Below, one piece after another: positions 1 to 64,000 of a stretch of 64,000 nucleotides of DNA. The translations under genes were made by a program, and so were the position numbers. Source of the DNA: Simkaniaceae bacterium. GTDB lineage: Bacteria; Chlamydiota; Chlamydiia; Chlamydiales; Simkaniaceae. The notes under the pieces are model-generated. The model saw nothing but the letters and a program-made list of their open reading frames with translations. It was not told the origin of the DNA and did not search any database. Location of the stretch: NCBI GenBank assembly GCA_050248615.1, contig JBFWSA010000005.1, positions 1,843 through 65,842 of the forward strand, given 5' to 3'. Positions within the stretch are counted from its first letter, which is position 1, and the number at the start of each line of letters is the position of its first letter.

Positions 1-840
1 ACACTCCCCCCCAATCAAGTCGCTATGAATGCAATAGGCAATCTAGAAGTTGCCGAGTATGACTGGTCTTCTGGTTTTCGGTTAGGAGCGGGGTGGCGCT
101 TTACTCCCTACCGCTGGGAATTGGAAGGAAACTATACTTATTACTCTGCGGATGGATCTAATGCAGCCTCTCGCCCCGCTTTACAATCCCTGAACAGTAC
201 CACTCCCGAGTCTACATCTACCGGTCTTGCGCGTGCGCGCAGTCATATAGACTTAAGTTACCAAATGGGAAACTTACTCTTAGCCAAGAAATTCTTGTTA
301 GATAAATATCTCATCATGCGCTATCTGTTTGGTGTCACTGGAGGATGGCTTGAGCAGGATTGGAAAATCCATTATTTTGGAATCGTTCCCCCAACAACAG
401 GACGTAACAATATCACACATATCTCTTGGTCTTTTTGGAATATTGGGCTCCGCACAGGACTTGAAGGAGAATGGTATTTGGGGAAAGGGTTTGGGTTAGC
501 AAGTACATTCACAGCAGCCCTGCTTTACGGACAGTATAAAAATCATTTCCGAGATGAAGTTTTTTCACTCAGTGAACCTCCTTTCAACGTCCAAAACCTC
601 CATAGCAGTGAAAAACGCCTGGTTCCCCACTTCCAGATCTCCTTTGGACCCAAGTACGGAAAAATGTTTGATGCTTGGGGATTCTCCCTCTATGCCCTTT
701 ATGAACTGAATATTTTCCAAAACCTCCATTATGTCTATCGACATCAAGGGGGAAATCTTGGGGATGGAAGAACCAATTTGCATACTAACAGCTTAACAGG
801 TTTACACGGACTCACAGCAGGCGCTGAAGTCAATTTCTAA
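1..840 (+). CDS. outer-membrane beta-barrel porin, MOMP-like paralog (5' end lies outside the window)
   Basis: ORF 25..840 stays open in the same frame back to base 1. It aligns by eye with the C-terminal part of the tandem paralogs at 49514..51667 (GFRLGAGW vs GFKVGAG, aromatic-rich alternating strands) and ends in Phe (AEVNF). Confidence 0.6.
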   Translation, partial: TLPPNQVAMNAIGNLEVAEYDWSSGFRLGAGWRFTPYRWELEGNYTYYSADGSNAASRPALQSLNSTTPESTSTGLARARSHIDLSYQMGNLLLAKKFLLDKYLIMRYLFGVTGGWLEQDWKIHYFGIVPPTTGRNNITHISWSFWNIGLRTGLEGEWYLGKGFGLASTFTAALLYGQYKNHFRDEVFSLSEPPFNVQNLHSSEKRLVPHFQISFGPKYGKMFDAWGFSLYALYELNIFQNLHYVYRHQGGNLGDGRTNLHTNSLTGLHGLTAGAEVNF

Positions 841-856
841 CAACTCGCTTTAATCT

Positions 857-888
857 AAAAAAATCCCCAGGAATTGCTTCCTGGGGAT
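857..888 (-). terminator. rho-independent terminator downstream of rplM-rpsI (possibly bidirectional)
   Basis: Hairpin ATCCCCAGGAA-ttgc-TTCCTGGGGAT (863..888). On the minus strand it is followed by a T-run (A-run 857..862 on plus). It lies between convergent genes. Confidence 0.6.
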
Positions 889-1088
889 TCGTATAAAAAG
901 AAAAGAGAGGTGATTTGTTTACCAAACGTAACCTTGCTTTCGTAAACACTAACTCTAAGATTTCTTATGATTGTTTCCTTCATCCACTCACTAGGAAATA
1001 GCAAACAGGCTATTCCCTTCGCTCGTGTCTAAAGGATCCATTTCATAATGTTCTCTTATCCTCAGCGCTTTCAAAATCGCGCTTACGT

Positions 1089-1484
1089 TTATCGCTTCGA
1101 GAATTGGAAGCGTTTTCTTGCTCCCGCAAGACCATATTTCTTACGTTCGCGCTTACGTGGATCACGCGTGAGAAAGCCTTCCGCTTTTAAAGCAGAACGT
1201 CTATCTTCGTCCTCTTTTACAAGGGCACGTGCAATGCCTAGACGGGCAGCAATCATTTGGCCTTCAATCCCGCCTCCTTTGGCACGAATAATGATATCAT
1301 AGTTGCCTACAAGGCCGAGCTTTTCAAGAGGCGATAAAATCGTCAATTTCTGTAATTCGCCGCCGAAATACTCTTCAAACTTACGACCATTAACGTCGAT
1401 ATTTCCTTTTCCTCTACGGAGTCGTACTGCTGCGATAGCTCGCTTACGTCTTCCTACGCCAATAGTTTCCTTTTTGATCGCCAT
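1089..1484 (-). CDS. rpsI: 30S ribosomal protein S9
   Basis: 131 aa. [12 protein letters not shown] near the N-terminus and the typical C-terminal [10 protein letters not shown]. Confidence 0.95.
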
Positions 1485-1503
1485 AATCTCTTTCGTCCTT
1501 CAG

Positions 1504-1953
1504 TTATACTTCTACAGCAACGGGAGTTTGCGCAGCTAAATCGTGTTTTTCACCAGCAAAAATCCGCAGTCTTTTCAGTTGCGCTTTTCCAAGCTTCGTT
1601 TTGGGCATCATTCCTTGCACGGCATGACGAACAATGTATGTAGGCTTACGGTCTTTCATGACGCGATAAGGAATTTCGCGTCTACCACCCATATGGCCCG
1701 TATAATACTGGTAAATCTTTTGCGCTTCCTTTCCGCCAGTCACAACGACTTGCTCAGCATTCACCACAATCACCCCATCTCCATTATCTACATGAGGGGT
1801 AAACGTGACCTTATGCTTTCCTCTAAGAATCTTCGCTATTTCTGATGCGAAACGCCCCAGATTCTTACCTTTAGCATCTAGAATAAGCCAACCTTTTTCT
1901 GCTCTTGCTTCTTCTTTTGTCAGGAGGAAAGTCGTATTCTTTCGCTTTGCCAT
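1504..1953 (-). CDS. rplM: 50S ribosomal protein L13
   Basis: 149 aa. WLILDAKGKNLGRFASEIAKILRGKHK and YYTGHMGG motifs; directly upstream of rpsI as in the conserved operon. Confidence 0.95.
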   Translation of the reverse strand: MAKRKNTTFLLTKEEARAEKGWLILDAKGKNLGRFASEIAKILRGKHKVTFTPHVDNGDGVIVVNAEQVVVTGGKEAQKIYQYYTGHMGGRREIPYRVMKDRKPTYIVRHAVQGMMPKTKLGKAQLKRLRIFAGEKHDLAAQTPVAVEV

Positions 1954-2166
1954 TTCCGTTCATCCTTATTCGATTTGTATTTGAGGTAAAACCATATCCT
2001 TTTTTTTCTTTTTTGCCAAGTCAAGAATAGCAGAATAATGAACTTTTTGATGGCACTAAGCACTCCCTACTGACACTTATTAAATATAATAAATATTGTT
2101 TTAATTCTTTCTGTTAATTATTAAAATTGATATAAACTCGAATAATTAAATAAATCGGAAGAAAAT

Positions 2167-2658
2167 ATGTCAAATTATCTAATATTAGATGCAACAAATT
2201 TATTTACAAGACTTAGTGAAAATACCTCTTTTTACTCAGAAAAAGGGAAAGAGTACTTTTTTTGGGGCGTTGAAAATGGCTCACACTTTCTTTCTCAAAG
2301 CATTGATAAGATCATCCAATCTCTCAGTAAAACATGGAGAGACCAAAAACCGGAGCTTCAAAAAAAGATTTTCACGATCTGGTCCTATGTTAAAAACACG
2401 CCAACACAGCAAGATGACCCTCTCAATATGCTCATTCGAAAAGTGATCTTTGCCTCCCTGATTTCCCTCCCTACAGCTCTCCTATTCAAGGACTATGTCG
2501 ATCGCTCTAATGATACCAGCCTCCCTTCGAGCTTTAGTCTAGTTGGATGCTTTACCCATATTTTCAAATGTTATTTATACGTTTATGTCATGGATAGTGT
2601 GATCAGTTACATAGCGAAACAACTTGATTCAATTGAAAAACAAGAAAACATAGAATAA
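2167..2658 (+). CDS. hypothetical protein
   Basis: 163-aa ORF after a very AT-rich ~200-bp spacer. One hydrophobic segment (VIFASLISLPTALLF). No family recognised. Confidence 0.4.
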   Translation: MSNYLILDATNLFTRLSENTSFYSEKGKEYFFWGVENGSHFLSQSIDKIIQSLSKTWRDQKPELQKKIFTIWSYVKNTPTQQDDPLNMLIRKVIFASLISLPTALLFKDYVDRSNDTSLPSSFSLVGCFTHIFKCYLYVYVMDSVISYIAKQLDSIEKQENIE

Positions 2659-2733
2659 AATAATTGTTATTATTTTATTTAATTACAAATTTCATATAAT
2701 TACGATAAATTCTTATATTACAGGAGAACTAAA

Positions 2734-3177
2734 ATGGCAACCCATATTGCAGATGTAGCCTTTGCAGGAGCAAGAGCAGTCGTTTTTAACTCGAAAGATC
2801 GCGCGGGAAATGCACTCTATGACATGTCATGGTGCGCCCTAGCGATCCCCTTTACGCTGCTAACTAATTATTTTGCCGCAAAAATGTTCACGCCTACCAA
2901 ACCAGAGAAAGAACACCCACTAGGGGCTAAAAAAATTTCTACCCTAGATGATCTAGGAGATGTTGCCTTTAAAACAGCTGTTGCAGCAGCCGCTTTTGCC
3001 CCTATCACTCTCCTCGCTAAACTGGTTGCAGATCAGGCGGGTTACGGTCACTTAAAATCTGTTCAGCAACCTCTAATGCATCAGATGGCAGGAAATGCTA
3101 TCCTTCTCATCGGAGTTGCTTTAGGCTCACACCTCTTAGGGTGCCTTTTTGACTCGCTTGATAACGTCAGCCTCTAA
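2734..3177 (+). CDS. hypothetical membrane protein
   Basis: 147-aa Ala/Leu-rich ORF with several hydrophobic stretches and an AT-rich upstream spacer. No family recognised. Confidence 0.4.
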   Translation: MATHIADVAFAGARAVVFNSKDRAGNALYDMSWCALAIPFTLLTNYFAAKMFTPTKPEKEHPLGAKKISTLDDLGDVAFKTAVAAAAFAPITLLAKLVADQAGYGHLKSVQQPLMHQMAGNAILLIGVALGSHLLGCLFDSLDNVSL

Positions 3178-3229
3178 AATAGTATCGTTATGAGTTGCTC
3201 AAAGGTTGATAAATAGCGCCCCCTTCCCC

Positions 3230-3263
3230 TATACTCAGACATTTTCAAAGTTGGTTGAGTATA
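3230..3263. repeat. short (34 bp) palindromic form of foldback family FB-A
   Basis: TATACTCAGACATTTTCAAAGTTGGTTGAGTATA is a degenerate joined-termini version of the 164-bp FB-A element. It ends 13 nt before the miaB ATG. Confidence 0.6.
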
Positions 3264-3275
3264 TAGGGAGCGACT

Positions 3276-4592
3276 ATGACAACTAAGCCAAAGACTTTCT
3301 TCGTTCGCACGTATGGGTGCCAAATGAATGAGCTCGATTCCGAAATCATGGTGGGGCAACTCGAAAAACGGGGGCTAAAACGGGTACATGATGAGTCGGA
3401 GGGAGACGTCCTTCTCTTTAATACCTGTTCCATTCGAGATCTTGCAGAACGCAAAGTGATGGGAAAAATTGGCCAAATCGGTCGCTCTAAGAAAAAACAG
3501 ATTATCGGGATCACGGGATGTATGGCAATGGCAAAAAAAGAGAGCCTCTTCCGGAAACTCCCCAATGTCGATTTTGTGATTGGTACGAATAATATCACCG
3601 ATTTGGACCTGATTTTAGATCAAGTGATCGAAACGGGGGAAAAACAAATCAAAACGGATGATCAATTTGAAGAAAATCTCAACTATTTAGTTGCCAAACG
3701 GGATGACAAATACAAAGCCCATGTCTCGATTATCCGTGGATGTGATAAGTTTTGTACCTATTGCGTCGTCCCCTACACGCGGGGGCAAGAGGTTTCTCGC
3801 CCTCCAGAGGATATCGAAAGAGAGTGTCGCCTCCTCGCTGAGCAAGGCTACAAAGAGATCACCCTTCTGGGGCAAAATGTCAATAGCTATGGAAAAGATA
3901 AACCCGAATGGCGCGAGCTCTTTCATGATCTTCTCTACCGCTTAGATAACATTGAGGGGATTGAGCGGATCCGTTTCATGACAAGCCATCCGATAGACAT
4001 CACTGTTGACCTCATGCAAGCGATCCGAGACCTCCCCTCTCTTTGTGAGTTTGTCCATTTTCCTATTCAAGCAGGATCCAACAGGATCTTAAAAAAGATG
4101 CACCGGATCTATACGAAGGAGCAATACTTCGAAAAAGTGGATCTTTTGAAAGAGATCGTCCCGAATGTGGCTCTTGGAACCGATATTATTGTAGGATTCC
4201 CCACCGAAACGGAAGAGGAATTCGAAGAGACCCTCGAAGTTTTCCGTCAGATTCGCTATTCGGTCGCTTTCCTCTATACCTATAGCCCCCGCAAAGGAAC
4301 TCCAGCCATGCGGTGGAAAGATGATATCCCCGAACAGATTAAAGAGGAGCGTTTACAAAGACTCATGGCCCTCCATGAATCGCTTTGCGCAGAAGAGCGT
4401 CAAGAGCTACTCGGCAAAGAGGTAGAAGTTTTAGTCGAGCGTCGCAATAGAGATGGTCAATTAAAAGGGCGGACCCGCTGCTGGAAAAAAGTCATTTTCC
4501 CGGGGGAAGAATCCCTCATTGGGACCCTACAAACCGTCAAACTACATAGCTTCAATCACCAAACGCTCATCGGAGAGGTTATACCGAAGTGA
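3276..4592 (+). CDS. miaB: tRNA-2-methylthio-N6-dimethylallyladenosine synthase (radical SAM methylthiotransferase)
   Basis: 438 aa. N-terminal TYGCQMNELDSE, radical-SAM CDKFCTYCVVPYTRG, C-terminal TRAM-like region. Confidence 0.9.
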   Translation: MTTKPKTFFVRTYGCQMNELDSEIMVGQLEKRGLKRVHDESEGDVLLFNTCSIRDLAERKVMGKIGQIGRSKKKQIIGITGCMAMAKKESLFRKLPNVDFVIGTNNITDLDLILDQVIETGEKQIKTDDQFEENLNYLVAKRDDKYKAHVSIIRGCDKFCTYCVVPYTRGQEVSRPPEDIERECRLLAEQGYKEITLLGQNVNSYGKDKPEWRELFHDLLYRLDNIEGIERIRFMTSHPIDITVDLMQAIRDLPSLCEFVHFPIQAGSNRILKKMHRIYTKEQYFEKVDLLKEIVPNVALGTDIIVGFPTETEEEFEETLEVFRQIRYSVAFLYTYSPRKGTPAMRWKDDIPEQIKEERLQRLMALHESLCAEERQELLGKEVEVLVERRNRDGQLKGRTRCWKKVIFPGEESLIGTLQTVKLHSFNHQTLIGEVIPK

Positions 4593-4606
4593 TGGCTCTT
4601 CGGGTA

Positions 4607-5221
4607 TTACATCATCAGCTCATGCCCTCGCTCGGGTTTTGGCCTAGCAAAACCTGCAAGGAAAAGTCCGACGAAAAACCATTGAACTACATAATCAGCC
4701 ATCATGACGAGTGTAAAACGATACCCCGCTCCAAACCAATTCCAATTGGGAACAAGAGCAATGATTCCGGCCAGCAATCCGATCATGGTGACAAAAAAGA
4801 GACGTCCTCCATAAGTCGTATCGATCATCTTCAACATGATAAAACTGACAAAAAATATAGCAACAAACTGCGTGAGAAATGAGTAGATGTAGGGAAGGGG
4901 GCTGCTCATATCCACCCCATTGACTCTCACCTGAGCAAAAACATAAGGACCTTTTTTGAGCGCTGCATCCTGCTGTTTCATCTCGCTTGAAATATCATCA
5001 GGCGTCACATGGAATTGATCTCCCTGAGCATAGGGGGCCATATAGACACCATCCTTCGTGACGTTTTCTTTAATGACCCAAGAAACAAACTCCTGATTCT
5101 GAAATTTATTGATCACTTCGTTATGCCAAGGAAGAACCATCCAGGAAACAAATCCCCAAACAAATGCGATAATCCCTCCAATAATTCCTGCAATAATTGA
5201 CTTAACCATGATAAACCTCAA
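4607..5221 (-). CDS. hypothetical integral membrane protein
   Basis: 204-aa ORF with several clear hydrophobic helices. No family recognised. Confidence 0.5.
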   Translation of the reverse strand: MRFIMVKSIIAGIIGGIIAFVWGFVSWMVLPWHNEVINKFQNQEFVSWVIKENVTKDGVYMAPYAQGDQFHVTPDDISSEMKQQDAALKKGPYVFAQVRVNGVDMSSPLPYIYSFLTQFVAIFFVSFIMLKMIDTTYGGRLFFVTMIGLLAGIIALVPNWNWFGAGYRFTLVMMADYVVQWFFVGLFLAGFARPKPERGHELMM

Positions 5222-5247
5222 AAATACTTTCTAGGGATGGTAGCGCT

Positions 5248-9287
<4,040 letters not shown>

Positions 9288-9433
9288 ACCTACTTCTTAT
9301 AACAAAATTAAAAAAGACTGTCATCAGAATCAAAAAAATGTTTAATATAATTATAAAATAAACTTTTATAATGAAATATTATTAAAATTATATTATAATA
9401 AAACAATCAATTATTTTTTCATTAAGGAAGGAA

Positions 9434-10327
9434 ATGAAAATCGAAAGCTCAGTGAGGCCTTATCTCACCCCACAAACCCTTGCATCTCTCCAGGAATTCT
9501 CGGTAAAACTCCCCCAGGTTTCTATAAAAAACGCCCCAGAGACTCTTCGAGCGATTAGCCCCCTTTTCCTTTACGAATCCCCCTATGATCCTACGGACTC
9601 CTTCATAGATAAGTGTATTAAAACGGTTGTCGCCTCTTTTAAGCTTTTCTCTTATTTCTTCCAAGAAACGCGTCAACTGATAGCCTTTCTTCCCCTTGTT
9701 AAAGAGATCAAACCCGCACTCGAAGCGGAAATCGAAAACTTGGAAAAAGAAGTTTTTTCCCTTCATAACGAAATGCTAGTGCCTGACCGCAAAAGTCCTT
9801 CATGGAATTTTTAGCGTCAAAGTTCCCGGGATTGAGCTGCCGAAAAGCACGCTGTATTAATGCAATACAGTGTACTTTTCGGCGGTTCAATCGCGGGTCT
9901 TTCACGCAAAAATTACTGCAAGGACTTTTGCGGTCAGGCACTAGATACCCTATTTATCATGGAGTATGAGGAAGAAATGTTAAAAGTACTTGGAGGGGAA
10001 TCCCCCACCCTTTCTAAGGAAGCCCTCTTCGAAAAATTTTTAGCATCCTATAGCGCTACTATGGCTGCCCGCAAATATGTCTACCACCAAGGGGAAAAGA
10101 GAGCACTTGATGATCAGGAGACCCAAGCAAAAATACTTGCTAGTTACAGAGAGCACCTTGAAGGGATTTTTGGCCGCCTAGAAGCCCTTCCTAAAGAATC
10201 TACGGAAACGGTCCAAAAAAGAATTCTTTTTGCACACGATCATATTGAGCGCTTGATCAAAAGAAAGACCCAACTCACAGAAACCTCTCAAGCAATCGCT
10301 GAGTTCCTAGAAAGCCCTTTACACTAA
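9434..10327 (+). pseudogene. hypothetical coiled-coil-like gene split by an FB-D foldback element
   Basis: ORFs 9434..9814 and 9860..10327 are in the same frame. The tail of the first (LVPDRKSPSWNF*) and the head of the second (...GQAL) are translations of the inserted element. Removing 165 bp joins ...HNEML to DTLFIMEYEEE. Confidence 0.7.
9777..9943. mobile_element. foldback MITE-like element, family FB-D (167 bp including terminal TA)
   Basis: TAGTGCCTGACCGCAAAAGTCCTT...AAGGACTTTTGCGGTCAGGCACTA; the arms are complementary over almost the whole length. It shares TAGTGCC termini and an AAAGTTCCCG(G/T)GATT block with the element at 39633..39775. Confidence 0.8.
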
Positions 10328-10367
10328 ATTCTTGTTACTTTGTGCTCCTTAGATTAGTATTGTAGGC

Positions 10368-11306
10368 ATGAAAAACCTACTAAAGCTTCTCCTTCTATTT
10401 TTAGTATGTTACCTCCCCTTAGAAGCAAAAGAGTCCAAAAAGAAAGTCTGCTTCATTGTTAATCCTATCTCTGGAGTGGGGAAGCAAAAAAAAATTGAAA
10501 AGCTCATTAAACGCAATTTAAATCTCTCTGAGTTTTCTTACGAAGTTCATTATACAAAAAGACCGAAGCATGCTACCGAACTGAGCCATCGGGCCGTTTT
10601 AGAGGGGGCTCAGATCATCGTTGCTGTCGGTGGGGATGGGTCTGTTAATGAAGTTGCTCAAGGGATGATCGGCTCACAAGTTGCCCTTGCGATCATCCCA
10701 ACGGGATCGGGGAATGGCTTTGCCCGCTACTTTGATATCCCCACAGATCCGGCTGAAGCCATCCAAGTGATCAATGGAATGCATGACCAGTGGATCGATA
10801 CCGTGAAGATTAACCAAGAATCCTATATCGGCGTGGCCGGGATTGGGTTTGATGCAGATGTCAGCCTCGCTTTCTCAACCCTAGAAAAGCGGGGTCCCGC
10901 TTCTTACCTCCGGGTCATTCTCAGTGAACTTCCCAACTACAAACCCCAGAACTATGAGCTCGTTATTGATGGAAAACCTTACAAAGAAAAAGCCTTTTTA
11001 ATCTGTTTTGCGAACTCTAAGCAATATGGAAATAACGCCTTTATCGCCCCCAATGCTCAAATCGATGATGGCTTTTTAGATGTGATCATCTGGAAAGAGT
11101 TTCCTCCCCATGCGGCCCCCAAGCTCGTCCATGATCTCTTTACAAAACATCTGGGAGATTCAAAATATACCCAATCTTTCCGTTGCCAAGAGGTCATCCT
11201 CAAAAAACCGATGCATACCCTCCATATCGACGGCGAACCTATGGATTTTGATGAGGATGTCTACATCCGCATCCTCCCCTCCTCTCTCAAAATCATCACC
11301 CCTTAA
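10368..11306 (+). CDS. lipid kinase, diacylglycerol-kinase catalytic-domain family (YegS/BmrU-like), with N-terminal signal or anchor
   Basis: 312 aa. VCFIVNPISG and GGDGSVNEVAQGM motifs typical of the DAGK catalytic domain; hydrophobic N-terminus. Confidence 0.8.
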   Translation: MKNLLKLLLLFLVCYLPLEAKESKKKVCFIVNPISGVGKQKKIEKLIKRNLNLSEFSYEVHYTKRPKHATELSHRAVLEGAQIIVAVGGDGSVNEVAQGMIGSQVALAIIPTGSGNGFARYFDIPTDPAEAIQVINGMHDQWIDTVKINQESYIGVAGIGFDADVSLAFSTLEKRGPASYLRVILSELPNYKPQNYELVIDGKPYKEKAFLICFANSKQYGNNAFIAPNAQIDDGFLDVIIWKEFPPHAAPKLVHDLFTKHLGDSKYTQSFRCQEVILKKPMHTLHIDGEPMDFDEDVYIRILPSSLKIITP

Positions 11307-11428
11307 CCCTGATTTTCGACCCTATTATTGACAAAAATACCCTGAAAAACAACCCTGAATGGTGAAAATAACCCCTGATTTTCGACCATATATAGCTAAA
11401 GTTGTTTAAATCTCAATAAGAGTTTGGG

Positions 11429-12514
11429 TCACTTTTGAAAGCGATCTAGGGTATAAGTAGTCCCCGCAGAGAGCTGCAAAGGCGTCCCTACTTCATAGAC
11501 ACGTCCCCGATCTCGGGGCCCTTTACGCAGGCGGAACGACTTTAATGGAGATTGAAACTTTAAATAGCAGATCTGATCGGTTTGGGGATGTAGGGAGAGA
11601 CGCCGAATGAGCTTTTTCGTCCATTCGATATCTAGGGTCAAATCCTTGCATTCTACCCCGACAAAACGTCCTGCATGAAGCTCTACCGGAAGACAGGGGA
11701 GTAGGGAAAGCTTGTTTTCCTTCTGTTGAATAAAAAGCTGGCGGATCAGACGGGCCCCTTCCCCTAATAGCATTAAAGGGGATGCCTCCTGCGGAATTTC
11801 ATCTTGCTTAGAAAGAAACCCTTGGTAGTCGGTATCGATAAGTCTCGGGGTAAGTATCCCTTCGAACCCTGCACGAAAAAGACCGATTAAATGGAGTCCT
11901 ATCTCCTCCCGTTTTTTTTGGAGAGCAAGAGTCTCGCAGTGTTTTAGAAGGCGCGCTGTCCCCACATCGAGTTTGGGATGGGGAGGGATATTCTTCCCTA
12001 GCTCAAACCAAATCGGCAAAATCTCCTCAAGATTGAGGCGTCTTTTGACCAGGGTCCAATCTTGCGCTTTGTGACATCCAAAATGGATTTTTTCTTTCAG
12101 TATGTTTGGGAAAGAGCAAGAAGCACTCGGCATGATGAGCTCTTCTTTTCGCTTAAGAATGCGGGTCTCCCCTTCATAGGTAAAGGGAATCCCTTCTTTG
12201 GGGGCCCGTTCTAAAAATAGAATAACTTCATGAGCAGAGGCCACTAACCGATAAGAAAAATATCCTTGAGGCCCTTTCCCCAACACACGTACCCATTGCC
12301 TTTCCAAATCTTGCATCACCGTAAACTGACTTAAAGGTCCCTGGATCGCGCAAGTCACTAAAAAATGATCGCGGCTTCCCTCTGAAAGCAAATTTGTAAA
12401 CTCTATTTGCGTCGGGTAAGCTTTCACTTTCCAAGAACTTTTCGGCAATAGGCAGCTGGTGCCAACCTCATGCGAAAAGGGTCTGTACTTTTCTGTCAGT
12501 TTGATTTTCATCAT
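11429..12514 (-). CDS. hypothetical protein
   Basis: 361-aa ORF immediately downstream of mtaB, overlapping it by 47 nt if the annotated ATG is used. No family recognised. Confidence 0.5.
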   Translation of the reverse strand: MMKIKLTEKYRPFSHEVGTSCLLPKSSWKVKAYPTQIEFTNLLSEGSRDHFLVTCAIQGPLSQFTVMQDLERQWVRVLGKGPQGYFSYRLVASAHEVILFLERAPKEGIPFTYEGETRILKRKEELIMPSASCSFPNILKEKIHFGCHKAQDWTLVKRRLNLEEILPIWFELGKNIPPHPKLDVGTARLLKHCETLALQKKREEIGLHLIGLFRAGFEGILTPRLIDTDYQGFLSKQDEIPQEASPLMLLGEGARLIRQLFIQQKENKLSLLPCLPVELHAGRFVGVECKDLTLDIEWTKKLIRRLSLHPQTDQICYLKFQSPLKSFRLRKGPRDRGRVYEVGTPLQLSAGTTYTLDRFQK

Positions 12515-13727
12515 ATCCTACAAGCCCATCTTTTCGATTTTCTATACATTTTACACGTACCATCTCATTGGGTCTGACCCCTCCTTGTGGAAGATACACC
12601 GGTATAAAATGCTCTGTATGTCCCCGATTTTTTGTTTCTAAAAGGACGGTAAATTCTCTTCCTCGATATTTTTCTCGTAATAGAAACGCCTGCTCTTCAG
12701 CAAGCTGAAGGAGGCGGTGTTTGCGCTCTTCAATGACCTCTCTGGGAACCTTATGGGGCATTCGCGAAGCACGCGTCTTGGGACGGTCACTATAGGGAAA
12801 TAGATGTACCTTTGCAAACTGCACCTCTTTTACAAGATCGAGCGTTTCTTGAAACTCACTTTCTGATTCGCCGGGAAAGCCTACAATGATATCAGTCGTA
12901 AAGGTAAAGTCGGATTCCTGTTTGAGGAGACGCTGGGTCGCTTCCAGAAAATCTTGCTTTGTATATTTCCGCCGCATGCGCTTCAAAGTGAGATTGGATC
13001 CGGATTGCAGGACGATATGCATTGAAGGACACGTCTTCTTCCCTTGAATCACTGCTTCAAGAAGGGCCTCATCGACTTCATCGGGATCGATCGAAGAGAT
13101 CCGAATACGTTCGAGTCCTTCTATTTGATCGACCTGACGTACCAAATCTGCCAGACGGACAGGAGGAGACTCATCTCCATCAAAATCCCCAATATTGATC
13201 CCGGTTAAAACAACTTCTTTGTAGCCATTTTCGACAAGTGTTTCTACTTCACGTAAAATATCAAAAACTTTTTTTGAGCGAGAGCGCCCCCGCACAAAGG
13301 GGATAACGCAGTAGCTACAATAGGAATTACACCCATCTTGGATTTTGACAAAGGCACGGGTATGGGCTTCGAACCGTTCAATCCGGAACTCTGGCCATTC
13401 TTCTTCAGGGAAAACGAGAGATAGAAGATTTTCTTTATTGGGGTTAGTGACCACATGGGTCACTTCGGGAATCCCTTTCAACTTCTCAGCATAACATCCT
13501 GTCACAACGAGGGTTTCTGGACGATTTTCCCGTGCTAGCTTACGGATCTGGTAAAAGGAACGCTTGTCAGCAGAGGCTGTGACTGTACAGGTATTCACAA
13601 TGCAAAGGTCTGCTTTTTCTCCAGGCAAAGCCTCCCGATACCCCTTTTTCAGAAGCTGATCGGAAAAGGCTTGCGATTCATACTGATTCGTACGACACCC
13701 GAGTGTGACAACTTTATATTTCTTCAT
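12468..13727 (-). CDS. mtaB: radical SAM methylthiotransferase, MtaB-like (tRNA ms2t6A)
   Basis: MKKYKVVTLGCRTNQYES N-terminus and radical-SAM CNSYCSYCVIPFVRG. The ORF is open to 13769, but the Met at 13727 matches the family N-terminus. Confidence 0.85.
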   Translation of the reverse strand: MKKYKVVTLGCRTNQYESQAFSDQLLKKGYREALPGEKADLCIVNTCTVTASADKRSFYQIRKLARENRPETLVVTGCYAEKLKGIPEVTHVVTNPNKENLLSLVFPEEEWPEFRIERFEAHTRAFVKIQDGCNSYCSYCVIPFVRGRSRSKKVFDILREVETLVENGYKEVVLTGINIGDFDGDESPPVRLADLVRQVDQIEGLERIRISSIDPDEVDEALLEAVIQGKKTCPSMHIVLQSGSNLTLKRMRRKYTKQDFLEATQRLLKQESDFTFTTDIIVGFPGESESEFQETLDLVKEVQFAKVHLFPYSDRPKTRASRMPHKVPREVIEERKHRLLQLAEEQAFLLREKYRGREFTVLLETKNRGHTEHFIPVYLPQGGVRPNEMVRVKCIENRKDGLVGYDENQTDRKVQTLFA

Positions 13728-13803
13728 GCCCCTGATATTATAGGAAATCTCTTCGTAAAAATACACCAACTCTTTAAAATAGTTAGATACTTAGGAGATT
13801 TTT

Positions 13804-14400
13804 ATGTCAGCTCATCCCGTTTCTATCGGTCTCTCTTTATTTTTTGTTATTAATGTTTTAGGAAATATCCCCCTTTATATTGCTCTACTTGCCCGTTATC
13901 CCATCAAAAAACAACGGATGATCTTAATAAGAGAATTTTCGATTGCTATGGCCATTCTTCTCCTTTTCAATTATTTTGGAGCTAGTATCTTTAGGGTATT
14001 GGGAATTTCAGAAGCGGTTTTAGGGATGGCGGGAGGAATCCTCCTTCTCCTGATTTCTATCACCATGATCTTCCCTAAACATGAGCAGGAAAAGAGCCCT
14101 CAACACGAGCCGATTATCGTTCCTTTAGCTACCCCCGTTATTGCAGGACCTGGTTCGATCACGTCCGTCATGCTTTTTGCCTCTAAAATGGGGGATCTCC
14201 ATCTCATGTCTCTCATCATCATTTGCGCCATTCTGGTCTCCCTTTTGATCGCCCTCGCCTCTTCCTTTTTAAAGTATGGTCTGGGGGAAAAAGGACTCGT
14301 TGCTTTCGAACGCTTAGGGGGAATGATTGTGGCTCTGATCGCGGTTCAAATGTTTGCAACAGGGGCGATTAAAATGGTCAAGGAAAGCTTTAGTATTTAG
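13804..14400 (+). CDS. MarC family (UPF0056) integral membrane protein
   Basis: 198 aa, six hydrophobic helices. NVLGNIPLYIAL and PLATPVIAGPGSITSVM motifs. Confidence 0.8.
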   Translation: MSAHPVSIGLSLFFVINVLGNIPLYIALLARYPIKKQRMILIREFSIAMAILLLFNYFGASIFRVLGISEAVLGMAGGILLLLISITMIFPKHEQEKSPQHEPIIVPLATPVIAGPGSITSVMLFASKMGDLHLMSLIIICAILVSLLIALASSFLKYGLGEKGLVAFERLGGMIVALIAVQMFATGAIKMVKESFSI

Positions 14401-15079
14401 CCCGTTTGATGATCCCTTTCTCCCATAGGGAAACAGCGGAATGGGCCCCTACAATGATGTGGTCATCAAGAGGGATGCCTAAAAGATTTCCCGCTGTCAT
14501 TAAGAGTTGGGTAAGATCAATATCTGCTTGAGAGGGGGTGGGATCTCCACTCGGATGGTTATGGACGATAATCAAACTAAAAGCGCGATGATGTAAGGCT
14601 TGATGAAAAACTTCTCGGGGATGGACCATCACCTCTGAAAGGGTCCCCATCGCGATGATCTCATGATGAAAAACATGTTTTTTTGCATCCCGCATGAGAA
14701 GAGCTAAGACCTCCCGCTTTTCTTTCTGGATTTCGGGAGCAATGAGCCTGTAAGCATCTTGAGGAGAGGCAACCAGACATTTCCCTTCCCCTCCGATGCG
14801 CTGCACCCGCACCCCTAAGGCAAAAGCCGCTTTTAGTTGTGTAGCTTTTGCTTTTCCAATTCCTTTGACCTCGGTAAGCGCTTCTACAGAAGCTCTTGTG
14901 AGAGAGGTGAGATCTCCAAAGTGACTGAGGAGGGTTTCTGCTAAAGACAAGACAGATTGTCCTTTGCGCCCACTTCCTAGACAAATCGCCAAAAGTTCTG
15001 TCAAAGAAAGGGCTTCAGCTCCTCTTAAAAGCAAACGTTCTCTTGGCCTTTCTCCCTCAGGAATTTTCCGTAACATCAA
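14390..15079 (-). CDS. radC: RadC-family JAB/MPN domain protein
   Basis: 229 aa. N-terminal ERPRERLL and HhH region; JAMM motif HNHPSGDPTPSQADI. Confidence 0.9.
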   Translation of the reverse strand: MMLRKIPEGERPRERLLLRGAEALSLTELLAICLGSGRKGQSVLSLAETLLSHFGDLTSLTRASVEALTEVKGIGKAKATQLKAAFALGVRVQRIGGEGKCLVASPQDAYRLIAPEIQKEKREVLALLMRDAKKHVFHHEIIAMGTLSEVMVHPREVFHQALHHRAFSLIIVHNHPSGDPTPSQADIDLTQLLMTAGNLLGIPLDDHIIVGAHSAVSLWEKGIIKRAKY

Positions 15080-16370
15080 TAAGATATCCTTTGACTTTAT
15101 GCTCTAAAGCTGTGGGAATCTCCACCTCTAATAGCACATCATTTTCCTCATAATCTTGTGAAATCACCCGTCCTTCTTTCATCAGCTCGCTAATAATGGC
15201 GTAATCTTTTTGAGGAATGCAAAGCCTGACAATTTTACGTAAGGCTTTAAGGGCATCCATCATCATCTGCATGAGTTCATGAAAACCCTCCCCTGTCAGA
15301 GCAGAGATCCCTACTACACGGGGATACTTCAGCTTATAACGCCCTAAAATGCCCCGTTTCTCCACAAGATCGATTTTATTGAGAACGGTGATAATGGGTT
15401 TATCCTTTGCGCTGAGTTCCCGAAGAACTTCATAGGTCGATTCGGCATGCTCTTCTGCTAAAGGATGGTTCACATCGATTAAGTGGAGCAAAATATCGGT
15501 AAAAACGGCCTCTTCAAGGGTGCTTTTAAAGGCGGCAACGAGGGTATGGGGAATTTTTCTGATAAACCCTACCGTATCTACAAGTAAAATCTCTTGGTGA
15601 TTGGGAAGAGAAAACTTACGCGTCGTGGTATCGAGGGTTGCAAAGAGCTTATCTTCCACAAGAACATCGGCCTGTGTCAGAGCGTGTAAAAGGGTCGATT
15701 TCCCCACATTGGTATACCCTACAATCGCAAAGGTAGGAATGCCACTTCTCACGCGCGCTTGACGTTGCACCTCCCGCTGATGACGCACCTCTTCTATCTC
15801 TTTCTTGAGCTGTGAAATACGATCCCGCACAATCCGACGGTCGAGTTCGATCTGACGTTCCCCTTCCCCTTTAAGGAATCCTTTACCACTCGCTACTTGG
15901 CGTGAAAGGTGGGTCCAAAGTCTTTTTAAGCGGGGCAATTGATATTGGCTTTTGGCAAGCTCAATCTGGAGTTTGGCTTCTTTGGTTTGAGCTCTTTGGG
16001 AAAAAATCTCTAAAATTAGCTCTGTTCGGTCTATGACAGGGCGCTTAAAAATTTTCTCTAAATTGCGTTGTTGATTCGGTGACATTTCATCGTCAAAAAT
16101 CACGATATCTGCACCCAAATCTTCAGCTTTTTGTGAGAGCTCCTCTACTTTTCCACTTCCAAAAAAAGTTGCAGGATCTATCTTACGGATCGAACAGGCT
16201 TCTTTGCCGACAACCTCTAACCCATAGGTTTGAGAAAGAGCTTCTAGTTCATCTAAATGCTCTTTGCAAAGATTAAGTTCGGCTGTCCGCTGGTAGCCCC
16301 CTGCAAGGAGGGCCGTTTTGAGATCGGTAAGCTCATATTTAATGTCTTCGTAGAGTTTATCTTCTGTCAT
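15057..16370 (-). CDS. hflX: GTPase HflX
   Basis: 437 aa. HflX N-terminal domain; G1 GYTNVGKSTL, G3 DTVGF, NKID. Confidence 0.9.
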   Translation of the reverse strand: MTEDKLYEDIKYELTDLKTALLAGGYQRTAELNLCKEHLDELEALSQTYGLEVVGKEACSIRKIDPATFFGSGKVEELSQKAEDLGADIVIFDDEMSPNQQRNLEKIFKRPVIDRTELILEIFSQRAQTKEAKLQIELAKSQYQLPRLKRLWTHLSRQVASGKGFLKGEGERQIELDRRIVRDRISQLKKEIEEVRHQREVQRQARVRSGIPTFAIVGYTNVGKSTLLHALTQADVLVEDKLFATLDTTTRKFSLPNHQEILLVDTVGFIRKIPHTLVAAFKSTLEEAVFTDILLHLIDVNHPLAEEHAESTYEVLRELSAKDKPIITVLNKIDLVEKRGILGRYKLKYPRVVGISALTGEGFHELMQMMMDALKALRKIVRLCIPQKDYAIISELMKEGRVISQDYEENDVLLEVEIPTALEHKVKGYLIDVTENS

Positions 16371-17143
16371 AAAGGAATTTCCAGTCCATCGTAGGCGAGT
16401 GCAAATCCACTAGGCAGCTCTTGGGTTGTTGTTTCATGATGGATTTCATGAGAAATATGAGTGAAATAGGTCTTTTTCGCACCTGTTTTTTTTGAAAAGG
16501 CAATAGCTTCTTCAACACTTAAATGGGCCACCGATTTTTCCCAACGCCTGGCGCTGATAATGAGGGTTTCAATCCCCTTAAGGGATTCAAAAAGGCTCTC
16601 TCCATATTCCATAATATCGGTGACATAGGCTACATTCTTAAAACGAAAACCATTCACTTTCATCCCCACTTGAATATAAGAGAAATAACCTACTTTCAAT
16701 CCTTCAAAAGAGGTCTCTCCTTGATCTCCTTCCAAAACCTGAAATTTCAGTTTTGTTGCATGAATAGCATCTTTTTCATGCGGAGGAAGAAAATAGTGAT
16801 ACCGAATTTTTAGCTCATCCAAGGTCTCTCTAGAGAGTAAACAGGGAATGGGTTTCTTTTGCCGAAAGGTGTAAATGCGGAGTTCATCCAGTCCTGCAAT
16901 ATGATCATAATGGGTATGTGTCAAAAGGAGGGCATCGAGGGAATCAATGTGATGTCTAAGGGCTTGGTGACGAAAATCTGGACCACTATCTACTAAATAA
17001 CGTTTCCCTCCATGGATCAAAAGGATAGAGGGTCGGAGACGGTTATCTTTAGGATCATTGGACTTACAAACTTCGCACGAGCAACCGATGATAGGAACCC
17101 CCATCGACCCCCCCGATCCTAAAAATAAAAGACGATCTTTCAT
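16367..17143 (-). CDS. MBL-fold metallo-hydrolase (PhnP-like)
   Basis: HTHYDHIAGL metal-binding motif. The start MKDRLLFLGSGGS at 17143 forms an ATGA overlap with the upstream gene; the ORF itself is open to 17170. Confidence 0.8.
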   Translation of the reverse strand: MKDRLLFLGSGGSMGVPIIGCSCEVCKSNDPKDNRLRPSILLIHGGKRYLVDSGPDFRHQALRHHIDSLDALLLTHTHYDHIAGLDELRIYTFRQKKPIPCLLSRETLDELKIRYHYFLPPHEKDAIHATKLKFQVLEGDQGETSFEGLKVGYFSYIQVGMKVNGFRFKNVAYVTDIMEYGESLFESLKGIETLIISARRWEKSVAHLSVEEAIAFSKKTGAKKTYFTHISHEIHHETTTQELPSGFALAYDGLEIPL

Positions 17144-18129
17144 GAAACTTCCTCTAGTACACGAGCACACATTTGCATCGCTAGGGCTCTTCCCAAATAG
17201 CTATGGTAGAGAAGGCCCCGGGATCCCATCGCTGTGATCACAAATACTCCCGGCTGCACTTCCCCTACAATGGGATGATAGCGCTTGCGATTGACAACAC
17301 GCATTTCTGCCTTACACCCCAGCACTTCAAAGGCCCCATAAGAGGAAAGGTAAGCATCGACTTGTTTAAAAATTAAATCGGTAGCAATCCCTAAACAGGG
17401 AGTTTCGGTAACATATTCCTGTTCATAGGTGGAACCTAAATAGCAGATCTCTTCGTTTTCACTCAGCGCTAAATACCCTTTTCCAATTAAGCTACTTTTC
17501 AGAGTCCAATAGGAAGGTTTTTTGGTGATTAAAACGTGCCCTTTGTTGCATTTGATAGGAAGGTCTAGACCAAAACGGCGTATGCCCGCTCCTGCACATA
17601 AAACCACCTGATCAAAACCCCCCAAATCTTCGAGGTCAACGTCTTCTCTTGCAAGTTGCGCCCCTAACCTCTCACATACCTCCCAGAGCCCCTTTAAGTA
17701 AAGGGCGGCATGCACAGTCACCCCAGAACGGATAAAAATTCCTGGAAAGGCCCGCCCCCCAGGAATGGATGCCAAACACCTCTTTTCATCCCACCATTCG
17801 ATATCAGCTTCCTTTTCAGCCCTTTCCCTGAGAGCTTTCTGCTGCTTGTCCGTAAGTGCAAGCTTTAATAACCCCGTTTCCTTGTATACCTCGGGCCCTA
17901 CCAATCGCAAAAGCTCGAGCGTCGCTGCCATTGCTTCACGCCCCTTCCAAGAAAAGCGTGCACTTTCTCCGGGAAAAGGGTGTAAAAGCCCCGACGCAAT
18001 GCCAGAAGCACCTCCCCCTACCCCTTTTCCATCGAAAACGGTGATCTCTTTTTCCCCTTCCTCTTTTAAAAGGTGGTAACAAAGGCCCAGCCCCGAAAAG
18101 CCAGCACCCACAATCGCAATTTTTTTCAT
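17140..18129 (-). CDS. FAD-dependent oxidoreductase (DAO family)
   Basis: 329 aa. N-terminal dinucleotide fold KIAIVGAGFSGLG. Confidence 0.75.
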   Translation of the reverse strand: MKKIAIVGAGFSGLGLCYHLLKEEGEKEITVFDGKGVGGGASGIASGLLHPFPGESARFSWKGREAMAATLELLRLVGPEVYKETGLLKLALTDKQQKALRERAEKEADIEWWDEKRCLASIPGGRAFPGIFIRSGVTVHAALYLKGLWEVCERLGAQLAREDVDLEDLGGFDQVVLCAGAGIRRFGLDLPIKCNKGHVLITKKPSYWTLKSSLIGKGYLALSENEEICYLGSTYEQEYVTETPCLGIATDLIFKQVDAYLSSYGAFEVLGCKAEMRVVNRKRYHPIVGEVQPGVFVITAMGSRGLLYHSYLGRALAMQMCARVLEEVS

Positions 18130-18947
18130 ACGTGAGAGTGTTTTTTTTGCATAAGAGCATAACTCTCTACAGCAAAATTAAAAAAGAAAAGAATTCCAGG
18201 AGTGAGAATCGCACAGAACGGAATCATGATAAAAAACCATTGAAGAGCGATGGCCAGCGTTTCCGTTTTCATGAAAAAGTTGACACCTGTAAGGAATGCC
18301 GCGAGCGATAAGATCCCCACGATTAAGAGAAGGGGAACAATCCCTAATAAAAATAGGATGAGATTGGAAAAAAGATTTTGACTAAAGCGGCGGTAAACAT
18401 CCTCTGCAAGTTTCAGTTTAAGTCGAGAGTTTAGCGCAATATGAGGGGTCGCAAAAAATAGGATGAATAAATTAAAAAAACTGAGGACTAAAGACCCCAG
18501 CACCAATAAAAAGGGGCCAAAAGCTAAAACCACCCCTAAAACGTCTCCAAGTGCAGGAATTTCTTTAAGCAAATAGAAAATCCCCATGAGCATCCATAAA
18601 AACAAATAGACAAGCATCAAGGGAAACGTCAAATAGGAAACCCCAATCAAAAGCTCCCAAGATTGACTCAAAATTTTCTTAAAGCTTAGCGGAATCATCT
18701 TGACTTCATGGTGATAGACCCGCGCTAAAACCACCCCTGCAGATAGTAAAAGTCCTGAAGACAAAAATACCGGCAAAAATGTTAGGCTAAGAACCACCCA
18801 TTGCCCTGCGCTTACTGCCAAAGCACGACAAAAAACAAGCATCAACCCGCAGATCACCAAGACAGGAAATAAAAATAGCATCTTCTTCTTCGAAAAAGAA
18901 AACTTCAGCGCGCGATTAAAAATATGCTCTACATCTTCAAATTTCAT
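18126..18947 (-). CDS. hypothetical polytopic membrane protein
   Basis: 273 aa, highly hydrophobic. First gene of the tightly overlapping minus-strand operon 18947..14390. Confidence 0.5.
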   Translation of the reverse strand: MKFEDVEHIFNRALKFSFSKKKMLFLFPVLVICGLMLVFCRALAVSAGQWVVLSLTFLPVFLSSGLLLSAGVVLARVYHHEVKMIPLSFKKILSQSWELLIGVSYLTFPLMLVYLFLWMLMGIFYLLKEIPALGDVLGVVLAFGPFLLVLGSLVLSFFNLFILFFATPHIALNSRLKLKLAEDVYRRFSQNLFSNLILFLLGIVPLLLIVGILSLAAFLTGVNFFMKTETLAIALQWFFIMIPFCAILTPGILFFFNFAVESYALMQKKHSHV

Positions 18948-19017
18948 GAGCTTATCCTACTCCACCCAAAGAATTATTTCAAACACCCTCTTTTAGACGA
19001 TTAAAAAACAAGTTGAT

Positions 19018-19181
19018 TATACTCAAACCAATTTAAAAGTTGGATTTTCGGCTGCGCCAAAGCACCGTAATTTGCTGATCTTACATGACCTCATATTTCT
19101 AATATTATGTCATGTAAGAACGACGAATTCCGAAAGTTTTCGCGTTGCCCCAAAACCAACTTTTAAATTGGCTTGAGTATA
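19018..19181. mobile_element. foldback MITE-like element, family FB-A (164 bp), inverted relative to the other copies
   Basis: TATACTCAAACCAATTTAAAAGTTGG...CCAACTTTTAAATTGGCTTGAGTATA. The interior matches the reverse complement of copies 24193, 26200 and 41651. Confidence 0.85.
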
Positions 19182-19208
19182 TGTACATAAATATATGTAT
19201 ATTGGTAA

Positions 19209-19400
19209 CATGAAAACAAAGAACTTAAAAAGAAGCTTAAAAAATACGGGTGGAGATTGCAACGGCATGGTTCAAACCACGATATTTGGACAAACGGTCT
19301 AATTTCTGAACCAGTGCCTCGCCACAATGAAATCAATGAGCTTCTAGCAAAAAAAACCCTTCAAAAGGCTAAAATAAACCCAGCAGTGAATGAGGGTTAA
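19209..19400 (+). pseudogene. hicA: HicA-like mRNA interferase toxin, start codon out of frame
   Basis: The open frame reads ...ELKKKLKKYGWRLQRHGSNHDIWTNGLISEPVPRHNEINELLAKKTLQKAKI, the HicA/YcfA pattern. The only ATG (19210) is in the +1 frame and stops after 31 codons. A 1-nt indel in an A-run is implied. Confidence 0.6.
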
Positions 19401-19401
19401 T

Positions 19402-19839
19402 ATGGAATTAGATGGTATTATTGAAAAAGCTCCTAAAGGGAAATATTGGGTTATCGAAATTGCAGCTCTAGAACTTATGACTCAAGGAACAAGTAGAAAA
19501 AATGCTTTTTCTATGATTCAAGATGCCGTTCTCGAACTCATAGAATCTTATTTTGGCAAAACGGTTCGAAAAGCTTTAAAACTCTCTATCTATGAACATG
19601 GAAATGAAGGTTTTGGGTTAAGTAGCAATAATAATAAGATTCTTCTCTCTTTAGCCTTAAAAAGGCAAAGAGAGATTAGTGGATTAACAATTAGAGAAGC
19701 AGCTTTGAATTTAGGTTCTAAGTCTCCAAATTCCTACTCTCAATATGAAAAAGGAAAAATCAATATCTCTTTAGATAAATATGAACTGCTTCTTTCTGCC
19801 GCAAACCCTCAGACTACTTGTAGTCTTCGCCTAGGTTGA
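19402..19839 (+). CDS. hicB: HicB-like antitoxin with C-terminal HTH domain
   Basis: N-terminal HicB-like fold (YWVIEIAALELMTQGTSRKNAFSMIQDAV). C-terminal XRE-type HTH (LTIREAALNLGSKSPNSYSQYEKG). GAGGG lies 6 nt before the ATG at 19402, directly after the hicA stop. Confidence 0.7.
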   Translation: MELDGIIEKAPKGKYWVIEIAALELMTQGTSRKNAFSMIQDAVLELIESYFGKTVRKALKLSIYEHGNEGFGLSSNNNKILLSLALKRQREISGLTIREAALNLGSKSPNSYSQYEKGKINISLDKYELLLSAANPQTTCSLRLG

Positions 19840-19852
19840 TTCCAGACGGATC

Positions 19853-19887
19853 TATACTCAAACAACTTTTGAAGTTGGTTGAGTATA
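19853..19887. repeat. short (35 bp) palindromic form of FB-A
   Basis: TATACTCAAACAACTTTTGAAGTTGGTTGAGTATA is nested inside a second inverted repeat (TCCAGACGG...CCGTCTGGA). It lies 14 nt after the hicB stop. Confidence 0.7.
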
Positions 19888-19914
19888 ATGACCCGTCTGG
19901 AATCTATGGATCCA

Positions 19915-20534
19915 CTAAAAAGTAACTTGTGCGGCTAATGAAGTCCTGGCCGACTCCAGTTCACTCTCTACTGTGGATGAGTCATCGGGAGTCTGATCGG
20001 CATAGTTGACATTGTTGTAATACCCCATCCCAAATCCCAAGGATGTATAATAGTCGTTGCAAAAGCCAGACGATTCTCCATTCATGGTATGGATCGCATT
20101 TGTTAAGTCGGTATTGGCACTTAAGGCGGGATAACTCGCTAAAACACTGTTTAACGCGAATTCGAGAATAGGTCTCTATGAGAAGGTTTAGATTTTTGAA
20201 GAGATTTTCAGAAAAATCTGCGAAAGAGATAGCCAAAGCGCTATCTTCGAGCAGTTTTGCCTGGAAAGATCACAAAAAGATAGACGTTCTCATAGAGATC
20301 TAATCCCGAATTTGCGTTGTTTAGCCTATTGAGTGCCTCTCCGATCACCAGTCCGACATTATTGCTGATCCATTCTGTTTTTTCGTAGGAATGGCCATCT
20401 CCTGCATCGATTAAATGATCTCCTAGAGACTTCCGATTCGCCCAAGCTTGTTTAAAGGCGCTTTCCGCATCAGATAGTTGCCCTTCTGCTGCATAGTATT
20501 TCTGTAATACTGGTGGTGGTAGTGGTTGTGACAT
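19915..20534 (-). pseudogene. hypothetical ~149-aa gene split by an FB-B foldback element
   Basis: The N-terminal part MSQPLPPPVLQKYYAAEG...GEALNRLN runs into the element. An unlisted frame downstream reads SVLASYPALSANTDLTNAIHTMNGESSGF...AAQVTF*. Deleting 170 bp (164-bp element plus one copy of TGTTTA) restores one frame. GGGGGA RBS before the ATG at 20534. Confidence 0.7.
20154..20317. mobile_element. foldback MITE-like element, family FB-B copy A (164-bp core)
   Basis: ACGCGAATTCGAG...CGAATTTGCGT, flanked by the direct repeat TGTTTA (20148..20153 and 20318..20323). The central ~100 bp is near-identical to copy B at 62723..62886. Confidence 0.85.
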
Positions 20535-21049
20535 GTGAAATCCCCCATACGGTATGTTTCGTTCCAAAAAAAAATGCCAGCTGGATCAAAAGACCCAACT
20601 GACACCAAAAAAAGGGAAGGTACAAAGTTCTTTTCGTGCGCTTTGAGCGCGTACTGGTCGTGGTCGTAGCATCCGTTATTCTACCGTTGTCGCTTTAGTT
20701 TGAGTTGCTAACGATTGAGAACTAAATCTGTGTTGGGAAATAAAGGAAAGAACGTGATGTTGAAACCCCTTAAAACCCCATTAGTTCACAAACGTTAATA
20801 CTCAAAAAGAGCTTGTTTCTGGTAACTATTCGCTTTCTGTTATTAACTTGTGATAATCTCTCTTTCTAAATGTAATTATAACAAAATTTAATTTATTTTT
20901 AAAATATATTTATAAAATATTTTTTAAACAGCTTAAAACAAACAATTTAAGTCGATTTACTATTAAAATAAAATCTTAAGACTGCATTAAATAAATGATC
21001 TATCTTATTGTTAATGAATAGTTTAAAATAAGCCCTTAAACTTCAAGAA

Positions 21050-22204
21050 TTAAGAGCTCTTATAAATATAACGTGGGCGAACAATAGGAGTCCCTTTCCC
21101 CTCTCTGGCCTCACAACGCTCATAAACGATCTGAATGGCAATCCCTACAGAGCGAGCCAGGCCAAATAAAACCGTATAATAATCAGAATAGGGAAATCCT
21201 GCGGCTGAAAGGAGGGTTCCCGACATGGCATCGACATTGGGATAGGGGTTGGAGATCTTTGGGTTCTCTTTGAGAACCTTAGGCCCTTCAGTACGCAAAA
21301 GGAGGGCCACTTTGACAAGAGGATCATCAGGGAAATGCTCAGACGCATAGTCATAAAAGATCGTTGCCCGGGCATCTTCTGCGCGGAGAACAGCATGACC
21401 AAAACCATAAACCAGTTGATTCGACTGGAGACGCTTCCGAATCAAACTTTCGACTGCTGCAGCCGTAGGATTATCTCCCACTTCTTCTAAAACAGTATGC
21501 ACAAAAGTGAGGCAATCCTGATTGGCTTTTCCATGGCGCGGTCCGGCTAGTCCGCACATTGCCGCACAAATGGAGCCATACATCCCCTCGAGTCCAGAAG
21601 CAACAGCTTTCCCCACAAATGTCGACAGATTCCCCCCTCCATGATCGTAATGGAGGATATTAAATAAACGGAAAACTTCTGCCAACTTCTCTTTTTCAAT
21701 ATCTGGAGCTTGCAACATATAAGCAAAATTTTCCATGTATCCCATCCCTGCATTCGGAGCCGGAGTATCGCCCCATCCTGCGTGGTAATTGATCACAGCA
21801 GCGACTAAGTGTGGAAGTTTAGCAATGAGATTCAAGCAGTCTTCTTTATAGTCCCCTTGACCTTCAAGCATTCCTAAAATCAAAATTGCAGCGGTAAAAA
21901 GCTTCATCGGGTGCCCTTGTCTAGGAAGAGACTCGATGTGCTTAATCACAGCTTGAGAGCAGTGAGCCCGTTTCTTGAGTTCTTGACTGAAATGGGTAAT
22001 ATCTTGAGCACTCCCCTCTTTTCCGTAATAAAGGAGAAAAAGAACGCGTTCGGGTTCCCATAAATAGAGTTCAGAAATCGGCTTACCTCGATAAAACAGT
22101 CCCTTAATCGGGTCCACATAGGAGGTGGTGCAATATCCAACAGGATATCCACGCATTCCAGTTTCTAATTGGTCTTTAGTGACTTGAAATAGTATCTCTT
22201 CCAT
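21050..22204 (-). CDS. gltA: citrate synthase family protein
   Basis: 384 aa. HYDHGGGNLST and GFGHAVLRAEDARA correspond to the citrate synthase catalytic His regions. Confidence 0.85.
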   Translation of the reverse strand: MEEILFQVTKDQLETGMRGYPVGYCTTSYVDPIKGLFYRGKPISELYLWEPERVLFLLYYGKEGSAQDITHFSQELKKRAHCSQAVIKHIESLPRQGHPMKLFTAAILILGMLEGQGDYKEDCLNLIAKLPHLVAAVINYHAGWGDTPAPNAGMGYMENFAYMLQAPDIEKEKLAEVFRLFNILHYDHGGGNLSTFVGKAVASGLEGMYGSICAAMCGLAGPRHGKANQDCLTFVHTVLEEVGDNPTAAAVESLIRKRLQSNQLVYGFGHAVLRAEDARATIFYDYASEHFPDDPLVKVALLLRTEGPKVLKENPKISNPYPNVDAMSGTLLSAAGFPYSDYYTVLFGLARSVGIAIQIVYERCEAREGKGTPIVRPRYIYKSS

Positions 22205-22211
22205 ATGGACC

Positions 22212-23189
22212 TCATTTTAACAAGTGCTTAACAGCATCTCTTTCTTCTAAAAGCTCTTTTTCCGTTAGGGCAATTTTCTCTTTCATCAAAGGATCCCACT
22301 CAAAATCCTCTACAATTTCTACCTTTCCAGGATGCGTCATTTTACAAGGGAAAGAAAAGATCAGTCCCTCTTGAATACCATAAGGATTTCCATCGGAAGG
22401 AATGCAGGAAGAAAAAACTTTAGCGCTTTTATGATAGAGGGCTCCCACACCATCTAAAATCGCATTGGCTGCAGACCCCGCAGAAGATTTCCCTCGCGCA
22501 TTGATCACAGCAGCTCCCCTTTTCTGTACGGTTTCCACGAATTCTTTTTCGAGCCATTTGCGATCGGTAATCACATCTGTTACTTTTTTCCCCTGAATTT
22601 TTGCATTGAGAAAATCGGGAACTTGCGTTGCCGAATGATTTCCCCAAATCACAACATTGTCTACCACATCAACAGAAACGCCCGCTTTCTTTGCAAGTTG
22701 AAATTGAGCCCGATTTTGGTCGAGGCGGGTCATTGCATGAAACTGACTATTGGGAATATCTGGAGCATTATGCATCGCAATTAAGCAGTTTGTGTTGCAG
22801 GGATTCCCCACAACAAAAACAAGAACATCTTTGGCTGCAGCCTTGTTGAGAGCCTGTCCTTGTCCGACAAAAATTTTTCCATTGTCTGTCAGGAGATCTT
22901 TACGCTCCATCCCAGGTCCTCGGGGTTTGGCTCCTACAAGAATTGCCACATTTACATCGCCAAAAACCTCTTCGGGATCACTCCCCACTTTTACCTCTTT
23001 AAGGTGGGGAAACCCACAATCTTCCAATTCCATGACAACCCCTTTTAAGCTCTCAATAGCTTGGGGTACTTCAAGAATATGGAGAGCAATAGGCTCACTC
23101 TTACCAAAAAGTTCTCCGCTAGCAATACGGAAAAGGAGGCTATAAGCAATTTGTCCGCCCCCTCCTGTCACTGCGATCCTTCTGACCAT
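22212..23189 (-). CDS. mdh: malate dehydrogenase (LDH-like/cytosolic type)
   Basis: 325 aa. [17 protein letters not shown] fold, GNPCNTN and WGNHS motifs. Confidence 0.9.
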
Positions 23190-23295
23190 GTAAAAAAACT
23201 CCTCTAACTCAATAACCCTATTTAAATCTTTATATCGATATACTACAAGGGAAAATTGGTTTTTTTAAACCTCCTATTTTGGTAGGATCAGGAGT

Positions 23296-24150
23296 ATGAA
23301 AAAGCAAGATTTTATTCTGAACCTTTCTTGTCCTGATCGTGTGGGGATTGTTGCCGGTGTTACCAGTGCCTTGGCAGAGATGGGGCTCTTTCTTTTAGAG
23401 CTTTCTCAATATAGCGATCCTTCGACAGGACAATTTTTTATGCGCATCCATTTTGAAACAACAAAAGCAATCTCTGAAGAGGATATCATAAAAAATTTCG
23501 AAAAAGTCGCTACACCCTTTTCAATCACATGGGAACTCCATGACACCCTCTACCGTCCCCGTGTTCTCATCATGGTTTCGCAGCACAGTCACTGTTTTAA
23601 CGATCTTTTACACCGTTGGGCTTCTGGCACCCTCCCCATCGAAATCGTAGGGGTCGTTTCGAATCATGAGGATCTCAAGCATATGGCCACTTGGTATCAA
23701 GTTCCCTTCCACCATATGCCCATTACACCCCAGAATAAGGGAGAACAAGAGGCTAAACTACTCAAACTTATCGAAGAAGAAGCCATCGATCTCGTCATTT
23801 TAGCCCGTTATATGCAGATCCTTTCAGACAAAATATGCAATAGACTCCATGGAAAAGTGATCAATATCCACCACTCCTTTCTCCCTAGCTTTAAAGGAGC
23901 TAAGCCTTACCACCAAGCCTTTGAGCGGGGGGTGAAAATCATTGGGGCCACTGCCCACTACGTTACAGCCGATCTAGATGAAGGGCCTATCATCGATCAA
24001 GAGACTATCCGTGTTCGTCATGATCACACCCCCAAACAACTCGTTCAACTCGGTTGCGACGTTGAATGTCAAGTCCTTGCTAGAGCTGTCAAGTGGCACA
24101 TTGAGCAGCGCGTGATTATCAATCAACATAAAACTGTTGTCTTCAACTAA
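23296..24150 (+). CDS. purU: formyltetrahydrofolate deformylase
   Basis: 284 aa. N-terminal ACT domain (LSCPDRVGIVAGV) plus formyltransferase core (INIHHSFLPSFKGAKPYHQA, GATAHYVT). Confidence 0.9.
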   Translation: MKKQDFILNLSCPDRVGIVAGVTSALAEMGLFLLELSQYSDPSTGQFFMRIHFETTKAISEEDIIKNFEKVATPFSITWELHDTLYRPRVLIMVSQHSHCFNDLLHRWASGTLPIEIVGVVSNHEDLKHMATWYQVPFHHMPITPQNKGEQEAKLLKLIEEEAIDLVILARYMQILSDKICNRLHGKVINIHHSFLPSFKGAKPYHQAFERGVKIIGATAHYVTADLDEGPIIDQETIRVRHDHTPKQLVQLGCDVECQVLARAVKWHIEQRVIINQHKTVVFN

Positions 24151-24192
24151 CCTTCCTATTATGGATTAAATTATGAAAGCTTTCGCGTTGCC

Positions 24193-24356
24193 TATACTCA
24201 AACAACTTCAAAAGTTGGTTTTGGGCTAGCGCGAAAGCTTTCGGAATTCGTCGATCTTAAATGACCTAATATTAGAAATATGAGGTCATTTAAGATCGGC
24301 AAATTACGGTGCTTTGGCACAGCCGAAAATCCAACTTTTGAAGTTGTTTGAGTATA
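24193..24356. mobile_element. foldback MITE-like element, family FB-A (164 bp)
   Basis: TATACTCAAACAACTTCAAAAGTTGG...CCAACTTTTGAAGTTGTTTGAGTATA. Its arms pair over nearly the full length. It is flanked on both sides by fragments of an older FB-A copy. Confidence 0.9.
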
Positions 24357-24409
24357 AAACCAACTTTTGAAGTTTTTGAATCGTAAATCCTTTAACTCGA
24401 GATAGGTTC

Positions 24410-24895
24410 ATGGAAGGGAAAACACCTGCAGTCACTGCAATTCATGATCATACTTACCGGATCTTTCCCAATGACCTGAACGCGCAAGGGACGGTCTTTG
24501 GAGGGCTCATCATGGCAGAAGCCGATCGCTTAGCCCATATCGTGGCGGAAAGACATAGCAGCCGGATCTGCGTGACGGCTTCGGTCGACTCTATTGTCTT
24601 TCATGCCCCAGCAGGGCATGGAGATAATTTAATTTTCCAAACCTCCATCAACCGTTCTTGGCATAGCTCGATGGAAGTCGGGGTAAAAGTCACCGCTGAA
24701 GAACGCCTGACATTAGAGCGCAAGCATATTGCCTCAGCCTATCTCACCTTTGTTGCTTTAAATGATCATGGCAAGCCTGTCTCCGTACCACCTGTCCTTC
24801 CTGAATCTGAAGAGGAAAAGCGTCGCTTCAATGAAGCAGATTTGCGCAGAAAAAACCGGATTTCTCTTAAAAAACAAAAATTAGAACTTAGCTAG
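24410..24895 (+). CDS. acyl-CoA thioesterase (hotdog fold, YciA-like)
   Basis: 161 aa. PNDLNAQGTVFGGLIMAEADRLA motif. The stop TAG is formed with the first bases of the next element. Confidence 0.8.
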   Translation: MEGKTPAVTAIHDHTYRIFPNDLNAQGTVFGGLIMAEADRLAHIVAERHSSRICVTASVDSIVFHAPAGHGDNLIFQTSINRSWHSSMEVGVKVTAEERLTLERKHIASAYLTFVALNDHGKPVSVPPVLPESEEEKRRFNEADLRRKNRISLKKQKLELS

Positions 24896-25055
24896 ATAGT
24901 GTCGTCATGAGATGGACATTTAAGAAGTGGCTCCTATGAGGAAATTTCAAGGCGACCGATGGAGAAAGCCTAAATGGGGCTTTTGAAGCAGGTCAACGAT
25001 GAAATTTTCCATAGGAGCCACTTCTTAAATGTCCATCTCATGACGACACTATCTA
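24893..25055. mobile_element. foldback MITE-like element, family FB-C (163 bp including terminal TA)
   Basis: TAGATAGTGTCGTCATGAGATGGACATTTAAGAAGTGGCTCCTATG... has its perfect ~45-nt inverse at the other end. Single copy in this window. Confidence 0.65.
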
Positions 25056-25064
25056 AGACCCCTT

Positions 25065-25228
25065 GAACCTATCCAGTATTTAAGATATTTTTTTATTCCA
25101 CGCTTTTTGGCATCTTTTCCATTTTCATTTTGACCTCTTGTCTCATGGACAATGTGATCAAAATGAAAATGGAAAGTCTGTTCAAAAATCGAAGAAATCA
25201 AATAAATCCTTAAATACTGGATAGGTTC
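25065..25228. mobile_element. foldback MITE-like element, family FB-E (164 bp)
   Basis: GAACCTATCCAGTATTTAAG...CTTAAATACTGGATAGGTTC. An internal CCATTTTCATTTTGA block is also inverted. Single copy in this window. Confidence 0.65.
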
Positions 25229-26577
25229 TTGATAAAAGGCCAACTTTTAGAAAACAGCATCATATCAAAGTAAACCCCGTTATCCCAAAACTGGTGATTT
25301 GTTATGCTTGTTTTTAGCTGAGCCATGACGCTATTTCCATCATCTTCATGGTCTATATAACTCTCCATAATGGCTTGCCCTACTTGGATTAAATGGGCAA
25401 GAGTCTCTCCATGCAAGCTCGTAAAGCCAGCATTTTCTAACCCTTGCAAAGCGACAAGATAAGCACCTACCGTAGCAAATTGATTCCGATCTCCAAAAAT
25501 GCTCACTCCATTGTTACCAAACCAGCTTGGATTAGGATCATAATGGATGGTAATTGTCCCTGCATTAAAGGCAGCTTCCATAACAGCGTTTAATAAATCT
25601 CCTGCATCTTTATAAAAGGAAGACCCTTTGTGATCTGAATTAGAAAGGAAGTTTCCAAGATACAAGATCGATCGAACAAGGGAAGCATTGTTATCGGGAG
25701 TTCCTTGATTTGTAGCTAAATCCTGAGCAGCATTCAGTTCATGCGCAATATAGCTCAGGGTTGCTTTTTGAATTTTTTCCCCTTCAAGGGTTTTCCCCTT
25801 CTGATTGCAATAGTCAATAATGGTTTGAACTGCATCAAAATCAACATAATCGTAAAAAACCCCCATCGGATTGTTCCAAACGGTGTCATTAGCCCCCCAG
25901 TGATTGCCTGGAGTCCATTCTCCACTTGCGGTGATATCTCCATTCACAAGTCCTTCAATCCCCTTATCGATAAGAGGTGTTAAAAAATCTGCTAGCGTTT
26001 CAAAAACAGAAGCTCCTTGGATCAGAGCACCTAGTGCCATAATATCTGCGTCCAATGCAGACCCTTTATCAACAATGGAAACTTGACATCCCGATGTTAC
26101 ATTATAGGCCCAAGGAATAAGTCCATCATCAAGCCCTTGGTTAGCAAGAAAAGCATATCCATTTGCTAAACCCGTAAAAAGTTCTTGATTTAGCGAACTT
26201 ATACTCAAACAACTTCAAAAGTTGGTTTTGGGCTAGCGCGAAAGCTTTCGAAATTCGTCGATCTTAAACGACCTAATATTAGAAATATGAGGTCATTTAA
26301 GATCGGCAAATTACGGTGCTTTGGCGCAGCCGAAAATCCAACTTTTGAAGTTGTTTGAGTATACAGCATAACTGAGCATCATCCCCATCGCTTCAGACGT
26401 ACAGTTACTTTGACCATTTCCCCCAACCGGAAATATTCCGCTTGTCGTACTTTGACAAAGAGTCGTTTGATTCACAACGATTTCCTCAGCAAAAGGAAAG
26501 GGATGATAGTCATAAGAAAACAGAAGTGCTTGAGTACATAGAAAAAGATAAAAAGATAATTTTTTGTTTCGTAACAT
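25210..26577 (-). pseudogene. glycoside hydrolase family 8-like (endoglucanase/chitosanase type) gene interrupted by FB-A
   Basis: ORFs 26311..26577 (signal peptide ... TSEAMGMMLSYAV, cf. the GH8 SEGQGYGM Glu motif) and 25210..26208 (ALDADIMALGALI, cf. the GH8 Asp signature) share one frame. They are separated by the 164-bp element. The last 5 codons and the stop come from FB-E. Confidence 0.65.
26200..26363. mobile_element. foldback MITE-like element, family FB-A (164 bp) inside the GH8 gene
   Basis: Near-identical to 24193..24356 in the same orientation. TATA at both ends; net insertion 162 bp if TA is the duplicated target. Confidence 0.9.
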
Positions 26578-26698
26578 GAATAAAGCCTAAGTTTGAATCG
26601 AATACATGAGGAAAGCATTTGGATAAAAAGAATTGTTGTCAACACTATCAGAAGTTTTGGGGTTCTCAATAACCCTTCAATTTTCTATAATCCTAATC

Positions 26699-26962
26699 AT
26701 GTTAGAAATTGCCCAAATTAAAAATGCTATTTTAGAAATCGTGAGAGATGCGGATGTGAAAATTACCAATCCTCCGCGTGACGGATTGCACTTTGAAGCT
26801 ATCGTGATCTCTTCTCTATTTGAAGGAAAGAGTTTAGTCGAGCAACACCAACTGGTGATGAATGCTCTAAAAGACTTATTTAGTACCACCCTCCATGCTC
26901 TGAGTCTAAAAACCTATACCCCCAAGGAATGGAATCGTGAGAGACATTCAACAAGAAATTAA
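26699..26962 (+). CDS. bolA: BolA family protein
   Basis: HFEAIVISSLFEGKSLVEQHQLVMNAL and LHALSLKTYTPKEW motifs. The start is taken at MLEIAQIK; the ORF is open from 26633. Confidence 0.8.
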   Translation: MLEIAQIKNAILEIVRDADVKITNPPRDGLHFEAIVISSLFEGKSLVEQHQLVMNALKDLFSTTLHALSLKTYTPKEWNRERHSTRN

Positions 26963-27245
26963 AAATGCTATTGCATCCTACCCTGTCATTTTATTCATGA
27001 AGGGTTCTAAGCAAATGCCCCTATGTGGTTTTTCTGCCCGCGTTGTCGACGTTTTATGTCGCTTTGCGATCGATTTTGAAACGCGCGATGTTTTGAAAGA
27101 TGACCTTTTACGACAAGGCATCAAAGACTATTCGAACTGGCCCACACTTCCTCAGCTTTACATTCAAGGAAAGTTTATTGGAGGGTGCGATATTGTGATG
27201 GAGCTCTATGCCAATGGCAAGCTCCAAGAACTTTTAGGAGGCTAA
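26937..27245 (+). CDS. grxD: monothiol glutaredoxin (Grx4/GrxD type)
   Basis: 102 aa. CGFS active site, WPTLPQLYIQGKFIGGCDI. Classic BolA-Grx pairing. Confidence 0.9.
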   Translation: MRDIQQEIKNAIASYPVILFMKGSKQMPLCGFSARVVDVLCRFAIDFETRDVLKDDLLRQGIKDYSNWPTLPQLYIQGKFIGGCDIVMELYANGKLQELLGG

Positions 27246-27346
27246 CATGGGAAAGTCTATTGAAGGGTATGCCCCCATCGCCCCTCAACCTCAGCGCAAT
27301 GCCCTTAAACGAACCGATTGTTGTTCTTTGAGAATGATGCTTCAGT

Positions 27347-28582
27347 TTGGAACCTATATTCTTAATCAAGGACTCCCCTTTCAAAACGTTAAATCGACTG
27401 TCTGTTCTTCTTGTAGAAAGTGGGAAATTAAAACCTATGGCAACCGCCGACTCAATCATTTGTTCATGGGGGAGCAACCCTAAGCTTATGGATGATCCGA
27501 CGAGTGAACTTTCAGATCTTTTTCTTCACCGAGGATGGGTGATCCCTGTTGTGATCATCTTAAGTCTAACTCTTGTTGTGCACTTTTTGATCAGTCGGTT
27601 TTACAATCGCGTCTATTCTCGATTAGAAAAAACCCATTTAACTTGGGACTCGGCTCTACTCAAAGCCTTGATTCGTCCTTTAAAAGTGATGGTCTGGATT
27701 TTTGGCCTAACTTTTTCGATTCAACTGCTTGCTTTTCACTTTGAAAAAGATAGTTTAATCGAACTCTTTCGCCCTTTTCGTAACTTCTCGTTTGTGGTAG
27801 TCATCCTCTGGTTTTCCCTCCGATTTATCAAAAATATGGAGGTCGATTGTATACGAGAGCAAAGAGAACAGAAGAAAAAGTATGATAAAACAACGGTTCG
27901 CGCCATCTGCCAAATTTCACGCATTGTGGTGGTTTTAATCGCCACTCTCGTCTACTTACAAACCCGCAATGTCAATATCTCTGCTGTCCTTGCTTTTGGG
28001 GGAGCTGGAGGTTTGATTGTGGGTTTAGCCGCAAAAGATCTCCTCGCCAATTTCTTTGGAGGGCTGATGATCTACCTCGATCGCCCCTTTTCTGTGGGTG
28101 ATTGGATCCGCTCCCCCGATCGTGAGATCGAAGGGTATGTCGAAAATATTGGGTGGAGACTCACCCGCATCCGTACCTTTTCTAAGCGCCCTATCTATGT
28201 TCCGAATGGGATATTTTCCAATATTTCTGTAGAAAACCCCTCCCGTATGTCTAATCGACAGATCAAAACTCATGTGGGGATCCGCTACGCAGATGCTTCT
28301 AAGATGGGATTGATTCAACGGGAAGTCGAAGAGATGATTCGCAGCGACCCTGAAATCGATACCGATAAATTTTTAATGGTCCGCTTTGATGAGTTTGGTC
28401 CCTCTTCTCTCAATTTCTTGATCTACTGCTTCACAAAAACGACCAAGTGGGCAGACTACATGCTCGTGCAACAAAATATCTACCTAAAAACTATTGAGAT
28501 TATCGAAAAACATGGCGCAGAGTGCGCTTTCCCCACCACCACACTCCACATTCCCGATGGGATCTCCCTCAAGCAACAATGA
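27347..28582 (+). CDS. mechanosensitive ion channel (MscS family)
   Basis: 411 aa. TM helices followed by LANFFGGLMIYLDRPFSVGDWI and the beta-domain. The true start is uncertain; later Met codons are possible. Confidence 0.85.
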   Translation: MEPIFLIKDSPFKTLNRLSVLLVESGKLKPMATADSIICSWGSNPKLMDDPTSELSDLFLHRGWVIPVVIILSLTLVVHFLISRFYNRVYSRLEKTHLTWDSALLKALIRPLKVMVWIFGLTFSIQLLAFHFEKDSLIELFRPFRNFSFVVVILWFSLRFIKNMEVDCIREQREQKKKYDKTTVRAICQISRIVVVLIATLVYLQTRNVNISAVLAFGGAGGLIVGLAAKDLLANFFGGLMIYLDRPFSVGDWIRSPDREIEGYVENIGWRLTRIRTFSKRPIYVPNGIFSNISVENPSRMSNRQIKTHVGIRYADASKMGLIQREVEEMIRSDPEIDTDKFLMVRFDEFGPSSLNFLIYCFTKTTKWADYMLVQQNIYLKTIEIIEKHGAECAFPTTTLHIPDGISLKQQ

Positions 28583-29253
28583 ATGAAGTCTACTTTATTT
28601 TTCACATTGTTTTGCTTGTTAGCTTCATCTTCTTAGCTCTTAGGCTTGGGAAGGAGGCTCTCATGAGCTGCTTTGCTATCCAAGTCATATTAGCTAATCT
28701 GTTTGTGATTAAGCAGATGGTATGCTTCGGTCTTCATGTCACATGTGCAGATGTCTATAGCATTGGAGCCCTTTTCTCCCTGAACTTACTTCAGGAATAT
28801 TATGGAAAAAGATGCGCCAAAAAAACGATTTGGACGGTCTTTTTTCTCCTTTTTTTCTTCATTATTATGTCCCAAATGCACCTACTGTATCGCCCCTCTG
28901 AGTTCGACATAATGCATCGGGCTTATGTGGCAATTTTAGGATACGCCCCACGCATTATGCTCTCCTCCTTTTTTGTCGCCCTTTTCACCCAAAAACTCGA
29001 TGTGGAACTCTTTGGATTTCTCAAAAAAAAGCTCTTAGGAAAAGGGTTACTCTTCCGTTTTGGAGGAGTTTCAATCCTCACACAACTACTCGATACGGTT
29101 CTTTTTAGCTTCCTTGCGCTCTATGGGATTGTACATAGCCTGGGAGATATCATCGTGATGAGCTACCTCATCAAAGTGATTGTGATCCTCTGCATCGCCC
29201 CTTTTACAACTTTAGCCAAACGTTTGGTTCGCCATGACCCCCTTCAAATTTGA
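28579..29253 (+). CDS. yhhQ: queuosine-precursor transporter (YhhQ/VUT family)
   Basis: Polytopic membrane protein with an SILTQLLDTVLFSFLA motif. The start MNEVYF at 28579 forms an ATGA overlap with the mscS stop. Confidence 0.75.
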   Translation: MNEVYFIFHIVLLVSFIFLALRLGKEALMSCFAIQVILANLFVIKQMVCFGLHVTCADVYSIGALFSLNLLQEYYGKRCAKKTIWTVFFLLFFFIIMSQMHLLYRPSEFDIMHRAYVAILGYAPRIMLSSFFVALFTQKLDVELFGFLKKKLLGKGLLFRFGGVSILTQLLDTVLFSFLALYGIVHSLGDIIVMSYLIKVIVILCIAPFTTLAKRLVRHDPLQI

Positions 29254-30364
29254 ACTCCTTCACACCTCAACCCAATCCCGTGCACGAGTGGGACGCATCC
29301 ATACCCCGCACGGAGTGATTGACACGCCCAATTTTGTTGCTGTAGGAACAAACGGAACCCTTAAAGCCCTCGATAATGCAATGGTGTCAAACATTGGTCT
29401 CCAGCTCATGTTCTGCAACACCTATCATTTGCTCTTGCAACCAGGCCCTGAGGTGATTGAAAAAGCAGGGGGAATCCATCGTTTTATCAACCGCAACCTG
29501 CCGATTATTACAGACTCTGGAGGCTTCCAGGTCTTTAGTCTAGCTTATGGATCTGTTGCCGATGAACTCAAAAGTAAAGGGACGAAAAAACATGGGGGAT
29601 CCGTGATGAAAATCACGGATGAGGGGGTCCTTTTCCGCTCTTACCGCGATGGACGCTCGATCCTTTTAACTCCTGAATCTTCCATCGCCACACAAAAATC
29701 ATTCGGTGCAGACATCATCATTCCTTTTGATGAACTTCCTCCCTACCACATCGATCCTCAAGCTTTGCAGCTCTCACTAGATCGTACCCATCGTTGGGAA
29801 AAACGCTCTTTAGAAGCCCATCTCAAACATCCTAATGGACAGGCTATGTATGGTGTCATTCATGGAGGGATCGATGATGCTCTCAGGGAAAAAAGTTGCG
29901 CCTTCTTAAGTCAACTTCCCTTTGATGGATTTGCGATTGGTGGAAGCATGGGAAAAACAAAAGGGGAAATGGTTTCGATGCTCACCTCCCTGCTCCCCAA
30001 GCTCCCTCCAGAAGCCCCCAACCATCTACTCGGGATTGCCGATTTAACATCTCTTGCAGCCTGTGTCCCCTTAGGAATCGATACTTTTGATAGCTCGTAT
30101 CCGACCAAGGCTGCCCGTCATGGAACTCTACTCACCCCTTCTGGAGGAATGAAAATCTCCAGAGGAAAACATCGCGATGAATTTATGCCCATCCAGGAAG
30201 CGTGCAGCTGCTTCACTTGCCAAAACTATTCAAGGGCGTATCTCCATCATCTTTTCAAAGCCAAGGAATTGACTGCAATGACCCTTGCATCGATTCATAA
30301 CCTCCATTTTATGGTGGACCTTATGGCATCTTATAGACAAAAAATCTTTTTAAATATTATATAA
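29234..30364 (+). CDS. tgt: tRNA-guanine transglycosylase
   Basis: 376 aa. TDSGGFQVFSL, GFAIGG, zinc site CSCFTCQNYSRAYLHHL. Confidence 0.95.
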   Translation: MTPFKFELLHTSTQSRARVGRIHTPHGVIDTPNFVAVGTNGTLKALDNAMVSNIGLQLMFCNTYHLLLQPGPEVIEKAGGIHRFINRNLPIITDSGGFQVFSLAYGSVADELKSKGTKKHGGSVMKITDEGVLFRSYRDGRSILLTPESSIATQKSFGADIIIPFDELPPYHIDPQALQLSLDRTHRWEKRSLEAHLKHPNGQAMYGVIHGGIDDALREKSCAFLSQLPFDGFAIGGSMGKTKGEMVSMLTSLLPKLPPEAPNHLLGIADLTSLAACVPLGIDTFDSSYPTKAARHGTLLTPSGGMKISRGKHRDEFMPIQEACSCFTCQNYSRAYLHHLFKAKELTAMTLASIHNLHFMVDLMASYRQKIFLNII

Positions 30365-30448
30365 ACATTTAATAAACATAATTTTAATAAATATTATTAA
30401 TTAAATATTATGATACAATAATTAAGCGTCCGACTAAAAAGAGGTCAT

Positions 30449-32140
30449 ATGGTCACACCTGCTTCTGCCCAGCTCCCTCCTGAGCAGACTCCTCTTCACT
30501 CCAAAAAGAGGAGTGATCACCTCTACCCAGAAGAGAGTTCTAATCCTTTTGATCCCCACGCAGACTACCATGATGAGGGGAGGTGGATGACCCGTATTAA
30601 ATATAAAGACTATAACCCCCTTCCAGATGTAAAAGAAAAATTTGATTCTCGCGAAGAGATGGCCGAAGAGATTGTAGCTACGCGAATAGAAAGCCTTCCG
30701 CGGGGAGATTATGGATGTTTTGAAGCGGGGCTCTTTAAGAAACTATGTGGAGCTGCCTACCGATTTTTCTTCGGTGAAACTGCCTATCAGTTAAAGCTAC
30801 TCGGGAAAAGCTCTAGTTTGCGCCATCCCAATTATAGTGTAAAACCCGTAAGGGATTTTGAGGTGCGCATTACCCCCATAAGACAACTCCGTGAGAATTT
30901 AGGAATGACTGACCCCCAAGAGGATTACCGGATATGGTCTAAATCTACTTGGTCAAAAAATGGTCCAAATGGCCTAGTCTATAAAAATGAAGAGGGAGAA
31001 GATGTTCTTGTCCATGATGCCGTCATTTCGAGTAACGATCGTTCTGCAGACAAGATCGGAATGATGCGTGCTGTCGATGATCATATCTATACGAATGAAT
31101 CCATTGCTTATACCGGTCGACCCGATACAAAAGGAAAAGCGATTGAGCAAATTACGTTTATGTTTCAAAGAGAGCTGAACAAAGGAGATGCAGGACAAGG
31201 GATTACTGAAAAAGATGGGGTCTACGAATTCACCTATGTCGTGAATAACTTAATGAGTCCTATTGAATGCATTGGACTTGTCACATTTGATGAACTCGCC
31301 TCTATTGAACGTGAAAGGGATATTCTCCAAGAGCTTAGCCAAGAGACCTTAACGATCAATGGGCATCAAGTCAGGGTAAAACCCCTCTACTTCAATCAGA
31401 TGTTCAATCAAGGAACCTACTACGGAGAACTCGGTGCAGGAAGCTCGCAAGCAACTTTGAATGCTCCCGGTTATGAAACCCTTTTAGAACTAGCTAGAAA
31501 GACAACCCTCTCTGGAGAAGAGCAACCTTTGTTAGAAGCGGCTCTCCGTCATTTAGAAAACCCTTCCGATCTCCTCCCCGAAGAGGAGCTTTTTTACCGC
31601 GATTTACTCTCAAAGCTACTCAGAATCCCCATCGTTATCCACTGCAAAAGCAGCACAGATCGTACCATCATTGCCTTAGCCATTTCTATGACACTTAAAC
31701 AATGGAGAAACACCCATCAAGAGTTTCCCCTTGAGCACCCTCACCTGATCCTCCAGTCGGAGACCTTTAAAGAACTCTTTGCTGCAAACGTCATGAGTGG
31801 ACACCAAGTCACACGTGTTTCTCGCACAGCACAAGGAAAAATCAAAGATCATGCCTTTGAAGAACGCGTTTTAGGATTCCAATGGGAGGGAAATCCCATT
31901 GCTTTACGCCTGATGCCTAACCGCTACAAGAAAACCTCTCAATCCTCTGATCACCCCTGGTTTATTGGGACCCTCAAATCGATCATGAGCCTAGCGAGCA
32001 TTTTTTTCTCTTGGGCTACGGACTATTTCTCAAAAAAACTCGCTTATCTAGAGCGGGCCTATCCCAACGAACAATTTGACACTGAGAGCCCTTATGTCAA
32101 AGACCGCAGTCTTTTTAAACCCTCCGGGATGATTGTTTGA
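30449..32140 (+). CDS. hypothetical protein with a CX5R phosphatase P-loop (phosphoinositide-phosphatase-like, candidate secreted effector)
   Basis: 563 aa. VIHCKSSTDRTI resembles the CKSxKDRT loop of inositol polyphosphate 4-phosphatases and SopB/IpgD. Very AT-rich upstream spacer; no signal peptide. Confidence 0.5.
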   Translation: MVTPASAQLPPEQTPLHSKKRSDHLYPEESSNPFDPHADYHDEGRWMTRIKYKDYNPLPDVKEKFDSREEMAEEIVATRIESLPRGDYGCFEAGLFKKLCGAAYRFFFGETAYQLKLLGKSSSLRHPNYSVKPVRDFEVRITPIRQLRENLGMTDPQEDYRIWSKSTWSKNGPNGLVYKNEEGEDVLVHDAVISSNDRSADKIGMMRAVDDHIYTNESIAYTGRPDTKGKAIEQITFMFQRELNKGDAGQGITEKDGVYEFTYVVNNLMSPIECIGLVTFDELASIERERDILQELSQETLTINGHQVRVKPLYFNQMFNQGTYYGELGAGSSQATLNAPGYETLLELARKTTLSGEEQPLLEAALRHLENPSDLLPEEELFYRDLLSKLLRIPIVIHCKSSTDRTIIALAISMTLKQWRNTHQEFPLEHPHLILQSETFKELFAANVMSGHQVTRVSRTAQGKIKDHAFEERVLGFQWEGNPIALRLMPNRYKKTSQSSDHPWFIGTLKSIMSLASIFFSWATDYFSKKLAYLERAYPNEQFDTESPYVKDRSLFKPSGMIV

Positions 32141-32197
32141 CCTATAGCAACCCCTTCTGTTACCATTTATCTAAAATCGTAAATTCAAAAAAATATT

Positions 32198-33142
32198 ATG
32201 GGAATCTTTCTAGTAATTTTTATGTATGCGGCTTGGTCGAGCATTTTCTCTCTCGGGAAAATGGCCCTCGAAAATAGCCCTCCTCTTTTCCTGACCGGAT
32301 TCCGGATGGTTTTTGCCGGTATCCTTTTGCTCTCCTGGATTTTTATTAAAAACCGGAGTAGCCTGAAAATTGGAAAGAAACAGATTCTCCCTCTCCTAGC
32401 CCTTGCGGTTTTTAGCATTTATCTAACAAATATTTTAGAATTTTGGGGACTTCAGCATCTTTCTGCCGCCAAAACCTGTTTTATCTATGGCCTCTCCCCC
32501 TTCTTCGCAGCAATCTTCTCCTATATTCATTTCGGCGAGAAGATGAATAGACGAAAGCTTTTAGGGATGCTCATCGGCTTTGCTGGCTTTGTTCCCGTCC
32601 TCATGCTCCAAACAGGATCTGAAAATCTCCTCACCGCTTTTAGCGTTTTTTCTTGGCCCGAACTAGCCATTATGGGGGCAGCTCTTTTCTCCATCTATGG
32701 GTGGGTCCTTCTCCGCATTGTTGTAAAAAATCAAACCCTTTCTCCTCTGTATGCCAATGGGTATAGCATGTTACTCGGGGGGACATTCGCCTTTGTTCAC
32801 TCCTTTTTTATCGATAATTGGAATCCAATTCCCATTGCGGCAGGGAAATTAGCCCCTTTCATTTATGGAATCTCTCTGATGACCCTGATCTCCAATATTC
32901 TCTGCTATAACCTCTATGGATTCATGCTGCGCAAATATACCGCTACCTTCCTCTCCTTCGTCGGACTTTTAAGCCCGATCTTTGCTTCACTTAATAGTTG
33001 GATTCTCCTGGGAGAAACGCCCTCATGGGTCATCCTCCTTTCTACAGCAGTCGTTTCTCTGGGTCTTTTTATCGTCTATCAAGCCGAGCTCAAACAGGGC
33101 TATATTGTCAAAAAAGAAGAACAGCTTGCCAAAGCCTCTTAG
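32198..33142 (+). CDS. EamA/DMT-family transporter
   Basis: 314 aa, 10 hydrophobic helices in two EamA-like halves. Confidence 0.8.
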   Translation: MGIFLVIFMYAAWSSIFSLGKMALENSPPLFLTGFRMVFAGILLLSWIFIKNRSSLKIGKKQILPLLALAVFSIYLTNILEFWGLQHLSAAKTCFIYGLSPFFAAIFSYIHFGEKMNRRKLLGMLIGFAGFVPVLMLQTGSENLLTAFSVFSWPELAIMGAALFSIYGWVLLRIVVKNQTLSPLYANGYSMLLGGTFAFVHSFFIDNWNPIPIAAGKLAPFIYGISLMTLISNILCYNLYGFMLRKYTATFLSFVGLLSPIFASLNSWILLGETPSWVILLSTAVVSLGLFIVYQAELKQGYIVKKEEQLAKAS

Positions 33143-33930
33143 CTTTCTATGAGACGTCCGACAAAAATCCTTTTATAGTGTTGGCGCCCCTTTTTCGACC
33201 ATTGAAGGATATAGCAATTTTCGCTCATATGAGATAAGTACAGGCGAGAAGTTCCGATCCCACTGTGCTCCGGATAGCGAGAATCTGAAGCCCCATGAGC
33301 TTTCCGCGTGCAGTCAATGATGGAAAAGGAAAAATACCCCTCCTCTTCTTGATAAACATTTTGCACAATCATCACATGCGTCCCTGTCTGCTGGTCAAAA
33401 CAATCTTCGGAAGAGCTCCTTGGAGAATACTCTAAGGGCAAATAAACCATCACATCTCCCGGCTTGACTGATTGCATATCATCAATAGGCATCCAGTATT
33501 TCAACTTACACCGCTGAAAGGTCATGGCTATATTGTAAGGGCAAGGAATCCCATCAAACGAAGCGGGAATGCCCTCTTTTTTCTCTAATTCTATCATCGT
33601 TCTCACCAACTCCTTTTGAGCCGCTGGAGCCGCTATCTTGAGAAAATGATTCACAAATCCGTAGCAATTAAAGTAGTACTTTTCCTCCATAATCGCATTG
33701 ACATGGGAGTAGGAAGAAAGACTTCTATTGACTGCAACTCTATTAACCATACTTTGCGCTTTAAGTAAAAGCGTTTCGCAGGCAAAAAGGGGCTTAAAAG
33801 CAGGAAAAGAGACGGGTAAGATAGGAGCTTTACAGGGAACAACAGGCGGGACTTGAGAACTCCCTTCAAAAAGACACCCGACGGTGCGGCAAACAGAGGA
33901 TACAGGAGAATCAATGACTCCATGTAACAC
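33139..33930 (-). CDS. hypothetical protein, possible NlpC/P60-like papain-fold hydrolase
   Basis: 263 aa. NCYGFVNHF (Cys at a helix start) followed by KPGDVMVY...GTHVMIVQ resembles the Cys/His arrangement of NlpC/P60. Confidence 0.35.
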   Translation of the reverse strand: MLHGVIDSPVSSVCRTVGCLFEGSSQVPPVVPCKAPILPVSFPAFKPLFACETLLLKAQSMVNRVAVNRSLSSYSHVNAIMEEKYYFNCYGFVNHFLKIAAPAAQKELVRTMIELEKKEGIPASFDGIPCPYNIAMTFQRCKLKYWMPIDDMQSVKPGDVMVYLPLEYSPRSSSEDCFDQQTGTHVMIVQNVYQEEEGYFSFSIIDCTRKAHGASDSRYPEHSGIGTSRLYLSHMSENCYILQWSKKGRQHYKRIFVGRLIES

Positions 33931-34014
33931 TAAGTCTTTTAAATATCCTGATTCAGAGATAGAAAAACTTGAAATACATTTACTAGCGAATAGGAACCTC
34001 CTAGTTTAAATGAT

Positions 34015-34049
34015 TATACTCAAACAACTTCAAAAGTTGTTTGAGTATA
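34015..34049. repeat. short (35 bp) perfect palindromic form of FB-A
   Basis: TATACTCAAACAACTTCAAAAGTTGTTTGAGTATA. It encodes the last 9 codons and the stop of the GH1 gene on the minus strand. Confidence 0.8.
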
Positions 34050-35540
34050 AAAAAGGGGAAGGGACTGTGCACCCTCCCTCAAGTGACCTTCTTGATCACA
34101 TAATCCGAAATTATGCCCCCATCCTAAATTCCATTCAAAGTTTTTCATCAAAGACCAGACATAAATGCCTTGAACATCTACCCCTTCCTTCATCGCTTCT
34201 GCAATTGCATAAAGGGCCCGGAGCATATACCGCTGATACTGCTCTTCATCTTCTGTTGAAATGCCTACCTCCGTCACAAACAAAGGTTTCCCCGTTTTTT
34301 CATGCATTTCCCTAAGAGCCTCATAGATCGCAGCAGGATCTTCTCGAAATTCCATTTGGGTCATCGCTTCATGGGGGTAATGGGAAGACTCGAGGATATT
34401 CCATCCAAAAACTTGAGCCAGTAAAGGACGTGCATAGCAATTGACCCCAATAAAATCGTTCAGCTGGGTTATTTCTTTTTCCTCAAAAGAAACATTAGCA
34501 AAAAAAGGCATCTGATAATGAAAGATCCCACTGGATAAAAACTCCATCACAACACCGTGTGTCATCCGCGTGAGATAGTCAGCTGCAAGGACTTCAAGGG
34601 GATTCCATGTGTGATAAGGGACAAAGCGAAGCGCTTGATGCACAAGACCTATCTGCGCCTCTTCATGAAGAGGTTTAAGGGCACGGTAAGTTTCGCAGTG
34701 GGCTTTAAGGAGGTTTTTCAAGACCTCAGCAGAAAGTCCGCTACCGATTTGATTTGGAGGAAAGTGCCCCATTACGTAACCTGAAAAAGCGACAATCCCG
34801 GGTTCATTAATCGTGCACCACAAATGCACATAAGAAGAGAGCTTGTTAAAAACGACCTTTGAAAATTCCACAAAAAGGCCAATATTTTCTTCCTTTTCAA
34901 ATCCCCCTAAATGGGTGAACCAGAGAGGATCGGTAAAATGGTGGAGGGTAACCATAGGCTCAATACCCGCCTCTTTTAAAAGCTTACAAAAATAGAGATA
35001 GTGATTGAGAGCGTCTTCATCAAATACCCCTTCCTGTGGCTCAATTTTGCTCCACTCAACAGAAAACCGAAAGGTGTTCATCCCAAGATTTTTTAAGATT
35101 TGGACAAAAGCTTCGGGACGATTCCATAAGTCACACGCCACCCCAGACTGCTGCTCCATGGGGAGATTTTCTCTTTCCCACTCTGCCCACTGGTTGTTGG
35201 GGCAATTTTCCATCCCCGAGTACTGGTATTCGCTAGAGGCCGCTCCTCTAAGGGGAGACAGCATGACTTCTTGAATATGGATAGCCTCCCAAAGCTCCGA
35301 GCATTGAGCAACAGCGGCAAAACCTTCAGGGTTTTGCTGAAAGGAGCGAGCAGTAAAACGGGCAAGAGAGGAAATAACTGCACAAGGAAGAAAGAGGGCA
35401 AACTGAATGAAACGATAAAATATTTCTGTTACATCTTTGACAAAATTTTCTTCTTCACTGAAGAAAGGGGGGAGTAGAGCGGCTTCGAGCCCCTCCCAGA
35501 TCATGGCGTTAAAACCGCCATCAACAGAATCAATCGACAC
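34020..35540 (-). CDS. glycoside hydrolase family 1 beta-glucosidase with an N-terminal hydrophobic extension
   Basis: 506 aa. TLHHFTDPLWF, acid/base TINEP, nucleophile FVTEVGIS. About 95 extra N-terminal residues include a hydrophobic segment. The C-terminal YTQTTFEVV* is repeat-derived. Confidence 0.85.
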   Translation of the reverse strand: MSIDSVDGGFNAMIWEGLEAALLPPFFSEEENFVKDVTEIFYRFIQFALFLPCAVISSLARFTARSFQQNPEGFAAVAQCSELWEAIHIQEVMLSPLRGAASSEYQYSGMENCPNNQWAEWERENLPMEQQSGVACDLWNRPEAFVQILKNLGMNTFRFSVEWSKIEPQEGVFDEDALNHYLYFCKLLKEAGIEPMVTLHHFTDPLWFTHLGGFEKEENIGLFVEFSKVVFNKLSSYVHLWCTINEPGIVAFSGYVMGHFPPNQIGSGLSAEVLKNLLKAHCETYRALKPLHEEAQIGLVHQALRFVPYHTWNPLEVLAADYLTRMTHGVVMEFLSSGIFHYQMPFFANVSFEEKEITQLNDFIGVNCYARPLLAQVFGWNILESSHYPHEAMTQMEFREDPAAIYEALREMHEKTGKPLFVTEVGISTEDEEQYQRYMLRALYAIAEAMKEGVDVQGIYVWSLMKNFEWNLGWGHNFGLCDQEGHLREGAQSLPLFYTQTTFEVV

Positions 35541-35556
35541 AAATCCCCCAAGAAAA

Positions 35557-35633
35557 TGGTGCGGTTACCAAGACTTGAACTTGGGACCTCGACATTATCA
35601 GTGTCGCGCTCTAACCAACTGAGCTATAACCGC
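35557..35633 (-). tRNA. tRNA-Ile (anticodon GAT), CCA encoded
   Basis: The reverse complement folds as a cloverleaf: acceptor GCGGTTA/TAACCGC, D stem GCTC/GAGC, anticodon stem CGACA/TGTCG with loop CTGATAA, T stem CCAAG/CTTGG, 3' ACCA. Confidence 0.95.
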
Positions 35634-35649
35634 TAAGCGTTGTGGAAAA

Positions 35650-35722
35650 TGGAGGCTAGGAGAGTCGAACTCCTGACCTTCTGAATGCAAATCAGACGCT
35701 CTACCAACTGAGCTAAGCCCCC
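35650..35722 (-). tRNA. tRNA-Ala (anticodon TGC), CCA not encoded
   Basis: Cloverleaf: acceptor GGGGGCT/AGCCTCC with the G3:U70 alanine identity pair, anticodon stem TCTGA/TCAGA with loop TTTGCAT, T stem AGGAG/CTCCT. Confidence 0.95.
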
Positions 35723-36006
35723 ACATTATTCACGTGGGATGGATCCCATTAAACCTAAAACGATACAAGAAAAGTTCTATTTCCTGCAAGAATGGATCCA
35801 TTTTGAAAAAAATTTTTCTTTTTTCTTCACAAAATCTCCCTAAATTGAGAGAATATTCCCATATTGAGGAGTTCTTTCATGGCACCTTCCACGCACTAGC
35901 TTAATTAGCTATTTCAAACCTTTATTGGTCACCACGCTCAATTTTCGAGCGCATGCTTTTTATTTATATATTTTTTTTTATTTTCTTTGTTGTATTAGGT
36001 GCATTT

Positions 36007-37419
36007 ATGAATACAAATGAAATCCAAGAGGGATCTCTCAGGCAACTGTGGAAAGTGTCTGCATCCCTAATGATCTCCTTTCTCTCCATGGTCTCCATGA
36101 TGTTTGTGGACCGCCTGTTTCTTTCTTACTACTCAACAGATGCACTGAATGCTGCTGCAAGTGCGGGTACTCTCTTTTGGGCAGGTAACTTCATGTGGGT
36201 AACCTTAGCAGCTATGTCTGAGGTGTTTGTCGCTCAATATAATGGGGCTAAACGTTACGATAAATTGGGAGAACCCGTCTGGCAAATGATCTATCTCTCG
36301 GGACTATCCTGTATCTTTTTCTTCCTTGTTGCCCACTTTGGAAGCGCCTTCATGCTAAAAAGTGGATTCATGAATCAAAATGAAGCCGAATATTTCCGTT
36401 GGAATAGCTACTTTTCTCCGTGCTGGACTCTGTTGACTGCTTTGGGATCCTTTTACATTGGACAAGGCAAGACAAGTATTATTAAATGGATGGGAATCCT
36501 AGGAAACACCGTAAATGTGATCTTAGACCCCCTCTTCATATTTGGAGTGGAAGGGTGGATCCCCGCCATGGGAATCAAAGGGGCAGCCATTGCAACAGGA
36601 ATCGGCATTGTTGTACAAATTGTCATTTTAGGTTGCCTATTCTTGCACCCTAAAAATCAATCCACTTTTGGAACGGGAAAATATCAATTTCGCCCTCAAG
36701 CTTTTTATAAATGCCTAAAGGTGGGCATTTCCCCTGCGATCTTCGTCCTCTTCGAGTTACTCGGCTGGGCGGCCTTCTATATGATGATGGAGCGGATCAG
36801 TGGAAAACATATTTTGGTTGCCAGTGTCACCCAAAGTATCTTGATCCTTTTCATCTTCTTTGGAATGGCCCTAGAAAAGGGGGCTGCAGCTGTCTCTGGA
36901 AACTTAATCGGAGGAAAAAGGCTGGGCGAAGTCACCCGTGTTTTTAAGTCAGGACTTAAACTTACCCTCTTTTTCGGGTTGTTTTTAGGAGCCATCCTAG
37001 GAGGCTTTTCTGACTATTTAATGGACTGGTTTTTTAAAAACCCAGAAGCTCTCAGCACCTCCGCCTTGGGGATTTCCCCTGAGATGCTTGCTGAGGTTAA
37101 AATAGCCTTGCGCACAGCAATGGTTGCCATTGTGATCTACCTCACTCTAGAAAATGTTCGCTGGCTTCTCAGTGGAATTTTAACTTCTGCAGGAGATACC
37201 TTCTTCTTAATGGTAGCAGGAGCCTCTTCGATTTGGCTTTTCATGCTCTTACCCACCTATTTTTTCGTGATGCGCCCCAAAGCCAATATCGAAGTCGCCT
37301 TCTACATCTGGATTTTCTATAGCGTTATGGCATCCTGTCTCCTCACATGGCGTTTTTTGCATGGAAAATGGAAAGAAAAGCACTTAATTGAAGAAGAGCC
37401 CGTCTTAGTCGCTGACTAA
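36007..37419 (+). CDS. MATE-family efflux transporter
   Basis: 12 hydrophobic helices with a typical MATE N-terminus (LWKVSASLMISFLSMVSMMFVDRLFL). The start is taken at MNTNE; the ORF is open from 35953. Confidence 0.8.
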   Translation: MNTNEIQEGSLRQLWKVSASLMISFLSMVSMMFVDRLFLSYYSTDALNAAASAGTLFWAGNFMWVTLAAMSEVFVAQYNGAKRYDKLGEPVWQMIYLSGLSCIFFFLVAHFGSAFMLKSGFMNQNEAEYFRWNSYFSPCWTLLTALGSFYIGQGKTSIIKWMGILGNTVNVILDPLFIFGVEGWIPAMGIKGAAIATGIGIVVQIVILGCLFLHPKNQSTFGTGKYQFRPQAFYKCLKVGISPAIFVLFELLGWAAFYMMMERISGKHILVASVTQSILILFIFFGMALEKGAAAVSGNLIGGKRLGEVTRVFKSGLKLTLFFGLFLGAILGGFSDYLMDWFFKNPEALSTSALGISPEMLAEVKIALRTAMVAIVIYLTLENVRWLLSGILTSAGDTFFLMVAGASSIWLFMLLPTYFFVMRPKANIEVAFYIWIFYSVMASCLLTWRFLHGKWKEKHLIEEEPVLVAD

Positions 37420-38781
37420 AGAATGGCCTGTCGCCTGCCAAGCATGGACACCTCCAGGGATATGGGAAATCGCCTCATATCCCCTACGTTTAGCAAGACT
37501 TGCTGCTAAAATAGAGCGGTACCCTCCGGCACAGACAAAAACCAATGGGCTTTTAGGAAGCTCATTAATCCGCTGAGGGAGATCTAAACACGGAAGATGC
37601 TTTGCACCCACAATATGCCCCATCATCCATTCCTCCATCGAGCGGACATCGATCACCTGGCATTCAGACCTTTTCTTCTCTACTTCATGGGGAGACATCT
37701 CGCCGATTTTTTGTAGGGGCAATTGAGCCTGCTTCCAGGATTCCATGCCCCCTTTGAGATACCCTTGGACTTGGGAAAGCCCTACCCGCGCTAGAGCATT
37801 TACCGCTTCTTGAATATGGGTAGGATCATCGGTCACCAGGAGCAAGGGGGTGTCATAAGGAACAACCCAAGAGGCCCAAAAACCCACCTTAGCCCCAGCC
37901 CCAATACAAATCGCTCCAGGAATATGTCCACCGCTAAAAGACTTTTGATCTCTGAGGTCAATAATCACATGCCCTCTCACCATGCATTTTTGATATTCCC
38001 CTACATCCATCGGATGAGGAAAAGAAACTTTATTCCTCTCACCAGAGACATTGTATGCTTTCATGCGAAAAAAGTAATCGGGACAAGGAATAGGGTGTAA
38101 CAAAGCACATTCAACGCACTCTTTCTCACTCATATTTGGCCTTAAATAGGGGTTCGTCAGACGTTCTTGCCCTAAAGTAGAAAAGCTCTGATCTCTCACC
38201 CCCGCTGCACAAAAAGAACCCGCCCCATGAGCAGGATAAATCTGGATAGCATTCGGAAGGGGATAAAGCTTCGTTTTGATGGATTGATAGAGTTTCTTTG
38301 CTAAGGGACGCGCAGTCTCTTCCCCCAAAAGATCGGGGCGACCAAAGGAGCCATAAATCAAAAAATCCCCTGAAAAAAGGGCTTTAGGCTCCCCCTTTTC
38401 ATAAGCAAGAAAAGAGATGTGTTCAGGTGTGTGCCCAGGGGTATGTAATACCTCTAATAGAATAGAGCCTAGTTTAATCCGGTCTCCATCTAAACACTCT
38501 TTATGGGGAAATTGCACTTCATATTTTTCTCCCTTGTCATATCCTGAAAGCATTAATGTTGCGCGCGCGCGCATCGCTAAATAGCGCGCACCTGAAGCAT
38601 AATCTGCATGAATATGGGTCTCAAAAACATGGGAAATCACAAGCCCATTTTTCTCAGCATATTCTAAGTAGATCTCGACATCAAACCGGGGGTCAATGAT
38701 CGCAATCTGCCCCTTTTCTCTGCATCCTACTGCATAGGAATAATGAGAAAGTCCCCTTTCTTCAAATCTCTCAACTAGCAT
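37405..38781 (-). CDS. MBL-fold hydrolase fused to two rhodanese domains (persulfide-dioxygenase-like)
   Basis: 458 aa. ETHIHADYASG metal motif and HTPGHTPEH. The C-terminal half has two rhodanese-like modules, the last with the loop CAGGYRS. Confidence 0.7.
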   Translation of the reverse strand: MLVERFEERGLSHYSYAVGCREKGQIAIIDPRFDVEIYLEYAEKNGLVISHVFETHIHADYASGARYLAMRARATLMLSGYDKGEKYEVQFPHKECLDGDRIKLGSILLEVLHTPGHTPEHISFLAYEKGEPKALFSGDFLIYGSFGRPDLLGEETARPLAKKLYQSIKTKLYPLPNAIQIYPAHGAGSFCAAGVRDQSFSTLGQERLTNPYLRPNMSEKECVECALLHPIPCPDYFFRMKAYNVSGERNKVSFPHPMDVGEYQKCMVRGHVIIDLRDQKSFSGGHIPGAICIGAGAKVGFWASWVVPYDTPLLLVTDDPTHIQEAVNALARVGLSQVQGYLKGGMESWKQAQLPLQKIGEMSPHEVEKKRSECQVIDVRSMEEWMMGHIVGAKHLPCLDLPQRINELPKSPLVFVCAGGYRSILAASLAKRRGYEAISHIPGGVHAWQATGHSLVSD

Positions 38782-39580
38782 CTCTCCACCCTAAATTAAG
38801 TGCCCATGAATCATCCTTTTCATACCCCCAATCGATCAAAATATCTCCTAATTCTTCGACAAACCGCTCGACATGCTGGGGCTTAAAGTGCTCTTTCCAA
38901 GAACCGACTTGCCCTTTTCGAAAGGTCCAAGAAGTCCCATAAAGATTATCGACAACATAACGGATTTTTTCTTCAGTCAGAGGAATTTCTAAAAAAGCTG
39001 CAATTTGAATAATGGCTTCTCGCTGCGCTTCAGCACTTCCTCCCCCTTTTTCCCCTACAAGATCTTCAAAGCGGATAAGGCAAAAGTTGCTTCGATGAGA
39101 AAAAATCTTGAGCTTATCATATTCCCATCGAAAACCTGAAAAAATAAGAGGCCAAGAAGGATCCATAGAGATCAGGAGTTTTTCGTCATAGGTGGACCCA
39201 TTCCAATAGTCAACCATCCCTTGAGTCACCCCTTTTCTTCCCGTCCAAACAAACATTTCCTGATCTACTTCAGCTCCCGATTTTCCCTCAAAGTAGGTCT
39301 CTGTAATCCTCAGCAAAGAAACAACTACATCTCTAGGGTCTCTCATAATAGAGATAATCTTTAACCCTTTATGGAAGTACAAGTAATCTACATTTGGAGA
39401 AGAAAAATGGAGGTAGTAGGGATAGGGTTTCCCGAGGAGTTCGATGCAACGATTGAGCAAATTACTCCCCCCTTTTCGAATGGTGAGGACTAAAAAACCT
39501 TGAGCATAGGCTTCTTCATATCCTCCAAACACTCCGATAGTCAGCAATAACAAACACCCTATTTTTCGAAACATCGACAC
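38771..39580 (-). CDS. sulfotransferase-domain protein with signal peptide (eukaryote-type Sulfotransfer_1-like)
   Basis: 269 aa. Hydrophobic N-terminus; MRDPRDVVVSL (3'-phosphate-binding RDPRD..VS) and FRKGQVGSWKEHF (cf. RKG..GDWKN.F of cytosolic sulfotransferases). Confidence 0.6.
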   Translation of the reverse strand: MSMFRKIGCLLLLTIGVFGGYEEAYAQGFLVLTIRKGGSNLLNRCIELLGKPYPYYLHFSSPNVDYLYFHKGLKIISIMRDPRDVVVSLLRITETYFEGKSGAEVDQEMFVWTGRKGVTQGMVDYWNGSTYDEKLLISMDPSWPLIFSGFRWEYDKLKIFSHRSNFCLIRFEDLVGEKGGGSAEAQREAIIQIAAFLEIPLTEEKIRYVVDNLYGTSWTFRKGQVGSWKEHFKPQHVERFVEELGDILIDWGYEKDDSWALNLGWRDAS

Positions 39581-39632
39581 GATCCTTATTTTTCAGATAG
39601 GAACTTTAAAGCTTCAAGAATTAGTGCGCAAG

Positions 39633-39775
39633 TAGTGCCCCGTCATGAAAATTCTTAATGTTTGGGCTGACGTGAAAGTTCCCGTGATTTGTCGAATACA
39701 GCTAACCTTAAGATCGACAAAGCTCGGGATTTTGATGCAGCCGAAACATCAATCATTTTCGTGACGGGGGCACTA
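39633..39775. mobile_element. foldback MITE-like element, family FB-D (143 bp including terminal TA)
   Basis: TAGTGCCCCGTCATGAAAATTCTTAATGTTTGGGCTG...CAGCCGAAACATCAATCATTTTCGTGACGGGGGCACTA. Its last three bases are the complement of the typA stop codon. Confidence 0.75.
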
Positions 39776-41578
39776 GACTCTCTTCGATTTACGCTCGCTC
39801 TCTTTTAACCGCTTTTTGCGGAGGCGGATATTGCGAGGAGTCACTTCAACAAATTCATCATCTTGAATGAAGTCGATGGCTTGTTCGAGAGTCAAAACGG
39901 TGGGTGGGGTAAGAATTAAACTCTCATCAGCTCCTGAAGCGCGGATATTGGTCAGCTGCTTTTCTTTGGTAATGTTGACTGTGAGATCATTATCGCGACT
40001 ATTTTCTCCAATCACCATCCCTTCATAAACATCCTGTCCAGGCTTGATAAACAAAGAACCTCGATTTTGCAAGTTAAAGCAGGCATAAGCTGTGACTCTC
40101 CCTTGAGTCATCGAGATCAGAGCTCCATTTTTTCGTCCTGGAATCTCTCCTCGATACGGTCCGTAAGAATCAAAAATCGAGGTGAGGATCCCGAGTCCTC
40201 TTGTCACAGTAAGAAACTCATTGCGATACCCAATTAAGCCGCGCGTAGGCAGTAAAAACTCAATGGTCGTAATGTTATGTTCATTGGTATGAAAGTTCTG
40301 CATTTCTCCTTTGCGACGATTGAGCTCTTCAATGACTGTCCCTGAAAAGGTTTCGGGAACTTCAATATGGACACGCTCGATAGGTTCTTCTTTATTTTCC
40401 TTGAGAATGACTTTGGGTTTAGAAACTAAAAATTCATAGCCTTCTCGCCGCATCGCTTCAATGAGAATCGAGAGGTGAAGCTCTCCTCGACCCGCTACGC
40501 GAATGGCATCTTCACGTCCCGCAATCTCTTCGACGTGCAAAGAGACATTAGATCTTTTTTCATGAAGAAGACGGTCACGTATTTTGTTCATGGTAACATG
40601 CTTTCCGTCTCGCCCCACAAAAGGACCTGAGTTGACTGAAATTTCCACAGAAAGGGTTGGTTCTCCCAGTTCGATAGGAGGCAGTTGTTGCACATGATTC
40701 GGATGACATAGGGTATCTCCAATCATCACTTCAGGAGCTCCTGAAATACTCACAATATCCCCCACCCCTGCTTCATCCATTTCGACTTTTTTTAGCCCTA
40801 AGTAGCCGTCAATGCGAGTCACTTTATGATTGGTGGGATGTCCACTCCGATCGATGGCAGTAAAACTCTCCCCTTTCTTTATTTTTCCTTCTAAAATACG
40901 TCCCGTTGCTTGTCTTCCCAAAAAGTCGCTGTGAGAAAGGGTGCTCACTTGCATGAGAAAAGGAAGGTCCATATTTCCGGGAGGATGGGGAACTTTTGCA
41001 ATAACAAGTTCGAAAAGAGGGCGCATATTTTCTCTGGAATCTCCCTCTTTTAAAAAAGCATATCCTCCAATGGCCGATGTATAACAATAGGCAAAATCGA
41101 GTTGTTCATCTGTTGCACCTAGCTCGACAAAGAGATCAAACGTTTTGTTGAGAGCATTTTCTGGGTCGGCATGAGGCTTATCGATTTTATTTAAGACAAC
41201 AATCGGTCTCAGTCCCATTTTGAGCGCTTGAGAAAGAACAAAGCGGGTTTGAGGCATAGGCCCCTCCCCAGCATCTACAATGAGTAAAACAGAATTCACC
41301 ATCCCTAAAACACGTTCTACTTCTCCCGAGAAATCGGCATGTCCAGGGGTATCGATAATATTGATCTTATAGTCGTCCACATAAAGGCTTGTATGTTTTG
41401 CAAAGATAGTAATCCCCCGCTCTTTCTCAAGTTCATACGAGTCCATCGCCCTCTCAGGAATCGCTTCATTTTCTCGAAAAATAGCCGCTTGCTGAAGTAA
41501 GCAGTCTAGAAGGGTGGTTTTCCCATGATCAATATGGGCAATGATGGCAATATTACGAATTTTTTCTGGTGAGTACAT
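39773..41578 (-). CDS. typA: translational GTPase TypA/BipA
   Basis: 601 aa. [29 protein letters not shown]-like domains. Confidence 0.95.
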
Positions 41579-41650
41579 GTTTTTTGAACCTATAATAAAA
41601 AGCCCAACGTTTATTGGGCTTCAATACCTAAGATACCTGAAACTTTCATT

Positions 41651-41814
41651 TATACTCAAACAACTTCAAAAGCTGGTTTTGGGCAAGCGCGAAAGCTTTC
41701 GGAATTTGTTGATCTTAAGTGACCTAATATTAGAAATATGAGGTCAATTAAGATCGGTAAATTACGGTGTTTTGGCGCAGTCGAAAATCCAACTTTTGAA
41801 GTTGTTTGGGTATA
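41651..41814. mobile_element. foldback MITE-like element, family FB-A (164 bp)
   Basis: TATACTCAAACAACTTCAAAAGCTGG...CCAACTTTTGAAGTTGTTTGGGTATA, in the same orientation as 24193 and 26200. It lies between the divergent typA and trkH genes. Confidence 0.9.
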
Positions 41815-41850
41815 TTGACAGCAAGAAAAAAAAGGAATAGTTTTTTGTGT

Positions 41851-43401
41851 ATGCAACATTTTAGGCAAAAAATTCATTGGCAAGCGATCCTCGGGCAGAT
41901 GGGGCTCCTACTCCATGTCCCCGGATGCATGGCTTGGATAACAGTGGGGATTTGCTCTCTTTTCCAAGAATGGGATGCCATCCTCCCTTTTGGTGTGACA
42001 GGAGCCCTAGGGATAGGTCTAGGCCAAATTTTGTACCGCGGAAGCCTAAAAGCCCAAGAGGCTCACCTTTGGGATGCCATGGTCATTGCAGCCTTGGGAT
42101 GGATTTTTTGCTCTTTCCTTGCAGCCATCCCTCTTTATTGGGTTTGCCATATACAATTGGCTCAAGGGGTAGAATCCGAAGTGATGCGCGTCTTTTCCCA
42201 CCCCATCAACGCCCTATTCGAAGGTTTTTCAGGTTATACCAGTACAGGCCTTACGATGATGCAACGGGAAGGTCCCTTTCCCCATTGCCTTGAGTGGTGG
42301 CGCTCCTTCTTACAATGGACTGGAGGATTAGGTCTCGTTGTTTTTGTCCTCGCCCTTACCCACCTGAATAAGGAGGGATACCAACTTTATTATGCCGAAG
42401 CACATTCGGAACAAATGTCACGCAATATTAGACAAACAGCTCACCGGATATGGGCGATTTATCTCTGTTACACTTTTGTGGCCTTTCTCCTTTTTTTCAG
42501 TGCAGGGATGCCCCTTTGGGAAGCGATTAACCACGCCATGACAGCCATCTCTACGGGAGGATTTACCGTGACCTCCACGAACTTTCAGGGCTATTCTGCC
42601 GGCATTCAAATCATTGCCCTACTTATCATGGTGATCGGATCTATTAGCTTTGCAGTGCATTTTCAAGTGATCCACGATCGCAACTTGAAAATACTGTGGA
42701 AAAGCCTCCAACACCGCCTTCTCTATCTCTTCGTGATAGGGGGAGGAATTCTCACCCTTCTCCTCAACTTGTGGAATGGAAGTCAAGGGCACTACATGGG
42801 CTCAATTTTTGAGTGGGTCTCAGCCCTCACAACTTGCGGTTATAACGCTGTTTCTCTCTCTTTTTTTAGCCCCATGGTCAAACTTTTGCTCATCATCGGT
42901 ATGTTTATGGGAGGAGCTACAGGTTCTACGGCTGGAGGATTAAAAATCCGCCGCCTCCTTTACCTTGTCAAAGGCATTTACCTTCGCCTCTCTTCCCTAA
43001 CACAAAAAAACGAAAAAGAAATTTTAGAAGAATATAATCCCGCAAAATCTCCCTCTCAAGAAGAACCGCCCGGAACCCTCCTGTTACGCAAAACGCAAAG
43101 TGAGCGGTTAATCACGGCAGAAGTTCTTTTCTCACTCTGGGCTGCAACCATTTTTTTAGGATGGTTTCTGATTTTAAAGTGGACTCCTAAGGGAGGAGCT
43201 CTAGATGCCCTTTTTGAGGTGACCAGTGCTATGAGCAATGTAGGGCTCAGTAGTGGCATTGTTAGCCCCGATTTCTCTACAGCAGGAAAGATTATTTTTA
43301 TGTTGTTGATGTGGGTGGGAAGGCTAGAAATAATTCCCGCACTCGTGTTACTTTTAACTTTACCAATGACGCTTAGAAATAATACCATTTCTGAAAAATA
43401 A
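41851..43401 (+). CDS. trkH: TrkH/KtrB-family potassium uptake membrane protein
   Basis: Polytopic, with repeated pore-loop-like segments (SGYTSTGLTM, AISTGGFTV, ALTTCGYN, MSNVGLSSG). The ATG at 41851 is chosen because the longer ORF begins inside the FB-A element. Confidence 0.85.
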   Translation: MQHFRQKIHWQAILGQMGLLLHVPGCMAWITVGICSLFQEWDAILPFGVTGALGIGLGQILYRGSLKAQEAHLWDAMVIAALGWIFCSFLAAIPLYWVCHIQLAQGVESEVMRVFSHPINALFEGFSGYTSTGLTMMQREGPFPHCLEWWRSFLQWTGGLGLVVFVLALTHLNKEGYQLYYAEAHSEQMSRNIRQTAHRIWAIYLCYTFVAFLLFFSAGMPLWEAINHAMTAISTGGFTVTSTNFQGYSAGIQIIALLIMVIGSISFAVHFQVIHDRNLKILWKSLQHRLLYLFVIGGGILTLLLNLWNGSQGHYMGSIFEWVSALTTCGYNAVSLSFFSPMVKLLLIIGMFMGGATGSTAGGLKIRRLLYLVKGIYLRLSSLTQKNEKEILEEYNPAKSPSQEEPPGTLLLRKTQSERLITAEVLFSLWAATIFLGWFLILKWTPKGGALDALFEVTSAMSNVGLSSGIVSPDFSTAGKIIFMLLMWVGRLEIIPALVLLLTLPMTLRNNTISEK

Positions 43402-43526
43402 AATCGCATTTGGCAAGGAGGCAGCACAAATTTTTGTATCTGGAGCGAGCGACCATTGCCCAGCGGCAAGGCGCGAGTGAAGACTAAAAATTTGTTGCTA
43501 AGTCGACATAGTCAAATGCGACTTTA
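43399..43526. mobile_element. foldback MITE-like element, family FB-F (128 bp including terminal TA)
   Basis: TAAAATCGCATTTGGCAAGGAGGCAGCACAAATTTTTGT...ACAAATTTTTAGTC...CAAATGCGACTTTA with imperfect full-length arms. Its first three bases are the trkH stop TAA. Single copy in this window. Confidence 0.55.
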
Positions 43527-43550
43527 TTTTTGATAAATGGTATAACTCCC

Positions 43551-43763
43551 ATGGAAAGAAGTCCTAAGAACTATATCCTCTCTCTCTTGCTCTGTTTTTT
43601 TCTCGGCACCCTCGGCATCCACCGCTTCTATGTCGGAAAAATCGGCACAGGAATCCTCATGATCCTCACCCTGGGGGGGCTCTACATCTGGCAACTCATC
43701 GATCTCATCCTCATCATCGTGGGGCAGTTCCGCGACAAACAAGGACGCTTCATCAAGCCTTAA
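43551..43763 (+). CDS. TM2 domain-containing small membrane protein
   Basis: CFFLGTLGIHRFYVGKIGTGILMILTLGGLYIWQLIDLILI is the classic TM2 pattern. The start is taken at MERSPK. Confidence 0.8.
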   Translation: MERSPKNYILSLLLCFFLGTLGIHRFYVGKIGTGILMILTLGGLYIWQLIDLILIIVGQFRDKQGRFIKP

Positions 43764-44913
43764 GCTTCTGTTTAATCATTTGGGCAAGATTTATTACAAA
43801 ATCCTCACTCATGAGGGCATTATGGCTTTCTGGAACAAGAATCAATTGCTTCTTATCTTTTGAGCACTCTGTATCTTCAAAAACTTCTTTTGCAAGGGAC
43901 ACTACTCCTGGAATGACATCATCTGTTTCTTTTAGGTCTGTAGCAGAGCGCATGAAATCATCTGACGGGTTTTTCCCTTGCTGAATAATAATCTCAGGAT
44001 GCTCAATTTTTTTAGAAGAGGTCGTCGAGTCATACTCCCAATTAAGGAAATGAATCAGAAATCCCGTTTTATAGGCAATTTCATCTGCAACTCTAGAGAG
44101 TTTCCCAAAGGTCATATGTTTTACAAAAACATATTTCACTTCAGGAGAAAGTTCGAGATCATGGAGGTTTTGTCCCTGAACGCCTCCCCCAATCGAGTGG
44201 CCAAAATCGATCATCTCCTTGGCTCCGAGCTCTGCACGTGCAAAGGCATGCATAGCCGCATGAGAGGCTAGTTCCGCTTCGTGATCGGGCAAAAATCCAC
44301 TACTGGCTCCCACAGCTGCATAGTTATAAAAAAGGATATTGGCTTGAAGCGCTTTAGCTAGGGCAATATAGTCCTCTCTCCCTTCTTCATAAAACTCTCC
44401 ATTCCCTTGAGAAAAGATAATCCACCGTCCATTCGCTAATTGATTTTTATCTCCTATCATCACCGCATCGATCAAGGAGCCATTGGCTTGGATCGGACAC
44501 CGTTTAACCACACATTCCGGAATAGCAGCTAATTTTTCCCTTTCGACATCAAGATCTAATTCACGGATATCACTCAGTAAAGGGATCGTAGCTAGATGGA
44601 CAAGATACCCTGTAACAATGTAGAGATCGTTGTATAGGGCTAAGGGGAGGGTGAGCCCAACAACAGCTTTGGGAAGGGAAGGAAGCTGCATGTAATTTCT
44701 AGAAATCGTTCGGATGCAAAAGGCTGCTATGGTATAGGCTAAAGCTAATGAGGAACCATTAAAAAGGACACTTTTGGAAAGACGGACCCAACTAGAGCCG
44801 TTTTCAAAAACAAAAACAGGTTCTCCCGATGGGGTAGGGGCACAGAGTTCTGCTTTTGTTATCTGGAGATAATCGGGGTTATTAAAAAATGCGTTTGGAC
44901 CGACTAATTCCAT
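43753..44913 (-). CDS. alpha/beta-hydrolase-fold protein with N-terminal hydrophobic segments
   Basis: 386 aa. Nucleophile elbow FGHSIGGG (GxSxG); two hydrophobic helices in the first ~110 aa. Confidence 0.55.
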   Translation of the reverse strand: MELVGPNAFFNNPDYLQITKAELCAPTPSGEPVFVFENGSSWVRLSKSVLFNGSSLALAYTIAAFCIRTISRNYMQLPSLPKAVVGLTLPLALYNDLYIVTGYLVHLATIPLLSDIRELDLDVEREKLAAIPECVVKRCPIQANGSLIDAVMIGDKNQLANGRWIIFSQGNGEFYEEGREDYIALAKALQANILFYNYAAVGASSGFLPDHEAELASHAAMHAFARAELGAKEMIDFGHSIGGGVQGQNLHDLELSPEVKYVFVKHMTFGKLSRVADEIAYKTGFLIHFLNWEYDSTTSSKKIEHPEIIIQQGKNPSDDFMRSATDLKETDDVIPGVVSLAKEVFEDTECSKDKKQLILVPESHNALMSEDFVINLAQMIKQKLKA

Positions 44914-44949
44914 AATAATCCTTTTTTTGGCAAAAATTATACAGAAACG

Positions 44950-45837
44950 ATGGATAAAGTCTTACTTAAAAATATTTCTTCCAAGGGGGTCCCTTTAGAG
45001 GCCACCTTTCTTCCTGACGGGGGGATGAATCTGATTAGCTACCGCCTTGGAGAGATCGAAGTGATCGATCAAAACACCCGTCCTCTTTATAAGGAGAGAA
45101 TGGCGGGACTAGGGGCTCTCATTGGCCCCCACTTCCACCATCGTCAAAAAATTTCTAAAGGATTTGATCCCTCCCTCTTTCCCCATATTGCCCGCGTAAA
45201 AGCTCAAGGGAAGGAGGAACCTTTTTCTCACGGAATCGCCCGCTATGTTCCTTGGAAATATGTCAGTAGTGAAACACAAATCAAAGCTCATCTTCACGGA
45301 AGTGATCTCTATAAGGGGGTCCCCCTCTCTGTTTTTGAAGGGCAAGATTTTAAGATGAGTTATGAAGCGCGCCTTCTAGAGAGTGGGCTTTTCATCGAAT
45401 ACAAAGTGGAAAGTGAGCACCCTTCTGTTGTCGGATTGCACTATTACTATGCCCTTCCAGGAAAAGGGGTTGTTCAAGGAGAAGTGGAACCTACCTATCG
45501 GGATCAAAAAGAATGGAAACCCCTTCCTCAAGAGTGGACAAAAGAGAAACCCACCCATTTGCACTTTACCCTCCCCCAAGAGGCAGACTTCGGATTCATC
45601 CCAGCCAAAAAAACACCTAACGATCACGACTATAAATGGATTCTCGATACAGATACCTATTCTCTCCATTTCGATTTCAACACAGCATCGAATCGGGAGA
45701 TCTCCTGGCAGCTTTTTCATCCCAAAAACACCACCTATGTCTGCATTGAACCTCTCTCTGCGCACTTCCCCCCTGAGCCGCAACTCTCTCGCAGCACTTT
45801 AGAAGTCAAGATCGAGATCTTTTCTCCCCTTCACTAA
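44950..45837 (+). CDS. aldose 1-epimerase-like (galactose mutarotase fold) protein
   Basis: 295 aa. GGMNLISYRLGEIEVID, PFSHGIARYVPW and a late IEPLS motif resemble the aldose-epimerase family. Moderate confidence only. Confidence 0.4.
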   Translation: MDKVLLKNISSKGVPLEATFLPDGGMNLISYRLGEIEVIDQNTRPLYKERMAGLGALIGPHFHHRQKISKGFDPSLFPHIARVKAQGKEEPFSHGIARYVPWKYVSSETQIKAHLHGSDLYKGVPLSVFEGQDFKMSYEARLLESGLFIEYKVESEHPSVVGLHYYYALPGKGVVQGEVEPTYRDQKEWKPLPQEWTKEKPTHLHFTLPQEADFGFIPAKKTPNDHDYKWILDTDTYSLHFDFNTASNREISWQLFHPKNTTYVCIEPLSAHFPPEPQLSRSTLEVKIEIFSPLH

Positions 45838-45873
45838 TATTAGTGAAAGCTTTACAAGAAGGAAAAGTGAGGT

Positions 45874-47490
45874 ATGTGGATGGCAGATAAAAAGCGCATT
45901 GTGATTTTAGGAGCGGGATTTGGGGGAGCCTATACGGCTATGTATTTAGAAAAACACCTAAAAAAACATAAGGATGTCTTTGAAATCTACCTTGTGAACA
46001 GAGAGAATTACTTTGTCTTCCAACCGATGCTCGCTGAGGTTGTCGGAGGCTCTCTAGACCTACTCGACACGATTAACCCCTTAAGAAAACTCCTCCCCAA
46101 AACACACCTCTATGTTCGAGAAGTCGATGCAATTGATCTTGAAAGAAAACAGATTATTCTCTCCCCTAAATACTCTCATACGCCCACTGAAGTGAGCTAT
46201 GATCACCTCGTTTTAGCTCTGGGAAATGTTACCGATTTCAGAGGGACTGCGGGGCTCCATGAACATGCCCTCCCCTTCAAAAACCTAGCCGATAGCATCG
46301 TCATCCGCAATCAGGTGATCGATGTCCTAGAGTCAGCAGCTTGTGAAGAGGACCCAGCCCTGAAACAAAAACTTTTAACGTTTGTTGTAGGAGGAGGAGG
46401 ATTTTCTGGAACAGAGGTTGTCGCCGAGGTCAATGACTTGGTCCATAAGCTTTCTAAACAATACCCTTCGATTCACCACGAAGATATCCGTGTGGTCCTC
46501 GTGCATAGCAAAGAGAGGCTCATGGAACGGGAACTCAGTGAAAGTTTAAGTCGCTATGCAGAAAAACTCCTGAAAAAACGAGGGGTGGAAATCCGCTTTG
46601 GTGCCCATTTGTCCTCTGCAACCCCCGAAGAGGCCATTCTAGATACCGGAGAAAGGATCTGCGCTAAAACCATCATCTCTACTGTCCCTTCTTCTCCTAA
46701 TCCTCTCATTGAAACCCTTCCCCTCCCTTTAGAAAAAGGAAAGATCGTCACAGATGCAGGAATGCAGGTGAAGGAACATCCAGAGATTTGGGCGATTGGA
46801 GATTGCGCTGCCATTCCGAACTTAGAAGGAAAAGGGATCTGCCCTCCAACGGCTCAATTTGCGATTCGGGAAGCAAAAGTCTTAGCCCATAATATCGCAG
46901 CAAGTCTTCTGGGCAGAAAGAAAAAAGAATTTCGCTTTAAAGCGCTTGGGATGATGGGAGCCTTAGGGCACCACTCCGCTGTTGCAGAACTCTTTGGCAA
47001 ATTTAAGTTTTCGGGAATCTGTGCTTGGATCCTCTGGCGGATGATTTACTGGATGAAATTACCAGGCTTTGACCGTAAACTCAAAGTGGCCCTTTCGTGG
47101 ATTCTCGATACGATGATCCCCATCGAAGCCGTTCAGATTAAAACCACTCCGAGTCAAGGCATTGCCCAACTTCACTTTGAAACCGGAGAGATCATTTTCC
47201 ATCAGGATGATGTCGGCGATTATCTTTATATCATCGTGAGTGGAGAAGTCGAAGTCTACGTGACAAAAGAAGGAAAAGATCGGGTGATTGCCAAGCTGGG
47301 TAAAGGAGAATACTTTGGGGAGATGGCCCTTTTAAACCAACGCTCCCGCTTAGCGACCGTCCGCTGTCTCACTCCAGTTGATGTCTTGGCTTTAAGAAAA
47401 AGCGATTTTGGTATTTTGATTTCAAATTTCCAAGAGCTTAGAAAAGATTTTGAGGAAACAGAAAAAACTCGTAGAAGAGAAATTGGATAA
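45874..47490 (+). CDS. ndh: type II NADH dehydrogenase (NDH-2) fused to a C-terminal cyclic-nucleotide-binding domain
   Basis: 538 aa. Two dinucleotide folds (IVILGAGFGGAY, FVVGGGGFSGTE) and GDCAAIP. The C-terminal ~120 aa carry the cNMP-binding signature GEYFGEMALL...RLATV. Confidence 0.8.
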   Translation: MWMADKKRIVILGAGFGGAYTAMYLEKHLKKHKDVFEIYLVNRENYFVFQPMLAEVVGGSLDLLDTINPLRKLLPKTHLYVREVDAIDLERKQIILSPKYSHTPTEVSYDHLVLALGNVTDFRGTAGLHEHALPFKNLADSIVIRNQVIDVLESAACEEDPALKQKLLTFVVGGGGFSGTEVVAEVNDLVHKLSKQYPSIHHEDIRVVLVHSKERLMERELSESLSRYAEKLLKKRGVEIRFGAHLSSATPEEAILDTGERICAKTIISTVPSSPNPLIETLPLPLEKGKIVTDAGMQVKEHPEIWAIGDCAAIPNLEGKGICPPTAQFAIREAKVLAHNIAASLLGRKKKEFRFKALGMMGALGHHSAVAELFGKFKFSGICAWILWRMIYWMKLPGFDRKLKVALSWILDTMIPIEAVQIKTTPSQGIAQLHFETGEIIFHQDDVGDYLYIIVSGEVEVYVTKEGKDRVIAKLGKGEYFGEMALLNQRSRLATVRCLTPVDVLALRKSDFGILISNFQELRKDFEETEKTRRREIG

Positions 47491-47508
47491 CTTTTAAAAT
47501 CTGCGATC

Positions 47509-48159
47509 ATGGAAATTTGGTTAGATACTACAGACATCAAAACGATTCAGTTAGGGCGGAAGCTCGGTGTTTTGTCCGGAGTGACAACAAACCCTTCCCT
47601 GATCTCGGAATCGGGGCATAACTTAGAAGAAGTCTTAAAAGAAATTCTGAAGGCGCAAAGTAAGCCTGTCACTGTTCAAGTCACCGCTCCCGATCATCAA
47701 ACCATTGTTGAACAAGCCGAAACACTCCGCGACTACTCTGAACGTATCATTGTAAAAATTCCCGTGACTCAAGAGGGACTCAAAGCCATGACAGCCCTCT
47801 CCCATCTCCAATTCCCCATCATGGCCACAGCCATCTTTTCCGCAAATCAAGCCCTCTTTGCCTGTCGTGCAGGAGCCAAATATCTTGCTCCCTACTATTC
47901 CCGTATGAACATGCCTTTAGAAACACTTGAAGGAATCAATTTCATCCTCGATCGCTACAACTTTGATGCCAAAATGGTTGTCGCCTCTCTCAAATCTCTA
48001 GAAGATATCCAAGATTGCTTAGATTTTGGAGTCGATGCCGTAACGTTGAAAAAAGAGCTCTTTGAAGAATTTATTGCCGATCATCCCAAAACCTTTGAAA
48101 GTTTAGACCGCTTTTCTCGAGACTGGAAAAAAGCCAAGCCTTCAAAGCTTTTGTCATGA
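47509..48159 (+). CDS. tal: transaldolase, short (fructose-6-phosphate aldolase-like) type
   Basis: 216 aa. MEIWLDTTD, GVTTNPSLI, KIPVT (Schiff-base Lys region). Confidence 0.9.
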   Translation: MEIWLDTTDIKTIQLGRKLGVLSGVTTNPSLISESGHNLEEVLKEILKAQSKPVTVQVTAPDHQTIVEQAETLRDYSERIIVKIPVTQEGLKAMTALSHLQFPIMATAIFSANQALFACRAGAKYLAPYYSRMNMPLETLEGINFILDRYNFDAKMVVASLKSLEDIQDCLDFGVDAVTLKKELFEEFIADHPKTFESLDRFSRDWKKAKPSKLLS

Positions 48160-48769
48160 GAAAAGAAAGCACGCCCCTTGCCGTTACCTTCCCCTAACAG
48201 ACGCCGTCCTTCTGACCTATACGCGCCCTCTTTTCATCCCCATCGTTGTCTATCTTTGGTTCCGCACACCCTGGACTAAAAATACTTGGACAGGAGTAAT
48301 TGTTGGTTTTTTAGGCGTCTTACTCATTTTAAGACCCGATGAGAAGATTTTTGATATTGCCTCTCTTGTAAGACTGGGAGCAGGGATGTTCGGAGCTGTC
48401 GCCTTTACCACCATCCGCCGTTTAACCAAAACAGAACCCTCGGAAAGAATCACCTTTTATTATATGGCCCTTTCCATCCCTTTAGCGGCATTTCCCTTAG
48501 CAAGCAACTGGCAAATGCCCACCCTAATTGAATGGGGATTACTCCTCTTAATCGGAGGGGTCGCCATCATTTATCAGATGTTTCTTTCCCGCGCTTATCG
48601 CCATGCAAAAGCAGTGAAAGTCGGAACGCTTCTCTATTCCAGTGTTGCCTTTGCCTATCTTTTTGATTATATTCTTGGAAACACAGTCCTTCCTTATACG
48701 GCTCTTATTGGAATAGCACTGATTGTGGTCGGATCCATTGTTGCCCTTAGAGATCGGAAACAAACATGA
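48156..48769 (+). pseudogene. EamA/DMT transporter remnant lacking its N-terminal helices
   Basis: The ATG at 48156 gives MRKESTPLAVTFP*. A different frame then reads LPLTDAVLLTYTRPLFIPIVVYLW... through to 48769 (listed ORF from 48386) with no start codon. Total length is about 195 aa versus ~300 for the family (cf. 32198..33142). Confidence 0.5.
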
Positions 48770-49452
48770 AAATCATTGCCCATAGAGGGGCCTCCCAAGA
48801 AGCCCCCGAAAATACCCTTTCCGCCTTTGAAAGAGCTCTCGAATTAGGAGCAGATTGGATTGAGCTGGATGTCCACATGACTCATGACGGCATTCCTGTT
48901 GTGATCCATGATTCCACCATTGCTTGGGAAGAGGACCCTTCAGAACGTTATGCCATCCAAAGTCTGACTTTAGAAGAACTCCAAGAATTTGATTTGGAAA
49001 ATGGCGAAATCGTCCCCACTTTAGAAAGTGTCTTAGAGTTAAACATCCCTGCGATGATCGAAATCAAATGGATGGGCGAGCCCTACATCCCCTACATAGA
49101 GTCTATTCTCCCTTATCTTAAAGGAAAAGATTGTGTGGTTGGATCCCTAAATCCTAAAATCGTTGCCTATTTAAAAACGCATCATTCCCGCACCGTTGGG
49201 ATTGTTAAGACCCCCTCAGATTTAGAGCCCTTCATCCAATTGCAGCCCCCTATCTTAGCCCTCCATCACTCTCTCATTAACAAAAACCTCATTCAAAAAC
49301 TCCATACCCTCAACATCGAAGTCTGGGGCTGGACCATCGACGATCTCATGCAAGCTCGTGCTTTTGAAGCGATGGGACTGGATGGAGTCATCACTAATCA
49401 TGTCCGAGAGTTCCTTCAAATCAGCAAAGATAAGCCTAAAAAAAATAATTGA
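48766..49452 (+). CDS. glycerophosphodiester phosphodiesterase
   Basis: 228 aa. IIAHRGASQEAPENTLSAF and ELDVHMTHDGIPVVIHD motifs. Confidence 0.9.
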   Translation: MKIIAHRGASQEAPENTLSAFERALELGADWIELDVHMTHDGIPVVIHDSTIAWEEDPSERYAIQSLTLEELQEFDLENGEIVPTLESVLELNIPAMIEIKWMGEPYIPYIESILPYLKGKDCVVGSLNPKIVAYLKTHHSRTVGIVKTPSDLEPFIQLQPPILALHHSLINKNLIQKLHTLNIEVWGWTIDDLMQARAFEAMGLDGVITNHVREFLQISKDKPKKNN

Positions 49453-49513
49453 AAATTATTCGAAAATAACGTCCAATGAGCATTTAACATGATTTAATAG
49501 GCCTGGAGGCTGT

Positions 49514-50557
49514 ATGAAAGCTCGACATTTTTTACCCCTGTGCGCATCTATCTTTGCAACTGCGTTTGCACAAGATTCTCCTCCTTCTTATCAAGAAAAT
49601 TGCTCGATTACTCCTCTTGCTCAACCCAATAAATCAAATAGAGTCGTCGATTTTTTCTTCGATGCCGCTTTTATCTATTGGACAGCAAGGCAAGATGGCC
49701 TTGCTTACGCCATTGAAGGGGCTGATTTTAATTTAGTAAACTTTGACACTCAAAGGGGGCCTATTCATGAACCCGATTGGGCCTTTGAACCAGGCTTTAA
49801 GGTCGGAGCAGGATTAAAAATGGAGCATGATGGGTGGGATGTCTATGCAAACTACACCTGGCTTCATAGCTCAGCAAGTGATTCCCTAACAGATCCCGGA
49901 AATTTCCTTCCAACACTCCAAAACGGTGCTTTTATCCTTTTCAACATCATCCCTAATCCTCCAGCAGGAGGAGGTTTTCAATCTGCAAGTGAAACCTGGA
50001 AACACCACTTTAATGTGATTGATTTAGAACTGGGGCGTGACTATTACATTAGCCAGTATCTCACCCTGCGTCCCCATTTTGGTTTCAAAGGGACCTGGCA
50101 AGAACAAGATGTCCGTGTACGGTATTCTTTTGTCGATACCAATCAGTTTAGAGCCCATCAACATCAAGATTCCTGGGGAATTGGAATTCGTACAGGTCTA
50201 AACGCCTGTTGGTTTTTTATCCCTTCCTTTGGCCTCTATGGAGATTTTGCCATCAGTGGTCTCTGGAGTGGATTTAACAATTCCCGAAAAGACGACCGGA
50301 TTTTTCCTGATCAATCGACGCTAAACATCTTAGATACCCATGAGGTGACCCACTCTGTAAAACCCGTGATTGAGTTTGGTTTAGGATTACGCTACCAACT
50401 CCTCTACAATGACGATGACTACCGTTTTCTGATCCAGGCGGGTTGGGAAGAGCAAATTTGGATGGATAACAATCATTTAATCGATTTCGCGCAATATGGA
50501 GAAAAGGGGACGCTCTCCCTCCAAGGATTCACTTTGAAGGTGCGGTTTGACTTCTAA
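49514..50557 (+). CDS. outer-membrane beta-barrel porin, MOMP-like paralog
   Basis: 347 aa. Signal peptide ending AFA-Q, alternating aromatic strands, C-terminal LKVRFDF. Highly similar to the next gene. Confidence 0.65.
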   Translation: MKARHFLPLCASIFATAFAQDSPPSYQENCSITPLAQPNKSNRVVDFFFDAAFIYWTARQDGLAYAIEGADFNLVNFDTQRGPIHEPDWAFEPGFKVGAGLKMEHDGWDVYANYTWLHSSASDSLTDPGNFLPTLQNGAFILFNIIPNPPAGGGFQSASETWKHHFNVIDLELGRDYYISQYLTLRPHFGFKGTWQEQDVRVRYSFVDTNQFRAHQHQDSWGIGIRTGLNACWFFIPSFGLYGDFAISGLWSGFNNSRKDDRIFPDQSTLNILDTHEVTHSVKPVIEFGLGLRYQLLYNDDDYRFLIQAGWEEQIWMDNNHLIDFAQYGEKGTLSLQGFTLKVRFDF

Positions 50558-50581
50558 CAATAAAACAATATCGGAGGCTTT

Positions 50582-51667
50582 ATGAAAGCACACAAACTCC
50601 TCTCACTTGCTGTGGGAATGGCTGCATGCTGCAGTACCACACTCGTTCAAGCTGACGGGCAAAGTCAGCGCGGGATGTATAATCCGCCCCCTTCACAAGG
50701 AGCAGAGCCCCTTCCCATTACCCCAAACGCTGGACCCAAGACCGTTTGGGCAGCAGATCCTTTCTTTACAGTAGACTTTATCTACTGGACACCTAGACAA
50801 GAGGGTCTAGCCTACGCCATTGAAGGGATCGACTTTGGTGCTGTACCAATAGATACTAATAAAGGCCCTATTCATGAGCCTGACTTTGGTTTTGATCCCG
50901 GCTTTAAGGTAGGAGCAGGTGTCACCATGCAACACGATGGATGGGATGTCTATGCAAACTACACCTGGATCCATAGCACCGCAACAGACAGTGTGACCGA
51001 TGTCAATGGTTTCCTCCCCACACTACCAAACTTTCTGTTCATTTTCTTTAACCTTACCAACCCTCAGCCTCCCATTACAGGAGATCTGTTTAAAGGAAAA
51101 ACATCTTGGACGCTCCACTATAATACCATCGATCTCGAGCTAGGAAGAAACTACTACATCAGCCGCTTCCTAACCTTGCGTCCCCATATCGGACTTAAAG
51201 GGACCTGGCAAGATCAAGATCTCCGTACTAGCTACCACATCACAGATGGCAATGTGATCTCCATTCATAACCATCAGGATTATTATGGAGTGGGTGTACG
51301 AGCCGGGTTAAATACCTGCTGGTATTTTATTAAATCGTTTGGCCTTTATGGAGATTTTGCCCTTACCGGAATGTGGAGTGGTTCGACGAATTTTAGGAAT
51401 GACAAACGTCATGCTCCTGATGATACCGTTCAAGCCTTTTTAGAAACGCACCAAGTGAGCCACTCTGTGAAGCCTGTCTTTGAGTTTGGTATTGGCCTCC
51501 GCTATGAATACCTCTACAACGATGATGACTTCCGCTTCCTCATTCAAGCTGGATGGGAAGAGCAAATCTGGGTGGGAAATAACCAGTTTATCGACATTGC
51601 GGAATATGGAGATAAAGGGAATCTCACTCTCCAAGGTCTTACTCTAAAAGTCCGTTTTGACTTTTAA
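50582..51667 (+). CDS. outer-membrane beta-barrel porin, MOMP-like paralog
   Basis: 361 aa. Signal peptide ending VQA-D. Long identical blocks with 49514..50557 (GPIHEPD, GFKVGAG, HDGWDVYANYTW, FLIQAGWEEQIW, LKVRFDF). Confidence 0.65.
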   Translation: MKAHKLLSLAVGMAACCSTTLVQADGQSQRGMYNPPPSQGAEPLPITPNAGPKTVWAADPFFTVDFIYWTPRQEGLAYAIEGIDFGAVPIDTNKGPIHEPDFGFDPGFKVGAGVTMQHDGWDVYANYTWIHSTATDSVTDVNGFLPTLPNFLFIFFNLTNPQPPITGDLFKGKTSWTLHYNTIDLELGRNYYISRFLTLRPHIGLKGTWQDQDLRTSYHITDGNVISIHNHQDYYGVGVRAGLNTCWYFIKSFGLYGDFALTGMWSGSTNFRNDKRHAPDDTVQAFLETHQVSHSVKPVFEFGIGLRYEYLYNDDDFRFLIQAGWEEQIWVGNNQFIDIAEYGDKGNLTLQGLTLKVRFDF

Positions 51668-51696
51668 ATTTTTTCCTAAACAAGAAATGATATGAG

Positions 51697-51726
51697 GGCC
51701 CAGCCATTCGGCTGGGCTTTTTTTTA
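51697..51726 (+). terminator. rho-independent terminator of the porin tandem
   Basis: GGCCCAGCC-attc-GGCTGGGC followed by a run of eight or more T. Confidence 0.8.
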
Positions 51727-51802
51727 ATTTTTTTTATTAATAATAAAAAAAACAGAAAATGTTATAATTGTATTACTGAACCATAAAATACTGGAGGGTA
51801 CT

Positions 51803-52132
51803 ATGGCTTTTGGAATACACCCCTATTCTCAGGGGAGTTCATCTCATTTATATTCAACTTTTAATGCAAAGAAAGAAACCCCATCCGAAAATTCTATTTT
51901 TTCAAATGCAATAAAAAATATTTCAGATTTCTTCTCTGGATCGCCAGTCGAACTATCAAGTAGATTTTTAAAAACAGGTGGACTCATGATTGGGGGATCT
52001 CTTGTAACCTCTTTTTTCCTCCCTGTTCTCCCTGCACTAGCCCCCTTTGTTGGATTTTCCCTAGGGATGGGCTCTAGTTTCGTGGGAGTTGGAACTAGTT
52101 ATGGGATCCTGCATCTTTTAGAAGGTAAGTAA
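51803..52132 (+). CDS. small hypothetical protein with a bilobed hydrophobic domain (Inc-like)
   Basis: 109 aa. A ~49-residue hydrophobic stretch (TGGLMIGGSLVTSFFLPVLPALAPFVGFSLGMGSSFVGVGTSYGILHLL) is split by a Pro-rich turn. AT-rich upstream spacer. Confidence 0.4.
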   Translation: MAFGIHPYSQGSSSHLYSTFNAKKETPSENSIFSNAIKNISDFFSGSPVELSSRFLKTGGLMIGGSLVTSFFLPVLPALAPFVGFSLGMGSSFVGVGTSYGILHLLEGK

Positions 52133-52138
52133 CGCACA

Positions 52139-53560
52139 CTATCCTTTAAGAACCATAGAGGGGCGAAGCCGCGCTACGCGACTAGCGAGCTTTGTCTCTT
52201 CTACTGCTTCCACAACGGTATCAACATCTTTATAGGCATCAGGCATCTCTTCTGCAATTGTCCGTCCCGAAGAGGCACGCACTAAGACATTTTGCTTCTC
52301 CATATGCTTCACGAGATCTTTTCCCTGCCACGCTTTCAGAGACTGAACGCGGCTGCGTGCTCTACCGGCTCCATGACAAGAACTGCAAAAAGTGAGGGGA
52401 TTCCCTAGACCAACCAAGAGATAGCTGGCGCGCCCCATATCCCCCGGAACTAGGACAGGTTGCCCCGTCTTTTTAAAAAGGGGCATGAGCTCTTCGGCAC
52501 CAGGTCCATAGGCTCGCGTAGCACCTTTGCGGTGGACGCACAACCGTTTCCCCTGATGCGTTTCAAACTTTGCAATATTGTGACAGACATCATAGAGAAG
52601 TTTCACCTCCTCTTTAGGAATCGAGCATACTTCCTGAAAAGCCTGGCGCACAGCATGCAAAATTTGCTGACGGTTATTAAACGCAAAGTTAGCGGCAGCA
52701 GCCATCGCAGAAAAGTAATGTTGCCCCTCTTGACTTTGAATGGGCGCAGCTACCAATTGCCGGTCTGGAAGCCCTTCATGATACCCCTTTTTTATAAAGG
52801 CATTCAGGGTATCCTGACAGATCTGATGCCCAAACCCCCGCGATCCCGAGTGAATCAAGACATAGGTGAGTCCCTCTTCTACCCCCCAATCTTTTGCAAT
52901 ATCCCCTAAAAAGATCTTCTGAATCTCCCCGATTTCTACAAAGTGATTCCCCGAACCAATGGTCCCCAGTTGATTAGCTCCCCTTTCCTTTGCATGGGAA
53001 GAAACGGTCTCTAAATCGGCATCTTCAATACATCCATGACTCTCCATGTGTTGCAAATCTTGTGCAAATCCAAATCCCTTTTCAATAGACCACCTCGCTC
53101 CTTGCTGAATGAGTGCGCGATAATCGGTATCATTGAGTTTCTTTTTCCCTCGTTGCCCATGCCCGACCCCTGAGGGGACAAGAGCATAAATACGATCAAT
53201 GAGATCTTGTTTCATGGACTGGGTAAAATCCTTAGATGGAAGGGGAACAAGGGCCATACGCACACCGCAATTGATGTCATAACCCACCCCTCCTGGACTG
53301 ATCACTCCCTTCTTAACATCCATGGCGGCTACCCCCCCAATGGGAAATCCATATCCCCAATGGATATCTGGCATCGCCACACTGTGCCCGACAATTCCAG
53401 GTAAATAAGCCACATTGCGGACTTGTTCGAGAGGTTTTTCGATCTCCATGTCTTGAAGGAGACTATCCGTGGCAATGAGAAGACCCGGAACACGCATCCC
53501 TCCAACTTTGGGAACGCGATAGGTTGCAGGTCCTATTTTTTCTAAATCAGACATCGACAA
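52139..53560 (-). CDS. rtcB: RNA-splicing ligase RtcB
   Basis: 473 aa. MPDIHWGYGFPIGG, GYDINCGVR, GSGNHF, HSGSRGFGHQ, CHNIA and SSCHGAGR motifs. Confidence 0.95.
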   Translation of the reverse strand: MSMSDLEKIGPATYRVPKVGGMRVPGLLIATDSLLQDMEIEKPLEQVRNVAYLPGIVGHSVAMPDIHWGYGFPIGGVAAMDVKKGVISPGGVGYDINCGVRMALVPLPSKDFTQSMKQDLIDRIYALVPSGVGHGQRGKKKLNDTDYRALIQQGARWSIEKGFGFAQDLQHMESHGCIEDADLETVSSHAKERGANQLGTIGSGNHFVEIGEIQKIFLGDIAKDWGVEEGLTYVLIHSGSRGFGHQICQDTLNAFIKKGYHEGLPDRQLVAAPIQSQEGQHYFSAMAAAANFAFNNRQQILHAVRQAFQEVCSIPKEEVKLLYDVCHNIAKFETHQGKRLCVHRKGATRAYGPGAEELMPLFKKTGQPVLVPGDMGRASYLLVGLGNPLTFCSSCHGAGRARSRVQSLKAWQGKDLVKHMEKQNVLVRASSGRTIAEEMPDAYKDVDTVVEAVEETKLASRVARLRPSMVLKG

Positions 53561-54356
53561 TCATCTCCCAAGTCAAAATGCCACCCTCTTTTTTTATTGT
53601 CCCATGAAAACTTACCGCTTTAAAGGGAGTTCCGATCTGATGGTCTGCTCGAGAGACGATCTCATTTAGGCGCATAATCATCTCTTCTAAACTCTTTACA
53701 TGAAGTGCGGAATCATAAAAAGGGAGGATTTCGGGACATTCAAAAGCTAGGGCTATTTGTGCATTTAAATAGAGCTGCTCCAAACTTTCCCCATAAATGC
53801 GAAAAGCGATATCGGCAATATGCTCGATCTCCTCAAAGGGAGGGAGGAGATCGTGGGTCCAGATGGGTTCATAACGAAGCCCACTGTGACTTTCGTAAAG
53901 ATGGAGATTTTGAAAATAGATCGGTAAAGGTTTAAAGGCTTTTTTCCATTGACTGGGCAAAAAAGGACTCCGCCCGAGTGTCACATGCTTGAGAAATTCC
54001 CGATGTTCAAAGTGGTATCCTTGCGCTTCTAAAAAGGTGCTCAACGTTTCCTGATAATCTGCTAAGAGATCATGATCCCCTAAGGAATCTACATGCCATG
54101 TTACCACTTTAGGATCCCGTCGGGGTAAAAACAAACACGAATCACACAAGCCCACTGGGGCAACTCGAAAGGGCGGGCGCGGAACCTTTGGAATGAGCGC
54201 TTTAATTTTCCCATACGAAGAGTCTCCCAGAAAAGCAAGGGTGATATGGCGGTGTTTGGCTCTCAAGGTACGGGCATCAGGAAGCGCTTCGGGCCAAGGA
54301 GCATGGGCCTCCATCCCGAAAAAAAGACGCTTCTGATCCAGATTATTTTCTGTCAT
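53547..54356 (-). CDS. fusion protein: 2H phosphoesterase (LigT/ThpR-like) N-terminal domain plus archease C-terminal domain
   Basis: 269 aa. Two HxT motifs (HITLAFLG, HVTLGRS) in the first ~170 aa. Then FEEIEHIADIAFRIYGESLEQLYLNAQIAL, the archease N-terminal signature. The stop overlaps the rtcB start by 14 nt. Confidence 0.65.
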   Translation of the reverse strand: MTENNLDQKRLFFGMEAHAPWPEALPDARTLRAKHRHITLAFLGDSSYGKIKALIPKVPRPPFRVAPVGLCDSCLFLPRRDPKVVTWHVDSLGDHDLLADYQETLSTFLEAQGYHFEHREFLKHVTLGRSPFLPSQWKKAFKPLPIYFQNLHLYESHSGLRYEPIWTHDLLPPFEEIEHIADIAFRIYGESLEQLYLNAQIALAFECPEILPFYDSALHVKSLEEMIMRLNEIVSRADHQIGTPFKAVSFHGTIKKEGGILTWEMIVDV

Positions 54357-54849
54357 CTTGTTTAGGACCTTTTAGAAGTCTTTTGAATATAGCATAAAAG
54401 AATCCTACTAAAATACCAAAAACAAGATGGCTAATGATCGAATTTACCACTTCCCCGATGGCGGCATCACTCCAACGGTAATTGGGGGAAATAGAGAAGA
54501 AAAGAGGCATCAGATAAAACGGAGTAATCAGCCACCAAACCATTCCAAAGACTGCCCCCAACCAAACGCCTCTCCATAGATTTTTCACAAGTTTCTGAAA
54601 AATCAGGGAAAAAAGAATTCCCAAAACAGTTGCAGTAAAAAAATGCCCGATATAAATGATCACATTTTCACTCACCCCATAAGCCTGCCCTACCAATTCA
54701 TAGACCTTCATTTGGTCTAAAACAACCATAAGGAGCATCGGAGGAATGATCTGCGTATGCATCCAAAGGAGCATTACAATCATACCGGTTAGGAGCCCTG
54801 CAATCGCCCCCAATAACACATTTAATAAAATAGAAGCCTTCTTCGTCAT
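54343..54849 (-). CDS. hypothetical integral membrane protein
   Basis: 168 aa, four to five hydrophobic helices. Overlaps the start of the downstream fusion gene by 14 nt. Confidence 0.5.
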   Translation of the reverse strand: MTKKASILLNVLLGAIAGLLTGMIVMLLWMHTQIIPPMLLMVVLDQMKVYELVGQAYGVSENVIIYIGHFFTATVLGILFSLIFQKLVKNLWRGVWLGAVFGMVWWLITPFYLMPLFFSISPNYRWSDAAIGEVVNSIISHLVFGILVGFFYAIFKRLLKGPKQDDRK

Positions 54850-54906
54850 AATTTATACATAACACCTCTTTGAAAAAAAAAAGAACTCTAGCTATCTAAT
54901 AAAGTT

Positions 54907-56304
54907 ATGAACCCCTCTGTATTTCATCACGTTCTTTCTGCTTTTATCTCCGAAAGATATCCCTATACAAAATCCCATCCCATTGAAAACCCAGACCTTT
55001 TAAAGTCTTGGGGTCTTGATCCTAAAATCTACCGTCCCCTTCCGCGTCAAACCTTTCACGAGGAACTAGGAATTGCAGAAATAAAAGGCCCTTTTCAAGA
55101 TCTTCAACTGCTAAAAAAACATCTGATTGATTCTGCAGTCCTCTCTCTTTACACTCACGCTCCCCCCCGAAGATCGATTATCCTCTTCACGTGGGTCTAT
55201 TGGGATGGATGGGGAGATTATTATGCACAACTCGATTGTGCGAAACTCTTAAGAGAGCGCTTGGGAGACCACGAGATCACTTTAGTCACCTGTTTGAGAA
55301 AAACCCAGCCCCCCACGGAAACGCTCCCGAATCAACATTTTGTCTTCTTTGAAAAAGGGAGTAAACCGCAGTTCCCCCCCTTCCTTCTAAAAAAAATGCA
55401 AGCGAGCCATCTTCTTTTTCAATTTCCTACCTACTACCCCCATACTGATGCCCTGATGGAGGAGCTGGGGCCTCAGCTCAAATATGAATTTTTAGGAGAG
55501 AGTGGATTCATTGACACTCCCGATTATCACCCTCAATGTGGGCGACGTTGTATGGGGCTACATTTTCTCGAAAAAGGAGTACTGATCAAGTCGGTTCCTC
55601 CTAAAAAAAAGGGCCCTCCTTACTATTTTGCTTATACCCGGAGTGCAGAGGGGCTCTACCACTACATCCAAGCCTTAATTTCTTGGAAGCAAACCGATCT
55701 TTCTCTCTGTGTTTTTAAAATAGAGCACGTTCTTAATGTCGTGAAACAGGGGATTCCAGGAGTCAAACAAGCAGAAATCTTCATCGATCATACCGTGACA
55801 ACCGTTCCTCTAGCAGAAACAGGAATCCTTTTACGTTTTGATGTGAAACAAAAGGTTTCCCATCGTGTGTTTTTGACTTTGCTCAATGAAAGTGAAGATT
55901 TTGTAGCTTGTACAGGAGATGGCTCCCTTTTTGAAGCGATCTCTTGTGGGAAAATCTTTTATTACGACACCCCTCAGCACAAAAAAAACTTTCTGGAAGA
56001 TCTTGTAGCCCTTGCAACGACGCGTACCCCTCAGGCTCTCCCTTTTTTTAAAAATCCTGCAGCTGTTCAAGACATTGCGGTGAGAAAAGCTCTTTTTGAA
56101 CTCACAGCAATCATTCAAAGAGAGCATGCGGTGAATGAGACCCTTTGTCAAATCATCCGACGCGCTCTTTGCCACCAAGCTGTTCCCGAGCTGGAACAAC
56201 ATGAACAAAGGATCCTCACCTCCTTTTCGAAAGGAGAGATTGATGCTCCTGAAGCCCTTAATGCTATCCATAAAACCCTGAACCTGCTAATTCCTAAAGC
56301 ATGA
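54907..56304 (+). CDS. hypothetical protein, possible GT-B-fold glycosyltransferase (EarP-like motifs)
   Basis: 465 aa. FTWVYWDGWGDYYAQLDCAKLL and FVACTGDGSLFEAISCGKIFYYDTPQ resemble, from memory, the N-terminal DNYGDIG and C-terminal GEDSFVRAQWAGKPFVW..YPQ blocks of EF-P arginine rhamnosyltransferase EarP. Confidence 0.3.
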   Translation: MNPSVFHHVLSAFISERYPYTKSHPIENPDLLKSWGLDPKIYRPLPRQTFHEELGIAEIKGPFQDLQLLKKHLIDSAVLSLYTHAPPRRSIILFTWVYWDGWGDYYAQLDCAKLLRERLGDHEITLVTCLRKTQPPTETLPNQHFVFFEKGSKPQFPPFLLKKMQASHLLFQFPTYYPHTDALMEELGPQLKYEFLGESGFIDTPDYHPQCGRRCMGLHFLEKGVLIKSVPPKKKGPPYYFAYTRSAEGLYHYIQALISWKQTDLSLCVFKIEHVLNVVKQGIPGVKQAEIFIDHTVTTVPLAETGILLRFDVKQKVSHRVFLTLLNESEDFVACTGDGSLFEAISCGKIFYYDTPQHKKNFLEDLVALATTRTPQALPFFKNPAAVQDIAVRKALFELTAIIQREHAVNETLCQIIRRALCHQAVPELEQHEQRILTSFSKGEIDAPEALNAIHKTLNLLIPKA

Positions 56305-57575
56305 AGAAACATTTAAATATGCGTCGCTGGATCATTTGGGGACTAGCTGTCGCTTTTTACTTTTACGAGTATTTCCTCCGTGTTGCCCCCAGTGTGATGG
56401 TCCAAGATCTCTTCGAATCTTTCCAAATCGGTGCCGCAACACTCGGCGTCATTTCTGCTGCTTATCTCTATGCTTATGCCCCCATGCAACTTCCGGTGGG
56501 GATGTTAATGGATCGTTTTGGAGCGCGTAAACTCTTGACTTTGGCAGCCCTTGTCTGCGGAATTGCCTCCATCCTATTTGGCATGGCCCTGAAGGTTCCG
56601 ATCACGATCGTAGCACGCCTCCTCATGGGAGCGGGTTCAGCCTTTGCTTTTATCGGCATGGTATACATCTGCTCTCACTGGTTTCACGGAAAAATTTTAG
56701 CTCTACTTGTGGGCGTGGGAAACTCGATCGGAATGCTCGGAGCCGTTTTTGGAGAAGGTCCCTTAGCGGAATTAGTCGACCGCTTTTCCTGGCGCCCCAC
56801 TTCCATCGCATTGGGGATTGCAGGGCTTGCCCTAGGACTCATTATTTACTTAGCCGTACGCAATGAGCCTGCAGGCATGAAGCACCATGATCCTCAACCT
56901 AAAAACTCCTTTGGAAAAAATTTTAAGAGCGTTTGTAAAAACCCCCAAACCTGGATTAACGGGGTTGTGTGCATGATGTTTTACACAGCAACAGTAGGAT
57001 ATGGAGGACTTTGGGCTATCCCTTTTTTGAAAAACGTCCATCATATGTCGAATGAAGAGGCAAGTTTTGCCGCTTCCATGGTCTATGTCGGGTGGATCGT
57101 GGCTGGACCGATTATTGGCTATGTCTCTGATAGACTCTGCAATCGCAAAATCATGCTCTATATCTTTACGCTCCTCAGTCTTATCTTTTTTTCCATTATT
57201 ACCTATGGCAATATCTCTTCCGATCTATGCATTTTTATTCTCATTTTTCTCCTCGGCATGTCTCTTTCAGCGCAACTTTTAAACTATAGCCTTGCCATCG
57301 AGCTCAACTCTCCAGAGACCAAAGGGACCGCCTTAGCCATTACCAACTGCCTTGTTTTCATAGCAGGCTCTGCAATCCAAACACTCGTTGGATCCCTTCT
57401 GGATCATAATTGGACAGGCGAATGGGTCGATCATGTCCGTGTTTATTCCCCCCATAACTACCGAATAGCTCTCACCGCTTTCCCCATTACCCTAGTGCTT
57501 GCCTTTGTCTTTACTTTTTTCATTAAAGAGAAAAACAAACCCTGGTGCAAGACCTACTCAACCTCTTCATCCTAA
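56301..57575 (+). CDS. MFS transporter
   Basis: 424 aa, 12 helices. MFS loop motif GMLMDRFGARK. ATGA overlap with the upstream gene. Confidence 0.85.
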   Translation: MKKHLNMRRWIIWGLAVAFYFYEYFLRVAPSVMVQDLFESFQIGAATLGVISAAYLYAYAPMQLPVGMLMDRFGARKLLTLAALVCGIASILFGMALKVPITIVARLLMGAGSAFAFIGMVYICSHWFHGKILALLVGVGNSIGMLGAVFGEGPLAELVDRFSWRPTSIALGIAGLALGLIIYLAVRNEPAGMKHHDPQPKNSFGKNFKSVCKNPQTWINGVVCMMFYTATVGYGGLWAIPFLKNVHHMSNEEASFAASMVYVGWIVAGPIIGYVSDRLCNRKIMLYIFTLLSLIFFSIITYGNISSDLCIFILIFLLGMSLSAQLLNYSLAIELNSPETKGTALAITNCLVFIAGSAIQTLVGSLLDHNWTGEWVDHVRVYSPHNYRIALTAFPITLVLAFVFTFFIKEKNKPWCKTYSTSSS

Positions 57576-57642
57576 AAAAAATATTGATTAATAATCCCTA
57601 AATCTTACAGACTTGCAGCCTTTCAAAAAATAAGGACCACTT

Positions 57643-58524
57643 ATGGCTGTAGCAATTGCTTATCCTGTAAAAATTAATGATGTACCAGAGTTCCCCCCTC
57701 CCTCAAAAAAAATGGATCCTCTGCCAAAAATAGAGGAACGTCTTCCGCAAGCAACAACGATTAAATGGGGAGACAAGATTTACATCCTGCATGACCAATC
57801 GGTTTCCTATTTACATAATGGTCAAGCCGCACAGCTCCTCATGCGAAAAACAAGAATGGCCGCTCCGACGACAATGGAACTTTCTCTAAATGGCTTTGTA
57901 TTGGGATTGCCGAATGGAAAAGTAGAGGTTTGGGATATCCATGGGAGTCGCACTTCCCTACATGCTTTTGAGGCTGAAGCCTCTCAGGTTAATTCTATTG
58001 ATACGCTGGGGCACTCGATTTTGTGTGGAACCAATCAGCTTTCTTTAGTCGATACCCGTCAAGCTGACGCTCCTTGGACGATTTGGGACCATCATAGGTC
58101 TCCAGTCCAATCTGTTTCTTTTGTTTCCGAGACAATTTTTACCTCAGGGAGTGAAGACACACTGAAATTGTGGGATAGTAGAACACGTAGACCTCTTGTA
58201 ACCATCGAGAGAAATATCACAGCCCTCGATTGGTTTGGACCCCGCATGATTTCTGCAGGGAGTGATAACGTTGTCCGCCTTTGGGAACTTACATCCACCT
58301 CTTTTGCGGAAAGAGAAACCTATGAACTCCCTTGCTCTACAGTCTATCTTACGCGCACTTGTGCGGTTGCCTTAAGTACAAATCATGTCTATATCCGTTC
58401 GGGTGAGGAAGTGAAACTGCAAAAATTGCAAAATCCCTATCCCCCTTCTGCCTTAAGTCCTAATCGCGACTACTTAGTGACACAAGATGCCTCTGGCTAC
58501 ATAACCTTTTTTAAGCTTGCTTGA
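57643..58524 (+). CDS. WD40-repeat protein
   Basis: 293 aa. Repeat ends such as TSGSEDTLKLWD, SAGSDNVVRLWE and GKVEVWD. Confidence 0.7.
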   Translation: MAVAIAYPVKINDVPEFPPPSKKMDPLPKIEERLPQATTIKWGDKIYILHDQSVSYLHNGQAAQLLMRKTRMAAPTTMELSLNGFVLGLPNGKVEVWDIHGSRTSLHAFEAEASQVNSIDTLGHSILCGTNQLSLVDTRQADAPWTIWDHHRSPVQSVSFVSETIFTSGSEDTLKLWDSRTRRPLVTIERNITALDWFGPRMISAGSDNVVRLWELTSTSFAERETYELPCSTVYLTRTCAVALSTNHVYIRSGEEVKLQKLQNPYPPSALSPNRDYLVTQDASGYITFFKLA

Positions 58525-58550
58525 GAATTATCCTCCCGCTATGAAAATAA

Positions 58551-59462
58551 TTGATGCTGCGAAAGTACTTGTTGCCCACTTTTGCTTTCATGGGGCTACT
58601 CCTAGCCCTTTTTATGGTTTTTTACGGAGCGAGAAAACCACCCACTCCCCCCATCCTTTTTCCCCCTCCTGTTCCTCCCTATAAACATTACGTTGCTGGA
58701 GCAGGGATTGTTGAAGCCGCTTCTGAAGATATCAGCATTGGAACCCCTTTCAATGAACTCGCAACAGATGTCTATGCAAAAGTAGGGGATCAAGTGACCA
58801 AAGGAACCCCTCTTTTTAAACTTGATACGCGTACCCTTGTTGCCGAATACGAAGAGGCCCAGCAAAAACGGGATGTTGCTTACACAAATTTCCAAGATCA
58901 AGCTACGCAGCTTTCTCTCTATCAAAACCTCAAAGATAAGCGCGCGGTGAGTGAAAATGCCTTTAATCAGCGCTACTATGCTGCAGAACTCGCACAAAAA
59001 GAGCTAAAAGAAGCGGAAGCGGCGCTAGAGGTGATCGCCTCAAAAATTGAACGCTCGACCATCCGTGCCCCCTTAGATGGGGAAATCTTGCAAGTCAATG
59101 TGCGTGTTGGTCAGTCGGTAGATGTCAACCCTTTCGATAACAAACCCCATATGCTTTTTGGGGTAACAAATCCTCTTCATATCCGTGTTGAAGTAGATGA
59201 AGCCGACTCCTGGCGCGTGCAAAAAGGGGCCCCTGCTGTTGCCTATGTTCGAGGGAATAGTTCGATCAAGGTAGACTTAAATTTTCTCTATATCGAACCC
59301 TATATCATTCCTAAAACAGCTCTCACAGGGGATAATCAAGAACGTGTAGATACACGGGTCCTTCAAGTGATTTATGAATTTGACCGAGAAAATCTCCCGA
59401 TTTATACAGGACAACTCATGGACGTATATATTAAAGGGCTTCCCTCCAATGAAAAGTTTTAA
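58551..59462 (+). CDS. HlyD/MacA-type periplasmic adaptor of a tripartite efflux system
   Basis: 303 aa. N-terminal anchor helix, lipoyl-like motif (GDQVTKGTPLFKLD), coiled-coil hairpin, then IRAPLDGEILQVNVRVGQ. Confidence 0.8.
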   Translation: MMLRKYLLPTFAFMGLLLALFMVFYGARKPPTPPILFPPPVPPYKHYVAGAGIVEAASEDISIGTPFNELATDVYAKVGDQVTKGTPLFKLDTRTLVAEYEEAQQKRDVAYTNFQDQATQLSLYQNLKDKRAVSENAFNQRYYAAELAQKELKEAEAALEVIASKIERSTIRAPLDGEILQVNVRVGQSVDVNPFDNKPHMLFGVTNPLHIRVEVDEADSWRVQKGAPAVAYVRGNSSIKVDLNFLYIEPYIIPKTALTGDNQERVDTRVLQVIYEFDRENLPIYTGQLMDVYIKGLPSNEKF

Positions 59463-60837
59463 ATGGATTCCCTTACTCTTCCTCACAGGATGTGCTGTCG
59501 GCCCTGATTATCAAACGCCCCAAGTGACCCTCCCCTCCCATTATGATACTACAGAAGATACAGGAGAACTAGATGCAGGAGAGCTGCAGCATTGGTGGAC
59601 TGCTTTTAATGATCCTCTACTCGATGTCCTCATCCATGAAGCTCTTTCGCAAAACTTCGATCTTCGTATCGCTGTTGAAAAAATCCATGAAGTGCGCGCC
59701 CTTTACCAAATCCAAGCGGCTGAGCTTTGGCCCAAAGTCGATCTGAATGGTGAAGTGACACGTGAAAGAGTGAGCCAAAGCCTTTTTGACTCCCCCTTTC
59801 TAGGGCCTCCTGTCCAAAGTCTCTATCGCGTCGGTTTTGATGCGAGTTGGGAGGTTGATATTTTTGGAAAACGGCGCCGCGAAAAAGAGGCCGCTTACTA
59901 TGAATATGAAGCCGAAGTTGAAAATGCGCGGGGTGTTTATATCACTCTTCTCAGCGAAGTTGCTGCAAACTATATCGAGATTCGGGCCTTTCAACAAAAA
60001 ATTTCCCTATCTGAGCGGGATATCTACATTCGTAAAGAGCTTCTGACACTCTCAGAGTCTCTTTTTCGTGCAGGACTCTCCAGCGAAATTGACGTGGAGC
60101 TTTTGCGCATTGGCTTAGAAGAAGCCCGCGCAGCTCTTCCGACACTCCAAACGGGTTACCGTCAAACGCTCAACCGCTTAGCCGTATTACTCGGAAAACC
60201 CCCAGAAAGTCTCCATGAAGAATTCACGGAGCGTCGCCCTATTCCTAGCAACCCTAACGCCATTCCCGTCGGTCTCCCCTCTGATCTTCTCAGAAGGCGT
60301 CCCGATATCCGACAAGCTGAGCGCACCCTTGCTGCTGCAACGGCAAATTTAGGTTCGGCAATAGCTGATCTTTTTCCCCGTTTTTCCCTCCTCGGGGCTT
60401 TTGGCTTTGATGGAGACCATGTGAACAATTGGATCCAAGCGCAAAGCCGCACCTGGACCTTAGGACCCACAATGCAATGGCCCATCCTCTATTTTGGACG
60501 TATCCGCTCTAATATTCGCGCTCAAAATTCTGTCCAAAAGCAAGCCCTATTAAGCTATGAGCAAACCCTTTTAACCTCCCTAGAAGATGTAGAAAACGCC
60601 CTGATTGCTTACTACAAAGAAGAGGAGCGAAAAAAGTATTTTGAAAAGCAAGTCGAGGCAGCAAAACGTCAGTATGCACTCAGCCGTGACCTTTACCTTT
60701 CAGGACTCTCCGATTTTTCAACATTTTTAGAAGCTGATCAAACCCTTGTAGAAGCAGAAACAAATCTCGTTAATAGTGAAGAAGGGTTTAGCACAAAATG
60801 CGTCGCCCTTTACAAAGCGTTAGGAGGAGAATGGTAA
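59449..60837 (+). CDS. outer-membrane efflux lipoprotein (NodT/TolC family)
   Basis: Lipobox LLFLTGC then AVGPDYQTP, the typical NodT N-terminus. Two TolC-like repeats and a C-terminal LYKALGGEW. The start is taken at MKSFKW. Confidence 0.85.
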   Translation: MKSFKWIPLLFLTGCAVGPDYQTPQVTLPSHYDTTEDTGELDAGELQHWWTAFNDPLLDVLIHEALSQNFDLRIAVEKIHEVRALYQIQAAELWPKVDLNGEVTRERVSQSLFDSPFLGPPVQSLYRVGFDASWEVDIFGKRRREKEAAYYEYEAEVENARGVYITLLSEVAANYIEIRAFQQKISLSERDIYIRKELLTLSESLFRAGLSSEIDVELLRIGLEEARAALPTLQTGYRQTLNRLAVLLGKPPESLHEEFTERRPIPSNPNAIPVGLPSDLLRRRPDIRQAERTLAAATANLGSAIADLFPRFSLLGAFGFDGDHVNNWIQAQSRTWTLGPTMQWPILYFGRIRSNIRAQNSVQKQALLSYEQTLLTSLEDVENALIAYYKEEERKKYFEKQVEAAKRQYALSRDLYLSGLSDFSTFLEADQTLVEAETNLVNSEEGFSTKCVALYKALGGEW

Positions 60838-60838
60838 C

Positions 60839-61999
60839 ATGCTTTTCTTATCGTTAAAGATTTTGATCGGAGATAAAGCCAAATTTATTGGGATCATCTT
60901 AGGCCTTAGCTTTTCGGCTTTGATCATCACCCAACAAGCGGCCATCTTTGTAGGGCTCATGACCCGCACCTTTGGATTTATCACTGACACGTCTCAGCCT
61001 AACATTTGGGTGATGGATGAAAAAGTGCGTTACATCGATGACATGAAACCGCTCAGAGACACGCAGCTTTATCAAGTGAGAGGGATAGAAGGGGTCGAGT
61101 GGGCCGTTCCTTTTTATAAAGGTCTTCTGAAGGCGCGCCTGCGCAATGGAAATTTCCAAATGTGTAATGTGATTGGCATTGATGATGCGACACTCATTGG
61201 AGGTCCCCCTCGGATGCTTGAGGGAGAATTGACCGACCTTAGACTCACTGATGCCATCATTGTGAATAAGGAAGGGGCCAATGACAAACTCGCTATCGAT
61301 GCAGGAAGAAATGGAAGGAATCTCATTCCCCTCCAAGTGGGAGAAACCCTTGAAGTCAACGACCACCGCGCAAAAGTGGTGGGTATTTGTGAAACAACCC
61401 GCACCTTCCAGTCTCAGCCCGTGATCTATACGACCTATTCACGTGCCACGACCTTTGCCCCTTTCGAGCGGAAGCTGCTCTCCTATGTTTTGGTAAAATC
61501 TAAACCAGGAGTCGACCCTCAAGTTCTCTGTCAAAGGATCGGTCAGTACACGGGACTCAAAGCCTATACCAGCCCAGCATTCAAAAAATTAACCGTTGAA
61601 TACTATATGTGGCAAACCGGAATCCTCTTAAATTTCGGGGTGGCAGTCTTTTTAGGGTTTGTCATTGGGGTCGCCATTTCAGGCCAAACCTTCTATAACT
61701 TTATTCTGGATAATTTGCGCTTCCTCGCCACCTTTAAAGCCATGGGAGCGAATAACCGCCTCCTGACAAAAATGGTGCTTCTCCAAGCCGCTTGGGTGGG
61801 ATTTATCGGATGGGGATTAGGCATTGGAATCGCTGCCCTTTTCGGTATTCTTTCGCGCAATAGCCCCTTATCCTTCTTGCTCCCTTGGGAACTTTATGCG
61901 CTGAGTTGCGTGGTGATGTTTTTGATTACCGGTCTTGCAGCCTGGATTGGGCTCTACCGGGTGTATCGGGTCGACCCTGCCATCGTGTTTAAGAGTTAA
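60839..61999 (+). CDS. ABC transporter permease (DevC/MacB FtsX-like)
   Basis: 386 aa. N-terminal TM helix, large periplasmic domain, three C-terminal TM helices (FtsX domain). Confidence 0.8.
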   Translation: MLFLSLKILIGDKAKFIGIILGLSFSALIITQQAAIFVGLMTRTFGFITDTSQPNIWVMDEKVRYIDDMKPLRDTQLYQVRGIEGVEWAVPFYKGLLKARLRNGNFQMCNVIGIDDATLIGGPPRMLEGELTDLRLTDAIIVNKEGANDKLAIDAGRNGRNLIPLQVGETLEVNDHRAKVVGICETTRTFQSQPVIYTTYSRATTFAPFERKLLSYVLVKSKPGVDPQVLCQRIGQYTGLKAYTSPAFKKLTVEYYMWQTGILLNFGVAVFLGFVIGVAISGQTFYNFILDNLRFLATFKAMGANNRLLTKMVLLQAAWVGFIGWGLGIGIAALFGILSRNSPLSFLLPWELYALSCVVMFLITGLAAWIGLYRVYRVDPAIVFKS

Positions 62000-62002
62000 T
62001 CT

Positions 62003-62701
62003 ATGGATAATGTCGCCGTAAAATGTGAAAAAATTCATAAATCCTTCGGAGAAGGAGCCCTCCGTTTTGAAGTCCTCCATGGGGTCAACCTAGAGGTAAA
62101 ACGGGGAGAGCTGCTCATGTTAGTGGGCCCTTCAGGTTCGGGGAAAACGACATTGATCTCTATTATCGCGGGCATTCTTGGCTACGACGCAGGAGAGTGC
62201 ACGATTTTTGGCCACAATCTCAATACCCTATCCGACGCAGAAAAAACCATCTTTCGGGGAAAAAATCTGGGGTATGTTTTCCAAGCATTCAATCTTATTC
62301 CCATGCTTTCCAATGCCGAAAACGTTTCTATTCCTCTTCTCTTAAATGGAGTCGAGCGCCTAGAAGCTCTCAGGCAAGCCAAAGAGCGCTTAGAACAATT
62401 TGGTTTGGGGGATAAAACCAACACCTATCCTAACGAGTTATCAGGAGGGCAGCAACAGAGAGTTGCCATCGCACGCGCTGTGATTCATAACCCTGATCTC
62501 ATCGTCTGTGACGAACCTACCAGCGCTTTAGACCACGAAAATGGAACCCTTGTGCTCAAACATTTGCGTGAAATTGTCACTAAAGAAAACCGCGCCCTGA
62601 TCGTCGTCACCCATGACTCCCGCATTTTTGAATTTGCCGACCGTATCGTTCACATGGAAGATGGGGTCATCACAGAAACCAAAGAAAATCACAACCACTA
62701 A
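62003..62701 (+). CDS. ABC transporter ATP-binding protein (DevA/MacB/LolD type)
   Basis: 232 aa. Walker A GPSGSGKTT, signature LSGGQQQR, Walker B LIVCDEPTSALD. Confidence 0.95.
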   Translation: MDNVAVKCEKIHKSFGEGALRFEVLHGVNLEVKRGELLMLVGPSGSGKTTLISIIAGILGYDAGECTIFGHNLNTLSDAEKTIFRGKNLGYVFQAFNLIPMLSNAENVSIPLLLNGVERLEALRQAKERLEQFGLGDKTNTYPNELSGGQQQRVAIARAVIHNPDLIVCDEPTSALDHENGTLVLKHLREIVTKENRALIVVTHDSRIFEFADRIVHMEDGVITETKENHNH

Positions 62702-62722
62702 CGCACAATGCGGGTTATTTTA

Positions 62723-62886
62723 ACGCGTATTCTGACTTAAATCTTTATCAAAAGGATTAGATTTTTGATGAGATTTTCAGAAAAATCTGCGAAGGAGATA
62801 GCCAAAGCGCTATCTTCGAGCAGTTTTTCCTGAAAAGATCGCAAAAAGATAGCCCTTTTCATAAAGATTTAAGCCAGAATACGCGT
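62723..62886. mobile_element. foldback MITE-like element, family FB-B copy B (164-bp core, TA on both flanks)
   Basis: ACGCGTATTCTGACTTAAATCTTTATCAAAAGG...CCTTTTCATAAAGATTTAAGCCAGAATACGCGT. The central block GATTTTTGATGAGATTTTCAGAAAAATCTGCGAAGGAGATAGCCAAAGCGCTATCTTCGAGCAG matches copy A. Confidence 0.85.
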
Positions 62887-63929
62887 TACTTGAGCCCGGT
62901 GCAAGTAAACCAGTCAAAAATGGCGTAATTATTATCTCCATCATTGTGGGCAGCGAAAACTCCTGTGGGATAATGAGGAGGGATGGGAAGAGCGGTGGAG
63001 GCAATGCCATCACTGCGCCACACATCATGGAGGGCAAAGGATTTGATAAATTTATTCTTTCCTTCCCGGTTATACACCTTAAAGGTGGAGTCTCCTTGAC
63101 TAGAGACAACGATATATCCTTTACGATTGGGTTTGCGGTAGATAGATAACCCTTCCCGGTCTCCACGAATATTATCTTGGACTCCAAACATTTGGATGAA
63201 AGGATCTTTCCCAACGGAAGGATCGGCAAAGTATTTCAAAATGGCATGTCTTTCATCGGAACAGTAAAAATACCCCCATTCATCATCCGCTACCATCCCT
63301 TCAACAAAACTCTTTTGATCTTTCTTCCCAAACTTGCGAACAATGGTCCCTTTAAACTTTCCCGTTCCATCATCTTCAAGCATAATCTGATGAATATTGT
63401 CTGTCTCTTTCCGTGAAAGAAAAGCAAAAAGCTGTCCATCAGATAGACGTTTGTACAAGCAAATCCCGTAGGTTCTGTCGGGAAATCCAGAAGAGATTCC
63501 ACCAAGCGTTGTAATATCAATGAGTTTGCGCGTCTCTTTATCCATCTTGAAAATTTTCATCTCATTGGTGCTCCGTATCCCACACGCCACCACATCGATC
63601 ACCTCCCCTCCAAGATTGACATCATAACGGACACTGACCCCTACAGGACGATTGAGGCGCTCGGAACGACTTACCTGCTTACCACTCATATCAAACACAT
63701 AGAGAGCTCCCATAGGAGCTTTATCATTGCAAATAAGAACACTATTGATCGGGTTATCACGATCTGCCCAAATAGCCACTTCATCTGCCCTTCCAGGAAG
63801 AGAGCGGGTCTTGGCTCGAGAACGGGCCCCTTCTCTTGTGGCACGATGCCGAAAATCTGCGCACCCCACAAAAAAAAGGGGAAGAAGGAGTATCCAAAAA
63901 GGAATTAAAGACGTTTTCTTGCGATCCAT
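62886..63929 (-). CDS. beta-propeller phytase (3-phytase) lipoprotein
   Basis: 347 aa. Lipobox LFFVGC. ADEVAIWADRDNP, VEGMVADDEWGYFYCSDE and REGLSIYRKPNRKGYIVVSSQGDSTFKVYNREGKN match the Bacillus PhyC-type BPP blocks. Confidence 0.85.
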   Translation of the reverse strand: MDRKKTSLIPFWILLLPLFFVGCADFRHRATREGARSRAKTRSLPGRADEVAIWADRDNPINSVLICNDKAPMGALYVFDMSGKQVSRSERLNRPVGVSVRYDVNLGGEVIDVVACGIRSTNEMKIFKMDKETRKLIDITTLGGISSGFPDRTYGICLYKRLSDGQLFAFLSRKETDNIHQIMLEDDGTGKFKGTIVRKFGKKDQKSFVEGMVADDEWGYFYCSDERHAILKYFADPSVGKDPFIQMFGVQDNIRGDREGLSIYRKPNRKGYIVVSSQGDSTFKVYNREGKNKFIKSFALHDVWRSDGIASTALPIPPHYPTGVFAAHNDGDNNYAIFDWFTCTGLK

Positions 63930-64000
63930 ATAAGCAGTATGGCAACTCCTATGGTAATGGGCAACATGATGGTATAAAGATATTCCGCCATAACGGCTGC
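63905..64000 (-). CDS. 3' end of a membrane-protein gene continuing beyond the window
   Basis: The minus-strand frame is open from the window edge: ...AAVMAEYLYTIMLPITIGVAILLIWIARKRL*. It overlaps the phytase start by 25 nt. Too short to classify. Confidence 0.3.
   Translation of the reverse strand, partial: AAVMAEYLYTIMLPITIGVAILLIWIARKRL

Follow-up and report, generated by a model that had tools for sequence, protein, structure and literature searches.

Whole-length hairpin elements of the MITE kind, inserted at TA and recently active, in an uncultured Simkaniaceae bacterium

Duplication of TA is characteristic of, though not strictly exclusive to, the IS630/Tc1-mariner group, and it is to the IS630 family that the partner IS elements of RUP and Nezha belong, the terminal inverted repeats (TIRs) of RUP being shared with IS630-Spn1. 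Correia elements also duplicate TA, and YPAL, an enterobacterial MITE of ERIC type, is an imperfect whole-length palindrome of ~167 bp. The TIRs of Nezha are shared with ISNpu3 (PMC3184786), RUP copies form clusters and invade other repeats (PMC3184786, PMC10969869) and Correia transcripts fold to long hairpins (PMC10969869). No Chlamydiae are among the MITE hosts treated in two reviews (PMC10969869, PMC3184786), nor did we find a Chlamydiota MITE in the searchable literature; the type of mobile DNA described here is ordinary, its phylum an unreported host in that literature.

The window analysed, a stretch of 64,000 nt of DNA from an uncultured chlamydia-like bacterium of the Simkaniaceae, contains hairpins (FB elements) that are recently active and of the same known kind as Correia, RUP, Nezha and ERIC-like elements. 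Our analysis supports their reading as TA-duplicating, non-autonomous MITEs, and the best explanation, to which we assign a probability of about 0.82, is that they are TA-inserting hairpin MITEs moved in trans by an IS630/Tc1-mariner-type transposase encoded elsewhere. A preliminary description had located 11 palindromic elements, in each of which the left half is the reverse complement of the right, and 11/11 are indeed present: an inverted-repeat search recovered inverted arms for 9/11 (ungapped arms of 33-47 nt, 80-100% complementary), missing D2 and FB-F, both with more mismatches and indels, and folding with RNA parameters turned each of the 11 into a hairpin of nearly full length, at -50 to -114 kcal/mol. 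When the entire 64-kb window was scanned by folding sliding 170-nt segments with DNA parameters, 11 peaks below -32 kcal/mol (range -35.5 to -68.3) were the only extreme hairpins, the background having a median of -15.5 (robust sd 4.2) and the shuffled sequence a minimum of -29.6 kcal/mol. Because these peaks correspond to the catalogued elements (FB-E merging with the adjacent FB-C peak) plus a new locus at 19853-19887, and lie well below the shuffled minimum, the list of hairpins is complete in essence and its entries are far from anything expected by chance. The TIRs reach the very ends of the elements which, as is usual for MITEs, are smaller than ~500 bp (124-164 bp for the elements proper) and have no transposase coding capacity.

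The FB-A copies A1 to A4 are 85-98% identical in pairwise comparisons. A1 (19018..19181, minus strand; 164 bp with both TAs counted) has the opposite orientation to A2-A4, is the oldest-looking copy, with 85-90% identity to the others, and is found in both strain clusters; A4 (41651..41814, plus strand) lies between the divergent genes TypA/BipA and TrkH and was found in every strain with a contig reading through the site. A2 (24193..24356, plus strand) and A3 (26200..26363, plus strand) are recent polymorphic insertions, and identity to A2 is 98% for the polymorphic A3 versus 93% and 89% for the fixed A4 and A1, respectively. Beyond the elements already listed, we found one relic half-copy of FB-A, in whose arm A2 is nested (left part 24175..24192, GAAAGCTTTCGCGTTGCC; right part 24357..24379, AAACCAACTTTTGAAGTTTTTGA), and three FB-A minis reduced to their tips, all fixed in the strain comparison: a degenerate one of 34 bp (3230..3263), one of 35 bp (19853..19887) in the loop of a hairpin with a 12-bp stem (GATTCCAGACGG / CCGTCTGGAATC) and one of 35 bp (34015..34049) with a 16-bp stem and a 3-nt loop.

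The two FB-B copies, B1 (20152..20319) and B2 (62721..62888), both on the plus strand, are 84% identical and 168 bp long (including TAs in B2), and the right TA of B2 is included in the TAA stop codon of a minus-strand phytase-like gene. FB-C (24893..25055; 163 bp, with 46-nt perfect arms) is the sole full copy found, next to one partial match, 80% identical, in L032; its left TA together with a G forms the TAG stop of a 4HBT gene. D1 (9777..9943; 167 bp including TAs) is a recent polymorphic insertion with two more copies at unrelated loci (L037 and L014), while D2 (39633..39775; 143 bp), which combines D-type tips with an FB-A-like interior, is present in all strains seen and supplies the TAG stop of typA with its right end. 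FB-E (25065..25228; 164 bp), from which a 401-aa gene takes its final five codons and its stop, is flanked by TT...TT and at a second locus (L017) by AA...AA. FB-F (43399..43526; 128 bp), followed by a T-run, matches, at ~75% identity, the inner part of a 164-bp element with FB-A-type tips (L056) and, judged from this likeness, is probably an old, now tip-less relative of such an element. Neighbouring genes incidentally gain stop codons and C-terminal codons from FB elements; most copies are intergenic, several abut stop codons, and both orientations occur, including between divergent genes. Directly outside the window lies a seventh hairpin family, with a 12-bp direct repeat.

Tips differ strongly by family (TATACTC, TAACGCG, TAGATAG and TAGTGCC), and D1 and D2 give no blastn alignment, having only tips and a short core in common. 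The six sequence families of the preliminary description gave way to a different picture: the FB families are a mosaic superfamily with common tips or interiors, not six independent lineages. Its count of seven copies of exactly 164 bp holds for FB-A measured with both TAs, but its FB-B coordinates exclude the TAs (168 bp with them); under a uniform definition the elements proper measure 160 (A), 164 (B), 159 (C), 163 (D1), 164 (E), 139 (D2) and 124 bp (F), the common length of 164 bp arising partly because boundaries were chosen inconsistently. Similarly, the statement that TA stands at both ends of every element save FB-E is right about FB-E, with its TT/AA flanks, and wrong about B1, which has TA at its left end and TG at its right end.

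Two strain clusters, ~100% versus ~99.3% identical, were compared over ~60 kb, and 4/4 indels of at least 25 bp between them involve FB elements, which account for every large structural difference observed among strains that co-occur in this Simkaniaceae population. Orthologous loci of sister strains, proposed earlier as a check on mobility, revealed clean presence/absence with TA duplication. At A3 the empty site GCGAACT-TA-CAGCATA corresponds to the filled site GCGAACT-TA[160]TA-CAGCATA, and at D1 the empty site GAAATGC-TA-GATACCC is filled with TA[163]TA; TA is single when the site is empty and duplicated when it is filled, the insertion at TA with 2-bp duplication that marks MITEs dependent on IS630/Tc1-mariner transposases. 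A2 is missing from 9 other assemblies, with a net gain of 162 bp as at A3, and the empty alleles (9/9) have AA where TA is expected; one extra substitution must therefore be assumed, which is plausible because the left flank of A2 is only 98.2% identical between strains versus 99.75% for the right flank. Filled versus empty orthologous sites were also found for a strain-specific FB-A at TA 25566-25567 (L011) and for an FB-B copy confined to the other strain (L078). Targets are T-rich at positions -1 and -2 and, as a whole, have a symmetric T-rich/A-rich context.

These insertions disrupt genes. A3 lies after codon 72 of the 401-aa gene, which is intact in L058 and L059, and D1 splits a 242-aa gene whose ORF is intact elsewhere; the net insertions of 162 and 165 bp are multiples of three, and both bring stop codons and split the ORFs. 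An assignment to the Rickettsia palindromic elements (RPE) was rejected on this ground, ORFs being split and not kept open. Elements also insert into one another, as seen for A2 inside the relic FB-A and for an FB-A inside FB-E in L014.

A search for more copies, likewise suggested beforehand, found them at many unrelated loci in the same and related organisms. FB-A has at least 17 non-redundant full-length copies (16 distinct loci) and 17 minis of 35 bp, and its tip pattern has matches in 48 metagenome contigs and 4 species-representative genomes, with 89 distinct outer flanks; deleted forms of 44-90 bp retain both tips. Copies at other loci were found for D1, FB-E and FB-B as well. High-identity copies at unrelated loci, as expected of a MITE, are established for these elements; for FB-C, D2 and FB-F, each with a single full copy, we infer mobility from architecture and mosaic relatedness only.

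No transposase was found among the Pfam matches on called genes over ~78 kb (contig positions ~43.9-121.9 kb; contig of GCA_050187435.1), in agreement with the earlier proposal that the elements are non-autonomous and without a transposase nearby. The enzyme is probably of the IS630/Tc1-mariner family, because that family characteristically duplicates TA, and the link draws on this trait together with a single IS630-family IS, that of L006, a related Chlamydiae MAG that also has a mini FB-A. This IS, the sole match in tblastn searches of ~550 kb of (redundant) sequence with 120 IS630 proteins, is 1155 bp long and has perfect 27-nt TIRs that start TATACTG; its TIR (TATACTGCCGTCGG...) and that of FB-A (TATACTCAAACAAC...) have only the first 6 nt (TATACT) in common.

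That the MITEs are moved by a transposase outside the IS630/Tc1-mariner group, by family-specific enzymes or by a partner now gone from the genome is the alternative that survives best, and we consider it possible, if rather unlikely. It would account for the finding that no IS with TIRs matching any FB family was detected in the ~550 kb of (redundant) sequence, for the strong differences between families in the nucleotides after the TA (TACTC, ACGCG, GATAG and GTGCC) and for the TT/AA flanks of FB-E and the 12-bp direct repeat of the neighbouring hairpin family, and, in view of the latter two, transposition may run through two or more systems. On the other hand, the 2-bp duplication of TA, clean at both A3 and D1, and the symmetric target context are hallmarks of IS630/Tc1-mariner, and the IS with the TATACT tip in the related MAG belongs to that very family.

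Compensatory double changes were observed in 6 pairs and 11 cells; shuffled controls gave 2.0 ± 1.2 and 2.0 ± 1.3, respectively, and slid registers 0-1. This upkeep of complementarity may reflect selection for a hairpin at the DNA or RNA level, or hairpin-internal repair. Along with the mostly intergenic position of copies, several of them abutting stop codons, and the T-run after FB-F, it is what functional, non-mobile spacers such as bidirectional terminators, mRNA stabilisers, RNase III sites or small RNA genes would display. Yet we judge such a function in place of mobility to be very improbable, given the presence/absence polymorphism among ~99% identical strains, the insertions within coding genes, the nesting and the occurrence of both orientations, even between divergent genes. 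Moreover, terminator- and promoter-like sites round the element cluster are at chance level only, and Rfam matched two tRNAs only, the FB elements corresponding to no known RNA family. Some old, fixed copies may have been secondarily co-opted; FB elements mainly behave like selfish DNA.

We give still less credence to REPIN/REP-like or IS200/IS605-PATE-like hairpins mobilised as ssDNA by an HUH tyrosine transposase (RAYT or TnpA), despite the whole-length hairpin architecture, the abundance of 35-bp, REP-sized hairpin minis and the mini inside the loop of another hairpin, for HUH transposition makes no target-site duplication such as that of TA at A3 and D1, true TIRs extend out to the element ends with no GTAG or CGTC tag at the tips, and no Y1/RAYT Pfam match was obtained over ~78 kb of contig. 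Membership in the REPIN/REP-RAYT group was rejected on the same three counts. That the palindromes arose artificially in assembly or amplification is next to impossible, since identical elements, loci and sequence recur in independent assemblies (NCBI MAGs, JGI, ENA and Logan) and filled and empty alleles each occur in several of these, even if short-read contigs often end within elements and L018 and L035, with one common flank only, suggest occasional repeat-induced chimeras.

If FB elements are TA-inserting MITEs mobilised in trans, a transposase encoded elsewhere, putatively of the IS630/Tc1-mariner family, would bind the TIRs and cut the element out, insertion would take place at TA in an AT-rich context of roughly TT-TA-AA, and fill-in of the staggered cut would leave TA at either side. 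With time, centres would be lost to yield 35-90-bp forms retaining both tips, sub-families would swap tips and interiors to form a mosaic superfamily, and compensatory changes would maintain complementarity over the whole element.

Among known systems, REPINs (REP doublets mobilised by RAYTs) resemble FB elements as whole-length hairpins and genome-internal replicating units (PMC3116915), but differ in having no target duplication, no true TIRs, a conserved tetranucleotide tag and a single-copy RAYT partner. Stowaway MITEs of plants and animals, which are Tc1/mariner-derived, resemble FB elements in that they duplicate TA, insert into AT-rich targets, could fold into hairpins over their whole length, fall into multiple sub-families and originate by internal deletion (PMC3814204, PMC5172404); their hosts are eukaryotic, and a sequence relationship to FB is not expected. 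The comparison with Neisseria Correia elements (CREE/NEMIS) made in the preliminary description is apt as an analogy by architecture, not as family membership: these elements are likewise small (~100-160 bp) with long inverted repeats, and they reside in a host without a known transposase and disrupt genes in a strain-specific manner (PMC10969869), but they belong to another phylum and their complementarity is confined to TIRs of ~26 bp, whereas that of FB elements extends almost to the centre. Neither an IHF site nor an outward promoter was detected at FB elements, a weak test with the promoter scan at chance level. RUP of Streptococcus pneumoniae and Nezha of cyanobacteria are, like FB elements, TA-flanked MITEs; they measure 107-170 bp, are predicted to form highly stable hairpins and were inferred to be mobile from a comparison of filled and empty sites among close relatives (PMC3184786, PMC10969869). 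They have identified partner IS elements, whereas for FB-A there is only the IS630-family IS of another MAG, matching over 6 nt at the tip. Finally, ERIC resembles FB elements in being a whole-length imperfect palindrome (~127 bp) with 5'-TA-3' at both termini and in its frequent location at gene 3' ends (PMC3184786), but ERIC is ancient and largely immobile across species, whereas several FB copies are polymorphic within one population.

We confirmed the presence of the eleven foldback elements, mostly TA-flanked and of at least six families (FB-A to FB-F), that a preliminary description had proposed for the window: an inverted-repeat search recovered nine of them in place, with ungapped inverted arms of 33-47 nt that are 80-100% complementary, and all 11 fold over nearly their full length. 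D2 and F escaped this search because they contain more mismatches and indels. As a chance test independent of the earlier list, every 170-nt segment of the 64 kb was folded with DNA parameters, giving a background median of -15.5 kcal/mol (robust sd 4.2), a minimum of -29.6 kcal/mol for shuffled sequence and eleven peaks between -35.5 and -68.3 kcal/mol. These peaks correspond to the listed elements (with E and the adjacent C merged) and to a single new locus, 19853-19887, and shuffles never reached such values. The list is thus close to complete, and its signal lies far beyond chance. The density is about one element per 4-5 kb, or ~3% of the window. When each element was compared with the window by BLAST, identity was 85-98% within FB-A and 84% between the FB-B copies, and no alignment was obtained between D1 and D2. 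A1 is inverted relative to A2-A4, and the four full FB-A copies, being few and in mixed contexts, were uninformative about orientation relative to transcription. A common ~160-bp format holds, but the "exactly 164 bp" reported for seven elements arose in part from inconsistent boundaries, as the elements proper measure 160 (A), 164 (B), 159 (C), 163 (D1) and 164 bp (E).

Four items had been overlooked: three mini FB-A elements of 34-35 bp made of the two tips only (3230-3263, 19853-19887 and 34015-34049), the first of which explains the start coordinate given for the whole population, and a relic half FB-A into which A2 (24193-24356) is inserted. The second of these minis (35 bp) precisely fills the loop of a hairpin with a 12-bp stem (GATTCCAGACGG / CCGTCTGGAATC; 19838-19904) just downstream of the HTH_3 gene. 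This outer hairpin may act as a terminator or be what is left of a different hairpin element.

FB-A also exists at many other loci. An exact 22-base FB-A tip pattern matched four of 185,579 species-representative genomes (two labelled Chlamydiia/Chlamydiae and two MAGs, mostly at contig ends), which confines the family to this lineage. In metagenomes the pattern matched 48 contigs, which yielded 17 non-redundant full-length sequences (163-164 bp, 16 distinct loci), 17 minis that are exactly 35 bp long and a few others of 44-90 bp that keep both tips and lack different central stretches. Deletion between short direct repeats in the tips (CAACTT or AAGTTG) would leave precisely the 35-bp form. 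All FB-A copies are bounded by TATA...TATA, and their outer flanks (89 distinct in total) show no mutual relationship. Copies at other loci were likewise found for D1, E and B, and C, D2 and F are single full copies. A 35-bp mini (L018:1150-1379) and a 163-bp full element (L035:1553-1910) on two fetched contigs were rejected as alleles of one locus, as they share one flank only, running up to the FB-A tip, and differ on the other side; this pair is probably a repeat-induced assembly chimera or a product of recombination between copies.

The six proposed families are not independent: their tips and interiors are mosaic. D2 joins D-type tips to an FB-A-like interior, and a 164-bp element from another assembly (L056) joins FB-A tips to an FB-F-like interior, so that F seems to be a relative without tips. 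D1 has its tips and a short core in common with D2, and B and E are weakly similar. Shared descent within a single reticulate superfamily is therefore the best explanation for the common size. Across the 17 full-length FB-A copies, 97.2% of cells form standard pairs, and compensatory double changes occur in tips and interior at 6 pairs (11 cells), compared to 2.0 ± 1.2 pairs and 2.0 ± 1.3 cells in shuffles and 0-1 in slid registers, a count that leaves out a variable pair visible in the alignment at columns 70/96 and that exceeds the number of independent events, since some changes are common to alleles of one locus. Mismatches and bulges are also conserved in all copies. The compensatory changes may reflect selection on a DNA or RNA hairpin, or repair within the extruded hairpin. 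In a more far-reaching reading, these would be the first active MITEs documented in the Chlamydiota, and their whole-length hairpin would itself be selected rather than a by-product, through transposition via, or stabilisation as, a single-stranded DNA hairpin or through RNA-level action (RNase III targets, terminators) in an intracellular bacterium; new sub-families would form when body modules and tip modules (the part recognised by the transposase) are exchanged and the ~160-bp hairpin format is kept. We consider this combination unlikely. Rfam at the gathering threshold assigned the hairpins to no family and matched in the window only two adjacent tRNA genes (35560-35722, minus strand). 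Promoter- and terminator-like sites around the A1-A3 cluster, the densest, occurred at chance level and so give no evidence of promoter or terminator function; read inward, but not outward, the TATACT tips score as -10 boxes. We favor, at a probability of about 0.82, that the FB elements are MITEs that duplicate TA, are still active and are moved in trans by a transposase, probably one of IS630 type.

That the elements move is evident from allelic comparisons. The window is 100% identical to positions 52819-116818 of JBFWXM010000007.1 (MAG GCA_050187435.1), whose proteins bear the NCBI label "Simkaniaceae bacterium" (phylum Chlamydiota), and the same species-level population is present in many independent assemblies (NCBI, JGI, ENA, Logan) that form two strain clusters with ~100% and ~99.3% identity to the window. 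Tiling the window with flanking-protein look-ups gave allelic contigs from other strains, and the indels of at least 25 bp between the clusters over ~60 kb number four, all involving FB elements. At A3 (26200-26363), the empty allele reads GCGAACT-TA-CAGCATA and the filled one GCGAACT-TA[160 bp]TA-CAGCATA; at D1 (9777-9943), GAAATGC-TA-GATACCC is replaced by ...TA[GTGCC...163 bp...GGCAC]TA.... A2 is missing from nine assemblies, with the same net gain as A3 (162 bp), and its empty alleles have AA in place of the expected TA; here one substitution must be assumed, which is plausible because the left flank is 98.2% identical between strains versus 99.75% for the right. The fourth indel is an FB-B copy carried by the other strain only (contigs L078/L079), with a DAGK-like gene upstream (window ~11306-11429); no junction from which to read a target duplication exists for the L078 copy, the whole intergenic segment being replaced. 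The window version of this segment (11307-11428) is entirely different and contains two copies of CCCTGATTTTCGACC, 78 nt apart. A further strain from ENA (L011) has an additional FB-A at the TA at 25566-25567.

Such presence/absence polymorphism in sister strains (A2, A3, D1 and others) identifies mobile DNA rather than ancient structured spacers, and an assembly or amplification artefact is ruled out, as filled and empty alleles each occur in several independent assemblies. FB elements are thus demonstrably still moving. The copies also show an age structure: A2 and A3, which at 98% identity are the closest pair of full copies, are both polymorphic; A4 (41651-41814) and A1 (19018-19181), 93% and 89% identical to A2, are both fixed; and all three window minis are fixed in both strain clusters. 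It therefore appears that a copy first inserts, is next fixed or lost, and finally decays from its centre.

Several insertions affect genes. Two other assemblies (L058, L059) have an intact 401-aa ORF that A3 interrupts behind codon 72 in the window strain, leaving ORFs of 88 and 332 aa. The L011 insertion is at a second site in the same gene, and FB-E supplies its last five codons and stop. This gene (25210-26577, minus strand), without a Pfam hit and with independent FB-A insertions in two strains, appears dispensable and decaying. D1 interrupts, at about codon 115, a 242-aa ORF of which four assemblies have an intact version, and four neighbouring genes have stop codons that overlap TA ends of elements (C, F, D2 and B2). 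The net insertions of A3 and D1 are multiples of three, yet both bring stops, so the elements behave unlike the Rickettsia palindromic elements.

No transposase had been noticed in the window, and indeed none was found among precomputed Pfam hits on called genes over ~43.9-121.9 kb of the contig, nor when the contig view was extended by ~9 kb upstream and ~15 kb downstream. ORFs beside lone FB-A termini on metagenome contigs proved to be ordinary genes (MFS, AbiE toxin-antitoxin, Legionella_OMP). A mini FB-A is also present in another Chlamydiae MAG (L006), which contains an IS of 1155 bp. This IS has 27-nt TIRs that match perfectly (TATACTGCCGTCGGCCTGAAACTTTGA) and encodes a frameshifted transposase with an HTH_33 domain and a DDE_3-type C-terminus, whose relatives carry PF13358, one being named "IS630 family transposase". 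When reconstructed from the frameshifted ORF and searched against 5.8 billion proteins, this transposase gave thousands of matches, all of at most 48% identity and none attributable to this organism, and tblastn of 120 listed IS630 relatives against all fetched DNA found L006 only. This IS is nested in a second inverted-repeat pair (TATAGTGGACCCC..., 162-186 and 1758-1782, 76% complementary, ~1.6 kb apart), whose tip is similar to that of FB-D (TAGTGCC).

Duplication of TA is characteristic of the IS630 family (e.g. ISY100), and RUP and Nezha are linked to IS630-family elements. T at the two positions outside the TA has a frequency of 0.48-0.52 versus a background of 0.28, indicating a symmetric, AT-rich target. 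Together with the TA duplication and the L006 relative, this makes an IS630-type partner fairly likely. The L006 TIR, however, shares only its first six bases with FB-A, and the other fetched DNA contained no IS630-like coding sequence, so the assignment is an inference. A REPIN or IS200/IS605 origin was rejected, since such elements make no target duplication and are without true TIRs, and no Y1 transposase is nearby.

Two neighbouring features were also recorded. A seventh hairpin of ~156 bp (-73 kcal/mol; L097:749-904, GCA_050180875.1) lies ~9 kb past the right end of the window, at the 3' end of a Peptidase_S9 gene; it is without similarity to FB-A to FB-F, present in a window-like strain and absent from a contig of another (L098), and has on either side a 12-nt direct repeat (TGTGTTAATAAC), of which L098 carries one copy. 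So long a duplication suggests a transposition system different from that of the TA-type elements. L098 in turn has a strain-specific 1393-bp segment (16360-17752; lacking in the window strain, intergenic ~57576-57642) with a gene for an AAA_14/DUF4143 ATPase (411 aa), a mini FB-A near one end and a flanking 8-bp direct repeat (TTTTTAGG).

All the large structural differences observed between co-occurring strains are due to FB elements, which also inactivate genes strain-specifically and remodel gene 3' ends. Their palindromes fragment short-read MAGs of this lineage, as contigs end inside them, and they are ready markers for strain typing. Classical Chlamydiaceae have few mobile elements. The system is suited to studies of the behaviour of IS630-type elements and their MITEs in bacteria with an obligate intracellular life. 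Reviews of MITEs leave Chlamydiae unmentioned (PMC3184786, PMC10969869), and a Rhabdochlamydia genome paper discusses IS elements and does not describe MITEs (PMC9997750). Reports of chlamydial MITEs were not found in the literature searched, of which coverage was incomplete, and no Simkania paper stood among the top 20 matches listed; we provisionally regard the FB elements as the first active MITEs in the phylum Chlamydiota. The mechanism is ordinary, that of expected selfish DNA rather than a new one. The closest analogues are bacterial MITEs with flanking TA and long hairpin folds, namely Correia, RUP, Nezha, ERIC and YPAL: Correia elements disrupt genes strain-specifically and have no known transposase, RUP and Nezha show nesting and filled and empty sites, and ERIC and YPAL are whole-length palindromes with TA at both ends (PMC3184786, PMC10969869).

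Follow-up and report, generated by a model that had tools for sequence, protein, structure and literature searches.

Matched changes in the two arms of mobile hairpin elements from a Simkaniaceae bacterium

In the DNA stretch of 64 kb analysed here (the window), the repeat families FB-A and FB-B form hairpins over nearly their full length, and individual copies seem to carry the same substitutions in both arms. According to the original prediction, the hairpin is kept while its sequence drifts, either because the stem is under selection or because one arm is copied from the other. Here we ask whether the matching of the arms exceeds chance, what kind of elements the hairpins are, and what keeps their arms alike.

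The features are listed in Table 1. Of FB-A, the window holds four copies at full length, two collapsed ones and a remnant, and about 20 more full copies were found in metagenome contigs. The family occurs in size classes of 164, 70–73 and 35 nt, and a 26-nt terminal inverted repeat, TATACTCAAACAACTTCAAAAGTTGG, is present at both ends. L-numbers denote loci or contigs from metagenomes or MAGs, some of which are strain-level orthologues of the window.

Table 1. Hairpin elements and their derivatives in the window
Feature	Position	Strand	Remarks
FB-E	9776..9944	+	Separate hairpin family, 169 nt
FB-B relative (probable, tentative)	925..1089	-	Decayed and distant; 165 nt, AACGT...ACGTT ends, apex motif GCGAAGGGAATAGCC...GCTATTTCC as in FB-B
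FB-A copy	19018..19181	-	164 nt with the terminal TAs; both arms have the variant terminal repeat
Collapsed FB-A	19853..19887	.	35 nt; outer terminal repeat, folded back on a mini-palindrome inside it (TATACTCAAACAACTTTTGAAGTTGGTTGAGTATA)
FB-B copy A	20153..20318	+	166 nt, AACGC...GCGTT, full-length imperfect hairpin, TA/TG flanks
Half-FB-A remnant, left piece	24167..24192	.	Old; target into which copy 24193 inserted
FB-A copy	24193..24356	+	164 nt; young, 1 difference from consensus; missing in strains L002, L003 and L015
Half-FB-A remnant, right piece	24357..24385	.	Same remnant as 24167..24192
FB-C	24893..25055	+	Separate family; 163 nt, TA-ended, 46-nt perfect arms
FB-D	25065..25228	+	Separate hairpin family, 164 nt
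FB-A copy	26200..26363	+	164 nt; young; missing in L002/L003; clean TA target duplication
Collapsed FB-A	34015..34049	.	35 nt; same family as FB-A
FB-A copy	41651..41814	+	164 nt; decayed
FB-B copy B	62722..62887	+	166 nt, AACGC...GCGTT, TA on both flanks

Mirrored changes in the arms of FB-A and FB-B

The FB-A copy at 19018 is the oldest and most diverged, with 16 differences from the family consensus. It is found in all strains with coverage of the site, and its orientation is opposite to that of the other three full copies. The terminal repeats of its two arms are TATACTCAAACCAATTTAAAAGTTGG and TATACTCAAGCCAATTTAAAAGTTGG, against TATACTCAAACAACTTCAAAAGTTGG in the other copies, which places the changes A>C at position 12, C>A at 14 and C>T at 17 in each arm. 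The alignment of the four full copies agrees with the prediction on these three changes, and the internal change from TTAAATGACC to TTACATGACC, mirrored as GTCATGTAAG, is seen at alignment columns 68/98.

The arms of one copy change together far above chance in both families. Among 17 non-orthologous FB-A copies gathered from metagenomes, both sides are changed in seven pairs (10 cells). Shuffling gave 2.0±1.2 such pairs (0/500), and controls in slid registers gave 0–1. The copies hold 1157 Watson-Crick pairs, against 1109.9±4.7 when the substitutions of each copy are placed randomly (0/5000). In the three copies of FB-B, 14 pairs were changed on both sides, against 6.0±2.0 in shuffles (0/500) and 0–2 in slid controls. 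Thus, the covariation suspected in the original prediction is statistically real in FB-A and FB-B, and the hairpin persists although its sequence drifts.

Over the 46-nt arms of FB-B, comparison of copies A and B shows 12 differences on the left and 9 on the right, with seven coincidences and six exact mirrors, whereas chance would give about 2.3 coincidences and less than one mirror. In the centre (74 nt), 5 positions differ, against 21/92 in the arms (Fisher p = 0.005), in line with the nearly identical centre described in the original prediction. Copy B shows no differences among all the strains recovered.

About half of the mirrored changes are transversions, and they are often clustered (12/14/17; 69–70; 42–44 in FB-C versus L035). 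Several mirrored states are common to paralogs: 70/96 in L019, L030 and L039, 69/97 in L019 and L058 (L045 is also G-C at 69/97, by eye), and 33/131 in L019 and in the orthologues of copy 41651. The private changes of FB-A copies are mostly uncompensated, with roughly 35–40 one-armed changes by a hand tally. The mirrored changes mark element lineages, and the one-arm private changes are decay.

The shared states bear on a pure founder effect, in which each variant would be a subfamily amplified from a perfect-palindrome master, made by fold-back copying of one end, with no later maintenance. Apart from the shared states, the right arm of a fourth, partial FB-B copy (L049) matches the right arm of copy A at 27/34 positions, and some 70-nt mini FB-A elements (L052, L014) have both arms of the same type. 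However, nearly all FB-A copies, 19018 included, carry the same five 1x1 arm mismatches and bulges. As these asymmetries between left and right arms are ancestral and common to the copies, all the variants go back to one asymmetric ancestor, and the mirrored changes arose within a lineage that was already asymmetric. The birth of each FB-A variant as a perfect palindrome was rejected for this reason. Moreover, a pattern left free at the variable positions gave seven genome stretches and 48 metagenome contigs, none of them with a paralog of the terminal variant of 19018, and pair-restoring alleles arise in situ among strains, as described below. We regard the pure founder effect as highly improbable. 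Palindromic-master subfamilies had been named beforehand as the scenario that would remove the need for ongoing selection; the inheritance of mirrored states by paralogs is borne out, but a symmetrising process is still needed given the shared ancestral asymmetries.

Mobility of the hairpin elements

FB-A and FB-B are small non-coding mobile hairpin elements, MITE-like, about 165 nt long and flanked by TA. The window contains 10 terminal inverted repeats of FB-A, where 0 would be expected. The copies at 24193 and 26200 are missing from strains that are 99.5% identical, and a third strain (L015) has an extra FB-A at window position ~25564, giving three presence/absence differences among strains at least 99.4% identical. 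The empty site of copy 26200 in L002 reads agcgaact-TA-cagcata, and the window has TA at both sides of the insert. Duplication of a TA target, as found at 26200, is a feature of IS630/Tc1-mariner-derived MITEs. The site of copy 24193 and the extra insertion of L015 are compatible with TA duplication, with one substituted base beside the junction. The half-FB-A remnant that copy 24193 interrupts is uninterrupted in L002 and L015. The insertion at 26200 splits a 401-aa ORF into pieces of 88 and 332 aa; the elements are active enough to differ between almost identical strains, and one of them knocked out a gene.

For FB-B, a third full copy lies in L002 at a place where the window holds a different sequence of ~100 nt. 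No clean empty site was found for FB-B, and the boundaries of the L002 copy are unconfirmed. Six-frame translation of FB-B gave no open stretch longer than about 46 aa, and a peptide query from the six frames, aimed at spurious ORFs over other copies, gave no matches. An inner TA-flanked element inside a short outer hairpin was considered as an alternative structure of FB-B; it was not supported, as neither empty outer hairpins nor stand-alone centres were found and all copies are exactly 166 nt.

The 35-nt form of the collapsed element at 19853 is also present at six other distinct metagenome or MAG loci (L008, L016 = L055, L017, L021, L023), and L002 and L043 carry its orthologues. The FB-A terminal repeat also flanks unrelated interiors in other Chlamydiae/Verrucomicrobia MAGs. 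A scan with the terminal-repeat pattern, in a genome collection without the window's own species, gave only seven matches, in other PVC MAGs. Next to solo FB-A ends, unrelated sequence follows. No transposase or full-length IS with the ends of these elements was found in ~72 kb of the contig or in the fetched loci, no transposase Pfam domain was found among the genes called in the same ~72 kb around the window, and no pair of terminal repeats spaced 0.4–3 kb was found in any locus. A MOMP-family porin paralog locus, from another organism, contains no FB elements.

The mobile context also bears on whether the hairpins serve the host and are kept by purifying selection at each locus, either in the DNA, as cruciforms, or after transcription, as structured RNAs that act as stabilisers, terminators or substrates of RNase III. 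The significant covariation in both families agrees with such a function, some elements lie between convergent genes or just upstream of genes, and for the closest analogue, the Correia elements, binding of RNase III and IHF and effects on nearby genes are known (PMC2649163). Against a host function, one copy disrupts a gene and others are missing from sister strains, the surroundings vary from copy to copy, and decay is seen in old fixed copies. At gathering thresholds, Rfam matches only two tRNAs, and in E-value mode the hairpins get only sub-threshold, generic miRNA-precursor matches, so no Rfam family corresponds to them. By a hand tally, G.T and A.C mismatches are equally frequent among one-arm transitions of FB-A (~13 each). 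This even split rules out wobble tolerance at the RNA level, since no strand-specific tolerance is seen. A host-level function is thus very unlikely. The two causes named at the outset, selection on the stem and copying between arms, are both viable, with evidence for each, but the context, that of mobile MITE-like elements, differs from the one assumed in the original prediction. As the elements are mobile, duplicate TA and differ in their insertions between near-identical strains, any selection most plausibly acts on the ability of the element to keep transposing rather than on a host RNA.

Source and fate of the mirrored changes

The hairpins of old copies decay. The three youngest FB-A copies, nearest to the consensus, have intact hairpins of -60 to -67 kcal/mol, whereas that of 19018 is down to about -41 kcal/mol. 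In 19018 and in 41651, both of them old, 63/72 pairs are Watson-Crick; the old fixed copies have lost 7/70 pairs and about 20 kcal/mol. Divergence and hairpin stability are not correlated over the copies (rho 0.26, not significant), since diverged copies are partly structure-preserving and partly decayed.

In L048 the loop is flipped, its central 21 nt being identical to the reverse complement of the FB-A consensus, and L050 and L041 are partial loop flips in which the apical stem is made perfect. Through the adjacent 107A and 109G, the right arm of L050 and L058 is exactly complementary to the left, and these copies hold 72 and 71 Watson-Crick pairs, against 70 in the family consensus.

Pair-restoring alleles were also observed among strains. 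Among 11–13 in-situ polymorphisms, whose polarity is partly ambiguous, two fairly clear and two ambiguous cases restore a pair and ~7 break one. By our own estimate, ~3–5% pair-restoring alleles are expected by chance. The alleles observed to restore a pair include G>A at position 37 of 19018 and one at position 38 of FB-D. Column 33 of copy 41651 is polymorphic among strains, with either G.T or A-T opposite T131. At two polymorphic sites of 19018, 25 nt apart, all four haplotypes are present. This implies recurrence, or alternatively recombination between strains, since L065 is a mosaic. An excess of mirrored and pair-restoring changes is observed directly, although the strain alleles are few. 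The loop flips, the symmetrising patches of several bases and the pair-restoring strain alleles point to arm-to-arm template switching as a probable source, and the clustering of mirrored changes and their share of transversions agree with it. As the five ancestral mismatches and the bulges persist in nearly all FB-A copies, such copying must be rare or limited to short patches.

We lean towards a joint explanation of the arm covariation, in which template switching supplies the changes and transposition filters them in TA-inserting hairpin MITEs of the Correia/ERIC type. The elements would presumably be moved in trans by a transposase that is not seen here. In the first layer, a change in one arm would sometimes be copied to the other arm by intramolecular template switching within the quasi-palindrome, which can carry several neighbouring bases together. 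In the second layer, only copies with matching ends and stem would keep transposing, so that the differences fixed between element lineages would be mirrored. A copy once fixed in place would accumulate ordinary one-arm mutations, and its hairpin would decay. The filter is suggested by the contrast of intact young and decayed old hairpins, by the one-armed nature of most private changes, by the inheritance of mirrored states by paralogs, and by the form and size shared between families.

Concerted evolution by mutation alone, in which template switching or gene conversion acts on a hairpin under no selection, would account for the same loop flips, patches and copies more perfect than the consensus, and for the pair-restoring polymorphisms with their apparent recurrence at the 19018 locus. 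The arms of FB-B diverge 3–5 times faster than the centre (three full copies) and yet stay paired, which would be easier if compensation were 'free'. On the other hand, the mismatches and bulges left standing in almost every FB-A copy disagree with correction by mutation alone, and correction is slower than the decay of old fixed copies. The five families FB-A to FB-E are unrelated and have a common full-length hairpin form of 163–169 nt, which mutation alone leaves unexplained. This alternative is considered unlikely. For the joint explanation by template switching and a transposition filter, the fast FB-B arms mean that an additional sequence constraint on the centre is needed.

A further idea concerns what is recognised in transposition. 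In FB-B and FB-C (and possibly in the distant relatives 925–1089 and L032), the length, end motif and apical hairpin are conserved, and the stems of 30–40 nt between them are almost completely rewritten and still self-complementary. Propagation may depend on the hairpin shape together with short motifs at base and tip, rather than on long terminal repeats of a specific sequence. We consider this quite unlikely as it stands. If true, it would imply a putative mobilisation machinery that reads structure, and template switching would visibly reshape stems in natural populations.

Comparison with known hairpin repeats

The Correia elements, REPINs and bcr1 are close precedents, and mirrored arm change is already reported for other bacterial hairpin repeats. 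Correia elements (CREE) of Neisseria are non-coding, with 26-bp terminal inverted repeats, TA target duplication and occasional CA ends, and fall into full (153–157 bp), medium (104–108 bp) and short (69–73 bp) classes (PMC2649163). They have alternative end variants, symmetric or not, show insertion polymorphism between close strains and gene disruption, and have no known transposase (PMC2649163). FB-A resembles them in its 26-nt terminal repeats, TA duplication, discrete size classes (164/70–73/35 nt), alternative end variants, strain polymorphism and gene disruption. The differences are that FB-A is a near full-length hairpin whereas Correia elements consist of terminal repeats around a core, and that the host is a member of Chlamydiota/Simkaniaceae and not Neisseria. 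We know of no evident sequence relationship between the FB elements and the Correia terminal repeat. The FB elements may be regarded as an analogue of Correia elements in architecture, not as a member.

REPINs, which are REP doublets forming hairpins and mobilised by RAYT, show the same phenomenon of mirrored arms. Unlike FB-A, they are without target duplication and are tied to the RAYT (Y1) transposase; no Y1-transposase (RAYT-type) Pfam domain was found among the genes called in about 72 kb.

The bcr1 elements of the Bacillus cereus group and the ERIC/YPAL-type MITEs are hairpins of ~125–170 bp; bcr1 shows base-pair compensatory changes that maintain structure, with stability lost in some copies, and both ends of ERIC-type elements bear a TA motif (PMC3184786). 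Their sequences and hosts are unrelated to those of the FB elements, bcr1 makes 5-bp direct repeats, and transcription is documented for the bcr1/ERIC types.

In E. coli and yeast, template switching in quasi-palindromes makes imperfect inverted repeats more perfect, often with several bases altered together (PMC7202029, PMC3820800). This process, described there with reporter genes and mutation spectra, matches the symmetrising patches, loop flips and pair-restoring alleles of the FB elements, for which it is inferred from natural variation in a repeat family.

The literature searched contains no description of MITEs or of families of palindromic repeats for Simkaniaceae or any other Chlamydiae, and the present elements add several undescribed hairpin MITE families to the Chlamydiae. 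As copies that are young and polymorphic can be compared with old fixed ones and with many orthologues at the strain level, the FB families form a small natural data set for separating stem selection from arm-to-arm template switching, which are usually confounded. As mobile quasi-palindromes can give significant 'compensatory' signals without a functional RNA, caution is needed in RNA discovery based on covariation.

The tentative FB-B relative at 925..1089 scores 39 bits with a covariance model and forms a weak hairpin (z = -3.8). A relative of FB-E with mirrored changes was found on another contig (L018). The ORF at 24410–24895 takes its stop codon from the first TAG of FB-C.

Hairpin elements and their insertion sites

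An inverted-repeat scan of the window detected nine long hairpins, 163-169 nt in length (see the table). According to the folding, all elements in the window form near full-length hairpins, as DNA or as RNA. A search with the FB-A terminal repeat gave 10 matches in the window against 0 expected. One FB-A copy, 24193 (copies are named by their start positions), is nested in a half-element remnant. The sequences of the five families, FB-A to FB-E, are mutually unrelated, and TA ends are present in at least four of them. The length of 163-169 nt in all five suggests a constraint common to whatever moves them. The first TAG of FB-C (24893-24895) is the stop codon of the ORF 24410-24895 (4HBT thioesterase), and FB-D shares 19 nt with the 3' end of the convergent ORF 25210-26208.

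Features of the hairpin elements (window positions unless a contig is named)
Feature	Position	Remarks
FB-A	19018-19181, 24193-24356, 26200-26363, 41651-41814	four copies; 19018 inverted relative to the rest
FB-A, collapsed	19853-19887, 34015-34049	35 nt; search with the FB-A terminal repeat
FB-B	20153-20318, 62722-62887	two copies
FB-C	24893-25055	one copy
FB-D	25065-25228	one copy
FB-E	9776-9944	one copy
Probable decayed FB-B relative	925-1089	covariance model built from FB-B
FB-A junctions with a differing base	24192/24357; L015:1920-1930 (window ~25564)	
FB-A hypervariable site, examples	24260-24262, 24288-24290	

An NCBI MAG contig (GCA_050187435.1) carries the identical sequence, and metagenome sister strains are ~99.5% identical to the window. 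The copies 24193 and 26200 are missing from the sister strains. The empty site of 26200 reads ...agcgaact-TA-cagcata..., and in the window the insert is flanked by TA at each end, a clean TA target duplication. The insertion cuts a 401-aa ORF into pieces of 88 and 332 aa. The empty allele of 24193 has AA in place of the expected TA. In a third strain (contig L015) there is an additional FB-A, and here too one base next to the junction is substituted. Two of the three polymorphic FB-A sites thus differ between filled and empty alleles at the base in or beside the expected TA (AA versus TA; gcaT versus gcaC), which exceeds the prediction from the ~0.5% strain divergence. The differences could be a footprint of insertion or repair, or chance.

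Using an FB-A pattern in which the variable repeat positions were left open to any base, 7 matches were found in genome collections, all in MAGs of Chlamydiae or Verrucomicrobia, and 48 contigs were found in metagenomes. The 26-nt repeat of FB-A also borders unrelated interiors (L007, L009, L011/L057, L059). Such behaviour is that of a MITE superfamily defined by its transposase. The genes called over ~72 kb include no transposase domain, nor was a full-length element seen. Two metagenome contigs carry mini FB-A elements of 70-73 nt (L052:67-139 and L014:868-938) with both arms of the same type (A/A). The A/A arms rule out a simple internal deletion of the full-length T/A element, and the minis may have been born by fold-back copying of one arm.

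Mirrored changes in the arms

According to the original prediction, both arms of individual FB-A and FB-B copies carry the same substitutions. In 19018, the terminal changes at 12, 14 and 17 (A12>C, C14>A, C17>T) are indeed present in both terminal repeats, and the internal change is mirrored at alignment columns 68/98. Covariation was counted over 72 palindromic pairs in 17 aligned non-orthologous FB-A copies, and 97.5% of these cells are paired. Changes on both sides occur in 7 pairs (10 cells), against 2.0±1.2 in shuffles (0/500), and slid-register controls gave only 0-1 such pairs. Watson-Crick pairs number 1157, against 1109.9±4.7 when the substitutions of each copy were randomly re-placed (0/5000). 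The signal is unequal between copies. The contig copies L058, L050, L019, L041 and L030 are strongly structure-preserving, and L050 and L058 are paired more perfectly than the FB-A consensus. 19018 is intermediate (P=0.017), and the placement of substitutions looks random in window copy 24193, L024, L033 and L036.

Change types were tallied by hand from the per-copy list. Private changes in one arm number roughly 35-40 and are mainly transitions; mirrored events number about 10, about half of them transversions. About 8 one-arm changes mend family-ancestral mismatches (columns 57, 76, 107, 109). G.T and A.C mismatches are about equal among the one-arm changes (about 13 each), and these changes give no indication that wobble pairs are tolerated on one strand, as they would be in an RNA.

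The variants might instead be separate subfamilies, each amplified from a master that was already palindromic. Several mirrored states are common to paralogs, and these were therefore inherited from amplifying masters. However, the five 1x1 mismatches and the bulges are common to every FB-A copy, 19018 included, so the variants arose within a single asymmetric lineage, and independent birth as palindromes was rejected.

The FB-B copies A (20153) and B (62722) are each exactly 166 nt. Their 46-nt arms show 12 differences on the left and 9 on the right, of which 7 coincide (6 exact mirrors). The centre is nearly identical, as predicted, with 5 differences in the central 74 nt against 21/92 in the arms (p=0.005). 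Including a third full copy from a sister strain (L002:20780-20945), both members of 14 pairs have changed, against 6.0±2.0 (0/500). Mirrored changes were also found in FB-E and FB-C against related copies in other contigs. In FB-B and FB-C, divergence is much faster in the arms than in the centre, and the arms remain self-complementary. At the site of the L002 copy, a different sequence of ~100 nt stands in the window (~11300-11420), in which the direct repeat ccctgattttcgacc occurs twice; this region is replaced, not simply filled or emptied.

For two possible distant relatives, contig L032 and window 925-1089, the only shared features are length, AAC(G/C)...(C/G)GTT ends and the apical motif GAAGGrAAtrGCC...GCtaTTtC. 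FB-C and FB-D also score 57-73 bits with the FB-B model, so part of its signal is generic to 165-nt hairpins. The relationship of L032 and 925-1089 is therefore regarded as tentative. If it is true, the conserved features would be the ends, the tip and the shape.

Possible copying between arms and decay of resident copies

In L048, the central 21 nt match the reverse complement of the FB-A consensus exactly. Partial central flips in L050 and L041 make the apical stem perfect, and with the neighbouring changes 107A and 109G (L050, L058) the right arm becomes exactly complementary to the left. Clustering of mirrored changes is frequent (12/14/17; 69-70; FB-C versus L035 at 42-44 and 67-68). Template-switch mutation that extends the arm identity of quasi-palindromes is well documented (PMC7202029, PMC3820800).

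Among the recovered strain contigs, position 12 in one arm of the 19018 locus is C, as in the other arm, or A, and position 37 is G or A. The A allele at 37 restores the pair with the family-wide A37 allele of the other arm. Positions 12 and 37, 25 nt apart, occur in all four allele combinations, which indicates recurrent change or very short recombination tracts. Over all elements, about 7 of the in-situ strain polymorphisms at paired positions break a pair, 2 are likely repairs and 2 are ambiguous; by our own estimate, about 3-5% of random mutations would repair a pair by chance. The polymorphisms are suggestive of arm-to-arm copying, not decisive.

A hypervariable three-base site lies at FB-A columns 68-70 / 96-98, about 12 bp from the hairpin tip, in the format CTTAA[NNN]GACC / GGTC[NNN]TTAAG. 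At least six paired states occur: AAATG/CATTT (consensus), AAGAG/CTCTT (L019), AAAAG/CTTTT (L030, L039), ACATG/CATGT (19018), AAGTG/CACTT (L058) and AAGCG/CGCTT (L045). One-armed intermediates are L024, L018 and the window copies 26200 and 41651. The 26-nt terminal repeat of FB-A also contains a mini-palindrome of its own, CAACTT-CAA-AAGTTG (-4.5 kcal/mol). The 19018 variant (C12, A14, T17; 19028-19043) keeps a register-shifted mini-hairpin (-4.3), which is lost in the A12/A14/T17 allele of some strains (-1.6). From these energies, C12 may be compensatory at this local level too.

Hairpins are intact (-60 to -67 kcal/mol) in the three copies closest to consensus, which include the insertion-polymorphic 24193 and 26200. 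In the old copies 19018 and 41651, 7/70 Watson-Crick pairs and about 20 kcal/mol have been lost, and no empty site for either was seen in any recovered strain. Nothing efficiently maintains these two copies in place. The hairpin form and ~165-nt size of five unrelated families argue that the shape matters for propagation. The mirrored arm changes noted originally are confirmed, and the interpretation given to them is supported in part; a role as host structured RNA is not supported by what was testable, and no Rfam family matched the hairpins. Most likely, these are mobile hairpin MITEs with template switching and retention of symmetric copies. Mirrored differences would be generated at least partly by template switching between arms and retained because symmetric copies go on transposing, and resident copies would decay through one-arm mutation.

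Related systems and neighbouring genes

The Correia elements of Neisseria are the closest analogue (PMC2649163). Both groups have 26-bp repeats and three size classes, target TA or sometimes CA, and vary between strains. Both also have alternative end variants for which symmetry is important, and no transposase is known for either. Compensatory hairpin changes have already been reported for REPINs (PMC3116915) and bcr1 (PMC3184786). Membership of the REPINs was rejected because a TA duplication is present and no RAYT gene occurs among the genes called over ~72 kb. For Chlamydiae, the literature searches brought up no account of elements of this kind.

Adjacent tRNA-Ile(GAT) and tRNA-Ala(TGC) genes, the usual rRNA-spacer pair, lie at 35557-35723 (- strand) between MatE-family and glycosyl-hydrolase genes; they stand alone, with no rRNA match anywhere in the window. 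A 258-aa metallo-beta-lactamase-fold protein (16367-17143, - strand) has a precomputed Pfam match to PF23023 (Anti-Pycsar Apyc1), a phage counter-defence family, here in the setting of a chlamydial chromosome. Paralogs of MOMP/Lpg1974-family porins, tandem and dispersed, are found at 49514-51667 and, outside the window, some 600 nt upstream of its start (L087:18448-19512). These porins are 59-67% identical to Simkaniaceae proteins, and porin homologues with 61-62% identity place the host near Simkania.

Follow-up and report, generated by a model that had tools for sequence, protein, structure and literature searches.

Miniature TA-duplicating foldback elements at stop codons and gene ends in a Simkaniaceae genome

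Miniature transposable elements (MITEs) that duplicate a TA target have been described in several bacteria, including Correia/NEMIS in Neisseria, RUP in S. pneumoniae (IS630-Spn1) and ERIC/IRU in enterobacteria (PMC2229807). Other small repeats are known to reach into genes at their ends. In the pneumococcus, 36 coding sequences take their stop codon from a BOX element with no evident truncation (PMC3049150), and in Coxiella burnetii QMITE1 and QMITE2 overlap functional genes by 1 to 50 bp and only at the 3' ends, altering the C-terminal residues (PMC5896051). Here we describe foldback elements at gene ends in a Simkaniaceae MAG, in a window that comprises the whole 64,000-nucleotide stretch of DNA analysed.

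Thirteen copies were recognised in the window (Table 1): 11 are whole-length foldbacks, 143-168 nt long, and two are collapsed forms of 35 nt. They fall into families A to F; additional copies and more families are present in the flanks. Complementarity between the arms is 80-100% across 31-47 nt, and each element makes a single hairpin along its whole length, with end-to-end folding of all copies giving dG of -58 to -114 kcal/mol and z of -8 to -19. Collapsed forms are known for FB-A. At less than 300 bp the elements contain no transposase gene, and every frame is short or interrupted except for one FB-A frame, which is open and has no start codon. FB-A-like peptides were also seen in a protein of Simkania negevensis Z. 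Rfam identified two tRNAs only in the window and did not match the foldbacks. No autonomous transposon with matching termini was found in the sequence covered, and the flanks yielded a single transposase fragment, of the IS110 type. The sole hint of an autonomous partner is P0176, a protein that has an HTH_33 domain of the IS630 type and itself bears an FB-A insertion. Assignment to RAYT-mobilised REP/REPIN sequences or to IS200/IS605-derived palindromes was rejected: these are recognised as 20-40-nt palindromes with GTAG or CGTC heads, or by insertion at a fixed tetranucleotide without duplication, and the elements here are 143-168 nt long, have inverted repeats reaching the termini and duplicate a TA or TAA target. 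The foldbacks are non-autonomous TA-duplicating MITEs of several families, presumably mobilised by an IS630-type transposase.

Table 1. Foldback copies in the window, with coordinates and placement.
Element	Coordinates	Length and form	Placement
D2 (FB-D)	9777..9943	167 nt, TAGTGCC...GGCACTA	in 242-aa gene; some strains only
A1 (FB-A)	19018..19181	164 nt	divergent 5'-5' spacer
Short FB-A form	19853..19887	35 nt, two termini joined	in loop of another hairpin
B2 (FB-B)	20152..20319	168 nt	inside or at end of hypothetical ORF
A2 (FB-A)	24193..24356	164 nt	42 nt past formyltransferase stop; some strains only
C1 (FB-C)	24893..25055	163 nt, 46-nt perfect arms	on thioesterase stop
E1 (FB-E)	25065..25228	164 nt	termini without TA; possible CTTG duplication
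A3 (FB-A)	26200..26363	164 nt	splits 401-aa gene; some strains only
Short FB-A form	34015..34049	35 nt	on former GH1 TAA stop, minus strand
D1 (FB-D)	39633..39775	143 nt	on typA stop, minus strand
A4 (FB-A)	41651..41814	164 nt	divergent typA/trkH 5'-5' spacer
F1 (FB-F)	43383..43542	160 nt	duplicated TAA at 43380-82 and 43543-45; some strains only
Possible collapsed B-type terminus	62699..62717	TAACGCACAATGCGGGTTA	starts on ABC-transporter TAA stop; weak call
B1 (FB-B)	62721..62888	168 nt	on phytase stop, minus strand

Mobility was established by comparing filled and empty alleles in strains about 99.5% identical, among which seven insertions differ. A2, A3, D2 and F1 are absent in some of these strains, and the families are therefore active TA-duplicating MITEs, still moving in this Simkaniaceae population. 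The empty site of A3 has a single TA (L004), and the insertion leaves ORFs of 332 aa and 88 aa. D2 divides its gene into ORFs of 126 aa and 116 aa, and the D2-empty alleles (L043, L044, L046, L047, L050 and L051) have 165 nt fewer and a single CTAG, compatible with TA duplication. Exceptions to the TA pattern are F1, which duplicates a TAA that is single in the empty allele; A2, which is not in L004, L005 or L007-L012 and whose empty allele reads AA; and E1, whose termini lack TA. An additional FB-A was found in L054, 3 nt past an OMP stop, where the window has TA and the left copy is mutated to CA in L054, and L059 carries a 328-nt element whose duplication, TAATA, includes a stop. The recent insertions are scattered: two are within genes (A3 and D2), one is eight codons before a stop (F1), and the rest adjoin stops or lie 3-42 nt after them. 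Recent copies can be harmful, as the splitting of genes by A3 and D2 demonstrates, and the copies common to all strains occupy harmless positions.

In the initial annotation, four full-size copies began on the TA of a stop codon, namely those of thioesterase (24893-24895), typA (39773-39775), trkH (43399-43401) and phytase (62886-62888). All four stop codons are present, and the docking is exact for C1, D1 and B1; the trkH stop is internal to F1. C1 opens TAGATAG, the first three bases of which are the thioesterase stop codon. Excision of C1 in silico leaves AGC TAA and two overlapping convergent genes that both end in the palindrome TTAGCTAA; the palindromic ends of C1 supply a TAG to each. 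D1 ends in ...GGCACTA; read on the minus strand, the TA-G at this end serves as the typA stop. A relative without D1 (L053) has TAG at the same typA codon, and the far flank of D1 is TA-C, not the TA-G expected for a simple TA duplication in TAG. B1 ends in ...ACGCGTTA, where the TA-A read on the minus strand forms the phytase stop; the left end of B1 is 19 nt past the ABC-transporter stop. A 93% relative (L067) has a B copy with different arms on the same phytase stop, and its B-arm sequence TAACGCGCAATGCGCGTTA resembles the possible collapsed terminus in the window. C1, D1 and B1 are fixed across all strains sampled. The proposal that TA-G and TA-A termini regenerate the stop was borne out: the site left by excision of C1 or B1 reads TAA, and with the element in place its TA-G or TA-A supplies the stop again. 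The ancestral stop under C1, B1 and the GH1 short FB-A form was probably TAA. Across 93 genes in about 100 kb, six of the nine TAG stops lie in element sequence.

Other copies rewrite the end of a gene. The FB-F inverted repeat spans 43382-43543 and does not start at the trkH stop. Five element-free alleles (L016, L017, L020, L022 and L054) read ...AGAAATAACTCTCATGG, and because they define the insertion point F1 proper can be delimited as TACCATTT...AAATGGTA, bounded by the duplicated TAA. By these alleles, and contrary to the docking first proposed, the TAA that F1 entered is out of frame and lies eight codons upstream of the trkH stop. The present stop is 17 nt inside F1; the C-terminus, RNNSHGKKS* in the 517-aa form that overlaps the next gene, is now RNNTISEK*. 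The suggestion that GH1 reads through FB-A, a TA-T family, proved correct. The 35-nt palindrome is identical to the FB-A termini at 25/25 bases, encodes the tail YTQTTFEVV* and provides the new stop at 34020-34022; removal of the element and one TA gives ...CTT TTT TAA and restores the GH1 stop. The same element has a 1-nt indel in a relative (L052), where the tail is ILK*. The stop of the convergent gene at 25210-26208 (minus strand) falls 17 nt inside the right arm of E1, so the last six codons of this gene are element-derived. The TA at the right end of B2 is now a decayed TG, and the element contains the TAG at which a called 97-aa ORF stops.

Docking was analysed in a 99.8-kb composite of one genome, with 15 TA-type elements, and at scattered further loci. 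Comparison with TA sites, as the initial annotation had advised, gave a result that depends on the reference set. Four of the 15 elements are exactly on a stop-codon TA, where 1.2% would be expected from all TA sites (p=2.7e-5), and the excess persists against the harmless set of intergenic and stop TA sites (4/12 docked, 9.6% expected, p=0.022). Given each element's own reconstructed spacer, 2.0 dockings are expected and the four observed are not significant (P(>=4)=0.09). Insertion sequences are biased to convergent (3'-3') intergenic regions, which is usually ascribed to selection. A like bias is seen here: element-free convergent spacer carries 10.1 elements per kb, as against 2.3 for divergent and 1.5 for tandem spacer (chi-square p=1e-4), a 4-7-fold enrichment. 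The genome is 90% coding and the median element-free convergent spacer is 9 nt; because these spacers are so short, overlap with stops becomes exact to the base. That a few TA-ended palindromes merely happen to abut TAA or TAG, with no bias at all, is highly improbable. Such a reading could point to the conditional test and to the three or four exact cases in the window, picked after the data had been viewed, but it is contradicted by the excess over all TA sites, by the convergent-spacer bias and by extra dockings (OprB, L034 and L035) in sequence outside the original claim.

TA targeting together with the survival of harmless insertions in a compact genome probably explains the coincidence with stop codons. 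The target is TA, with which two of the three stop codons begin. Since the genome is 90% coding and convergent spacers are about 9 nt, stop-codon TAs make up a large share of the harmless sites, and insertions there would be expected to persist. The base after the terminal TA then sets the outcome: C, D and B (TA-G or TA-A) restore the stop at once, and FB-A (TA-T), or entry a few codons upstream as with F1 and E1, swaps in a short tolerated tail. Selection rather than targeting appears to produce the bias. Several observations weigh against this account: more copies are docked than uniform sampling of the harmless TA sites would give, three of the seven recent insertions are close to a stop, the far flank of D1 departs from a simple TA duplication, and B-family copies dock on stops in unrelated metagenome contigs, exactly on TAA in L034 and L035 and directly after TAA in L036, which could reflect a target preference. 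Of the two alternatives offered at the outset, filtering for harmless insertions is the better supported, given the scatter of the recent insertions, the harmless positions of the copies common to all strains and the density in convergent spacers; a true preference for stop contexts is possible but less likely.

Under such a preference the transposase, or a DNA structure that it needs, would favour TA in A/T-rich stop contexts (TAA, TTAA), or dyad-symmetric DNA at gene ends; in either form docking would be fixed at insertion and not by selection afterwards. Together these two forms of active targeting are unlikely. They retain some probability from the B family, which also docks on stops in other metagenomes: its copies coincide to the base with a TAA stop at phytase, L034 and L035, three independent loci, and are 0-2 nt from a stop at two further loci (L036 and L043). 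Three of the seven recent insertions are also within 3 nt of a stop, and docking exceeds the harmless-TA null. Also in keeping with targeting are the short FB-A form at 19853..19887, whose host hairpin (TTCCAGACGG...CCGTCTGGAA) begins at the TGA stop of an HTH gene, and A2, which is nested within an older FB-A relic. However, the flanks of 12 insertions share no sequence beyond TA, the recent A3 and D2 entered gene bodies and F1 an out-of-frame TAA, FB-A copies are mostly away from stops (1/10 at a stop), and the excess loses significance once spacer size is conditioned on.

The initial annotation also placed long hairpins at the 3' ends of mRNAs, and very stable hairpins do lie at offset 0 from several stops. 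Effects of long RNA hairpins on the upstream mRNA are reported for ERIC and NEMIS. Intrinsic (Rho-independent) termination, which calls for a G+C-rich hairpin followed directly by a U-tract, was rejected: no U-tract follows the elements, there are no T runs after C1, D1 or B1, and no element was called terminator-like. Nothing here therefore favours terminator function. More generally, the host might keep copies at gene ends as domesticated hairpins that stabilise, terminate or enable processing of the upstream mRNA, which we regard as very unlikely. The fixation of C1, D1 and B1, the B copy on the phytase stop of the 93% relative, and the pairing preserved in B-family arms despite their divergence (compensatory changes in 21/68 pairs, seven copies) would fit host retention, although the needs of transposition or arm-to-arm conversion can also keep pairing. 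The lack of terminator features and the presence of the same families in 5'-5' spacers and within genes speak against it, as does the OprB 3' foldback: in the window strain only a stub of 16 nt is left of it, which marks the hairpin as dispensable there. It is also conceivable, if quite unlikely, that the TA-G and TA-A termini are themselves an adaptation, by which 'stop-safe' MITEs preferentially land or persist on TAA and TAG stops, regenerate the stop and leave the host a conserved, covarying 3' hairpin to use. If true, this would account for the high share of element-supplied TAG stops and for the B dockings in unrelated metagenomes.

The elements document active MITE families in environmental Chlamydiae (Simkaniaceae), none of which we found described in the literature searched. 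They provide a base-level example of how TA-targeting elements interact with stops, which are restored, changed from TAA to TAG or replaced along with the tail, and of overlapping convergent genes pushed apart by elements in a compact genome. The elements have also produced several of the gene ends in the region, several hypothetical small ORFs and the majority of its TAG stops, which bears on annotation.

In common with Correia/NEMIS, RUP and ERIC/IRU, which are of 100-170 bp, the foldbacks have TA at both termini, TA duplication and a stable long stem-loop, and they occur as many mostly intergenic copies with filled and empty alleles and insert into other mobile elements (PMC2229807). They differ in showing no sequence similarity to these, in their host, a Simkaniaceae chlamydia, and in the presence of at least six unrelated families of near-equal length (143-168 nt) in one genome. 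Like BOX and the QMITEs they overlap the extreme 3' ends of genes, but BOX is modular and without TA ends, the rule by which the base after TA decides between a restored stop and read-through is not set out in those papers (PMC3049150, PMC5896051), and the insertion sites here can be reconstructed from element-free alleles. Like the Rickettsia palindromic elements (RPE), FB-A adds 162 nt, or 54 codons, with one frame open throughout; a PurL-type protein (P0025) has a full in-frame FB-A between domains, the only such case seen in a recognisable protein family. In contrast to RPE, most copies here are intergenic or gene-disrupting, A3 breaking its host gene, and TA duplication, uncertain for RPE, is demonstrated. 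The pattern is an ordinary one for such elements and needs no new mechanism: the foldbacks are additions to the known TA-duplicating MITE type, with overlap of gene ends already published for BOX and the QMITEs.

An inverted-repeat scan combined with self-BLAST identified 11 full-size foldbacks in the window, hairpin elements of the families FB-A to FB-F whose termini include TATACTCAAAC, TAACGCGAATTC, TAGTGCC and TAGATAGTG. Each forms a single end-to-end hairpin, with dG values of -58 to -114 kcal/mol and z-scores of -8 to -19 relative to shuffles. Two short copies of FB-A in the window and a third in the left flank, each 35 nt long, consist of nothing but both termini joined and look like full elements from which the inner hairpin has been deleted. 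The short copy starting at 19853 occupies the loop of a second hairpin, which itself starts at the TGA stop of an HTH gene. One full-size copy, A2, is nested in an older, degenerate FB-A relic (AGCTTTCGCGTTGCC / AAACCAACTTTTGAAG), and the A2-less allele has AA at the position where TA is expected. Rfam matched two tRNAs and nothing else in the window; two tRNA genes lie immediately upstream of the GH1 gene. Part of contig JBFWXM010000007.1 (GCA_050187435.1) is identical to the window, and its proteins are annotated 'MAG: ... [Simkaniaceae bacterium]'.

Positions of foldbacks and associated features in the window and in contigs of flanking regions, other strains or relatives
Feature	Position in the window	Position elsewhere
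FB-A, full-size copy	19018 (start)	
A2, full-size FB-A	24193 (start)	
A3, full-size FB-A	26200-26363	
FB-A, full-size copy	41651 (start)	
B2, full-size FB-B	20152-20319	
B1, full-size FB-B	62721-62888	
C1, full-size FB-C	24893 (start)	
D2, full-size FB-D	9777-9943	
D1, full-size FB-D	39633 (start)	
E1, full-size FB-E	25065 (start)	
F1, full-size FB-F	43383 (start)	
FB-A, short form	19853-19887	
FB-A, short form	34015-34049	
FB-A, short form		left flank, ~15 kb before the window (L060)
A2 within FB-A relic	24150-24410	
C1 and E1 region	24880-25240	
Two tRNA genes	35560-35722, minus strand	
OprB foldback, 93% relative		L067 825-988
OprB foldback stub, window strain		right flank, L063 12796-12816
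14-nt convergent spacer, with a 328-nt element in strain ERR15459718	4593-4606	L059 6527-6870
DAGK-like/GH95-like spacer	11307-11428	L043 10940-11141
IS110-family transposase fragment		L060 14718-15047, ~11 kb left of the window

The initial annotation held that four full-size copies dock on the TA of a stop codon and regenerate it, and three of these dockings are confirmed. C1 begins with TAGATAG exactly at the TAG of the thioesterase gene, the D1 end ...GGCACTA coincides with the typA TAG, and the B1 end ...ACGCGTTA coincides with the TAA of the phytase gene. Excision of C1 or B1 with one TA leaves AGC TAA and AAG TAA, respectively, so the ancestral stop was likely TAA at both sites; judged from this excision, C1 likely turned an ancestral thioesterase TAA into TAG. 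Without C1 and E1, the 3' ends of the thioesterase gene and of a convergent gene of 401 aa overlap within the palindrome TTAGCTAA, a stop for both strands, and today each gene gets its TAG from one end of C1. At typA, a relative with 79% nucleotide identity lacks a D element and also has TAG at this codon, so the stop position is probably ancestral, with the caveat that the stop of the relative itself opens a 26-nt imperfect palindrome. Truncation of TypA by six codons, as derived from the TA-duplication rule, was dropped because of this same-codon TAG. The far flank of D1 is TA-C and the neighbouring gene differs from that of the relative, where the sulfotransferase gene is absent, so the flank has been remodelled.

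The fourth proposed docking, that of FB-F on the trkH stop, does not stand: the inverted repeat reaches 43382, and alleles without the element place the insertion upstream of the stop. Element-free TrkH (5 alleles) has 517 aa and ends in RNNSHGKKS, and its gene shares 17 nt with the next one. F1 inserted at an out-of-frame TAA eight codons before the element-free stop, and the current tail TISEK and its stop codon are element-derived. The GH1 tail YTQTTFEVV, also claimed to come from an element, is indeed encoded with its stop by a 35-nt palindrome, and excision restores ...PLF TAA. In a 96% relative, this short element is present and differs by a 1-nt indel; the GH1 protein there ends in ...FFILK in another frame, so the tail sequence itself is not conserved.

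Further overlaps with stops were found beyond these genes. A flank palindrome starting TA-TAGCT provides the TAG of a 439-aa gene, and a 177-nt foldback in the flank holds the stops of both convergent neighbours. The OprB TAG opens a 164-nt foldback (TAGACTTGATACAGGACA...) that is intact in a 93% relative and reduced in the window strain to its first 16 nt, the deletion being bounded by TTT; this locus shows how hairpins are trimmed to stubs. In other metagenome contigs, the start of a B copy falls exactly on a TAA stop (L034, L035) or immediately after one (L036). Among the 93 genes verified in the composite (the window and its flanking contigs, 99.8 kb), the stop is TAA for 56, TGA for 28 and TAG for 9, and six of the nine copies of this rarest stop lie in foldback sequence, so that the elements shape stop-codon usage in the composite.

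The composite is 90.4% coding and has 5326 TA sites, of which 613 are intergenic outside elements and 65 lie in stop codons. Exact docking is far above that of all TA sites (4 of 15 TA-type elements vs 1.2%, p=2.7e-5) and exceeds that of harmless TA sites (4 of 12 vs 9.6%, p=0.022), but the excess is not significant once the reconstructed spacer of each element is conditioned on (4 observed vs 2.0 expected, p=0.09). The real signal is a bias to gene 3' ends: element-free spacer carries 10.1 elements per kb when convergent, compared with 2.3 when divergent and 1.5 when tandem (p=1e-4), and the median convergent spacer is 9 nt after element removal. Elements whose ends read TA followed by G or A lie on stops in 3 of 5 cases vs 1 of 10 for FB-A, a difference that fits selection against read-through and is not significant (p=0.077).

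Strain comparisons indicate that the elements are mobile. A2, A3, D2 and F1 are missing from contigs of strains ~99.5% identical, and the empty sites are a single TA (A3), CTAG (D2) and TAA (F1), which identifies the foldbacks as active non-autonomous TA-duplicating elements, or MITEs. In one strain, an additional FB-A lies 3 nt past the stop of an outer-membrane-protein gene. In strain ERR15459718, a 14-nt spacer between two convergent stops has received an element of 328 nt, which has the termini CCCCGGACTGCTAG...CTAGCAGTCCGGGG and duplicated TAATA, the TAA stop included. To the left of the window, L060 has a related piece of 124 nt. Between the convergent DAGK-like and GH95-like genes, strains differ along the entire spacer, from stop to stop: the window version has 122 nt, direct repeats CCCTGATTTTCGACC and the motif TATAGCTAAAGTTGTTTAAA, and the JGI-strain version has 202 nt filled with a diverged B-like foldback. 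Recent copies can do harm, as A3 and D2 break a 401-aa and a 242-aa hypothetical gene, both intact in ~99.5% sister strains; the 332-, 88-, 126- and 116-aa 'hypothetical proteins' of the MAG are therefore fragments.

The initial annotation offered either a target preference for stop contexts or filtering for harmless insertions, and this interpretation is supported in part, on the side of filtering. Active targeting of stop contexts is a possible explanation of why B-family copies dock on stops and several recent insertions are found no more than 3 nt from one, but the target flanks share only TA and recent copies hit gene bodies too. The best supported reading is that the elements target TA and that, the genome being very compact, the insertions that survive are the harmless ones. 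The base after the terminal TA would then determine whether the gene stops at once (B, C, D) or gains a short new tail (A, F, E).

Seven FB-B copies were compared, two from the window and those of L034, L035, L036, L043 and L067. Conservation extends over the core of ~100 nt and the first 12 nt, and arm positions ~13 to 35 vary yet remain paired, with 21 of 68 pairs compensatory. This strong covariation shows the pairing to be important for the element and is no proof of its importance for the host. In the 93% relative, the B copy at the phytase stop differs in its arms and follows an incomplete duplicate of a B right arm plus CTT. Use of the element by the host as a 3' hairpin is unsupported, for although copies lie at gene ends, no U-tracts were found at the elements, the same families also occur in 5' regions and within genes, and the OprB hairpin has been deleted to a stub. 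Terminator and promoter scans of the elements gave nothing above shuffled controls.

No partner transposon was identified for the foldbacks. A part of the left flank where spacers are unusually long contains three foldbacks and a 109-aa piece of an IS110-family transposase (Transposase_20). Peptides resembling FB-A were found in a protein of Simkania negevensis Z and also within one that has an IS630-type HTH_33 domain. Scanning a genome collection that lacks the source genome for the FB-A terminus gave only two foreign matches, and searching metagenomes for the FB-B core gave four contigs only; translated elements joined into a protein query of 1379 aa gave one match, random words dominating. 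A 3.4 kb Logan contig encodes a PurL-type FGAM synthase, P0025, with a complete in-frame FB-A of 54 codons (YTQTTSKVGFSPPP...PTFEVAWV) between its PurS-like part and the remaining protein.

A literature search found no publication describing such elements in Simkaniaceae, and the foldbacks are new families of an already known type of element. Their architecture matches that of Correia, RUP and ERIC, which are bacterial TA-ended MITEs (PMC2229807), and the in-frame FB-A of P0025 resembles the Rickettsia palindromic elements. Overlap of repeats with gene ends has likewise been described before, as 36 genes of the pneumococcus have their stop encoded by BOX (PMC3049150) and the QMITEs of Coxiella reach 1 to 50 bp into functional genes, at the 3' end only (PMC5896051).
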